Of a DNA stretch of 41,366 nt, positions 1 through 41,366 are shown in pieces; the stretch's first letter is position 1, and each line of letters opens with the position of its first letter. A program made the position numbers and the translations under genes. Source of the stretch: an uncultured Streptomyces sp. Lineage in GTDB: Bacteria; Pseudomonadota; Gammaproteobacteria; Burkholderiales; SG8-41. Under the pieces are notes generated by a model. The model ran no database searches. It was not told the DNA's origin and saw only the letters and a list, made by a program, of their open reading frames with translations. The stretch lies in NCBI GenBank assembly GCA_964625665.1, contig CAZVDN010000003.1, positions 1 to 41,366 on the forward strand, in the 5' to 3' direction.

Positions 1-446
1 GTGCGCACGGTTTCGAGAATCGCCGTGGCGTCGATGGCCTTCAAAAACGCGTCGAGCTTGGCGCCGGTGCCGGTAAGCTCGATGGTGTAGTCCTTGTCGG
101 TCACGTCGATGATGCGGCCGCGGAAGATATCGACCATGCGCTTCATCTCCTCGCGGTCCTTGCCGACGGCCCGCACCTTTACCAGCATCAACTCGCGCTC
201 GATGTGATCACCGTCGGAAAGATCGACCACCTTGACGGCCTCGATCAACTTGTTCAACTGCTTGGTGATCTGCTCGATCACCTCGTCGGAACCGGAAGTC
301 ACGATGGTCATGCGCGAGAGCGAGGCATCCTCGGTCGGCGCCACGGTCAGCGATTCGATGTTGTAACCGCGCGCCGAAAACAGCCCGGCCACGCGCGACA
401 GGGCACCCGCTTCGTTTTCCAGCAACACTGAAATGATATGTCTCAT
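1..446 (-). CDS. ilvH: Acetolactate synthase small (regulatory) subunit; C-terminus lies beyond the window edge
   Basis: Absent from the ORF track because it runs off the window. Hand translation of the minus strand from ATG at 446-444 gives MRHIISVLLENEAGALSRVAGLFSARGYNIESLTVAPTEDASLSRMTIVTSGSDEVIEQITKQLNKL..., a typical IlvH/IlvN ACT-domain N-terminus. It starts 12 nt downstream of the large-subunit gene on the same strand. Confidence 0.9.
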   Translation of the reverse strand, partial: MRHIISVLLENEAGALSRVAGLFSARGYNIESLTVAPTEDASLSRMTIVTSGSDEVIEQITKQLNKLIEAVKVVDLSDGDHIERELMLVKVRAVGKDREEMKRMVDIFRGRIIDVTDKDYTIELTGTGAKLDAFLKAIDATAILETVR

Positions 447-458
447 GGTCGTCGTTCT

Positions 459-2156
459 TTACACCAGTATCATTTCTGACAACCCCTTGCCGCCGGGCAC
501 CATCGGGAAAACATTCTCGGTCTGGTCTGTCACGAAATCGAGGAACACCAGTTCCTTCTTGCGGGCAAAGGCTTCCTTGATCGCGCCCTCGACATCGCCG
601 GGCTTGTCGATGCGAATGCCGACGTGGCCGTACGATTCGGCGAGACGCACAAAGTCAGGCAGCGCGTCCATGTAGGACTCCGCGTAACGGTTGCCATGGA
701 AAAACTCCTGCCACTGGCGCACCATGCCCATGTAACGGTTGTTCAGGCACAGGATCTTGATCGGCAGGTGATACTGCTTGCAGGTCGACAGTTCCTGAAT
801 GCACATCTGAATGCTGGCTTCCCCGGTGATACAGGCCACCGGCGACTTCGGGTGCGCCAGCTGCACGCCAACCGCCGAGGGCAGACCGAAACCCATGGTG
901 CCGAGACCGCCCGAGTTGATCCAGCGGCGCGGCTTGGTGAATTTGTAGAACTGTGCCGCCCACATCTGGTGCTGACCGACGTCGGACGTGATAAAGGCGT
1001 CGCCCTTGGTCAGTTCCCACAGCTTTTCGATGACGAACTGCGGCTTGATCAGCTTCGAGCCGCGGTCGTACTTCAGGCAATCGCGTTCGCGCCAGAGGTC
1101 GATCTGCGACCACCAGGACTTGAGCGCCTCGTTATCGCGTTTCTCTTTCGACGCCTGCATCTGCTTGAGCATTTCCTGCAGCACTTCGCGCACATTGCCG
1201 ACGATCGGCACATCGACTTTCACACGCTTCGAAATCGAAGACGGGTCGATGTCGATATGGATAATGGTGCGCGACTTTTCGAAAAAGTTTTTCGGATCGC
1301 CGATGACGCGGTCGTCGAAACGCGCGCCGACAGCCAGCAGCACGTCGCAATTCTGCATCGCCATGTTGGCTTCATAGGTGCCGTGCATGCCAAGCATGCC
1401 GACGAACTGCTTGTCGGTCGCCGGGTAGGAGCCGAGCGCCATCAGGGTGTTCGTGCAGGGAAATCCAAGAAGCTTCGTCAACTGCGTCAATTCAGCCGAC
1501 GCATTGCCCAGAATCGTGCCGCCGCCGACATAGATCATCGGGCGCTTGGCGCGCGCCAGAAGCTGGATCGCCTTTTTGATCTGTCCCGAATGCCCCTTAA
1601 CGACGGGGTTATAGGAGCGCATGCTGATCGACTTCGGATACACGAACTCGGTCGTTTGCGACGTAATGTCTTTCGGAATATCTACCACCACCGGGCCGGG
1701 CCGGCCGGTGCGCGCGATGTAAAACGCCTTCTTCATGGTCGAGGCAAGGTCTTTGATGTCCTTGACCAGGAAATTGTGTTTGACGCAAGGACGGGTAATG
1801 CCGACCGTGTCGCATTCCTGGAAGGCATCCTGACCGATCGCATGGGTCGGCACCTGACCGGTAATGACCACCAGCGGGATCGAATCCATATAGGCCGTTG
1901 CGATGCCGGTAACCGCGTTGGTCACACCCGGGCCTGACGTCACCAGAGCGACCCCCACCTTGTCGGTCGAGCGTGCATAGCCGTCGGCGGCATGCACGGC
2001 GCCCTGTTCGTGACGCACAAGCACATGCTTGACCTTGTCCTGCTTGGATAATTCGTCGTAGATGAACAAGACGGATCCGCCCGGGTAGCCGAACACGTGT
2101 TCGACCCCTTCTTCCTGCAGGCACCGTATCGTTATCTCCGCGCCGCTGAGTTCCAT
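459..2156 (-). CDS. ilvI: Acetolactate synthase large (catalytic) subunit, ThDP-dependent
   Basis: ORF 459..2252. From MELSGAEITIRCLQEEGVEHVFGYPGGSVLFIYDEL... the sequence matches the AHAS large-subunit N-terminus. ThDP motif GGLGTMGFGLPSAVG ... NNRYMGMVRQWQ is present. I place the start at the internal ATG 2156 because the 32 upstream codons are not family-like and contain a sigma70-like promoter. Confidence 0.92.
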   Translation of the reverse strand: MELSGAEITIRCLQEEGVEHVFGYPGGSVLFIYDELSKQDKVKHVLVRHEQGAVHAADGYARSTDKVGVALVTSGPGVTNAVTGIATAYMDSIPLVVITGQVPTHAIGQDAFQECDTVGITRPCVKHNFLVKDIKDLASTMKKAFYIARTGRPGPVVVDIPKDITSQTTEFVYPKSISMRSYNPVVKGHSGQIKKAIQLLARAKRPMIYVGGGTILGNASAELTQLTKLLGFPCTNTLMALGSYPATDKQFVGMLGMHGTYEANMAMQNCDVLLAVGARFDDRVIGDPKNFFEKSRTIIHIDIDPSSISKRVKVDVPIVGNVREVLQEMLKQMQASKEKRDNEALKSWWSQIDLWRERDCLKYDRGSKLIKPQFVIEKLWELTKGDAFITSDVGQHQMWAAQFYKFTKPRRWINSGGLGTMGFGLPSAVGVQLAHPKSPVACITGEASIQMCIQELSTCKQYHLPIKILCLNNRYMGMVRQWQEFFHGNRYAESYMDALPDFVRLAESYGHVGIRIDKPGDVEGAIKEAFARKKELVFLDFVTDQTENVFPMVPGGKGLSEMILV

Positions 2157-2199
2157 AGAGTAAACCTTGCCGATTTGCGAGAAATGCACAGAACCGGTG

Positions 2200-2228
2200 A
2201 AGATACCTCCGGCAGGCACTTTGGTCAA
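2200..2228 (-). promoter_or_regulatory. Candidate sigma70 promoter for ilvIH (-35 TTGACC, 17-nt spacer, -10 TATCTT on the minus strand)
   Basis: Minus strand reads GCTTGACCAAAGTGCCTGCCGGAGGTATCTTCACC. The -35 is at 2228-2223 and the -10 at 2205-2200, about 45 nt upstream of ATG 2156. This is a motif match only. Confidence 0.4.
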
Positions 2229-2476
2229 GCTAAGCGCCTGATTAAACAACATGATAGCGACACGGGGCGGTCAGCCATGTGGCCAGCTTGCGCCAAAGAC
2301 CTGATTTGTTAAGATGCCCCCAGTCCTGACCGGCATCGCTCTGGACGGTCAACGGTAAGACCCGCGTGGCGTTATTGGCCAAATCACGCGGCGCAACCGG
2401 GCCACATGAAAATGCAAGGGCACGCACTGGCGATGCCCAATAATCGAGGCGGATTTCACTGGCTACGCGTAAGGAA

Positions 2477-3025
2477 TTGTCGGACTTTCTCGCGTCCGTC
2501 GAGCGGCGCGCATTCAAGCAAATGTACTTTGCGGTGCGCGACGAGCAATTCGCGCTGGACATTGTCCAGGACGCGATGATGAAACTCGCCGAAAAATACT
2601 CGGCACGCCCCCCGACGGAGCTGCCGATGCTGTTCCAGCGCATTTTGCAGAATACGATGCGCGACCATTTTCGGCGCCAGAAAGTACGCAATTTGTGGAC
2701 GATCCAGGTTTCGTCCTTGTCAGGCCCCGATGACGGCGATGACCACGATCCCCTGGAAACACTGTCCGCGGCCTCTGATTCGACCCAGCCGGAAGCGCCT
2801 TCGGACCAGTTACAGCAATCGCAAACCCTTGAATTAATTGAACAAGCGATTCGGCAACTACCGGAACGTCAACGCCAAGCCTTCCTCCTGCGTTACTGGG
2901 AGGAACTGGATGTGTCGGAAGCGGCTACCGCCATGGGCTGCTCGGAGGGAAGCGTGAAAACGCACTGCTCCAGAGCAGTGCACGCCCTTTCAGGCATGCT
3001 GAAAGATAAAGGAATTTCGCTATGA
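2477..3025 (+). CDS. ECF-type RNA polymerase sigma-70 family factor
   Basis: 182-aa ORF with a region 2 pattern (FALDIVQDAMMKLAEKY ... LFQRILQNTMRDHFRRQK) and a region 4 HTH (LPERQRQAFLLRYWEELDVSEAATAMGCSEGSVKTHCSRAVHAL). The track start is TTG 2477. An in-frame CTG at 2459 would give MATRKELSDFL.... Confidence 0.85.
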   Translation: MSDFLASVERRAFKQMYFAVRDEQFALDIVQDAMMKLAEKYSARPPTELPMLFQRILQNTMRDHFRRQKVRNLWTIQVSSLSGPDDGDDHDPLETLSAASDSTQPEAPSDQLQQSQTLELIEQAIRQLPERQRQAFLLRYWEELDVSEAATAMGCSEGSVKTHCSRAVHALSGMLKDKGISL

Positions 3026-3492
3026 ACGAACAGGAACTGGCAAAACAGATCGTCCAGCACCTGGATCAGGGCCTCGGCAAAATCAAGCAAGGCTCACTCT
3101 ACCAATTGCAGTCAGCCCGCATGGCGGCACTTGAACAGTAGCGCGAAGCGCCGCAACCGCTGCTCGGTCTGGCGTGGGCAGGTGATATCGCGTTCCGGGT
3201 CAGCCACAACCGCCATTTCAATGCGCGCAATCTGTTTGCGGCCGGCCTTCTCGTGCTGGGCATGCTCGGCGTGACTTACTGGCAGGTCGCAATGCAACGC
3301 AGCGATATTGCCGAAATTGACGCCAGCCTGCTGTCCGACGAACTGCCGATCAATGCCTATCTCGACAGCGGTTTTGACGCATGGTTAAAGCGCTCCTCGC
3401 AATACCCCTGCTGTTCACCCTTGTCGGTAACGCGTTCTCCGCTGCGGTTCCCGCGCCGCAGAAGCCCGCCAAACCGGACTGGACGGAACTGA
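3022..3492 (+). pseudogene. DUF3619-like membrane protein (usual partner of this ECF sigma), reading frame interrupted by an in-frame TAG at 3139-3141
   Basis: ATG 3022 overlaps the sigma stop (ATGA). Frame 1 reads MNEQELAKQIVQHLDQGLGKIKQGSLYQLQSARMAALEQ*REAPQPLLGLAWAGDIAFRVSHNRHFNARNLFAAGLLVLGMLGVTYWQVAMQRSDIAEIDASLLSDELPINAYLDSGFDAWLKRSSQ.... Both halves are in the same frame. Together they have the layout I recall for DUF3619: N-terminal soluble part, one TM segment, and a C-terminal ...AYLD.GFD.WLKR. Confidence 0.5.
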
Positions 3493-3821
3493 AGCCTGCA
3501 CAGCAGCAGGTGCTCGCGCCGCTCAAGGATCACTGGGCCGAGCTCGACACCACACGACGCCAGAAATGGGTCAAGGTCGCGAACAGCTATCCGAAAATGA
3601 AACCGGACGAACAGGCGCGCCTGCAGGAGCGCATGCGCGACTGGATCAAATTGTCGTCCGAAGAACGCCGCGCCGCCCGCGAAAAATATCTGGCCATCAA
3701 AAAGCTGCCGCCCGCCAAACGCGAGGATGTTAAACAGCAGTGGCAGCAGTATCAGCAGTCGCTGGCCAAATCCGACGCGGCCGCGCCTGAAGCGCCCTCC
3801 GGCACCGGTTCTTCGCAATAG
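3381..3821 (+). CDS. DUF3106-like secreted protein
   Basis: 146 aa with a signal peptide (MVKALLAIPLLFTLVGNAFSA). Repeated W..L....R.KW / ER.R.W helical motifs are present (WTELKPAQQQVL, RRQKWVKVANSY, LQERMRDWIKLSSEERRAAREKY). It sits in the conserved position after the ECF sigma and the DUF3619 gene. Confidence 0.75.
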   Translation: MVKALLAIPLLFTLVGNAFSAAVPAPQKPAKPDWTELKPAQQQVLAPLKDHWAELDTTRRQKWVKVANSYPKMKPDEQARLQERMRDWIKLSSEERRAAREKYLAIKKLPPAKREDVKQQWQQYQQSLAKSDAAAPEAPSGTGSSQ

Positions 3822-3871
3822 ACACGCCGCAGCAAAATCCTGATAGCTTCGCCGCCAGGCCGCCTGCAGGG

Positions 3872-4261
3872 CTGGCGCGACGCCTCGGCAGCCTCGCCTA
3901 CGAAGCGCTGCTGCTGACCGCCATCCTGTTTATCTGCACCTGGGTGTTTTTGTTTTTCGCGCAGGTCATAAACAGCGCATTGGTGCGCCCCCTGCTCCAA
4001 CTGTGGCTGGTCGCAATCACCGGCGCCTATTTCACGTATTGCTGGTCTCACGGCGGGCAAACCCTGCCGATGAAAACCTGGCGCATTCGAGTGGTGAAAA
4101 AAAATGGCGACGCCATCACTGCGGCAATTGCGGGCAGACGTTACCTGTTCGCGCTGATTTCTGCCGGACTGTGCGGCCTGGGTTTCGCCTGGGCCCTGTT
4201 CGATCCTGACCGGCAGTTTCTGCACGATCGCCTGGGCGGGACTCGCCTGAGCGCCGTCTAG
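3872..4261 (+). CDS. RDD-family membrane protein (start codon uncertain)
   Basis: The frame is open from 3791. The family-like N-terminus GLARRLGSLAYEALLLTAILFICTW lies upstream of the first canonical start (GTG 3944). There is no ATG, GTG or TTG between 3791 and 3944, so CTG 3872 is the most plausible start. The C-terminus ends DPDRQFLHDRLGGTRL, as is typical for RDD proteins. Confidence 0.6.
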   Translation: MARRLGSLAYEALLLTAILFICTWVFLFFAQVINSALVRPLLQLWLVAITGAYFTYCWSHGGQTLPMKTWRIRVVKKNGDAITAAIAGRRYLFALISAGLCGLGFAWALFDPDRQFLHDRLGGTRLSAV

Positions 4262-5331
4262 CGACGTTCGCCCCACCACATCATCGCCGTCGCCAGTATC
4301 AGGAAAATCAGCGTCGGCAGGGCCGCGCTCCAGAACGGCGGCCAGTCGCGCAACAAGCCAAGATAAGTGAACAAGCGGCCCAGCGTGACATACCCTATCC
4401 CCAGCATGATGCCCGCAAACACTTTCGCGCCCACCCCGCCGGCACGTTGCTGGGTATAGGCAAAAGGCAGTGCCAATACCATCATGACGAGCACCGCAAA
4501 CGGATAAAGCAGTTTGTTCCAGAAGGCGATCTCGTGCCGGGACGCCTGCTGATTGTTCTCTTTCAGGTGCTGCACGTAGGAAAACAGGTTCCACGCCGAC
4601 ATGTGTTCGGGCACCACCAGCAAAACGCTCAGCAGGTTCGGGTCGATCACCGACTGCCAGTCGGCCTCGGCGATCCGGCTGACGTCCATTTTCCCATCTT
4701 CGAAATTGGTTTGTACGACATCGCGCAGGCGCCAGCGATTGTTTGACAGATATTCTCCACGCTGCGCAAGGCTGATCCTGCGCAAGCGGAGTTCCTTGTC
4801 GAATTCGTAGATCTTAATTCCGATCAGCACGGAATCCGGCATCACCTGCGCCACATTGACAAAATTACGCTCGTCTTTGACCCACAGGCCGGAGCGGAAT
4901 TCCTGGGCAATAACGCCGGTGACCGCCTTCGCCCGCAATTGCTGGGCGAATTGCTCAGCAGGTGGCGCAACGAATTCGCCGATCACGAAGGTCAGAACGG
5001 AAAACAAAAAACCGACCTGCACCAGCATGAATGCCATGCGCGGCACCGAAACGCCGGACACGCGCATCACGGTGTATTCGGAACTCGCCACCAGCTGCGC
5101 AATCGCAAACAGCGTCCCGATCAGCGCTGCGATAGGAAACAGCTCGTAGACGTGACCGGGCAGGCTCAACAGCACAAACGCAATGATATGCGGCAGCCGG
5201 TAGTTGCCCTTGCCAAGCTCGCCCAATTCGTGAATCAGGTCGAGAAATGCGAACAGCATCAGCAGCGCCGCGAACACCAGCAGGATCGAGGCGGTGATTT
5301 CCGATGACAGATAGCGGCGAATGACCTTCAT
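4258..5331 (-). CDS. lptG: LPS export ABC transporter permease LptG
   Basis: From MKVIRRYLSSEITASILLVFAALLMLFAFLDLIHEL... the sequence has YjgP/YjgQ permease topology. I place the start at the internal ATG 5331, which overlaps the lptF stop (ATGA). The 44 upstream codons of the track ORF lie inside lptF. Confidence 0.9.
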   Translation of the reverse strand: MKVIRRYLSSEITASILLVFAALLMLFAFLDLIHELGELGKGNYRLPHIIAFVLLSLPGHVYELFPIAALIGTLFAIAQLVASSEYTVMRVSGVSVPRMAFMLVQVGFLFSVLTFVIGEFVAPPAEQFAQQLRAKAVTGVIAQEFRSGLWVKDERNFVNVAQVMPDSVLIGIKIYEFDKELRLRRISLAQRGEYLSNNRWRLRDVVQTNFEDGKMDVSRIAEADWQSVIDPNLLSVLLVVPEHMSAWNLFSYVQHLKENNQQASRHEIAFWNKLLYPFAVLVMMVLALPFAYTQQRAGGVGAKVFAGIMLGIGYVTLGRLFTYLGLLRDWPPFWSAALPTLIFLILATAMMWWGERR

Positions 5332-6416
5332 CGGAATTTGAAAACGCGCGAAAGCGAGAACAGGGTAAGGCGGCGCGCAAACAACGCGATCAATATCACG
5401 AGCATGAACAAATGCACGCCCCAAAGGCCTGCGGCGAGACCGATCTTCTGTTGCGCCACCCACGCCTGCGCAATGCTGAGAACGTTGTTGTAGACCATGT
5501 AAACGAGGATCGCCAGCACCAGATTCAGGGACCGCCCGGCGCGCGGATTGACAAACGACAGCGGGATCGCCAACAGCGAAAGCAGCAGCGCCGACAGCGG
5601 CAGCCCGATCCGCCAGACCAGTTCGCCGCGATAGATCGGCCCCGGCTGTTCGAGAAGTTCCGGCGTCGACATCGATTTCGCCGAGGGCAGCGCCGCCTTC
5701 ACACCGCGCGACTCAATGCGCATGGCGTAACGCTCGAATTCGCTGATTTTGTATTCGAGCGTGCCCGGCGTGCCCTCATAACGCCGGCCGTTGAGCAGAA
5801 CGAGGAAACGGTCGCCGTTTTCCACCGTCTGCAGAAACCCGCGGCGTGCCACCATCACACCGGTTTTCTGGTGCTGCGTCGAACTGACGAAAATATTGGC
5901 GACAGTGTTCTCGCCTTCATTGACGTTCTCGACAAAATAAACGCGCTCGTTCTGCTTGGATTCGCGGAAAACCCCGGGCGTCACCTGCGATACATCATCG
6001 CGGCTGTCCATATAACTGCGAAATTCCTCGCTCTTGGTGATTGCCCACGGCGACAACACCAGGCTCAATAACGCAATAAGCAGGACAACCGGCAGCGCGA
6101 ACAGCAGTACCGGGCGCATCCATGTCGTCAGGCTCAGTCCGGAACTGAACCAGACGATCATTTCCGAATCCCTGTAGCTGCGGGTCAGCGTCATCAAGAC
6201 CGCGATAAACAGCGTCAGTGACAGCAACACCGGCAGATAGTTGAACGCGGTCAGTGCCAGCAGCGCGAAAACCCCCGAAAAGGTGATCGCGCCGCCTGCC
6301 GCCAGGCCGAGAAAGCGCACCAACTGGGTCGCCACCGTAATGCCCAGCAGCACGATGAACGTTGCCATCGCCGTGCCGGTGCATTCGCGGACCAATGATT
6401 GGGAGAATATTTTCAC
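5328..6416 (-). CDS. lptF: LPS export ABC transporter permease LptF
   Basis: 362 aa, MKIFSQSLVRECTGTAMATFIVLLGITVATQLVRFLG..., YjgP/YjgQ family. It is paired with lptG and divergent from pepA, the same arrangement as in E. coli. Confidence 0.9.
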   Translation of the reverse strand: MKIFSQSLVRECTGTAMATFIVLLGITVATQLVRFLGLAAGGAITFSGVFALLALTAFNYLPVLLSLTLFIAVLMTLTRSYRDSEMIVWFSSGLSLTTWMRPVLLFALPVVLLIALLSLVLSPWAITKSEEFRSYMDSRDDVSQVTPGVFRESKQNERVYFVENVNEGENTVANIFVSSTQHQKTGVMVARRGFLQTVENGDRFLVLLNGRRYEGTPGTLEYKISEFERYAMRIESRGVKAALPSAKSMSTPELLEQPGPIYRGELVWRIGLPLSALLLSLLAIPLSFVNPRAGRSLNLVLAILVYMVYNNVLSIAQAWVAQQKIGLAAGLWGVHLFMLVILIALFARRLTLFSLSRVFKFR

Positions 6417-6507
6417 TCGGTCGCGCTTTGATTTTCCGCGGAATAACGAAGATAATCGGCGAAGATAATCAGTCGTTTCTGATCACTTGCGACCATAGGA
6501 GAACGCC

Positions 6508-8001
6508 TTGGAATTTAGCATAAAAGCCGGCAGCTCGGAGAACACGCAAACGGGCTGCATCGTTGTCGGCGTGTTCGAACCGCGCAAGCTCTCCGACGCC
6601 GCCGCTGCGCTCGATCGCGCCACCAAAGGTTTCCTGACGCGCATCCTCAAGCGCGGCGACATGGAAGGCAAGGCAGGCGCAACGCTGCTCCTGCACGATG
6701 TGCCGAACATCAAGGCCGAGCGGGTTCTGCTGGTCGGCCTGGGGCCGCTTGCCGAATTTCGCGACAGCCGCTATGCCGGTGCGATCGCCGCGGCCATCCG
6801 CACGCTGAATGCAACCGGCGCCACTGATGCGCTGATCCAACTGCCCGAAGGCGGCACGCCGCGTCGAGACGTCGGCTGGCGCGTCGCACAGGCGACGGTC
6901 GCGGCACGTTCGGCCGCCTACCGCTTCGAACGCATGAAAAGCCGGCCGGCCAAAGCACAACCGGGACTGCGTCGCCTGACGTTCGGCATCGACGATAAAA
7001 ACGCGCAACGCCTTGCCGCGGCCGGGCTTGAGCAGGGTCTCGCCGTCGCCCACGGCGTCAGCCTCGCGCGCGATCTGGGCAATCTGCCGGGCAATGTCTG
7101 CACGCCGACCTATCTCGCCGGCGCGGCGCGCGACCTGGCCAAGCACTACCGCATGAAACTCACCGTGCTTGAGCGCGCGCAGATGGAAAAACTCGGCATG
7201 GGCGCGCTGCTCTCGGTCGCCCGCGGCAGCGTGCAGCCGCCGAAGCTGATCGTGCTTGAGTATCGCGGCGGCCCCGCCGGGCAGCGCCCGGTGGCGCTGG
7301 TCGGCAAGGGCGTCACCTTCGACACCGGCGGCATCTCGCTGAAACCCGCCCCCGAGATGGACGAAATGAAATTCGACATGTGCGGTGCAGCCAGCGTGCT
7401 GGGCACGCTGAAAGCCATTGCCGAGATGAAACTGCGCATCAACGTCGTCGGCCTGATTCCGGCCACCGAAAACATGCCGGGCGGCCGCGCCACCAAACCG
7501 GGCGACATCGTCACCACCATGTCAGGTCAGACCGTCGAAATTCTCAACACGGACGCCGAAGGCCGCCTGATCCTGTGTGACGCGCTGACCTACGCCGAGC
7601 GCTACAAACCGCAGGCGGTGATCGACATCGCCACGCTGACCGGCGCCTGCGTCATCGCGCTCGGCCATGTCGTCAGCGGCCTGTTCGCCAATGACGATGC
7701 GCTGGCGCGCGAAGTGCTCAATGCAGGCGAGGCCTCGGGCGACCGCGCCTGGCACCTGCCGCTGCATGATGAATATCAGGAGCAGCTCAACAGCAATTTC
7801 GCCGACTTTGCTAACATCAGCGGCCGCCCGGCAGGTGCCGTCACCGCGGCCTGCTACCTGTCGCGCTTCACGAAAAAATTCAAATGGGCGCATCTGGACA
7901 TTGCCGGCACGGCGTGGAAAAGCGGCAAGGAAAAAGGCGCCACCGGCCGCCCGGTGCCGCTGCTGACGCAGTTCCTCATCAAACGCGCCGCCAGGTCCTG
8001 A
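6508..8001 (+). CDS. pepA: Leucyl aminopeptidase (M17)
   Basis: 497 aa, [24 protein letters not shown].... The M17 signature [17 protein letters not shown] and the [16 protein letters not shown] motif are present. TTG start with AGGAG 5-10 nt upstream. Confidence 0.95.
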
Positions 8002-8031
8002 TGGCAGGCCGTATTCAATGACGCGCGCCCG

Positions 8032-8460
8032 ATGACGCAGATCGATTTTTACTTTCACGTCGAAGACAAGCTGAAAACGGCGTGCACGCTCAGCGCGAAG
8101 GCCTACGCGCGGGGCCTGCGGGTGCTGGCCTACTGCAGCGACCAGGACGCCGGCCGAAAATTCAGCCGTCTGCTGTGGAGCACGCCGGCCACCGGGTTCG
8201 TGCCTCATTGCACGGCGGATGACAAACTGGCCGCGGTCACGCCGATCATCGTCGATTGCGACGGCGCCAATCCGGCGCACGACGATGTGCTGCTGAACCT
8301 GCGCCACGAACTGCCGGCGTTTTTCAGCCGCTTTCAGCGCCTGATCGAGATCGTGAGCATCGACGAGGAAGACCGCCGGGTGGCACGCGAGCGTTTCAAA
8401 TACTATCGCGATCGCGGCTACGAAATCCGGTCACACGATCTGAGCAAGCGCGCGCAGTAG
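8032..8460 (+). CDS. holC: DNA polymerase III chi subunit
   Basis: 142 aa, MTQIDFYFHVEDKLKTACTLSAKAYARGLRVLAYC...LLWS....FVPH, the chi-subunit pattern. It sits in the conserved pepA-holC-valS position. Confidence 0.85.
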   Translation: MTQIDFYFHVEDKLKTACTLSAKAYARGLRVLAYCSDQDAGRKFSRLLWSTPATGFVPHCTADDKLAAVTPIIVDCDGANPAHDDVLLNLRHELPAFFSRFQRLIEIVSIDEEDRRVARERFKYYRDRGYEIRSHDLSKRAQ

Positions 8461-8859
8461 GCCATGGCCGGCGACGACGAGAACGTATGGTCGGGCGGCG
8501 ACGAAGTCATCGGACGCGCAAACGCGCTGTTTGACCGGCACCGCCTGAGCAGGCCGCCGGCAGCGGTTCCCGAATTGCTCCCCGTCCTCACCGAAACCAT
8601 CGACGCGCCTGTCGATGCCGCGGAAATTCCGACCCTCACCGATATCGTCGCCATTGCGCCATCACCGTCCGCTGCGCCGCAAGCGGCCCCCATCGCGCAC
8701 GGGGACGGTTTGAAGGCTGACATCGATGCACTGGTGCGAGCCTCGGTCGACGAAAAGCTGCAATCGGCGCTGCACGCGGTTCCCGTTGCGCCGCCCCCGG
8801 CGCAGCCGGCCGGTATAATGCGCCCCCCTTCACGTACTTCTGCCCCGGTATCCGCAACA

Positions 8860-11646
8860 ATGGAACTCGCAAAAAGCTTCGAACCCCAGGCCATCGAAAA
8901 CCGCTGGTATCCCGAATGGGAAAAAAGCGGCTACTTCGCGCAGTCCGGCGACACGAACTCACCCGCCTATTGCATTCAACTTCCGCCGCCCAACGTCACG
9001 GGCACGCTGCACATGGGACACGCGTTTCAGCAAACCCTGATGGATGCGCTGATCCGCTACAACCGCATGCGCGGCCACAACACGAACTGGGTCATCGGCA
9101 CCGACCATGCCGGCATCGCCACCCAGATCGTGGTCGAGCGGCAACTGGAAGCAGAAAAGAAAACGCGCCACGACCTCGGCCGCGAAGACTTCGTCAAACG
9201 CGTCTGGGAATGGAAGCAGCAGTCGGGTTCGACCATCACGCGCCAGATGCGCCGGCTCGGCGCCTCCGGAAACTGGGACTACGCCAGCTGTGACGGCCAG
9301 CGCGCCGGCTACTTCACGATGGACGAGCGCATGTCGCGCGCCGTCGCCGAAGTTTTCGTGCGCCTGCATGAAGAAGGCCTGATCTACCGCGGCAAGCGCC
9401 TCGTCAACTGGGACCCGGTGCTCGGCACCGCGGTGTCCGACCTGGAAGTGGACAGCGAAGAGGAAGACGGCAAGCTCTGGGAGATCCGCTATCCGTTCGC
9501 CGACGGCAGCGGTTCGCTGGTGGTGGCCACTACGCGTCCGGAAACCATGCTGGGCGACGTCGCCGTAGCGGTCAATCCGCAGGATGAACGCTACTCGCAA
9601 CTGGTCGGCAAACGCGTCGAGCTGCCGCTGACCGGACGCACCATTCCCGTCATCTCCGACGATTACGTCGATCGCGAATTCGGCACTGGCTGCGTGAAGA
9701 TCACGCCGGCCCACGATTTCAACGACTACGCGGTCGGCCAGCGGCACCGCCTTGAAATGATCGCGGTGTTGACGCTCGACGCCAAAATCAACGACAACTC
9801 ACCGGCCGCCTATCGCGGCATGGACCGTTTTGCCGCGCGCAAACAAATGCTCGCCGATCTTGAATCACAGGGCCTGCTGGTTTCCGAAAAGGCCTACAAG
9901 CTCCGCGTACCGCGCTCCGGGCGCACCGGCGCGATTGTCGAGCCGATGCTGACCGACCAGTGGTTCGTGCGCATGGACGGACTGGCCCAAAACGGCCTCG
10001 CTGCGGTCGCCCGCGGCGACGTGCGGTTTTTCCCCGAGCACTGGACCTCGACCTACAACCAGTGGCTGGAAAACATCCAGGACTGGTGCATTTCGCGCCA
10101 GCTCTGGTGGGGGCACCAGATTCCCGCGTGGTATGCCGACGACGGGCGGATTTTCGTCGCTCGCAGCGAAGCGGAAGCCCAGGCGCAGGCAGCGACCGAT
10201 GGCTATACCGGTGCGCTCAAGCGCGACGAAGACGTGCTCGACACCTGGTTCTCTTCCGCGCTGGTGCCTTTCACCTCGCTCGGCTGGCCGGAAAAAACCA
10301 AAGACCTCGACGTCTTCCTGCCGTCATCCGTGCTGGTCACCGGCTTCGACATCATTTTCTTCTGGGTCGCGCGGATGATCATGATGACCCTTCATTTCAC
10401 CGGCAAGGTGCCGTTCCGCGATGTCTACATCAATGCCCTGGTGCGCGATGCCGAGGGCCAGAAGATGTCGAAATCGAAAGGCAACACGCTTGACCCGCTT
10501 GACCTCATCGACGGCATTGAACTCGACGCCCTGCTCGAAAAATCGACGGTCGGACTGCTGCGCGCCGAACACAAGGAAAAAATCGGCAAATATGTGCGCA
10601 AGAACTATCCGGACGGCATCCCGGCATTCGGTGTTGATGCCTTGCGCTTCACCTTCGCCTCGCTGGCCACCTTTGCGCGCACGCTGAACTTCGATCTGAA
10701 CCGCTGCGAGGGCTATCGCAATTTCTGCAACAAGCTGTGGAACGCCACACGCTTCGTGCTGATGAATTGCGACGGCAAAGATGTGGGGCTCGACGAGTCA
10801 CTGCCGCTCGAATATTCGGCGGTAGACCAGTGGATCATCGGCCGGCTGCAGGACGCCGAGCTGGAAGTCGAAAAAGGCTTTGCCGAATACCGGTTCGACA
10901 ATGCGGCGCGCGCGATTTATGAATTTGTCTGGGACGAGTACTGCGACTGGTACGTGGAGCTGGCAAAGGTGCAGATCGGTGCCGGCAACGAGGCCCAGCA
11001 GCGCGCCACGCGTCGCACGCTGGTGCGGGTGCTGGAGGCGGTGCTGCGCCTTGCCCACCCGATCATCCCCTTCATTACGGAAGAACTGTGGCAGACCGTG
11101 GGGCCGCTCGCCGGAAAATCGGGTGCGAGCATCATGCTGCAGCCCTACCCCGTGCACGACCCGGCAAAACGCAATGCGGCAGCGGTGGCGCAAACAGAAA
11201 CACTGAAGGCACTGGTCATGGCCTGCCGCTCGCTGCGCAGCGAAATGAACCTGGGGCCGGACAAACGCCCGCCGCTGGTCGTCGCCGGCGATCGCAGTGT
11301 CCTCGAACCGCTGGTGCCCTACCTCCAGTTCCTGGGCAAACTGGAAAGCATCTCGCTGGTTGACGGCGAACTGCCGTCCACCGACGCGCCGGTGTCCATC
11401 GTCGGCGACTACAAGCTGATGCTGAAGGTCGAAATCGACGTCGCCGCGGAACTCGCGCGCATCAAAAAGGAAATTGCCGCACAGGAAGGCCAGGCCGAAA
11501 AAGCGCGCCAGAAACTGGCCAACTCGAATTTCGTTGATCGCGCGCCGCCCGCCGTTGTCGAGCAGGAACGCGCGCGACTGTCGCAGTTTGAAGACACGCT
11601 GGCAAAACTGAACGCCCAACTGGCAAAGCTGGGCGGCAACGCCTGA
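8860..11646 (+). CDS. valS: Valine--tRNA ligase
   Basis: From [26 protein letters not shown].... Class I motifs are present: HIGH ([14 protein letters not shown]) and KMSKS ([10 protein letters not shown]), plus a C-terminal coiled coil. The track ORF starts 132 codons earlier at 8464; see findings. Confidence 0.95.
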
Positions 11647-11659
11647 GCAGACGACCGGG

Positions 11660-11887
11660 TTATTTCTTCTTCATGAAGAAGATGAATTCGTTCTCGATGA
11701 TATCCGACGAAACAAGTTCATTGCCGGTCTGCTTGGCGAAGGCCTGAAAGTCCTTCACCGAACCGGGGTCGGTGGCACGCACCTTGAGCACCTGACCGGA
11801 CTGCATGTCGGTCAGCGACTTCTTGGTCCTGAGTATCGGCAGCGGACAATTAAGTCCGCGCGTATCGAGTTCTTTGTCAAAATTCAT
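11660..11887 (-). CDS. TusA/SirA-family sulfur carrier protein
   Basis: From the internal ATG: MNFDKELDTRGLNCPLPILRTKKSLTDMQSGQVLKVRATDPGSVKDFQAFAKQTGNELV. The conserved CPxP active-site motif (GLNCPLP) is present. The upstream 19 codons of the track ORF look like non-coding read-through. Confidence 0.8.
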   Translation of the reverse strand: MNFDKELDTRGLNCPLPILRTKKSLTDMQSGQVLKVRATDPGSVKDFQAFAKQTGNELVSSDIIENEFIFFMKKK

Positions 11888-11944
11888 GGATTTCCTCCGT
11901 CCGCCGGGCTGAACGCACCGCGCGGAACCGCATTGCAAATTCAA

Positions 11945-13243
11945 TCAAAAAACGCTGATGTTTTTATCGGCGAGCAGTTGGGACAGGCGCGTGTTCGCCA
12001 TCGAAAGCCGATCGACCAGAATCTCCAGGAAGGCGCCGTTGAAATGATGGCGCACGATTTCAGTGGCTTGGGCGAGGGCTTCGGATTTGATTTCGATCAG
12101 CGTCACGTCGGTGGATGAAGTGACGCTGGCCGAACGCTGAAACTGCTTCTTGCCGAGATAGGCCATTTCGCCGAAGCAATCCCCGGCGCGGAGCACGTTG
12201 AGCAACTTGTCCTGTTTGGTGACCTTGACCTCGCCCGCCGCAATCGTGAAGAAGGAACGGCCGATGTCGCCTTCCTTGATGACCTTGTGGTTGGGCGGAA
12301 ACTTGTGCCAGGTTGTAATGCGCAAAACCTCCCAGAGCTCGACGTCGGCGAAATTCTTGAAAAACGTGATCTGGCGCAGCACGTTGAACTTCTCGCTGTC
12401 GGGGATGTTTTTTTCCGGCTTTTGCAGATTGCCGAAAACCGCCACCAGGTCACGCGAGAGTTCCTCCCAGCTCTGATAGCGGTCGGGGGTATTTTTCTGC
12501 AGTGCGCGCGCCACAATCGCGTCGAGTTGGGGCGGAATTTCAGGGCGTGCATCGCTGGGCCGCGGCGCCTGCGCATTGATGATCTGATAGATCATTGTGT
12601 AATTGTTGTTCGCCTGAAAAGGCAGTCTTCCGGTGAGCATCTGATAGAGCACGACGCCCAGCGAAAAAATGTCGGTCTGGTGGGTCAGCGGCTGTTCCTT
12701 CACCTGCTCCGGCGACATGTAAGCCGGCGAGCCGATACCCGTGATCTGGGTCGTTTCAGTCGCCGAGGTCTGCGCAGCACCGAAGTCGGTGATCTTGATG
12801 TCGTTTTCACCCGACAACATGATATTGGCGGGCTTGATGTCGCGGTGGATGACGCCCTGCTTCGCCGCATAATCAAGCGCCTTGGTGCACTTGAACACGA
12901 TCTCGATGACCTTGTTGATCGGCAAAAGATGCTCAGGGCGCGAATACTGCTCCAGCGTGCTGCCATCGACATATTCCATGACGATGTAGCTCGCCTCGTC
13001 ATCGGCCACCGCATCGTAAATGCTGACAATGTGCGGATGCGAGAGTTTGCCGGCCAGCGATGCCTCGGTCAGGAACAGCTTTTTGTAGCGTTTCCCGTGT
13101 TCCTTGTCGCCGAGCGCCTCGGCGAAAACCACTTTGATGGCGACGTGACGGTTGACGAAGGGATCGAGAGCCTCATAGACGCAACTGGTCGCGCCCTTGC
13201 CAAGCTCACGAATGATTTCGTATTTGCCGATTTTTTTTATCAT
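11945..13243 (-). CDS. Hanks-type Ser/Thr protein kinase fused to a C-terminal cyclic-nucleotide-binding (CAP/PKA-R type) domain
   Basis: Kinase motifs: GKGATSCVY, VAIKV, HRDIKPANIML, ITDFGAA, SPAYMSPE. The C-terminal cNMP domain has an intact phosphate-binding cassette (GDCFGEMAYLGKKQFQRSASV). Confidence 0.85.
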   Translation of the reverse strand: MIKKIGKYEIIRELGKGATSCVYEALDPFVNRHVAIKVVFAEALGDKEHGKRYKKLFLTEASLAGKLSHPHIVSIYDAVADDEASYIVMEYVDGSTLEQYSRPEHLLPINKVIEIVFKCTKALDYAAKQGVIHRDIKPANIMLSGENDIKITDFGAAQTSATETTQITGIGSPAYMSPEQVKEQPLTHQTDIFSLGVVLYQMLTGRLPFQANNNYTMIYQIINAQAPRPSDARPEIPPQLDAIVARALQKNTPDRYQSWEELSRDLVAVFGNLQKPEKNIPDSEKFNVLRQITFFKNFADVELWEVLRITTWHKFPPNHKVIKEGDIGRSFFTIAAGEVKVTKQDKLLNVLRAGDCFGEMAYLGKKQFQRSASVTSSTDVTLIEIKSEALAQATEIVRHHFNGAFLEILVDRLSMANTRLSQLLADKNISVF

Positions 13244-13363
13244 TGTTAAGCCGAAAACCCGCCGCCAAGCGAACTGCCTCTATAATCAAGCAAATACAAT
13301 ACCATAAAGCGGGTTATTTGCGCGCCTGCTGAAGATCGACGGCGCCCCGGAGGAGTTTTGCGC

Positions 13364-14722
13364 ATGAAACCCGATACAACACCCGCTGCGCCGCCAGCAA
13401 ACGTCAGCTTCGCCGAAGCCTTTGTTTACTGGCTCTGGCTGGGCTGCATCAGCTTCGGCGGACCCACCGGCCAGATCGCGATCATGCATCAGGATCTGGT
13501 CGAGAAAAAACGCTGGATCTCGGAAAAGAGATTTTTGCATGCGCTGAACTACTGCATGGTATTGCCCGGCCCCGAAGCACAGCAGCTCGCCATCTATATC
13601 GGCTGGCTGATGCACAAAACCCTCGGTGGAATCATCGCCGGCACGCTCTTCGTGCTGCCCTCACTGTTTTTGCTGATCGGCCTGTCCTGGATTTACATGG
13701 CTTTCGGCGATGTGCCGGCGATCGCCGGGGTTCTGCAGGGCATCAAACCCGCCGTGATTGCCATCGTGCTGTTCGCCGCCTACCGCATCGGCACGCGCGC
13801 GCTCAAAAACCATGCGCTGTGGTCAATCGCGGGGGCTGCCTTCATCGCCATTTTTGCGTTTAACGTGCCTTTCCCCTGGATCGTGCTCGCCGCCGCAATC
13901 ATCGGCCACCTCGGCGGACGCCTGGCGCCCGGGCTGTTCGCGCTGGGTGGCGGCCACGGGGCCGCGAAAGGCGATGCCGCGCCAGCCCTGATCGATGACG
14001 AAACACCAACGCCACCGCATGCCCTGTTCACCTGGAGGCGCGTCGCCCTGGTAAGCCTATGCGGCCTCGTGCTCTGGCTGGTGCCGATCGTGGCCCTGAT
14101 CATGACTTTCGGCCTGGAACACACGCTTTCGCAAATGGCGTGGTTCTTTACCAAGGCTGCAATGCTCACGTTCGGTGGCGCCTACGCCGTATTGCCGTAT
14201 GTCTATCAGGGCGGCGTCGAACAATATCACTGGCTCAGCGCATCGCAGATGATCGACGGCCTTGCGCTCGGCGAAACGACACCGGGACCTTTGATCATGG
14301 TGGTCACCTTCATCGGTTTTGTAGGCGGCTGGACCAAACAACTGTTCGGCCCCGACAGTCTGGCCGCTGCAGGCATTGTCGCGGGCGTTGTGGTCACCTA
14401 TTTCACGTTTCTGCCCAGCTTCATCATGATTTTTCTCGGTGCGCCGTTGATCGAAACCACGCACGGCAACCTGAAATTCACCGCTCCGCTGACGGGCATC
14501 ACGGCCGCGGTGGTCGGCGTGATATTGAATCTGGCGGTCTTCTTCGCCTATCACGTGTTGTGGCCGTCGGGGTTCGGCGGCGGATTCGAGTTCCTCTCCG
14601 CGGCAATCTGTGCGGCGGCATTCGTCGCCATCTGGCACTACAAGACCGGCATCATTCCCGTTATCGCCGCCAGCGGCGCGGCAGGCCTGCTCGTTGCATT
14701 GATCAAACCACTAATGGCCTGA
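13364..14722 (+). CDS. chrA: Chromate transporter (CHR family, duplicated-domain long form)
   Basis: WLGCISFGGPTGQIAIMHQDLVEKKRWISEKRFLHALNYCMVLPGPEAQQLAIYIGW, and a second half with LTFGGAYAVLPYVYQGGVEQYHWLSASQMIDGLALGETTPGPLI. ATG 13364 is preferred over TTG 13358. Confidence 0.9.
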   Translation: MKPDTTPAAPPANVSFAEAFVYWLWLGCISFGGPTGQIAIMHQDLVEKKRWISEKRFLHALNYCMVLPGPEAQQLAIYIGWLMHKTLGGIIAGTLFVLPSLFLLIGLSWIYMAFGDVPAIAGVLQGIKPAVIAIVLFAAYRIGTRALKNHALWSIAGAAFIAIFAFNVPFPWIVLAAAIIGHLGGRLAPGLFALGGGHGAAKGDAAPALIDDETPTPPHALFTWRRVALVSLCGLVLWLVPIVALIMTFGLEHTLSQMAWFFTKAAMLTFGGAYAVLPYVYQGGVEQYHWLSASQMIDGLALGETTPGPLIMVVTFIGFVGGWTKQLFGPDSLAAAGIVAGVVVTYFTFLPSFIMIFLGAPLIETTHGNLKFTAPLTGITAAVVGVILNLAVFFAYHVLWPSGFGGGFEFLSAAICAAAFVAIWHYKTGIIPVIAASGAAGLLVALIKPLMA

Positions 14723-14725
14723 ATT

Positions 14726-16162
14726 TCACCGGCGCAGTTCTTTCTTGCCGTCGTTATCGAGCATGCGCCACTCGCGCAGGCGCGCATCGACGCTCGATTG
14801 CAGATAAAAATCCCCGTCCCCGGCTTTCTGTGCGAGCAATAGCTGCTCGATGGCCGCGCGAATATTGCCGAGCCGGAAAAGGGATTCGGCAAGCGCACGG
14901 TGCTGCAACATGCCTTTGTTCAGCGCCGCATAACATTTCGCCTGCAACTGGTAGAGGCGATGGTCCGAGGCAGAGTACTGCAGCCGGCTCTCGACCAGCT
15001 TGAGCGCCTCCTCCGGCTGGTTCACGCGCAGCAGCAGTTCAGCATAGTTATAAACCAGCGCCCTGTAGCCGGGGAAGTTCCGCAGCGCCTCGCGATAAAT
15101 GCGCAGTGCGCCGGTCAGATCTCCCGATGCGGTCAACAGCCGTGCGAATTGTGTCTCGAGAACAGGGCTCAACGGTGAAAGCATGCGCGAGGTCTGCAGT
15201 TCTTTCAGCGCCCGGCCGTAAGCCCGCGCGCGAATCAGCGCCTCGACCAGGCCGTAGCGGCTCGCCGCCTCACTCAGGTATTTGCGCTCCTTCAGGCTCT
15301 CTTCGAAAAAGCGCACGCTGTCGGCCGGAGTGTCCTGCGCTGCCTTCAGTTTTGCCCGCATCAACTGGAATTCGATGCTGTCAGGTACCTGCCGATAGGG
15401 CAGATTTTGCGCGCGGTTCTGCATGTCCGATATCCGGCTCGTGGTCAGCGGGTGCGTGCGCAGATAAGCCGGCGCGGCGGACTGATAATAACGTGTCGCA
15501 TTCAGCATGCGCTCGAAAAATACCGCCATGGCTACGGGATCGAATCCCGCTTTTTCGAGAATCTGGAATCCGACGCGATCGGCCTCCTGCTCGTTGGCAC
15601 GCGAAAAATCCAGTGAACTCTGGATGCTTCCCGCCTGCGAACCCATGATGGCCGCCTGTGAGACCTGCGAATTCGCCCGCGCGGCAAGAATCGCGATCAC
15701 CAGTCCGGCGAGCGCGGCAATCTGTGCGTCCTTCTGCGATGACAACATGCGGGCAAAATGGCGCTGCACAACGTGGCCGATTTCGTGTGACATCACACCG
15801 GCCAGTTCGGATTCGCTTTGCGCTGTCAGAATCAGCCCGGCGTTGATGCCGATAAACCCGCCGGGCAGGGCGAATGCATTCACCTGCGGGTCCTGCATCA
15901 GAAAAAAGTCGAATTCCTGCCGCGTGTCCGGACCGGCACCGACCAGTTTGTAGCCGATGGTCGTCAGGTAATCGGTGACCTCCGGGTCATCGGAATACGA
16001 CGGGTCTGTGCGCAGTTCGAGCATGATGCTCTGGCCAAGCCGCCTTTCCTGGACCGGGCCCATTTCGCTTTGCGATACGTCGCCGAGATCGGGCAGGCTT
16101 TGCCCGACCGCTGCGGGTATTGCCAGCAATGCGCATGCCAACAGTGATTGGAGTGCTTTCAC
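14726..16162 (-). CDS. M48-family periplasmic metalloprotease with C-terminal TPR domain (BepA/YfgC-like)
   Basis: Signal peptide MKALQSLLACALLAIPAAVG, zinc motif HEIGHVVQRH, and a TPR-like C-terminal half. Confidence 0.85.
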   Translation of the reverse strand: MKALQSLLACALLAIPAAVGQSLPDLGDVSQSEMGPVQERRLGQSIMLELRTDPSYSDDPEVTDYLTTIGYKLVGAGPDTRQEFDFFLMQDPQVNAFALPGGFIGINAGLILTAQSESELAGVMSHEIGHVVQRHFARMLSSQKDAQIAALAGLVIAILAARANSQVSQAAIMGSQAGSIQSSLDFSRANEQEADRVGFQILEKAGFDPVAMAVFFERMLNATRYYQSAAPAYLRTHPLTTSRISDMQNRAQNLPYRQVPDSIEFQLMRAKLKAAQDTPADSVRFFEESLKERKYLSEAASRYGLVEALIRARAYGRALKELQTSRMLSPLSPVLETQFARLLTASGDLTGALRIYREALRNFPGYRALVYNYAELLLRVNQPEEALKLVESRLQYSASDHRLYQLQAKCYAALNKGMLQHRALAESLFRLGNIRAAIEQLLLAQKAGDGDFYLQSSVDARLREWRMLDNDGKKELRR

Positions 16163-16240
16163 AGTGCTATGATAAACCCGAAGGCATGAAGTTCATAAAC
16201 CTGTGACCGGCACGCGGTCGCGGCGCAACCGGGGTTCAAT

Positions 16241-16726
16241 TTGAAAAAGCTCTCGCATTTTGATGCGCGCGGTCAGGCGCACATGGTCGATGTCGGCGCC
16301 AAACTACAGACCGAACGTGTGGCCGTTGCGCGCGGTCGCATCGAGATGAAAAAAACGACGCTCGACATGATTGCAGCGGGGAACGCAAAAAAAGGCGATG
16401 TGCTGGGTGTCGCCCGCATTGCAGCCATTCAGGGAGCCAAGCGCACGGCGGAATTGATTCCGCTGGCACACCCGCTGTCGCTCACGCGCATCGCCATCGA
16501 GTTCACCGTTGATCGAAAACGCAAGGCCGTCGAATGTGCGGCAACGGTGGCCACGCGGGACCGCACCGGGGTCGAAATGGAAGCCCTGACCGCGGTGGCG
16601 TCGGGGTTATTGACCGTCTACGACATGTGCAAAGCCGTAGACCGCGGCATGCGCATACTCGACATCGAGCTTGTTGAGAAAAAAGGCGGAAAATCAGGGC
16701 ATTGGCTCCGAAAATCGGCCGACTGA
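16241..16726 (+). CDS. moaC: Cyclic pyranopterin monophosphate synthase
   Basis: 161 aa, [19 protein letters not shown]...[31 protein letters not shown]...[29 protein letters not shown] start. Confidence 0.92.
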
Positions 16727-16880
16727 CGATGCTCGCCGAGCTTCCCTGGGCAACGATCTGCTGCCGTCGCTAGTAACCGGCAGTTATTTCCTACAAAGCA
16801 ATCCGTATTCGCGGTCTGCGCCGGTTTTCGCATAAAATCTCGCCCTCTCTTCAACCACAGTGGAATCGGGCGGGTCGGCC

Positions 16881-17342
16881 ATGAATTATTTGCGTAGGTC
16901 CATGATCAAGTTCCTGTTGGCGTCCTCAGCCGTTGCATCGGGCAGTCTGCTGGGTGCGCGCAACGTGTTTGCCGCGATCTGGAACAAAGCCGGATTTGAA
17001 GCGAAAACGTCCGCGGAAGCGCTGAAAACCCTCGGGGTCGGCGGTGCCGCATCCAGCCGCGACATCCTGATCACAGCACCGGAAATCGCCGAAAACGGCG
17101 CACAGGTCCCGGTCACAGTCACCAGCAAAATCGCAAACACGCAAAGCATTTCGATTGTCGTCGACAAGAATCCGTTCCCGCTTTCGAGCACCTACGAGTT
17201 TTCAAATGGCGCCGACAGCTATGTCTCGACCCGCCTGAAGATGGGCCAGACTTCCAACGTCATCGCCATTGTAAAAGCCGACGGCAAATACTTCACCGCG
17301 TCGAAAGAGATCAAGGTCACCATCGGCGGCTGCGGCGGCTGA
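16881..17342 (+). CDS. soxY: Thiosulfate-oxidation carrier protein SoxY
   Basis: Tat/Sec-like leader (MNYLRRSMIKFLLASSAVASGSLLGARNVFA), ITAPEIAENGAQVPVTV, and the diagnostic C-terminal GGCGG swinging-arm motif (KVTIGGCGG*). Confidence 0.9.
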   Translation: MNYLRRSMIKFLLASSAVASGSLLGARNVFAAIWNKAGFEAKTSAEALKTLGVGGAASSRDILITAPEIAENGAQVPVTVTSKIANTQSISIVVDKNPFPLSSTYEFSNGADSYVSTRLKMGQTSNVIAIVKADGKYFTASKEIKVTIGGCGG

Positions 17343-17381
17343 TCGATTGTTATAAACGACAACATTCGGACAGGAAAAATA

Positions 17382-17696
17382 ATGGCAGAACCGATGAAAA
17401 TCCGCGCCAAAATGGAAGGCGATGCCGCGGACGTCAAAGTCTTGATGAGCCACCCGATGGAAACAGGCCAGCGCAAAAATGAGAAGGGCGAACTCGTGCC
17501 TGTGCATTTTATCCAGAGTGTGATTGCCACCCACAACGGTAAAACCGTTCTCGATATACAGTGGAGCCAGGCCATTGCGCGTAATCCGTTTCTCGGGTTT
17601 CGCGTCAAAGGCGCCAAAGCCGGCGATAAAATCACCATCAGCTGGACAGACACGGCGGGTGACAAGAGCAGCATCGATACGACTGTTGCGGCCTGA
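17382..17696 (+). CDS. soxZ: Thiosulfate-oxidation carrier complex protein SoxZ
   Basis: 104 aa, MKIRAKMEGDAADVKVLMSHPMETGQRKNEKGELVPVHFIQ...NPFLGFRVKG. It starts 39 nt after soxY. Confidence 0.9.
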   Translation: MAEPMKIRAKMEGDAADVKVLMSHPMETGQRKNEKGELVPVHFIQSVIATHNGKTVLDIQWSQAIARNPFLGFRVKGAKAGDKITISWTDTAGDKSSIDTTVAA

Positions 17697-17738
17697 AGCA
17701 ACGTGGTTTTACAACAATACTATCTGTCGGTCCGAACG

Positions 17739-19031
17739 ATGATTTCCGGCAAAAAATCCGTCGCGGCCCTTTCAGTGCTGGCCGCGGCGTTCACTTTGTC
17801 GCACGGTTTCCCGGTACAGGCAGGCGGGATTGGGGCGCAAGCGGCACGGCAGATTGCCCCGCTCGAACTGAAGCGTTCGGCTGCGCCCGCCACCTGGCAA
17901 CGGCAAAAAGTCGACTCGCAGGGTTCCAGCTGGCCGCAGACGGATTGGGCTGGATACAGCACGCTGAAGAACACTGCAACACCGGGCCCCAACGGCGCAA
18001 TGCATATGACCACGCCCATCGATGGCGATGCTGCCAGGGGGCGTCAACTGGCTTTCGATCGCACCCGCGGCGGCAGCTGCGTTGCCTGCCATGTGATGGG
18101 CAAGGACACGCCCCCGCAGCCCGGCAATGTCGGACCTGATCTGTCATCGGTGGGCGCGACCCGCAGCGACGACTGGCTGTTCAATTACGTCTATGATCCG
18201 CGCACCTATAACGCGGCCTCAATCATGCCGCCGTGGGGCGCTCATCGCATATTCAATGTCGCCGAGATCCGCGACATCGTGGCGTTTCTGAAAACGCTCA
18301 AAACCCCGCATGCATTTGGCGATCCGCAGGAAAATCCTGTGACGCGGACACCACCGCGTGAAACCCGGGACAATCTTGATCCGACGGAAAACCCGGCGAT
18401 GTTTGCACTGGACCGCGGCAAGGAGTTGTTCGGCCGCACGGGTCCGCAGGGGAAATCTTGCACCTCCTGCCACGCAAATCCGGAACGCGCGTTCAAGCAG
18501 TGGGCGGCGCAAATGCCGCGCTTCGAGCCGCGGCTCAACAAAGTGCTCGGGGTTGAGGAATTCATTACGCGCCATGCACGCGCAACCACCGCCGCCGAAT
18601 TTCCCATGCAGGAACCGGAAAATGTTGCGCTGTCGATTTACCTTCACAATCTCGCCAACGGCACGCCGCTCAATCCTGATTTGACCTCGGCCAGCGCACG
18701 CCAGGCCGCGGCGGCGGGTCGGCTACTGATGCAGAAGAAAGTCGGGCAGCTGAATATGGCTTGCGTCGATTGCCATACGAAGGAACGTCATGCATTCAAG
18801 TGGGCGCGCGGCCAGTACTTGGTGGAATCGCGCGGCACCGTAGCGCATTTCCCCACCTGGCGCACCAGCCGGGGCGACATCTGGGACATCCGCAAGCGTT
18901 TTCAGTGGTGCAATGTTTCAGTGCGCGCCAACGATTTGCCGCCAGACGCGAAAGAATACGGGGACATTGAAATGGCGCTGGCAGAACTCAATAAAGGCGA
19001 AAAAATCAATTCGCCCGGCATACGACACTGA
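17739..19031 (+). CDS. soxXA: Apparent SoxX-SoxA fusion c-type cytochrome (three CxxCH motifs)
   Basis: Signal peptide from MISGKKSVAALSVLAAAFTL. The N-terminal SoxX-like module has GGSCVACHVMG...IMPPWG...IVAFLKTLK. The C-terminal SoxA-like module has KSCTSCHAN, MACVDCHTKE and the conserved distal Cys in RKRFQWCNVSVRAN. It is a single uninterrupted frame. Confidence 0.75.
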   Translation: MISGKKSVAALSVLAAAFTLSHGFPVQAGGIGAQAARQIAPLELKRSAAPATWQRQKVDSQGSSWPQTDWAGYSTLKNTATPGPNGAMHMTTPIDGDAARGRQLAFDRTRGGSCVACHVMGKDTPPQPGNVGPDLSSVGATRSDDWLFNYVYDPRTYNAASIMPPWGAHRIFNVAEIRDIVAFLKTLKTPHAFGDPQENPVTRTPPRETRDNLDPTENPAMFALDRGKELFGRTGPQGKSCTSCHANPERAFKQWAAQMPRFEPRLNKVLGVEEFITRHARATTAAEFPMQEPENVALSIYLHNLANGTPLNPDLTSASARQAAAAGRLLMQKKVGQLNMACVDCHTKERHAFKWARGQYLVESRGTVAHFPTWRTSRGDIWDIRKRFQWCNVSVRANDLPPDAKEYGDIEMALAELNKGEKINSPGIRH

Positions 19032-19039
19032 TCGATTGA

Positions 19040-19459
19040 TCAGTGACGGCATTCCGCCGGCACGTATTTCCACTGTGCCGAGTTGCCCGAGCCTGTACTG
19101 CATGACCACACTACGCGCCCGCCCGAATAGCTTGGCGTCAACACGACACTGACTGCCGTGCCGACCGAGGTCGAACTGCCTGAGACAGTAATGATTCCGT
19201 CGGTTGTGACGGACCCGCCTGAAATGCGCCCTGCCGTAGCGACTGTGAGACCGCTGCCTGCACTGCCCAGCGTGGCGTCATTAGATGCCTTGGCGACGAC
19301 GGTCGTCTTGAAGCCGCTCGCCGCAAGCACCAGTTCCGAAACTTTTGCGCGGACTGTGTAGTCTTGATATGCGGGCAAAGCAACCGCTGCAAGAATGCCG
19401 ATGATCGCAACAACGATCATCAGTTCAATCAGCGTGAAACCTCTTGCAATTCGCTTCAT
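19040..19459 (-). CDS. Type IVa pilin, downstream tandem copy
   Basis: MKRIARG|[27 protein letters not shown]: short leader, Gly-1/Phe+1/Glu+5 prepilin-peptidase site. C-terminal disulfide loop [20 protein letters not shown]. Confidence 0.9.
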
Positions 19460-19523
19460 CGTCCCCCCCGGACATCAAAAAACATCACCAGTAGAACACA
19501 ATGCGGAAGTGATGTCGCATAAA

Positions 19524-19549
19524 GAAAACCCCTCGTACGAGGGGTTTTC
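19524..19549 (-). terminator. Rho-independent terminator after the upstream pilin gene
   Basis: Perfect 26-nt palindrome GAAAACCCCTCGTACGAGGGGTTTTC. On the minus strand it is followed by TTTAT. It starts 24 nt downstream of the pilin stop codon. Confidence 0.7.
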
Positions 19550-19572
19550 TCACTGCTATTGCAATTCGACGC

Positions 19573-19992
19573 TTAGTGACGGCATTCAGCCGGCACGTAT
19601 TTCCACTGCGCCGAGTTACCCGAGCCGGTGCTGCACGACCAGCCCACACGGCCACCCGACAGCGCCGGGGTCAGCACGATGTTAACGGCCGTGCCAACCG
19701 AGGTGTTGCTGCCGACGATGGTGATAATGCCGGCCGTCGTCACCGAACCGCCCGAAATACGACCGGCGGTGGTCACCGTCAGGCCGAGGCCTGCGCTGCC
19801 CAGGGTCGAATCGGTGGTCGATTTTTCAGCGATGGTGGTTTTGAAACCGCTCGCTGCGAGCACGAGTTCAGAAACACGTGCACGGATGGTGTAGTCCTGG
19901 TACGCCGGCAGCGCAACTGCCGCCAGAATACCGATGATCGCCACCACGATCATCAATTCAATCAGGGTAAAACCCCGTTGGATACGCTTCAT
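19573..19992 (-). CDS. Type IVa pilin, upstream tandem copy with its own sigma54 promoter and terminator
   Basis: MKRIQRG|[27 protein letters not shown].... Same length (139 aa) as the downstream copy. AAGGAG Shine-Dalgarno 7-8 nt upstream of the ATG. Confidence 0.9.
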
Positions 19993-20055
19993 GAAGATCT
20001 CCTTAAGGATAAAACAAGCAACAAAAACCGGTTTTTGCGCTTGCCCTTCAGAATG

Positions 20056-20071
20056 AGCAATTCTTATGCCA
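20056..20071 (-). promoter_or_regulatory. Sigma54 (RpoN) -24/-12 promoter for the upstream pilin gene
   Basis: Minus strand reads TGGCATAAGAATTGCT, against the consensus TGGCAC-N5-TTGCW with correct GG-N10-GC spacing. It lies about 65 nt upstream of ATG 19992. An AT-rich tract at about 20150-20215 sits where an enhancer or IHF site would be expected. Confidence 0.6.
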
Positions 20072-20287
20072 AGAATCAGGAATCATCTTGATCGCGGGAA
20101 GGCGTCCGAAGGCCTCAATGAACTCGCCGGCAATCGCAAAAAACTCCTGCTGCCCGGGCAAAATTTTTATATTATGAAATTATTGAGCATTAATTGTTGC
20201 GTCGCACCAATTATTTTGAGGTGGTTTGGGCAGGAACTGACGAAAAACGTCATCCCTGCCATCCGCAAACCGGCACCCGGCTACCGG

Positions 20288-21064
20288 TTATTCAATCACC
20301 ACCGCAACGGAATAATGCGAAGAAGCAAATCCGATGTAACGGTAATTCAGCTGATGCGAATCGATAAATTCCTGAAATGCACGGAATTCGTGCTCACGCC
20401 ACGACGGATAGTTGAGGTATTCGTCAAAAACAATGACGGTTCCTTTGACGATACGCGGCGACAGCAGATTCAAAACCGTTCTCGTCGACGAATAGATATC
20501 GCAATCGATGTGAATAAAACGCGCACACTCCGTTTGCTCCGCCAAAAATCCGGGCAGCGTATCTTCGAACCACCCTTTGCAAATGCGGATATGGGGTTCG
20601 CTGAATTCCGGCACCACGCCATTCAACGTGAACCTTCCCTGCTTCTGAAAGCTGGTCCAGTCTTCGGGCAATCCCTCGAATGAATCAAAGCCGACAATCT
20701 CCTGCTGCACGCGCTTCGCGATGAATCGCAACGACTCACCGCGGAAGACGCCGAACTCCATCACGAGACCGTCGACTGTGCACGCACCCAAGGCAAAATC
20801 AAGCAACTCGGCGCGCCCCCTCAAATTCTGCGCGCCCATCATGTGCTTGACCATGTAATCCGCTGCCTCGGCGGCGGCCTGCAATCTGGCAACCAGTTCG
20901 TAATCGACACCGGACGGATGGGCCAGCGGCTGACGTAAAAACTGGCCCAGTGCGACGTGGACTGCCCGTGCAATTTGCTCGTCGCCGATGGAAGGCACCG
21001 GCGCCGTCGGCACGGCATTGCCGGAGAGCGCGCGAAAAACACGCTTTATCAGATTGCCAATCAC
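20288..21064 (-). CDS. TylF/MycF-like class I SAM-dependent O-methyltransferase
   Basis: 258 aa, GLVMEFGVFRGESLRFIA ... GFDSFEGLPEDW ... FIHIDCDIYSSTRTVLNLLSPRIVKGTVIVFDEYLNYPSWREHEFRAFQEF, the macrocin-O-methyltransferase family pattern. GTG start. Confidence 0.75.
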   Translation of the reverse strand: MIGNLIKRVFRALSGNAVPTAPVPSIGDEQIARAVHVALGQFLRQPLAHPSGVDYELVARLQAAAEAADYMVKHMMGAQNLRGRAELLDFALGACTVDGLVMEFGVFRGESLRFIAKRVQQEIVGFDSFEGLPEDWTSFQKQGRFTLNGVVPEFSEPHIRICKGWFEDTLPGFLAEQTECARFIHIDCDIYSSTRTVLNLLSPRIVKGTVIVFDEYLNYPSWREHEFRAFQEFIDSHQLNYRYIGFASSHYSVAVVIE

Positions 21065-21185
21065 ACTGATCCGCCCGTCTGTTTCATTCGAGTTTCAAAC
21101 GCTACCGCACTTTCACGGACAAATACACCCCTGGCCGGAAAAACCGTGCGTCAGAAAAAGTCAGCATCAAAAATCTGCAATGGCG

Positions 21186-22928
21186 TTACCGGTGCGCAAC
21201 CGCGTCTGCAAGCTGCGCTGCAATTTCTGCAATCACCGCATCCCATTCGCCCGCTTTTCTCTGGCGAAACATCCTGACGCTCGGGTACCAGGGCATGGAT
21301 GCACCGCTATCCAAATAGCGCCATTCCGCAACCGCCGGCACCATGACCCATGCGGCGCGGCCCAATCCGCCGGACAGGTGCACAACAGACCCGCAAACCG
21401 TAATGACCAGATCCAGCGATGCAATCAAGGCGGCCGCCTCGTCGAGATCTGCCGCAACCGATGGAAAATGCATCAGCGGAACCGATTCGCGCGCCGCGAA
21501 TTCCATCACCTCATCGGCAGCGGCGTCATGTTGCAGGCTGACAAAACCAACGCCGGGCGTCTTCAGGATCGGCAGCAATTGATGTAAGTCCAGGGAGCGC
21601 TGCGACCGACGGGTAGACATCATGCCGCCGCGCCAAGCGATGCCGACCTTTAACTTCGCATCGCCTGCATTCAGTTGACGGCGCCAGTTTTCTGCACGCG
21701 ACGGATCAGAGCGCAAATAACCGTTGTGCGCAGGAAAGTCGCCCGGCGCATTTCTGAAAATGCGCGGCAGACTTCCTGCGGCAATTTGAAAGTCGATCTG
21801 CCCGACTGCCTGCACCCATGACGCATCACCACCGGCCTGCTCAACACCGCGCACAACGGCGTCCGGAAACGTCCGTGCAAACAAGGCCTCGAGCTTCGGC
21901 GAACAATCAATGAAACAGCGTGCCGCTTGCCTGATCACCTCTCCGAAACAGGAGGCGAACATGATTTCGTCGCCCAACCCCTGTTCGCCGTAGACAAGAA
22001 TCGACTTGCCGCTCAGCGGTTCGCCGTCCCACGCCGGAAACCTGTAAGGGCGGGGCAAGTAGTTGCTGCGTGTTGCCTTGCGCGCTTCGTAGTCCTGCCA
22101 ACCTTCGGCGAATCGCTGCCGCCTGAGCAACGCCAGCGCACGATTCAGGCGGGCTTCATTCATGTCCGGATACCGAAGCAGCAAATCGCTGCAAACGGCG
22201 ATGACCTCGTCGGTCCTTCCTTCCTGGTTCAATACCGAGCAGTAATTGCATCGGGCGGCGAAATCATCCGGATCCAGCCTGAGTGCCGTTTCGAGATGCG
22301 CGCGACCGCGTTCAAATTCACCGAGATCGCGCACGAGCACATAGCCGAGATTGCTTTGATAGCTCGCCTCACCGGGCTTCAGTTCAACTGCCCTCGAAAA
22401 AAATTCAGCGGCGCGCGCTGCATTGCCGCTCGCCAACCAGCAGGCCCCGATCAGATTGCATGCATCGGCATGATCCGGCTGCCTTTGCAACACCCCCATG
22501 GCGTAATCGATCGCCGCAGACAACTCGCCTTCACGCTGCGCGAGCAAGGCCAGATAGTAGCGAGGTTCAACGGCATTGGCCGAAAAATGCAACGCCATCT
22601 GCAAGCTGTCCGCCGCATCTTCCTTTTGCCCAAGTTTGAATTGAGCAATGCCAAGGCCGCAGTATGCTGAAGCATCGTCATGCCGCACATCGATTGCGGC
22701 TGCAAAGCAGGTCACTGCTTCGTCATAGGCCCTGCGATCCAGCGCGGCGTTGCCCGCTGCCTTCGCCTTATCCGCCGCTCGTGCACCATGCGCCTCTGCC
22801 TCCACCTGCTCGACAGAAGAACGTGGGACAGCGTGAGCAGGCACAGCGCCCGTCTGGCCCAGCAATCGCCCTGCCATTTTTTTCAGGAAGCCCAATGTCT
22901 GCCCAATGTATTCAAAGCGGCGATTCAA
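21186..22928 (-). CDS. TPR-repeat protein with C-terminal GT9-like (heptosyltransferase-fold) glycosyltransferase domain, paralogue A
   Basis: 580 aa. The N-terminal half is TPR repeats. The C-terminal half has ILVYGEQGLGDEIMFASCF, AAGSLPRIFRN, VGIAWRGG, ITVCGSVVHLSGGLGRAAWVMVP and MPWYPSVRMFRQ, which parallel the GDxxxxxP and DSGxxHLAAAxGxP motifs of WaaC/WaaF-type enzymes. The TTG start overlaps the stop of paralogue B. Confidence 0.7.
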   Translation of the reverse strand: MNRRFEYIGQTLGFLKKMAGRLLGQTGAVPAHAVPRSSVEQVEAEAHGARAADKAKAAGNAALDRRAYDEAVTCFAAAIDVRHDDASAYCGLGIAQFKLGQKEDAADSLQMALHFSANAVEPRYYLALLAQREGELSAAIDYAMGVLQRQPDHADACNLIGACWLASGNAARAAEFFSRAVELKPGEASYQSNLGYVLVRDLGEFERGRAHLETALRLDPDDFAARCNYCSVLNQEGRTDEVIAVCSDLLLRYPDMNEARLNRALALLRRQRFAEGWQDYEARKATRSNYLPRPYRFPAWDGEPLSGKSILVYGEQGLGDEIMFASCFGEVIRQAARCFIDCSPKLEALFARTFPDAVVRGVEQAGGDASWVQAVGQIDFQIAAGSLPRIFRNAPGDFPAHNGYLRSDPSRAENWRRQLNAGDAKLKVGIAWRGGMMSTRRSQRSLDLHQLLPILKTPGVGFVSLQHDAAADEVMEFAARESVPLMHFPSVAADLDEAAALIASLDLVITVCGSVVHLSGGLGRAAWVMVPAVAEWRYLDSGASMPWYPSVRMFRQRKAGEWDAVIAEIAAQLADAVAHR

Positions 22929-24628
22929 TCGACTTTGCGAAAGCCTGCCTGCCAGAGTTCAAGCGCCTGCGCAATATCCATGACGGTGTCGCTCCAGTCT
23001 GCGCCATGACGACGCCTGAAAATGCGCATCGTCGGATACCAGGGCATTGCCGTCCCTTCCCGCAGGTATCGCCACTCCGCGTTATGCGGCACCATCACCC
23101 AGACCGGTTTGCCGAGGGCCCCCGCAAGATGCGCGACGGTCGTATCGACGGTAATGATCAGATCCAGTGCTGACACAAGCGCAGCGGTTTCATCAAATGT
23201 TGCCTGTGCTTCCAGCCAATCATGCACCCGTGCATACGACCCCGCATTCAACACTGCCAAATCAGCTGTCCGATCCCCGTACTGCAGGCTGACAAAATTG
23301 ATACGTGGCGATGCCACCAGCAATTTCAATGCATCCGGTGCGACCGACCGAATTGCCTGATTGGTCGATTGTACGCCACCGCGCCACGACAGCCCGATGC
23401 TCGGCCTGTCACCAGTGGATGTATTGCGAAGACGTTCTTTCCAGCATTGCGTTGCAGCCGCGTCGGCCTGCAGATAGCCGGCTTCGGACGGAAAATCGCT
23501 CAGATTGCGTCGGTAAATTCGCGGCAGTGAGCCAGCTGCCACCTGGCAATCGATGGCCGGTTGCGACTGGAGATAAGTAAGATCGGGATTGGTCTGGTCG
23601 CCCACCGCAATGGTTGCGTTTTGAAAGGAGCGGCGGAACAGAGGCGCAAGCTTTGCAGAACACTCGATCACGCATTGCGGCGCATCCCGCAAAACATCGC
23701 GAAAACAGGAAGCAAACATGATTTCGTCACCGAGCCCCTGTTCGTGAAAGACCAGAAGGCGCTGCCCCGCAAGATCACCACCTGCCCATTCAGGATAGGG
23801 AAATTTCCTGACTGCAAACAACGGATAAACGCGCTTGCGCTCTTCGTAGTCTTCCCACCCTGGTTCATAACGACCGAGCGACAACAAGGCCAGCGCGCGG
23901 ATCATGCGTGGGTGCGTTGCCGCCGGATTGATTTCAAGCGCAGTATCGCATTCGCGAATGGCGTCTTCTGACTTCCCCTGAAACTGCAACAGCTGTGCGA
24001 GACAACTGTGCGCCTCCGCCAGTCGCGGCTGCAGTGACAAAGCCGTCCTCACGTAGCGCAGCGCCTGTTCATCATCCTGCGTATCGCGCAATGTCAATCG
24101 GCCCAGATTGCAGTAGGCAAGCGCGTGATCAGGTTGTGCGCGGACAACGGCCTGCCAATGTTCAATGGCGCGTCCGAACTTCTTGTCCGTTTCGCATAAC
24201 CTGGCCGCCATCGCATTCGCTTCGGCGTGAGCGGGGTCGCCCTCCAGGGCCCGTGCAATGGCGCGGCGCCCGCCCGCGTCGTCGCTGCGCGCCATTTCCA
24301 CCGCAGCGAGCTGACACCACGCATCCGCAAAATCGGGCTTGAAGGCGGTCGCAAGCACAAAGCCATCAGCGGCCGCCTCAAGATCGCCTCGCTTCTTTTC
24401 AATCAGCCCCAGCAGAAAATGCGCATCCGCAAAATCATGCTGCGCCTCCAATAGCCGCGCTAGCAGATCTGCCGCCGCATCAAATTGGCCCCGCCCGAAC
24501 AAATCTGCGGCGCGCTCAAATTCAGCCGCCTGCCCACCGACCGCGCCCCGCGTTTCCGGAAGCGCGTCTGCAGCCGGATCCGCAGTTCCCGGGGAATTAT
24601 TGAGCAGCCCCTTTAAGCGATCAAACAT
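22925..24628 (-). CDS. TPR + GT9-like glycosyltransferase, paralogue B
   Basis: 567 aa; LLVFHEQGLGDEIMFASCF, AAGSLPRIYRR, IGLSWRGG, ITVDTTVAHLAGALGKPVWVMVP, MPWYPTMRIFRR. Confidence 0.7.
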   Translation of the reverse strand: MFDRLKGLLNNSPGTADPAADALPETRGAVGGQAAEFERAADLFGRGQFDAAADLLARLLEAQHDFADAHFLLGLIEKKRGDLEAAADGFVLATAFKPDFADAWCQLAAVEMARSDDAGGRRAIARALEGDPAHAEANAMAARLCETDKKFGRAIEHWQAVVRAQPDHALAYCNLGRLTLRDTQDDEQALRYVRTALSLQPRLAEAHSCLAQLLQFQGKSEDAIRECDTALEINPAATHPRMIRALALLSLGRYEPGWEDYEERKRVYPLFAVRKFPYPEWAGGDLAGQRLLVFHEQGLGDEIMFASCFRDVLRDAPQCVIECSAKLAPLFRRSFQNATIAVGDQTNPDLTYLQSQPAIDCQVAAGSLPRIYRRNLSDFPSEAGYLQADAAATQCWKERLRNTSTGDRPSIGLSWRGGVQSTNQAIRSVAPDALKLLVASPRINFVSLQYGDRTADLAVLNAGSYARVHDWLEAQATFDETAALVSALDLIITVDTTVAHLAGALGKPVWVMVPHNAEWRYLREGTAMPWYPTMRIFRRRHGADWSDTVMDIAQALELWQAGFRKVD

Positions 24629-24629
24629 C

Positions 24630-26378
24630 TCAAACGCTGCGCTGCAGAAATTGCAGAACTTCGGTCACGACAGGGTCCCAGTCGCGCGGTTCGGCCTGAC
24701 GAAAAAGCCGCATGGTTGGATACCACGGGGTTGTCGAACTGCATTGCCCATAGCGCCATTCGGCGCTGTAGGGCAGCATCACCCAGGTCGGTCGGCCCAA
24801 CGCTCCGCTTAAATGCGCAACCGTGTTGTCCACCGTAATGACGAGATCGAGCGCGGCGATTGCGGCGGCCAGTTCATCGAAGTCCTGGCCGATATCGGAC
24901 ATGGCGTCATGAATTTCGATGCCGGTGCGCTCGCGGATCCGGTTTAACGTCTCGCGATGATCCCCCGCCTGCAGGCTGAAGAAATCGCAGCCCGGCGCGC
25001 CGGCCAGTCGTTCGAGTTCTTTGAAATCCAGCGAACGCAAGCGTTGGCGATTGCGCAATGTTCCGCCGCGCCACGCGATCCCGACGCGCATCCCCTGGCC
25101 ACTCGAAGCGCACCGTTCCCGCCACCGGCTGATTTTTGCCGGGTCGGCCCGCAGATAAGCAGCGGTTTGCGGAAACGAATTTACCGCCGGTCTGAATCGC
25201 ATCGGCAGGGACCCGATTGAAATTTCAAAATCAGCCGTAAGCCGCGCGGATGAACGCGCGTCGTCTGGACTTTGCTGCGGCACTACGATCGCCGCAGGAA
25301 AAGATCGCTGAAAAAGTGCAGTCAGCCGCGGTTCGCATGCCAGCGTGACCTGACTGGCCGCAGCTACCAGATCAGGCAAACAGGAGGCGAACATGATTTC
25401 ATCGCCGACCCCCTGCTCGGACAAAACGGCAACCGATTTTCCCTGCAGCATCTCACCACGCCAAACCGGCGCCCCGATGCTGCGGCGCTGTTTTCCGCCT
25501 GCCTCAAAGCGATTTTCGTACTGCGTCCAACCGTTTGCAAAATCGCCCTTGAGCAGAAGCGCAAGCGCGCGATTCGCCAGCGCGTCGCCAAAACCGGGAC
25601 GCAAACCGAGTGCGCGATCGTAATACGCAATCGCTTCTTCGATCCGTCCCAGGTCGCGCAATGCATGACCGGCACATGTCACCGACTCGACGGTTTCCGC
25701 CTGCAATTGCAGCGCGCGCGTGAAACTCCCAAGCGCTTCAGCCGCAAACCCGGTTTCGAGCTGCAGCAGGCCGAAATTATGGTGCGCCCTGTGCGACCCG
25801 GGAGCGGCGCCGAGCAGAACCTGGAAATGTGCAAAGGCATCGTCATACTGCCCGAGCCTGAACAGCACGAATGCCAGCTGCTCAAGTGCGCGAATCTCTG
25901 CCGGATCCTGCTTCCAGGCCACACGATAGGCTTCGGCAGCCTGTTCGAGTGCACCCCGCCGTTTGAGAATATTGCCCAGACAGAGCCATGCGCGCGAAGA
26001 AACGGGGTTGTCTGCGATCGCGCGACGGCACGCCGCCTCTGCGTCGGCATCGCTGCCGCACTCCAGCAAGGCTTCAGCGAGAGCCACCTGTGCCGTCGAA
26101 TTCTGCGGCGCAAAATGGGCTGCCAGCTGGTAACAGTCGAGAGCATCATCGCGGTCGCCGGTCGCCGCATAGAGATCGCCGCGCAGCAGATGGGCCTCAC
26201 CGCAGTCATGGCGCATTGCAATCGCCCGCTCAAAACACTCTGCCGCCCGCGCGTAATCATGCGCCGCAAAATAGTCACGGCCCGCCGCCAACTGGTTCGC
26301 CACCTCGACGTCTCGGGTTGATGTGCCGCTCGCCGATGGAGATTGCGCTGCGGTCAAATCCGGCTCCTGATTACTCAT
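24630..26378 (-). CDS. TPR + GT9-like glycosyltransferase, paralogue C
   Basis: 582 aa; VAVLSEQGVGDEIMFASCL, SIGSLPMRFRP, VGIAWRGG, ITVDNTVAHLSGALGRPTWVMLP, TPWYPTMRLFRQ. Its stop is 1 nt from the start of paralogue B. Confidence 0.7.
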   Translation of the reverse strand: MSNQEPDLTAAQSPSASGTSTRDVEVANQLAAGRDYFAAHDYARAAECFERAIAMRHDCGEAHLLRGDLYAATGDRDDALDCYQLAAHFAPQNSTAQVALAEALLECGSDADAEAACRRAIADNPVSSRAWLCLGNILKRRGALEQAAEAYRVAWKQDPAEIRALEQLAFVLFRLGQYDDAFAHFQVLLGAAPGSHRAHHNFGLLQLETGFAAEALGSFTRALQLQAETVESVTCAGHALRDLGRIEEAIAYYDRALGLRPGFGDALANRALALLLKGDFANGWTQYENRFEAGGKQRRSIGAPVWRGEMLQGKSVAVLSEQGVGDEIMFASCLPDLVAAASQVTLACEPRLTALFQRSFPAAIVVPQQSPDDARSSARLTADFEISIGSLPMRFRPAVNSFPQTAAYLRADPAKISRWRERCASSGQGMRVGIAWRGGTLRNRQRLRSLDFKELERLAGAPGCDFFSLQAGDHRETLNRIRERTGIEIHDAMSDIGQDFDELAAAIAALDLVITVDNTVAHLSGALGRPTWVMLPYSAEWRYGQCSSTTPWYPTMRLFRQAEPRDWDPVVTEVLQFLQRSV

Positions 26379-27976
26379 CGTTTCCCGAGCCCGTTAAGTC
26401 TAGCAGCCAGCGCTACCGATATCCCGGCCATCACGCCCTGCCAATCGCGCGCATGGGTCTGGCGAAAGAGTTTTACCGAGGGATACCACGGCATTGCGTC
26501 GCCCTCGGCCCGATATCGCCAGTCGGGCACACGGGACAACAGGGCAAAGCAGGGTTTGCCCAATGCGCCGGCCATGTGGACCACAGTATTGTCGACGCTG
26601 ATAGCCAGATCGAGTGCCGCAATCAGAGCCGCGGTCTCCTCGGTGTCTTCAAGGGCCTCAGGCCACCATTGCAACTCCAGACCGGCAGCACGCGCTGCCG
26701 CAATTTCTTCGCCGCAATCGCCTCGCTGCAGACAGACAAACCGGTGTTGCCTGAACGCTGCAAGCGGGAAACAGTCCTGAATATTCAGCGAACGCAAATC
26801 AGCGCGGGTTTTGCGCGTTCCGCCGCGCCAGCTCAACCCGATTGACAAGCCAGGGGCCGCGGCGAGGCGTCGGCGCCACGTTTCGATTCGTGCAGGATCG
26901 GCGGCGAGATACCCCCGATGCCGCGGAAAATTTTTTTCGTCATTGCGAAAAATCCCCGGCAGACTGCCGATCGCGATTTGCGATTGCAGCGCCGGGTAGC
27001 GCTGCAGCCAAGCGCGGTCGCCATCGCGCGCCGCGCCGTGCACGTGCACTGCCGGAAACGAGCGCGCGAACAATGTCGCCAGACGCGCATCGCATTCGAG
27101 CACCACGCCCGCCCCGCGGTCTGCCAGATCCTGTAGACAGGAAGCGAACATGATTTCATCGCCAAGGCCCTGTTCACCGTAGACCAGCACGCTGCCGCCG
27201 GCCGCTGCGGCGCCCTGCCAGACCGGCAGTCCGAAGTCCCGGCGCACGTCACGTCCGCCGCGCACGTGGCGCAATTCGTAATCCGGCCAGCCACGCGCGA
27301 AATCGCCATGCAGCAGATAAGCGAGCGCCCGGTTCCAGCGATATTCGACCATCCCGGGACTATTGCGAATCAGTTCGTCAAAATGCGCGATCGCCCGATC
27401 GTAATCGCCGCGGTCGAGTAATGCGAGACCGTAATTGGCCTGTGCCGCCACCGCCTGCGGATGGGCCTTGCAGGCGCGCTCGAAAAATGCACCGGCCACA
27501 ACAGCATCTCCAAGCTGCGACAGATAAACCAGGCCCAGATTGACCAGTGCACCAAGATGATCCGGCTCGGATCCAAGCAATTCACTGTAAGCGTGCATGG
27601 CGCCTTCAACATCCCCCCCGGCATTGCACGAGAGTCCGAGTTCGAACAGCAGTTCACCGTTATTGCCTGGCGATCGTGCGGCCGATTGGAGCAGGCGTAC
27701 TGCGGCGGCAACGTCGCCGGTCGCTCTCAACAGGCGCGCAAGCGCGCAGGCTGCGCGCGTCGAATCGGGATCCAGCGCGCGCGCCGTTTCGAAACAGTCC
27801 CGCGCATCTTCGAGATCACCGGTTTTCAGTGCACAGTCGCCCTGCCCGAGGAGAGCGTCGACGGAATCAGGCACCTCAGCGAGCACGCGGGCATACCACG
27901 TCGCCGCGGCAGCGAAATCACCCGTGGCGAGCAATGCGTTGGCCCTCGCCAGCGCCTCATCGCTTTGGCTACTCAC
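26375..27976 (-). CDS. TPR + GT9-like glycosyltransferase, paralogue D
   Basis: 533 aa; VLVYGEQGLGDEIMFASCL, AIGSLPGIFRN, IGLSWRGG, ISVDNTVVHMAGALGKPCFALL, MPWYPSVKLFRQ. ATGA overlap with paralogue C. Confidence 0.7.
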   Translation of the reverse strand: MSSQSDEALARANALLATGDFAAAATWYARVLAEVPDSVDALLGQGDCALKTGDLEDARDCFETARALDPDSTRAACALARLLRATGDVAAAVRLLQSAARSPGNNGELLFELGLSCNAGGDVEGAMHAYSELLGSEPDHLGALVNLGLVYLSQLGDAVVAGAFFERACKAHPQAVAAQANYGLALLDRGDYDRAIAHFDELIRNSPGMVEYRWNRALAYLLHGDFARGWPDYELRHVRGGRDVRRDFGLPVWQGAAAAGGSVLVYGEQGLGDEIMFASCLQDLADRGAGVVLECDARLATLFARSFPAVHVHGAARDGDRAWLQRYPALQSQIAIGSLPGIFRNDEKNFPRHRGYLAADPARIETWRRRLAAAPGLSIGLSWRGGTRKTRADLRSLNIQDCFPLAAFRQHRFVCLQRGDCGEEIAAARAAGLELQWWPEALEDTEETAALIAALDLAISVDNTVVHMAGALGKPCFALLSRVPDWRYRAEGDAMPWYPSVKLFRQTHARDWQGVMAGISVALAARLNGLGKR

Positions 27977-28017
27977 AGGTCCGCCCGTGATACCGGGTGC
28001 ATCGCGTGGCGAAGCCC

Positions 28018-28701
28018 TCAGACTTTGCCGCGTTGGTCAACGCGATGCATCGCCGCCAATTCACTACGCCATTCATCACCGTATTCGCAATCGCGAAACT
28101 CGTCAAAATAAGGCCCGCCGAGCGTGTAATGCACGAGTGACGCATTCTTGCGCGGCGCGCTGTAGCCGACCAGATGATTCCACGTCGGGGGAATTTCACC
28201 GATCGCGTCGTCATTGTTCAGCCACTTGAACTGATGGAGTTCGAGGCCCGAGGCCTTGTTCACATAGTCAGGCGTTAGCGCGCGGCATTTCGCGTTGTTG
28301 AACAGGATCACACTCGACCAGTTTTTCTTCTGATACGCGGTCTGCGGCTGGTCCAGAAATTTCACTGACTCCCTCGGCACATGGTCATGCTTGACGACCA
28401 TCGCGGCATATCGGTCATCGCACAGGTCAAACAGCTTCGCAATATCGTCGAGCACCAGCATGTCGCAATCCATGAATACCGACCAGCCCTCGTAGCCTGA
28501 CAAATAGGGCGTGAGGAACCGGGAAAAGGAAAAATCGGTGGACTGCAAAGGATGGCGCTCGCGCGTCATGACGCCCTGCAGTTGCGAAAGCATGATGGGG
28601 GCAATGGTGACCGGGCGGCTGGCGCGCGCATGAATGCTGTAGGCCAGCACGCTGAAGGCCAGCGCCTCCCGGGGGTCAAATCCGATGAATACTCTGATCA
28701 C
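28018..28701 (-). CDS. Small GT-A-fold glycosyltransferase (GT8-like, DxD = DCD)
   Basis: 227 aa; IRVFIGFDPREALAFSVLAYSI ... STDFSFSRFLTPYLSGYEGWSVFMDCDMLVLDDIAKLF ... WNHLVGY...LVHYTLGGPYF. The family assignment is from motif recall only. Confidence 0.55.
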   Translation of the reverse strand: MIRVFIGFDPREALAFSVLAYSIHARASRPVTIAPIMLSQLQGVMTRERHPLQSTDFSFSRFLTPYLSGYEGWSVFMDCDMLVLDDIAKLFDLCDDRYAAMVVKHDHVPRESVKFLDQPQTAYQKKNWSSVILFNNAKCRALTPDYVNKASGLELHQFKWLNNDDAIGEIPPTWNHLVGYSAPRKNASLVHYTLGGPYFDEFRDCEYGDEWRSELAAMHRVDQRGKV

Positions 28702-30542
28702 GATGTTTCAGCCTTGGTTGATTGGGCCCGCCGGCCACACCAGTCTTTCCAGACTGTCCTGTATGCGTCTTCCAGATTGCGCGTAAAACGACCTGCGTCA
28801 GTCAAGGGCGAGTTCAGCATGCGCTGCCGCAAACTGCTCCGCAATTCAGCCATTTTGCCGATATTTTCCGCAAGATGGGTTGCAATATTGACATACTCGT
28901 CCTCGCTGCCGGCAATCAGTTCGGTCAGCCCGATGCTGGTGAGCATTCCCGTGGTGACCCGCGATGCATGCACCCGCCCGGACAGTGTGATCACCGGCAC
29001 GCCCATCCACAGCGATTGACAGGTGGTGGTTGTGCCGCTGAAAGGGAAAGGGTCGAGCGCAATATCGATCCGATGATGCATGCGCAAAAATTCCTGCTGC
29101 GGCAGGCGGTCGTGCATCTCTAGCCGGGCAACGTCTATGCCATGCGCTGCAAACAAACCCGCAAGGCGTTCGCGGGTGCGACCGGCCGGCACTGTAACGA
29201 GCAGGAGTCCGGCCTCAGGCAACGCGTGCAGAATGCGCGCCCAAAGCTGCACGACCGGCGCGGATAGTTTGGATAGTGCATTCATGGAACCGAAAGTCAC
29301 CCGACCGTCGCGCGCAGCCGGCAAATCGCCGACCGGAGGGGCATCGGCGGGCGGGCAATAGACCATATAAACCTCCGGCAAACGCAGCAGTCGCTCGGCG
29401 TGAAAGTGATCGGTCATACCCGGCGGATCGACAACCGGATCACTGATTCGAAAATCCATTGCGGACATGCCCGTCGTGTTCGCATAGCCGTTCCAGGTGA
29501 TCTGCACAGGGGCGGGGCGCCGCGCGAACAACTGCAGCCGGTTGCGTTCGGTATGTCCGGTCAGATCGACCAGAATATCAATTCGATCGGCACGAATGCG
29601 TTGTGCCAGCAGGTCGTCGGAATCGCCCGAGCAGTCATGCCAGCTTCCGGCCGCCCGCTTCAGGCGTTCTGTCATTGCGTCCTCATGCTGCACGTCGGAA
29701 TAACACACCGTGTGAAACAAGCGCCGGTCGTGTGCGGCCAGAACCGATCCAAAAAAATAGGACACGGCGTGCTCACGGAAATTCGGCGAAACGTAACCGA
29801 TGCGCAATGGCCGCTCCGGCGTAGCATCGCAGTCGATCCCGGGGACGGCCAGGGTAAACGGCTCCGCATGCTGCCGTGCCCATGCCAGATGGGCATCAAA
29901 AACTTCTTCAGGGGTCAGCCCCGGTAAAAAATTCAGGGCGTAGACATAATTGCTGTGGGCAGCCACAAAGGAAGGCTGCAGCTCAATCGCGCGTCTGTAA
30001 CATTCGACGGCTTCGTCGCCGCGCCCGAGCTGATGGCAGAGATTTCCCAGATTGTAAAAAGTCTCTGCGGATTGGGGGGTCAGCTTTAACGCATTTCGGT
30101 AGGCATCTTCCGCGGCATCCGGCTCATTGGACGCCTTCAGGGCATTGCCCAGACCGAGATGCGCCTCGGCAAAACCGGGACGCAATTCGGCGGCGTGCGC
30201 AAAATGGGTCGCCGCATTCTGGAACTGACCGAGATTCGAACAGGCGGTGCCCAGATTGAAATGCGCCTCGGCTGATTCTGGCTGCAGTGCAATGACCTCG
30301 ATCAGCACGGCCACAGCCTCGGCGTGCCGGCCCTGCCGCATCATCAGGCTGCCGAGCAGGTGCAGTGCATCGCCGTCACGCGGACGCTGCAGCACCAAGC
30401 GCTTCAACAATTGTTCCGCGGCATCCAGTTCGGCGGAGTTCTGCAGTTCAATCGCACGGCCTAATTGCCCTTGCCACTGCTCATCCTGGGCCCGGCCATC
30501 GGGTTGGCGCCGGAATATCCGTGTAAGCAGATTCAGAAACAT
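28698..30542 (-). CDS. TPR protein with C-terminal GT41 (O-GlcNAc-transferase/SPINDLY-like) domain
   Basis: 614 aa. N-terminal TPRs (AEAHFNLGTACSNLGQFQNA..., AETFYNLGNLCHQLGRGDEA...). Then LRIGYVSPNFREHAVSYFF, DILVDLTGHTERNRLQLFARRPAPVQITWNGYANTTGMSAMDFRISD, TFGSMNALSKLS, IDIALDPFPFSGTTTTCQSLWMGVPVITLSG. It overlaps the GT-A gene by 4 nt. Confidence 0.75.
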   Translation of the reverse strand: MFLNLLTRIFRRQPDGRAQDEQWQGQLGRAIELQNSAELDAAEQLLKRLVLQRPRDGDALHLLGSLMMRQGRHAEAVAVLIEVIALQPESAEAHFNLGTACSNLGQFQNAATHFAHAAELRPGFAEAHLGLGNALKASNEPDAAEDAYRNALKLTPQSAETFYNLGNLCHQLGRGDEAVECYRRAIELQPSFVAAHSNYVYALNFLPGLTPEEVFDAHLAWARQHAEPFTLAVPGIDCDATPERPLRIGYVSPNFREHAVSYFFGSVLAAHDRRLFHTVCYSDVQHEDAMTERLKRAAGSWHDCSGDSDDLLAQRIRADRIDILVDLTGHTERNRLQLFARRPAPVQITWNGYANTTGMSAMDFRISDPVVDPPGMTDHFHAERLLRLPEVYMVYCPPADAPPVGDLPAARDGRVTFGSMNALSKLSAPVVQLWARILHALPEAGLLLVTVPAGRTRERLAGLFAAHGIDVARLEMHDRLPQQEFLRMHHRIDIALDPFPFSGTTTTCQSLWMGVPVITLSGRVHASRVTTGMLTSIGLTELIAGSEDEYVNIATHLAENIGKMAELRSSLRQRMLNSPLTDAGRFTRNLEDAYRTVWKDWCGRRAQSTKAETS

Positions 30543-30623
30543 GATCGGCCCGCACCGGCGTGCCGTCGGCGAAGATCGATAAAACGGCGCGCGGCAGGAA
30601 TTTGCACCGGGTCGCTGCGCGCT

Positions 30624-31274
30624 TTAACCGGAAACCTTCTCTTCACGCGCTTCACTGCCGTTCGGCGTCTCCTCGAGGTACTGGATCCAGAACTCCCATT
30701 GCACATCCGGATAGCCGGCAGCGGTGCGACCGACCAGCTCGCGCCACCAGTGCGGTGGCCTGATCGTGCAATGCGCGTTTTCTCCATTTGGCAGCCTTTT
30801 GCGCGCCGGAAAGCAGGCAACATTGGCAAATACGAACCGGTTTGCATAACCGAACAACTCGCCGATGATCCAGGGCAAGTCGGGCTCCGGGCAGTGCTCA
30901 AGGACATCGGTGCAAATGACCGCGTCGAACTTTCCTTCCGGCAACCGGCTGAACGGTTCATAACAGGGGTCATAACAAACCAGTTCGCCGATATCGAGAT
31001 AATCGATAACGCTCGGCCATACCTCGCCTGCTTCGTCCTTGATCGGTCGCGGCTCGTATTGCTGGCCCTTGCCGCAACCGTAATCCAGCATGGTATCGGC
31101 ACCGGTGAGCGTGACCAGGGCTTTGATCCGCGCCAGTTGCGCGTCAAGACTGAAACCCGGAAAGGTTTTTTCAGCCGGCACGCCCAGAAACTCCTCACCA
31201 CGCTGGTGCATCTGGCGATACATCGCCTGCAGTTCCAGAAAACGGGGGCTCGGATTGTTGCGATGATGGTTCAT
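30624..31274 (-). CDS. Class I SAM-dependent methyltransferase
   Basis: 216 aa. Motif I is MLDYGCGKGQQ. Post-motif region FDAVICTDVLEHCPEPDLPWIIGELF. Confidence 0.7.
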   Translation of the reverse strand: MNHHRNNPSPRFLELQAMYRQMHQRGEEFLGVPAEKTFPGFSLDAQLARIKALVTLTGADTMLDYGCGKGQQYEPRPIKDEAGEVWPSVIDYLDIGELVCYDPCYEPFSRLPEGKFDAVICTDVLEHCPEPDLPWIIGELFGYANRFVFANVACFPARKRLPNGENAHCTIRPPHWWRELVGRTAAGYPDVQWEFWIQYLEETPNGSEAREEKVSG

Positions 31275-31291
31275 TGCTTCGCCTTCAGAGA

Positions 31292-33055
31292 TTAAGCAGA
31301 CGCATCGCCGCGATCCGCGGACTCACACTGCGCCCGCAATGATTTTGCCACACCCTGCATGACGGGCTCCCACACACCGAACCCGGGCTGGCGGAACAGC
31401 CTTACCGATGGATACCAGGGCATCCTCTCGCCGCGAATACCATAGCGCCATTCGGGACTGTACGGCGTCAAAACCCACACCGGTTTTCCGAGCGCCCCGC
31501 CGAGATGGATCAGTGTAGTGCAGACGCTGATGACGAGATCAAGGCTCTCCACCAGTGCGGCGGCTTCATCAAGATCCTCCCGCGGTTCCTGCCAGCGATG
31601 GATGGTGACGCCGTGGGCCGATGCAGCGGCGGTCACCTCGTCACCGCAATCTGTGTATTGAAGGTCGATAAAATGCACGCCAGGCACCTGCAGTATCGCG
31701 CCCCATTGCTGCAACGGTATCGAGCGCATATAGGCACGCGTCTTGTCCGTTCCGCCGCGCCAGGAAATACCGACCTTCAGGCCCTTGCCAAGTCCATCAA
31801 GGCGTTGTCGCCATGCCGCAGCTTTCGCGACGTCGGCCCGCAAATAGCCGCAGTGTTCTGGAAAATCAGCCCCTGATCTGCGCCAGACTTTCGGCAGGCT
31901 GCCGAGCGCGATTTGCGCGTCGAACCGGTCCTCACCGCCTGCCGGCACCTCCGTCGCTGCCGCCCGCACTTCAGCACCCGGAAATGAACGACTGAACAAG
32001 CGGACCAGTTTGGGCGAACACTCCACCACGCATTTGTCCACGCTCGCGATCAGTTGCGGCAGACAGGCGGCAAACATGATCTCGTCGCCCGGCCCCTGTT
32101 CGCCGAAAACCAGCACGCGCGCTGCTGGCGCTGGCCTGGCATCCCACTGCGGATAGGTATCGGCGCGCTGCGGTCGGTCCCGGCTCTGTAAACGCAGGTC
32201 GTAGTGCTGCCAGCCGCGGGAAAAGTCATGCACGGTCAGGCAGGCGAGACTTTTGTGCCACTGTGCCAAATTCAATCCGGGATCTTCAGCGAGTGCCCTG
32301 TCGAAATACGCGATTGCCTGATCGACCTCGCCGGTCTCGCGCAGGGCGATGCCCAACTGCAGCAGGACTTCCGGATCGCGAGGCGCCGCCGTTTTGGCGC
32401 GCTCAAGATAATCCACTGCTGCGTGAGGTTGCTGAAGATGCAGCAGCACGTACCCGAGACAATACTGATATTCGGCGCCCCGGCCATCCTGCACATCCAG
32501 ATTCCGCAATAGCGCTTCCGCGCCGGCAGCCTGCCCGAGTTCGACTTTTTCCACGATGACGTTTTTGAGCAGCCCCGGCATCGCAGGTGCCAACTGTCGG
32601 GCCTTTTCGAAATGCGCCAGGGCCGCAGCATGATCGAACCGGCTTTGCGCAAGCAATCCAAGATTCAGGTAAGTCGGCGCACTGCCCGGATTGAGTTTGA
32701 GCGCGGCAGCGTAACAGCGCTCGGCAGAGTCCAATTCGCCCTTCAACAAATGAATATTGCCGAGCGCGTTGTGGGCGTCAGGCGAGCGCGGGTTCTCGGC
32801 AATCGCCACTGTCAGATGCAGCCTGGCTTCATCGAGTTTGTCGCAATGCCCCAGCAACATGCCCAATTGAAGGTGCGCTTCGGCGTTGCGCGGTTCGGCA
32901 GCGACCACACTGCGCAACTTCCTTTCCGCGACATCCCACTGCCCCGCGGCAAGCAAGGCGGCCGCTTCCGCGAGCAGGTTTGCCGATGAATGTTCTGCCG
33001 CGTCGGGCGACGCCGCTCGCGAGAACAGGCTTTTGATCAGTGATTTGAGGCTCAA
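31292..33055 (-). CDS. TPR + GT9-like glycosyltransferase, paralogue E
   Basis: 587 aa; VLVFGEQGPGDEIMFAACL, ALGSLPKVWRR, VGISWRGG, ISVCTTLIHLGGALGKPVWVLTP, MPWYPSVRLFRQ. It is the first gene of the minus-strand run. Confidence 0.7.
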   Translation of the reverse strand: MSLKSLIKSLFSRAASPDAAEHSSANLLAEAAALLAAGQWDVAERKLRSVVAAEPRNAEAHLQLGMLLGHCDKLDEARLHLTVAIAENPRSPDAHNALGNIHLLKGELDSAERCYAAALKLNPGSAPTYLNLGLLAQSRFDHAAALAHFEKARQLAPAMPGLLKNVIVEKVELGQAAGAEALLRNLDVQDGRGAEYQYCLGYVLLHLQQPHAAVDYLERAKTAAPRDPEVLLQLGIALRETGEVDQAIAYFDRALAEDPGLNLAQWHKSLACLTVHDFSRGWQHYDLRLQSRDRPQRADTYPQWDARPAPAARVLVFGEQGPGDEIMFAACLPQLIASVDKCVVECSPKLVRLFSRSFPGAEVRAAATEVPAGGEDRFDAQIALGSLPKVWRRSGADFPEHCGYLRADVAKAAAWRQRLDGLGKGLKVGISWRGGTDKTRAYMRSIPLQQWGAILQVPGVHFIDLQYTDCGDEVTAAASAHGVTIHRWQEPREDLDEAAALVESLDLVISVCTTLIHLGGALGKPVWVLTPYSPEWRYGIRGERMPWYPSVRLFRQPGFGVWEPVMQGVAKSLRAQCESADRGDASA

Positions 33056-33202
33056 TGGGTTCGTGGGTACGCTATTTGCGGCAGAACAGCAGCATTGCCG
33101 CTATTGACGTCCGATTTACTAAAAACAGATAATGCAACAATATATTTTTAAAGACAAATCAGGCTTGCGCCGCGTTTCCCGCGTGTGCGCATTTGGGCAT
33201 TA

Positions 33203-34042
33203 ATGAACATCCTGCGTCTGATTTTTTCGCCGTTTCGCGGTTCGGGCAGTAAAACACCCGCGGCATCGGCCGATTTTTCCAACCTGTCGCTCGAGCAATA
33301 TCAGGCGCTGGAACCCAATATGGTGGTCCGGGAGGGTGATACCGACGTGGTATTTTCCACGCCGAACCTGTTTACGCAGTTTCGGGTCGACTCTCTGCGG
33401 ACCAAGGAACCGGACACCATCGCCTGGATCGCCGGGTTTGAGCCTGAGGATGTGCTGGTGGATATCGGCGCCAACGTCGGCATGTATTCGATCTGGGCAG
33501 CCAAAACCCGCGGTGTGCGCGTATATGCGTTTGAACCGGAATCGCAGAACTTTGCGCTGTTGAACAAAAACATCGTGCTCAACGGACTATCGGACTATGT
33601 CGTCGCCTACTGCGCGGCCATCAGCGACGAGAGCAGTTTCTCCCGCCTTTACCTGAGCGAATTCAAGGCCGGCGGTTCCTGCCATACCTTCGGCGAAATG
33701 CTCGATCATCGCCTTGAGAAACGCGAGACCCCTTTGTCGCAGGGTTGCTTCTCGACCACCCTCGACGCACTGGTCGAACAGGGTGTAGTGCCGCTACCGA
33801 CCCACATCAAGGTCGATGTGGACGGCATCGAGCATAAAGTCATCAACGGCTGCCGCAAAGTGCTCGCGGATCAGCGCGTGAAATCCGTTCTGGTCGAAAT
33901 CAATACTAATCTCGAGCTTCACCGGAACATCATTCGCGATATGCGAGCGTTCGGCTTCGAGTTTTCGCAGTCCCAGGTTGATGCGGCGTTGCGGTCCGGG
34001 GGCGCATTTGCAGGAGTGGGCAATCATATCTTCCGGCGCTGA
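33203..34042 (+). CDS. FkbM-family methyltransferase
   Basis: VLVDIGANVGMYSIWAAKTRGVRVYAFEPESQNFALLNKNIVLNGL ... THIKVDVDGIEHKVINGC. The start is ATG 33203 (MNILRLIFSPF...) or GTG 33185. It is divergent from paralogue E across an AT-rich spacer. Confidence 0.75.
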   Translation: MNILRLIFSPFRGSGSKTPAASADFSNLSLEQYQALEPNMVVREGDTDVVFSTPNLFTQFRVDSLRTKEPDTIAWIAGFEPEDVLVDIGANVGMYSIWAAKTRGVRVYAFEPESQNFALLNKNIVLNGLSDYVVAYCAAISDESSFSRLYLSEFKAGGSCHTFGEMLDHRLEKRETPLSQGCFSTTLDALVEQGVVPLPTHIKVDVDGIEHKVINGCRKVLADQRVKSVLVEINTNLELHRNIIRDMRAFGFEFSQSQVDAALRSGGAFAGVGNHIFRR

Positions 34043-34076
34043 AGAACACGTCCTTTACCAGATCGCCAATGCGCCG

Positions 34077-34817
34077 ATGCGGGAGTATCCGTACGCGCAT
34101 TTTTACATCGACAATGTGTTTCCCGAGGATTTTTACAACCGCTTGCGGCAGTGCTGGCCTGCGGATGAATCGCTGGTCTCGCTGGCGGATACAGGGCGCG
34201 TGCCGAAGGGCGCCTATCGTGAACGGTTTATCCTGCCGTTCACTCAGTCGGAAGTTGCGAAACTCGATGATCAGCGGCGGGACTTCTGGACTGAATTCGG
34301 CAACTGGCTGCTATCGCAGCGCTTCATGCAGGCCGTCATCGACAAATTCGCGCCCTATGTGCGCGAACGGTTCGGTGAGGCCATGTTCTCGAACTATTAC
34401 TCCTCCGAGTCACTGGTCGTGCGCGACCAGACCAACTATGCAATCGGACCGCACACCGATGCGCCGCACCGCCTGCTTTCGATGCTATTTTATTGCCCGG
34501 ACGACGACAGCCGGCCGCACCTCGGCACCTCGATCTATATGCCGAACGATCCCGGCCTGCGCTGCGCGGGGGGCCCGCATTACCCGCATGATCGCTTCCG
34601 CAAGATCAAAACGATGGAGTACCGGCGAAATTCGCTGTTTGCTTTCATCAAGAACGATTACTCGTTTCACGGGGTGGCGCCGATCGGAACACAACCGGTC
34701 GGACGGGACGTGCTACTCTATGATATCCGCGTTCAGCAAAACGAGTCCGCAGCGCCAACGCCGCAGTCCGGCCTTGGGGTCGGCATTCTTAAACGGCTGA
34801 TCGGCAAAAGAAGCTAA
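34077..34817 (+). CDS. Hypothetical protein with a 2OG-Fe(II)-oxygenase-like HxD...H...R motif set
   Basis: MREYPYAHFYIDNVFPEDFY ... YAIGPHTDAP (HxD) ... YSFHGVAPI (distal His) ... GRDVLLYDI (Arg). ATG 34077 is chosen because the upstream part of the track ORF overlaps the FkbM gene. Confidence 0.5.
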   Translation: MREYPYAHFYIDNVFPEDFYNRLRQCWPADESLVSLADTGRVPKGAYRERFILPFTQSEVAKLDDQRRDFWTEFGNWLLSQRFMQAVIDKFAPYVRERFGEAMFSNYYSSESLVVRDQTNYAIGPHTDAPHRLLSMLFYCPDDDSRPHLGTSIYMPNDPGLRCAGGPHYPHDRFRKIKTMEYRRNSLFAFIKNDYSFHGVAPIGTQPVGRDVLLYDIRVQQNESAAPTPQSGLGVGILKRLIGKRS

Positions 34818-34840
34818 TTACTCGCAATTGGAGTTTCGCC

Positions 34841-35164
34841 ATGGGTTTATTCGGATCCGTATCCGGCAAGGACATTGATGCTTTCGCAAAAACGCTGGCC
34901 CAGGATTTGGCCAAGCGTTACCCACCCGCACTTGACAAAGGCAGTGAACGCAAGATTTCGCAGAAGCGTTTGACCACCATTCTCGAAGACACATTTGCGC
35001 GCGCCGTCGATTTCAGGCGCCAGCACAAGCTCGGCATCTACAAGAAGGCGCGGCTGGGCAACACCTTCCGCTGGGAGCTGCAGGACATGGGTTACAGCGA
35101 GAAGTTCGTCGAACTGGCCACCGAGGGCCTGATCGTCTACATCACGAGAAAAGCCGACGCCTGA
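34841..35164 (+). CDS. Small hypothetical protein, no recognisable domain
   Basis: 107-aa ORF with ATG start, coding-like composition and no competing ORF. GGAG 8 nt upstream of the start. Confidence 0.5.
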   Translation: MGLFGSVSGKDIDAFAKTLAQDLAKRYPPALDKGSERKISQKRLTTILEDTFARAVDFRRQHKLGIYKKARLGNTFRWELQDMGYSEKFVELATEGLIVYITRKADA

Positions 35165-35185
35165 TCACCCGGCCGGCCCGCGGTA

Positions 35186-36820
35186 TCAACCGCGTGGAGG
35201 CGGCACGTAACCGGGGATTTTCGACAGATCGACGTCGTCGATCTGATGCGCATCCATGAATTGCTCTGCGTACTTCAGATAGACCTTCTCCCACATGAAA
35301 ACGTCGAAAAGGTCCGGATCAATGTGTCCGCCGAGTTTGAATTTACCGAGGATAGTCAGCGATTCAGTTAATGTCTTGCCCTTTTTATAGGGGCGGTCCT
35401 TGGCTGTCAGCGCCTCGAATATGTCGGCGATGCCCATGCACCGCGCCTGCACCGACATTTGATCCCGGGTCAGTCCGCGGGGATAGCCCTTGCCGTCCAT
35501 GCGCTCGTGGTGGCCGCCGGCGTATTCCGCGACGTTCTTCAGGTGTTTCGGCCAGGGCAGCACCTCGAGCATCTGAATCGTGACTTCAATGTGGTGATTG
35601 ATAATCTGCCGTTCGGCTGCTGTCAGGGTACCGGCGCGGATCGTCAGATTTTCAACTTCGTCGTCGCTGAGGAAATCAACCAGATTGCCTTCGGTGTCGC
35701 GCCAACGGTATTTTTTTGATATTTGGCGCACCCGTTCCTGATCGGAGTCAGTCATCAGTTCGCCGCCGACGTTGCTTACCCGCAGGAAATTACGGTCAGC
35801 TTCGATCTCCGCCAGCTTCTGATCAAGATTCCCCGCTGCGCCGGTCTTGTTTTCCAGCTGCGCTTTAAGGGAAGCAATCTCTGCGTCGCGTTTGAGAACC
35901 TCAAAACGCGTATCGACAAGATGAATGCGGTCGAAAATAGTGTGCAACTTGGTGGCCTTGTCGACGACATGGACCGGCGTCGTGACTTTGCCGCAATCAT
36001 GCAAAAGACCGGCGATTTTGAGTTCGTAACGATCCTTGTCGTTCATGCTGAATTCACGCAAAGGACCGACATTGACCGCATTGACGGCCTCGGCGAGCAA
36101 CATCGTCAATTGCGGCACACGCGCACAATGGCCGGCCGTGTAGGGTGACTTGTCGTCGATCGCGGCGTTGATGAGGTTGATGAACGACTCGAACAGATTT
36201 TCGAGGTGGTTGATCAGCAAACGGGTGGTGAGTGCGATCGCCGCCTGTGAAGCGAGCGATTCCGCCAGTTGCTGGTCCTCCTTGGAGAATGCAGCGACTT
36301 TTCCGGTTGCGGAATCCTTCGCGTTGAGCAACTGGAGGACGCCAATTATTTCGTTTTCGTGGTTCTTCATCGGAACCGTCAGGAACGACTGCGAACGGTA
36401 TCCGGTCTTCTTGTCAAAATTTTTCGTGCCCGAGAAGTCAAAGCCTTCTTCAGTATAGGCGTCGGCGATATTGACCGATTCGTCGTGATGGACCGCATAG
36501 GCCGCCACCATGCTGGTAATGGGCGCACCTTCCTTGTCAAAAAGATTCAGCGGGTAAAACGGAATCGGCGTGCCGGTGGTGCCACCCATCGCGATACCGA
36601 GAGTATCGTTGCGCATGATTTCGAACTTGAGTGAACGTTCTTCGGTCATGCGGTAGAGCGTTCCGCCGTCCGCGCGGGTAATTTTCTGCGCAGCAACAAG
36701 GATCGCCTCGAGGAGGCGATTGATATCGGTCTCCTTCGAAAGCGCTACGCCGATCTGATTGAGCTGCTCGAGGCGCTCGAACAGGTTGGTGGGATCCGAC
36801 GGTCGGTGCATTTGGTTCAT
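35186..36820 (-). CDS. GAF-domain HD-GYP phosphohydrolase (putative c-di-GMP phosphodiesterase)
   Basis: 544 aa. N-terminal GAF (LLEAILVAAQKITRADGGTLY ... KKTGYRSQSFLTVPMKNHENEIIGVLQLLNAKD). HD motif LLHDCGKV. A coiled-coil insert, then GGHHERMDGKGYPRGL. Confidence 0.85.
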   Translation of the reverse strand: MNQMHRPSDPTNLFERLEQLNQIGVALSKETDINRLLEAILVAAQKITRADGGTLYRMTEERSLKFEIMRNDTLGIAMGGTTGTPIPFYPLNLFDKEGAPITSMVAAYAVHHDESVNIADAYTEEGFDFSGTKNFDKKTGYRSQSFLTVPMKNHENEIIGVLQLLNAKDSATGKVAAFSKEDQQLAESLASQAAIALTTRLLINHLENLFESFINLINAAIDDKSPYTAGHCARVPQLTMLLAEAVNAVNVGPLREFSMNDKDRYELKIAGLLHDCGKVTTPVHVVDKATKLHTIFDRIHLVDTRFEVLKRDAEIASLKAQLENKTGAAGNLDQKLAEIEADRNFLRVSNVGGELMTDSDQERVRQISKKYRWRDTEGNLVDFLSDDEVENLTIRAGTLTAAERQIINHHIEVTIQMLEVLPWPKHLKNVAEYAGGHHERMDGKGYPRGLTRDQMSVQARCMGIADIFEALTAKDRPYKKGKTLTESLTILGKFKLGGHIDPDLFDVFMWEKVYLKYAEQFMDAHQIDDVDLSKIPGYVPPPRG

Positions 36821-36830
36821 TGGATCAGCG

Positions 36831-39224
36831 CTATTTGATACAAACCGCGCGTACCTGCGCCATATCGGTTGTGCCCATCAGAACCTTTTCCATGCCGTCC
36901 TGTTTCAGGGTGCGCATGCCGTGCTCGAGTGCAGTCGCAAACATTTCGGCGACGCGCGCGTGTTCCTGAATGTTCTTTTTGATCGCATCGGTGCCGATCA
37001 GCAGTTCATGCAAACCGACGCGCCCCTTGTAGCCGGTATTGCCGCAGGTATCGCAACCGCCGGGGCCGTAAAAGGTTATTTCGCCCTTGTCGTTGCCGTA
37101 TTCCTTGATCCATCCCTGGAGCACCTTGTCGCGCTCGCCCGCAGGATCTTTTTTCCAGCTTTCGGTATTCATGAGTTCCGACGAATACTCGTCGAGAAAC
37201 AACTTGAGTTCTTCTTCCGTCGCAATATGCGGTTTTTTGCATTTCGCGCACAACCGTTTGGCCAGACGCTGCGCCAGAATGCCCAGCAATGCGTCGGCAA
37301 AGTTGAACGGATCCATGCCCATGTCGAGCAGGCGGATGATCGATTCCGGCGCGCTGTTCGTGTGCAGGGTGGCGAACACCAGGTGACCGGTCAGCGAAGC
37401 TTCAATGCCGGTGCCTACGGTTTCCTTGTCGCGCATCTCACCGACCATGATGATGTCGGGATCGGCGCGCAGAAAGGCCTTCATGGCAATAGCGAAGGTC
37501 AGGCCTGCCTTGGGGTTCATCTGAACCTGTCGCAGACCGCGCTGGGTAATTTCAACGGGGTCTTCGGCCGTCCAGATTTTGGACTCGGGCGTATTGAGAT
37601 AACCGAGCACCGAGTGCAGTGTTGTCGTTTTGCCGGAACCGGTCGGGCCGCAGACGAAAAACAGCCCGTAGGGCTTCTCGATGGTTGCCTTGCACATCTT
37701 GAGGTTGTAGCTCGACAACCCCAGCTTATCGAGCGGAATCGGTTCGCCGGCGGCCAGAATACGCATTACGATGTCTTCGACGCCGCCCTGAGAGGGAATG
37801 GTCGCAACCCGCAATTCGATATCGAGCGGTCCGAATTTCTTGAACTTGATCTTGCCGTCCTGCGGCTTACGCCGCTCGGAAATATCCAGATCGCACATGA
37901 TTTTCAGGCGCGCCGCAATTGCATTGCGGTAGGCGGCGGGAACCGAAATATAGGGCATCAGTGAGCCGTCCTTGCGGAAACGCACCTCAGTCTTGCCTTT
38001 GCCTGGGTAGGGCTCAATATGAATATCCGATGCGCCCTGCTTGTAGGCATCGACAATGATTTTATTGACGAGTTTTACGACCTCGTTATCGGAAGCGGCG
38101 GATGCGACGTCCTCATTGCTCTCATCGGTTTCCTCGTCCTCCATCCCCGATAACAAGTCGCCGATGTCGGTATTGTCTTCGGCCTGCAACCCCGAAGAGC
38201 TGGCCCCCGACGCACCGAAAAATCCGTCGAGCGTGGACAGGAATTCACGCCCGCAACAGACACGGTAGGCAATCTTGCTTTTCGGGTAGACGTTATTGAC
38301 AATCTTCGAACCGCGGATCTTTTCCGGGTCGGTGGTCAACACGATGATGCCGTCGGCCTGGGTTTCATCAATCGGCACCCACATGCTGGCCTCGATAAAT
38401 TCGCGGCTCATGTTCTTCAGCAGATCCATCGGCTTGACCCGGTCGGCCTTGAACGGCTCGTAGGGCACGCCGAAATAGGCGGCAAGCGCCTCGCCGATGG
38501 CCTGCACCTTCACCTGAAACTCGTCGATCAGGACAGTTTCGATGTCGAGGTTCTTGCGCCGGGAAGAGCGCGTTGCCAGATCCAGTTCTTCGGCCGAAAT
38601 GACCGCGTTCGTCACCAAATGGTCATATTTTCCCTTGATCGCCAGGGAGGGCTTTTGCCGCTGCTTGTAGGCGATGGCGAGCGTTTCGCAGACATGAACT
38701 GCGCCTTCTTCGATCATCGGCGGGAACGGCTGTCCCGCCTTTGAGTTGATGATCTGGACGACGCCGATCAAATCCTTGGTTTGTGCGTCAAGGACAGGCG
38801 CAACGAGCATTTGCTTGGTGCGGTAACCGGTCTTGGTATCAACCTGCTTGAGGAAATTCAGGTGGGGGCTGTAGGACTTCAGCTCCTTTTCGTCGTACAC
38901 ATCCCGGATGTTGATCATCTTTTTGTGTACGGCAACGAAGCCGGCAATACTCTGTTCGGCGATAGGCAGCTTGAGGTCCTTGAAGGAGTTCAAGCCGGTC
39001 TTCACCTTCGAAACGATCGAGGTCTTGTCTTCGCTGATCAGATAAAGCGTCAGGCGGTCTGCGTTGAATAGCGCGCAGATATCCTGACTGAGCTCCAGCA
39101 TTATCTCGTCGATATTGCTGGTCGCATGGATCTTGTTGGTGACGGCCTGCAGGTTCTTCGAGAAATTGAGTTTCTCGGCGAGGTTGTCCTGCGCCACCGG
39201 CTTGTTCTCGAGTACGGTACTCAT
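36831..39224 (-). CDS. GspE/PilB-family secretion ATPase with N-terminal GAF domain
   Basis: 797 aa. GAF (IMLELSQDICALFNADRLTLY ... TKTGYRTKQMLVAPVLDAQTKDLIGVVQIINSKA). Walker A is GPTGSGKTTTL and Walker B is IIMVGEMRD. His box ATLHTN. Tetracysteine cluster CAKCKK...GCDTCGNTGYKGR. Confidence 0.85.
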   Translation of the reverse strand: MSTVLENKPVAQDNLAEKLNFSKNLQAVTNKIHATSNIDEIMLELSQDICALFNADRLTLYLISEDKTSIVSKVKTGLNSFKDLKLPIAEQSIAGFVAVHKKMINIRDVYDEKELKSYSPHLNFLKQVDTKTGYRTKQMLVAPVLDAQTKDLIGVVQIINSKAGQPFPPMIEEGAVHVCETLAIAYKQRQKPSLAIKGKYDHLVTNAVISAEELDLATRSSRRKNLDIETVLIDEFQVKVQAIGEALAAYFGVPYEPFKADRVKPMDLLKNMSREFIEASMWVPIDETQADGIIVLTTDPEKIRGSKIVNNVYPKSKIAYRVCCGREFLSTLDGFFGASGASSSGLQAEDNTDIGDLLSGMEDEETDESNEDVASAASDNEVVKLVNKIIVDAYKQGASDIHIEPYPGKGKTEVRFRKDGSLMPYISVPAAYRNAIAARLKIMCDLDISERRKPQDGKIKFKKFGPLDIELRVATIPSQGGVEDIVMRILAAGEPIPLDKLGLSSYNLKMCKATIEKPYGLFFVCGPTGSGKTTTLHSVLGYLNTPESKIWTAEDPVEITQRGLRQVQMNPKAGLTFAIAMKAFLRADPDIIMVGEMRDKETVGTGIEASLTGHLVFATLHTNSAPESIIRLLDMGMDPFNFADALLGILAQRLAKRLCAKCKKPHIATEEELKLFLDEYSSELMNTESWKKDPAGERDKVLQGWIKEYGNDKGEITFYGPGGCDTCGNTGYKGRVGLHELLIGTDAIKKNIQEHARVAEMFATALEHGMRTLKQDGMEKVLMGTTDMAQVRAVCIK

Positions 39225-39281
39225 GGTGGTTTAGTCCCTCATTCAGCACGCATACCAGTTGGAGGCGTAATAGCTACTCTA

Positions 39282-40049
39282 CTAAAATTCAATGATCTGG
39301 TTGTTTTCGAGCATACGCGGATTCCATTTTCCGGCGCTTTCCTGGATTTCGCGCATGGTTAATTCCACCTCGCCGGGCTTGAGGTGCGTTATGTATATAT
39401 CGGCAGAACGCTTCAATTTCCCCAACTCTACTGCAAGCAGGCTCGGGCACAGGTGTTTCGAGGCAATCGCAAGATCTTTTTCGCGATTGCAAAAGGCCGT
39501 CTCAATCAGCAAATACCTAATGTTTTCAATGCGATTGACCTCTTTCCAGAGGGCGTCGTTGGTCGTCGTGTCGCCCGTAAAAACCAAGCTGGCACGCCCG
39601 GAATCAATCTGGAAGCCGACGGCTGGAACAACGTGATTGGCGGGCAAGGCGGTCAATTTCCGTTCGCCAAGGGTCACCGTGGCGCCAAGCGTGATTGATT
39701 GATAACGCAAAAACGGTTTGCCCGGTTCCGGAATCTGGGTGAAATCGGGCCAGAGTTTCCAGTTGAACAGGTGCTGGCGAATGATCTCCAGCGTCGGCTC
39801 TATGGCGTAAACAGTCAGTGGTTTGTCGCGCATCCATCCCACACTGTCGACCAGAAACGGAATCGAGGTGACATGATCGAGGTGGGAGTGGGTCAGAAAC
39901 ACGTGGTCGATTCGCGAAAGTTCCTCGATGCTCAGATCGCCCACGCCGGTTCCGGCGTCGATCAGGATGTCGTCGTCCAGCAGCATCGACGTCGTACGGA
40001 GCGAGCCGCCGATACCACCGCTGCATCCAAGGACTCTCAGTTTCATCAA
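39282..40049 (-). CDS. Class II 3',5'-cyclic-nucleotide phosphodiesterase (metallo-beta-lactamase fold, CpdP/PDE1-like)
   Basis: 255 aa; KLRVLGCSGGIGG...TTSMLLDDDILIDAGTGVGDL ... class II signature HVFLTHSHLDHVTSIPFLVD. Confidence 0.8.
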   Translation of the reverse strand: MMKLRVLGCSGGIGGSLRTTSMLLDDDILIDAGTGVGDLSIEELSRIDHVFLTHSHLDHVTSIPFLVDSVGWMRDKPLTVYAIEPTLEIIRQHLFNWKLWPDFTQIPEPGKPFLRYQSITLGATVTLGERKLTALPANHVVPAVGFQIDSGRASLVFTGDTTTNDALWKEVNRIENIRYLLIETAFCNREKDLAIASKHLCPSLLAVELGKLKRSADIYITHLKPGEVELTMREIQESAGKWNPRMLENNQIIEF

Positions 40050-40057
40050 TCCGGCCG

Positions 40058-41366
40058 CTATTTCGTCGTGAACGTAAAAGCGCCATCCCAGCCCTTGCCG
40101 GGCGGATTGACGCGGAGGAACGAGATGCGCTCCACGAATGTTGCACTGTAGAGCTTGTTGTCGGGCACCAGCTTCTGCAGATTAAATAATTGCAGTTCCG
40201 CCTGATCCCAGTTCTGCCCACGATAAAGGCGAAGGAACTGGGCGTAGAGCTTTGCTTCTTCCTGCTTCGACTTGGGCACCTGTCCCTGCAGTCCCAGCGG
40301 CTCGAAGATCGCAACCGCCTCGTCTTTGCCTTTGACACGGACGCGGTCAAGCTCCCGGAAAACAACGTCGGGCACCGCGTCGCGAGTCCCTTCGCCGACA
40401 ATGATATCAGCGCCGTATTCCTTTGTAATACCTTCAAGGCGAGAAGCGAGATTAACGGCGTCCCCCATAACGGTGTACGCGGTACGCAGTTTCGAGCCCA
40501 TGTTGCCGACGCTCATGCGGCCGGTGTTGAGGCCAACGCCAATTTTGATTTCCGGCCAGCCGCGCTTCTGAAATTCGGTTTTGAGTTTTGCCAGCACCTC
40601 ATGCATTTCCAGACCTGCCAGAATCCCGTTGCGCGCGTGGTTGGCATCGGCCAGCGGCGCCCCCCAGAAGGCCATGATGCAATCGCCCATGAACTTGTCG
40701 ACCGTGCCTCTGTGCTTGTAGATGACTTCGGTCAGAGGCGTGAGAAATTCGTTCATCAGCTGCGACAGCTGTTTCGGATCCAGCCCTTCCGAAATGGTGG
40801 TGAAACCGCGGACGTCCGTAAATAACACCGTCATTTCCCGGGATTCGCCCTCCATCGAGAAACTTTCCGGATTTTTCGCCATTTCATCGACCAGCTCCGG
40901 CGGCACATATTGTCCGAACAGTCCGGTGATCTGGCGTTTACCGCGCGCCTCGACGAAATATCCGTATGACATGTTGAGCGCGAAGAGTAGTGAAATCATG
41001 ACTAGGCCCGATGCCAGGGGCAGGACCAGATTGCCGAAGTGAAACACCACAAGGTTACCGGCCAGAACCGCAATCAACACCGCCATGGTCACGAGTAGCG
41101 ACTTGAGCGGATTCAACAGTGGCAACAGCATTGCCATCGACAATCCGGCCAGCAAGAGCAGAATGAACTCGGCGCCGACCACGTAGGGCGGCTTCTGCTT
41201 GATGTTTCGGTCGATCATCCCGCCTATCATATTGGCGTGAACTTCGACCCCGGGATAAACGGCCTCGACCGGGGTGGCACGCAGGTCGAGGAGCCCCGGT
41301 GCCGTCGTGCCGACCAGCACGATCTTGCCCTTCAACTCGTCGAGCTCGACCCGCTCGTTGATTACG
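40058..41366 (-). CDS. CHASE2-domain membrane protein with C-terminal class III adenylate/guanylate cyclase domain; N-terminus lies beyond the window edge
   Basis: The frame stays open upstream of the track start to the window end (...VINERVELDELKGKIVLVGTTAPGLLDLRATPV..., a CHASE2-like segment). Three or four TM helices follow. Cyclase motifs: MTVLFTDVRGFTTISE, DKFMGDCIMAFWGAP, IGVGLNTGRMSVGNMGS, YTVMGDAVNLASRLEG. Confidence 0.85.
   Translation of the reverse strand, partial: VINERVELDELKGKIVLVGTTAPGLLDLRATPVEAVYPGVEVHANMIGGMIDRNIKQKPPYVVGAEFILLLLAGLSMAMLLPLLNPLKSLLVTMAVLIAVLAGNLVVFHFGNLVLPLASGLVMISLLFALNMSYGYFVEARGKRQITGLFGQYVPPELVDEMAKNPESFSMEGESREMTVLFTDVRGFTTISEGLDPKQLSQLMNEFLTPLTEVIYKHRGTVDKFMGDCIMAFWGAPLADANHARNGILAGLEMHEVLAKLKTEFQKRGWPEIKIGVGLNTGRMSVGNMGSKLRTAYTVMGDAVNLASRLEGITKEYGADIIVGEGTRDAVPDVVFRELDRVRVKGKDEAVAIFEPLGLQGQVPKSKQEEAKLYAQFLRLYRGQNWDQAELQLFNLQKLVPDNKLYSATFVERISFLRVNPPGKGWDGAFTFTTK

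Follow-up and report, generated by a model that had tools for sequence, protein, structure and literature searches.

This locus raises the question of which substrate is served by a cluster of TPR-containing glycosyltransferases and methyltransferases that ends beside a pair of pilin genes. The window, meaning the whole stretch of DNA analyzed, is 41,366 nt long, and the cluster is referred to here as the island. The host of the island is an uncultured sulfur-oxidising betaproteobacterium.

Gene organization of the island

The ORF map bore out the sequence-only reading that positions 20288-33055 hold an unbroken minus-strand run of nine genes (Table 1). The intergenic gaps across the run were, in order, 121, -4, 1, -4, 41, -4, 81, and 17 nt. 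The run consists of five paralogous TPR + GT9-fold genes, one TPR + GT41 gene, one small GT8-like GT-A gene, and two methyltransferase genes. The GT41, GT-A, and methyltransferase genes were all found as first described, with the GT-A gene being weakly GT8-like, and so were the divergent FkbM methyltransferase and oxygenase-like genes on the plus strand at the upstream end.

No island protein displayed a typical hydrophobic stretch, in agreement with the earlier claim that transmembrane segments and signal peptides are missing. Every island ORF was accounted for, and none encoded nucleotide-sugar synthesis, a flippase, a polymerase, an ABC exporter, or an initiating transferase, as had also been stated. 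Domain searches of the window ORFs detected no flagellin or adhesin gene.

Table 1. Positions of the island genes and of the neighboring pilin features in the window
Feature	Position	Strand	Evidence
g1, TylF-type (macrocin O-methyltransferase family) SAM methyltransferase, last in run	20288..21064	-	Pfam TylF, Methyltransf_24
g2, TPR + GT9-fold glycosyltransferase paralogue, 580 aa	21186..22928	-	Pfam TPR; paralogue alignment
g3, TPR + GT9-fold glycosyltransferase paralogue, 567 aa	22925..24628	-	Pfam; AlphaFold/Foldseek
g4, TPR + GT9-fold glycosyltransferase paralogue, 582 aa	24630..26378	-	Pfam TPR; alignment
g5, TPR + GT9-fold glycosyltransferase paralogue, 533 aa	26375..27976	-	Pfam TPR; alignment
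g6, small GT8-like GT-A glycosyltransferase, 227 aa, DCD motif	28018..28701	-	Sub-cut-off Pfam GT8
g7, TPR + GT41 (OGT/SPINDLY-type) protein glycosyltransferase, 614 aa	28698..30542	-	Pfam, PDB
g8, class I SAM methyltransferase-like, 216 aa, LDYGCGKG motif	30624..31274	-	Weak Pfam matches
g9, TPR + GT9-fold glycosyltransferase paralogue, 587 aa, first in run	31292..33055	-	Pfam TPR; alignment
FkbM-family methyltransferase, divergent from g9	33185..34042	+	Pfam Methyltransf_21 E 2.2e-13
Putative 2OG-Fe(II)-oxygenase-like protein	33978..34817	+	Weak Pfam; invariant motifs
orfY, conserved 107-aa protein, travels with the island	34841..35164	+	Homologues beside TPR-GT genes
pilA1, type IVa major-pilin-type, 139 aa, proposed substrate	19573..19992	-	Pfam N_methyl + Pilin
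pilA2, second pilin gene	19040..19459	-	Pfam N_methyl + Pilin
Sigma54-type -24/-12 promoter motif	20056..20071	-	Pattern search, direct reading
Intrinsic terminator hairpin between pilA1 and pilA2	19521..19550	-	RNA fold

TPR-linked glycosyltransferases of the GT9 fold

The five paralogues (g2, g3, g4, g5, and g9; 533-587 aa) each combine a TPR region at the N terminus with a conserved domain of about 320 aa at the C terminus. Against the Pfam GT9 model, with a cut-off of 22 bits, g3 scored 24.9, g4 20.0, g5 19.4, and g9 17.9 bits, leaving only g3 above the cut-off, and g2 showed Pfam TPR matches yet no Pfam GT9 match. The C-terminal domain of g2 was nevertheless 42-44% identical to those of the other four. 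Overall, the GT parts of the paralogues were about 43% identical and the TPR parts about 27%.

The AlphaFold model of the g3 C-terminal domain (pLDDT 94.7) matched in Foldseek, in order, WaaF (1psw; E 4.5e-8, TM 0.59), a Veillonella GT9 protein, WaaC, and then TibC. In the full-length g3 model (pLDDT 92.5), a TPR superhelix at residues 27-272 is followed by a two-Rossmann GT-B domain at 290-566, and the top structural matches were SPINDLY and OGT. Judged from these models, the GT9 label of the five paralogues is a fold-level assignment only and not a sequence-level one. When the C-terminal domains were compared with the GT9 and GT41 models, GT9 was matched by fold and GT41 unambiguously. The earlier count of five TPR + GT9-like genes was thus right, and so was GT9 by fold, but by sequence this label is marginal.

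In g2 and g9, the Asp of the VD(T/S) donor-site motif is replaced by Cys. This replacement would fit a model in which most of the five paralogues are catalytically inactive and instead influence pilin stability and pilus assembly as TPR chaperones or regulators; TPR proteins are frequent as pilus assembly factors, and JGI labels many of the homologues PilF or TadD. We regard this model as highly improbable. All five paralogues, as well as 70 family members, keep the EQGxGDE, WRGG, and HL.GALG motifs without variation, which is unexpected in degenerate domains, and the position in question is variable (D/C/Q) throughout the TPR-GT9-fold family. Unlike PilF/PilW, none of the paralogues has a lipobox or signal peptide. 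The GD motif, which aligns with the heptosyltransferase catalytic Asp, was likewise invariant in the 70 sequences.

The GT9-like domain also occurs in 2-6 copies within single fused proteins, so the five paralogues plausibly cooperate. In the close relative L001, the g5 slot holds a 296-aa gene instead.

GT41, GT8-like, and methyltransferase genes

By its sequence, g7 was unambiguously assigned as a true TPR + GT41 (OGT/SPINDLY-type) enzyme. It scored 183.5 bits against Pfam Glyco_transf_41 (cut-off 25), and its PDB matches were SPINDLY (7y4i, E 4e-129), human OGT (E 3e-108), Thermobaculum OGT (5djs, E 3e-107), and XcOGT (E 6.5e-40). The small g6 reached 20.6 bits for Pfam GT8, under the cut-off of 24.3, and GT8 was the sole family match in 9/9 homologues. 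No PDB match to g6 was obtained by sequence, profile search included, and g6 was the most conserved island component (54-96% identity over 19 loci).

The g1 product matched Pfam TylF (E 2.3e-16) and Methyltransf_24 (E 2e-13), and a TylF gene occupies the equivalent place before the pilins in L002, L003, L005, and L006. The g8 product gave weak matches to Methyltransf_23/11/25 (E 3e-4 to 1e-3) and was conserved in 15 related islands at 46-97% identity; an ORF overlapping it (30533-31201) had no match in the domain search. The FkbM gene is separated from g9 by a 129-nt spacer and is equally divergent in L001, L005, L010, L012, L020, and L025. The oxygenase-like protein matched Pfam 2OG-FeII_Oxy_3 weakly (E 0.02 at best) and no PDB entry by sequence; PHTD, FHGV, and a downstream Arg were invariant in five homologues. 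Its start codon is uncertain, and conservation starts near position 34040. orfY had no Pfam match, and its homologues (39-87% identity) adjoin TPR-GT genes in L007, L009, L010, L011, L013, L015, L017, L020, L021, L024, and L027.

LPS heptosyltransferases are the best-known bearers of the GT9 fold, and GT8, TylF, and FkbM proteins often act on LPS or natural-product sugars (established Pfam-family knowledge). The island enzymes might then assemble or modify a glycan that is not protein-bound, for example an LPS-core-like or cytoplasmic oligosaccharide or a glycolipid, with the TPRs merely scaffolding a multi-enzyme complex. We consider this quite improbable: the island encodes no lipid-carrier transferase, flippase, polymerase, ligase, exporter, or any membrane protein, related islands lie outside LPS/capsule loci, and the characterised TPR GT41 enzymes (among them OGT, SPINDLY, and cyanobacterial Ogt; PMC9306852) are all protein-modifying. 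The original proposal of a cytoplasmic protein glycosylation system, rather than an O-antigen or capsule locus, fits the domain content, the modelled TPR + GT-B layout, and the lack of a membrane or export component.

Pilin genes and their linkage to the island

PilA1 carries a pilin leader and a C-terminal Cys...Cys loop. PilA2 is identical to PilA1 at 118/139 residues, and the differences concentrate at residues 54-62. The run lies close to the pilin genes on the same strand as first described, with the distance corrected from 296 to 295 nt between g1 and pilA1. By direct reading, the motif TGGCATaagaaTTGCT sits 64 nt 5' of the pilA1 start codon, and a sigma54 pattern search of the window returned 2 matches against 0.14 expected. 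Between pilA1 and pilA2, RNA folding predicted a terminator hairpin (-28.3 kcal/mol, z = -6.3) with a U-run 3' of it. The description of a sigma54-driven pilin pair therefore stood for pilA1, which has the motif, but not for pilA2, which lacks it and is preceded by the terminator hairpin. The Ser/Thr content of the pilin clade was ordinary (25% vs 23% in unlinked relatives), which counts against the pilin as target.

A GT-side survey covered 84 loci. Directly 3' of the last TPR-GT gene, it located a pilin with 55-70% identity to PilA1 in L002-L007, L009, L011, L015-L017, L020, L021, L024, L025, and L027. PilA1 homologues at 55-79% identity were found directly 3' of TPR-GT genes in many loci; in L077 the pilin adjoins a TPR-GT gene in a different arrangement. 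In L003, L007, L015, L017, L025, and L077, the opposite side of the pilin is occupied by GT41 or TylF genes. A GT gene was located just upstream of 17 of the 25 pilins at 50% identity or above compared to 0 of the 22 at 30-50% (Fisher p = 4e-7, with phylogenetically non-independent loci). Most linked loci belong to related uncultured Burkholderiales/Betaproteobacteria with flanking genes in common, so the co-occurrence counts are not phylogenetically independent. Among loci sharing the HD-GYP/ATPase flank (66-79% identity), island presence follows pilin type. The downstream flanks of the pilin differ among loci (Sox, MoaC/M48, or GT41), and island gene content varies even among close relatives. 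In L091, where the pilin is 73% identical, the slot preceding it is filled by a PglL/TfpO-type Wzy_C_2 gene, which suggests that this slot houses pilin-glycosylation genes.

There were counter-examples. The pilin pair of L165, although 76% identical, has unrelated surroundings that lack a GT gene within 10 kb, and the pilins of L088, L119, L122, L124, and L125 have no adjacent GT gene. Conversely, L013 has the island but lacks a pilin within 10 kb. Most of the more distant TPR-GT9-fold family members are without a nearby pilin, and a few, in L045, L050, L069, and L082, are close to flagellin; the family is thus not pilin-specific.

Related islands were situated beside pilins in most loci and not within LPS-core or flagellar loci. 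The pilins had been called only a positional candidate, which proved too cautious: the TPR-GT genes track one pilin clade over dozens of loci, and in several loci GT/methyltransferase genes stand on both sides of the pilin.

The same survey bears on whether a cytoplasmic glycosylation/methylation system could act on another substrate (flagellin, an adhesin, or intracellular proteins, with the genes located elsewhere), with the pilin adjacency reflecting inherited synteny or shared regulation of surface structures. An OGT/FlmG-like architecture fits such a system equally, and the common flanking genes mean that synteny could account for much of the signal. The close pilin homologue without GT genes and the distant family members, mostly without a pilin and in a few loci near flagellin, point the same way, and topology speaks against a Sec-exported target. 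We still judge a non-pilin substrate rather unlikely. The pilin lies between GT, GT41, or TylF genes in several arrangements and with differing downstream genes, the island tracks pilin type where flank identity is comparable, and L091 has its PglL-type gene in the equivalent slot. Moreover, the window has no gene for a flagellin or adhesin, and cyanobacterial Ogt shows that a TPR-GT can act on pilin (PMC9306852).

Comparison with known glycosylation systems

WaaC and WaaF are the best structural matches of the island C-terminal domain, with 1psw, 3tov, 2h1h, 6dfe, and 2gt1 as the Foldseek entries, and they share the GD and D(S/T)G..HLA.A.G.P donor-site motifs with the paralogues. Sequence identity to GT9 heptosyltransferases is, however, only 11-14%, and four of the five paralogues fail the Pfam GT9 cut-off. 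Unlike WaaC/WaaF, the island proteins have an N-terminal TPR region, no LPS-core locus, and a presumed protein acceptor.

TibC/AAH (BAHT) enzymes have a GT9-related fold and O-glycosylate Ser of a protein in the cytoplasm before Sec export, adding many single sugars. The g3 C-terminal model matched TibC (4rap, 4rb4) at E 3e-4 and TM 0.42-0.46, weaker than WaaF/WaaC. In contrast to the island paralogues, TibC is an iron-containing dodecamer without TPRs, and its gene adjoins an autotransporter gene, which is not present here. HMW1C/NGT enzymes (GT41) transfer single hexoses onto a secreted adhesin in the cytoplasm, followed by Sec passage. g7 matches them weakly (3q3e and 8j30, E ~1e-12; NCBIfam NGTferase, 45.6 bits); HMW1C has no canonical TPRs and makes N-linkages at NX(S/T) sequons, whereas g7 is far closer to SPINDLY/OGT.

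The Neisseria PglL/PglO and Pseudomonas aeruginosa TfpO/TfpW cassettes share with the island proposal a type IVa pilin target and accessory genes beside pilA that are co-inherited with particular pilin alleles, and the Wzy_C_2 gene of L091 is equivalently placed. These enzymes are, however, polytopic membrane proteins that transfer a lipid-linked glycan in the periplasm, whereas the island proteins have no membrane segment and genes for a lipid-linked pathway are missing. The statement that known pilin O-glycosylation is periplasmic and lipid-linked was incomplete, since cyanobacterial Ogt (TPR + GT41), judged cytoplasmic, is required for PilA glycosylation (PMC9306852, PMC12288463).

Cyanobacterial Ogt/OgtA (Synechococcus elongatus Synpcc7942_0051; Nostoc punctiforme OgtA) is a soluble TPR + GT41 protein without a secretion signal that acts on PilA, and its gene is a neighbor of the one for the major pilin in 38% of 201 cyanobacterial genomes. 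The island resembles it by domains and position: g7 lies in a cluster directly 5' of pilA, and in relatives the pilin is directly adjoined by GT41 genes. It differs in that the GT41 gene is one of eleven, dominated by five GT9-fold TPR paralogues and accompanied by GT8-like, oxygenase-like, and three methyltransferase genes, in a betaproteobacterial host.

Caulobacter crescentus FlmG (596 aa), compared by layout, is similar to the island TPR-GTs in size and in its two modules. Its N-terminal TPR domain binds the flagellin substrate (PMC7591256), its C-terminal GT-B domain sets donor specificity, and the enzyme works in the cytoplasm with no oligosaccharyltransferase involved (PMC7591256; bioRxiv 10.1101/2022.03.25.485807). 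Flagellin genes also adjoin some of the distant island family members. Unlike pilin, flagellin exits via the flagellar export apparatus and not Sec, and the FlmG donor is pseudaminic or legionaminic acid from a linked pathway; neither such a pathway nor a flagellin gene is present here.

Proposed function of the island

On balance, the island is probably an accessory cassette for the neighboring type IVa pilin(s), which its enzymes would glycosylate directly and with no oligosaccharyltransferase. Glycosylation and methylation of the pilin is the best reading because PilA glycosylation is already known to depend on Ogt in cyanobacteria. Six soluble enzymes have an OGT-like layout of an N-terminal TPR superhelix (modelled via g3 for the five GT9-fold proteins) and a C-terminal GT-B domain. 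The TPR modules would bind the pilin polypeptide, as the FlmG TPR domain binds flagellin, and the GT-B domains would move single sugars from soluble nucleotide sugars onto Ser/Thr. These nucleotide sugars would come from housekeeping pathways, with UDP-GlcNAc, GDP-fucose, or ADP-heptose as candidate donors. The paralogues would serve different sites, donors, or elongation steps, given the greater divergence of their TPR parts than of their GT parts and a donor-site residue that is Asp or Cys. GT8-like g6 would extend or prime the glycan, and the TylF, FkbM, and class I methyltransferases would O-methylate sugars.

Topology counts against pilin modification by this route: after SRP/Sec insertion, the Ser/Thr-bearing pilin domain is periplasmic, which leaves a short window for a cytoplasmic enzyme. 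The prepilin would need to be modified in the cytoplasm ahead of insertion. Cytoplasmic glycosylation followed by Sec export is likewise the route of the HMW1C and TibC/AAH substrates. The topology problem applies to cyanobacterial Ogt too.

To our knowledge, pilin decoration by soluble cytoplasmic enzymes has so far been demonstrated in cyanobacteria only. If the proposed function is true, such decoration would occur outside cyanobacteria, here in a betaproteobacterium and with eleven enzyme genes, and the varying island content among relatives suggests strain-to-strain diversification of pilus surface chemistry.

Gene organization of the island and its flanks

The ORF map and the Pfam and NCBIfam scans confirmed that nine genes are tightly packed on the minus strand between 33055 and 20288, as the sequence-only reading had described. 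The genes are transcribed from g9 to g1, with successive spacers of 17, 81, -4, 41, -4, 1, -4 and 121 nt, and a gap of 295 nt separates the end of the island from pilA1, one of two adjacent type IVa pilin genes.

Coordinates and assignments of the island genes, the pilin genes and the flanking features (forward-strand numbering)
Feature	Position	Strand or orientation	Assignment
g9	31292-33055	-	TPR + conserved C-terminal domain
g8	30624-31274	-	weak class I SAM methyltransferase
g7	28698-30542	-	TPR + GT41
g6	28018-28701	-	GT8-like
g5	26375-27976	-	TPR + same C-terminal domain as g9
g4	24630-26378	-	TPR + same C-terminal domain as g9
g3	22925-24628	-	TPR + same C-terminal domain as g9
g2	21186-22928	-	TPR + same C-terminal domain as g9
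g1	20288-21064	-	TylF-type methyltransferase
FkbM	33185-34042	divergent, upstream of run	FkbM methyltransferase
Oxygenase-like ORF	33978-34817	divergent	putative 2OG-oxygenase-like; PHTD...FHGV...R invariant; Pfam only E 0.02
orfY	34841-35164	+	conserved, 107 aa, no Pfam match
pilA1	19573-19992	- (same strand as run, downstream)	type IVa pilin, 139 aa
pilA2	19040-19459	- (same strand as run, downstream)	type IVa pilin, 139 aa
SoxYZA	16860-19031		flank
Flank operon	35186-41335	-	CHASE2 adenylate/guanylate cyclase, metallo-beta-lactamase/class II cAMP-phosphodiesterase-like protein, GAF-MshEN-T2SSE ATPase, GAF + HD-GYP protein
M48 peptidase + TPR gene	14726-16162		BepA-like; contains the 16125-16140 motif

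No island protein contained a hydrophobic segment that could serve as a membrane helix or signal peptide (19-residue Kyte-Doolittle mean of at most 2.14), and the most hydrophobic 19-residue stretches always lay within the Rossmann core; the earlier description of the products as free of both features therefore holds. An O-antigen, capsule or EPS (LPS) locus was also considered. The ORFs of 19040-35164 include no initiating lipid-carrier transferase, flippase or ABC exporter, polymerase or nucleotide-sugar synthesis gene, and the absence of export and lipid-carrier genes bears out the earlier rejection of such a locus. Recent horizontal transfer was not supported either, because the GC range of the island (0.52-0.64) overlaps that of the flanks (0.55-0.66) with no clear anomaly.

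The oxygenase label of the divergent ORF is weakly suggested by its motifs and the Pfam match, and a PDB profile search with it returned nothing meaningful. The small gene orfY was found with TPR-glycosyltransferase (TPR-GT) genes in at least 11 related loci (numbered L001-L169 from enzyme- or pilin-seeded scans). It was present in L007, L011, L021, L024 and L027 although the HD-GYP/ATPase flank was undetected in the recovered sequence.

The GAF-MshEN-T2SSE ATPase of the flank operon is PilB-like (797 aa), and this block adjoins the island at 66-90% identity in L010, L013, L015, L017, L020, L077 and L107. The operon content suggests a pilus motor locus under cyclic-nucleotide control. Elsewhere in the window, a minus-strand gene at 11660-13243 fuses a Ser/Thr protein kinase with a cyclic-nucleotide-binding domain and a TusA sulfurtransferase gene comes next; both genes are also kept together in the relatives L005 and L169.

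The five TPR paralogues and their predicted GT9-type fold

The five paralogues (g2, g3, g4, g5 and g9) are 533-587 aa long and share about 35% identity overall, falling to 27% across the TPR part and rising to 43% over the last 320 residues at the C terminus. They have in common the motifs EQGLGDEIMFASC, SWRGG, DLVI(T/S)V(D/C)xxxxHLxGALG and EWRY...MPWYPSxRLFRQ.

By sequence, their assignment to GT9 is marginal. Against the Pfam GT9 model (PF01075, cut-off 22 bits), g3 scored 24.9 bits as the sole paralogue above the cut-off, g4 (20.0), g5 (19.4) and g9 (17.9) fell below it, and g2 gave no match; the matches span only about 35 residues. The NCBIfam heptosyltransferase models gave 15-23 bits against cut-offs of 134-467. 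A PDB search with the five full-length proteins was uninformative, as TPR matches swamp the result, and profile searches with the C-terminal domains alone returned WaaF as the best and sole match at E 0.059.

The full-length AlphaFold model of g3 (pLDDT 92.5) shows a TPR superhelix at residues 27-272 and a two-Rossmann GT-B domain at 290-566, in the same overall layout as SPINDLY and OGT. Foldseek with this model was set aside for fold assignment, the hits being SPINDLY, OGT and designed TPR proteins. Because the TPR region dominated that search, the C-terminal domain was modelled separately (pLDDT 94.7). Its top eight PDB matches were all GT9 structures, led by WaaF 1psw (E 4.5e-8, TM 0.59) and followed by 3tov (Veillonella GT9), WaaC 6dfe, 2h1h and 2gt1. 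The protein heptosyltransferase TibC came later and matched less well than WaaF and WaaC (E 3e-4, TM 0.42-0.46). The model thus predicts a GT9-type GT-B fold.

HMMER alignment placed the paralogue segment EQGLGDE on GPSWVGD of WaaF, which holds the catalytic Asp motif (GD), and VDTTVxHLAGALGKP on the donor-site motif NDSGLMHVAAALNRP. The GD Asp and the donor-motif His were invariant in 70 family sequences. At the position of the first donor-motif Asp (ND-SG in WaaF), g3-g5 have Asp and g2 and g9 have Cys, with Gln predominating in the wider family, and this residue may be a determinant of donor specificity. The window contains no heptose-pathway genes.

Despite the marginal sequence scores, fold and motif alignment justify the label GT9-fold TPR glycosyltransferase, as distinct from GT9 family member or heptosyltransferase. 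The earlier GT9-like call accordingly stands at the level of predicted fold and fails by sequence for all paralogues except g3.

At E <=1e-10 the GT9-fold domain family comprises 38,393 clusters, and at E <=1e-30 it comprises 26,411, counted as clusters at 50% identity in a representative library. Many of the family member proteins P0241-P0390 reach 1000-3100 aa and contain the GT9-fold domain two to six times; these giants resemble natural fusions of tandem paralogues like those of the island. Databases name members of the family 'tetratricopeptide repeat protein' or, at NCBI, 'tetratricopeptide repeat-containing glycosyltransferase family protein'. Literature searches yielded no paper characterising the TPR + GT9-fold family and none that connects FlmG to GT9. 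When a flagellin-linked family member served as the query, the homologues recovered bore generic names only, with no FlmG annotation.

The GT41 enzyme and the GT8-like protein

The g7 product scored 183.5 bits against Pfam Glyco_transf_41 (cut-off 25), with several TPR matches at residues 26-204. Its PDB matches were SPINDLY (E 4e-129, residues 84-607), human OGT (E 3e-108) and Thermobaculum OGT 5djs (E 3e-107). These matches clearly identify g7 as a predicted GT41 enzyme with N-terminal TPRs.

The best conserved island gene is g6, at 54-96% identity in 19 loci. In 9 of 9 homologues the sole family match was GT8, each time at a score under the cut-off, and neither single-sequence nor profile searches found a PDB relative. 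The putative fold of g6 depends on these sub-threshold GT8 matches.

Pilin genes and their signals

Upstream of pilA1, a sigma54 motif of the -24/-12 type, TGGCATaagaaTTGCT, occupies 20056-20071, and the window holds 2 such matches against 0.14 expected. The only other perfect match to TGGCAY-N5-TTGCW, at 16125-16140 (-), falls at the 5' end of the M48 peptidase + TPR gene; it may have arisen by chance, or mark a start region that is internal or wrongly called. A terminator hairpin follows pilA1 at 19521-19550 (-28.3 kcal/mol, z = -6.3). The pilA2 gene has no -24/-12 motif upstream and sits behind this strong terminator. The two genes had been read as a sigma54-driven pair, which is only half right because the promoter motif belongs to pilA1 and is missing from pilA2.

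PilA1 and PilA2 agree at 118 of 139 residues. The differences cluster at 54-62, where the Ser/Thr cluster KSTTDS of PilA1 becomes KASNDA in PilA2. As a variant, pilA2 may be silent or alternatively expressed, and its potential for modification may differ. Most relatives also have their pilin genes as tandem pairs. The linked pilin clade shares the core GLTV..G(K/R)..GGSVT..G.ITI.G...VGT.V...LTPS. Ser/Thr richness was rejected as a hallmark of this clade, at 25% versus 23% in unlinked relatives.

Related loci recovered with the island enzymes

The enzyme-side scan covered one genome per species and gave 79 loci, whose ORFs were classed by BLASTP against the window proteins. The close relatives (L001-L006 and L166-L169) keep the order FkbM (opposite direction), TPR-GT, methyltransferase, GT41, GT-A, TPR-GTs, TylF, pilin, pilin. 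They carry five to eight TPR-GT genes and differ by extra GT41 genes, GT2-FkbM fusions and a second TylF gene beyond the pilins. A recurrent protein of about 535 aa, absent from the window, weakly matches GT2 in its N-terminal part and a class I methyltransferase in its C-terminal part; it is encoded at L005:6312-7919, with equivalents in L002, L007, L012 and L169.

In L007, L009, L011, L015, L016, L017, L020, L021, L024, L025 and L027, the gene directly downstream of the last TPR-GT encodes a pilin 55-70% identical to PilA1. A pilin gene adjoins a TPR-GT in L077 too, but the arrangement there differs. GT41, TylF or TPR-GT genes lie on the far side of the pilin as well in L003, L007, L015, L017, L025 and L077, and GT41 genes directly follow the pilin in L007, L015, L017, L106, L107, L111, L123 and L126. 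The upstream ATPase/HD-GYP/orfY flank is common to many loci, and the downstream flank varies between Sox, MoaC/M48 and GT41 genes. Linkage of the island to Sox genes was dismissed, as L007, L009, L016, L017, L024 and L107 have pilin-linked islands but no Sox genes.

The more distant family members (<=40% identity), which come from Acidobacteriota, Planctomycetota, Alphaproteobacteria and other groups, mostly lack a nearby pilin, and flagellin was near only 4 of 84 family loci, all distant. The records of the closest named relatives are MAGs labelled Betaproteobacteria or Burkholderiales. The labels Rhodospirillaceae, Methylococcus, Bordetella and Enterobacteriaceae on other MAGs look unreliable, since the flanking genes are 70-90% identical.

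Related loci recovered with the pilin

Metagenomes were scanned with a PilA1 query, which gave 80 loci, and pilins with at least 700 nt of upstream sequence were counted. A TPR-GT9-fold or GT41 gene lay just upstream of 17 of the 25 pilins at >=50% identity versus 0 of 22 at 30-50% (Fisher p = 4e-7), a count drawn from loci that are not phylogenetically independent and for which loci with shared flanks give a partial control only. Among loci whose HD-GYP/ATPase flank is 66-79% identical, L009, L015, L017, L020, L090 and L107 carry the island and a 'group A' pilin, and L145 and L159 carry a 45-47% identical pilin directly after the flank, with no island.

At L091:3-779, the gene immediately upstream of a pilin with 73% identity to PilA1 carries Wzy_C_2, the C-terminal domain of PglL/TfpO-type oligosaccharyltransferases; the slot before the pilin can therefore hold a classical pilin oligosaccharyltransferase. 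This slot arrangement resembles the cassettes of pilin allele plus accessory gene in Pseudomonas aeruginosa.

There were also counter-examples. At L165:8989-10420, tandem pilins, one of them 76% identical to PilA1, have no glycosyltransferase within 10 kb; the pilins may have been relocated or the island lost. Efflux, GST and dehydrogenase genes surround this pair. L088, L119, L122, L124 and L125 have a pilin without an adjacent glycosyltransferase, and L013 has the island with no pilin within 10 kb.

In L130, L133 and L158 (around 10500-13300), where the pilins share 46-47% identity with PilA1, the genes after the pilin include one for a protein of about 650 aa that fits no clear Pfam family and, in one case, has a weak TPR match. 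A gene of 286-291 aa also follows the pilin, and the L133 copy, the one scanned, is a GT2 glycosyltransferase. The arrangement may be another pilin-accessory cassette.

Comparison with known glycosylation systems

To our knowledge, Gram-negative pilin glycosylation outside cyanobacteria is described as periplasmic and oligosaccharyltransferase-dependent. The island differs from the PglL/TfpO/TfpW systems in having no polytopic membrane oligosaccharyltransferase; Wzy_C had no match, and Wzy_C_2 matched only in L091. It also differs from the autotransporter heptosyltransferases (BAHT) TibC/AAH, whose structural match is weaker than that of WaaF/WaaC, and no autotransporter gene is present in the window.

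Cyanobacterial Ogt, judged to be cytoplasmic, is required for PilA glycosylation, an active-site Lys mutant fails to complement, and ogt adjoins pilin genes in 38% of 201 cyanobacterial genomes (PMC9306852); a 2025 review says the same on the role of Ogt in pilin glycosylation for cyanobacteria generally (PMC12288463). The island shares with this Ogt-PilA type a soluble TPR-GT gene next to the gene of a pilin, here the candidate substrate. Caulobacter FlmG (596 aa) joins a TPR region that binds flagellin to a GT-B domain that sets donor specificity (PMC7591256; bioRxiv 10.1101/2022.03.25.485807). The five paralogues have the same bipartite TPR + GT-B layout at about 600 aa. Unlike the FlmG system, the window and its close relatives lack flagellin, NeuB/PseI and LegI genes. 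Given the precedent of Ogt and FlmG, the earlier caveat that known pilin O-glycosylation is periplasmic was too strong.

Proposed function and implications

We consider it likely that the island is a protein glycosylation system of the OGT/FlmG type. The sequence-only reading was largely right in this interpretation, and it had treated the pilins as a mere positional candidate, a link that recurrent adjacency now strengthens; on balance, we lean slightly towards the pilin as the substrate. Direct glycosylation of pilin or flagellin by TPR-glycosyltransferases without an oligosaccharyltransferase is of an already known kind. The notable new elements are the proteobacterial host, the multi-enzyme array and the use of a huge uncharacterised GT9-fold family.

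The architecture, the solubility of the enzymes, the recurrent pilin linkage and the variable gene content are observed. In the proposed mechanism, TPR modules would bind the prepilin, and the GT-B domains would take single sugars from nucleotide sugars of housekeeping origin and attach them to Ser/Thr. The paralogues would divide the work by site, donor or step, the GT8-like enzyme may extend or prime the glycan, and the methyltransferases would O-methylate the sugars. Substrates of HMW1C and TibC/AAH are glycosylated in the cytoplasm and then pass through Sec, and by analogy all modification would precede SRP/Sec insertion. The main weakness of this proposed mechanism is topology and timing, with cytoplasmic enzymes set against a Sec-exported pilin.

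A joint reading is offered tentatively. With at least 26,000 clusters at 50% identity, the TPR + GT9-fold proteins could form a very large, uncharacterised class of enzymes that O-glycosylate proteins in the cytoplasm. In one clade, five to eight arrayed paralogues might act alongside GT41, GT8-like and methyltransferase enzymes to place strain-variable single and methylated sugars on type IVa prepilin before it passes through Sec. The Proteobacteria would then have a second, oligosaccharyltransferase-independent pilus route in swappable pilin-plus-enzyme cassettes.

If true, soluble TPR-glycosyltransferases glycosylate type IVa pilins in Proteobacteria also, and the question raised by cyanobacterial Ogt, of how a cytoplasmic enzyme modifies a domain that ends in the periplasm, is sharpened. 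It would also give a first functional handle on the huge TPR + GT9-fold family. Modular acceptor-binding and donor-specific enzymes are possible glyco-engineering parts, as proposed for FlmG. Variable pilus coats could alter phage susceptibility and surface attachment in abundant sulfur oxidisers of groundwater and sediment.
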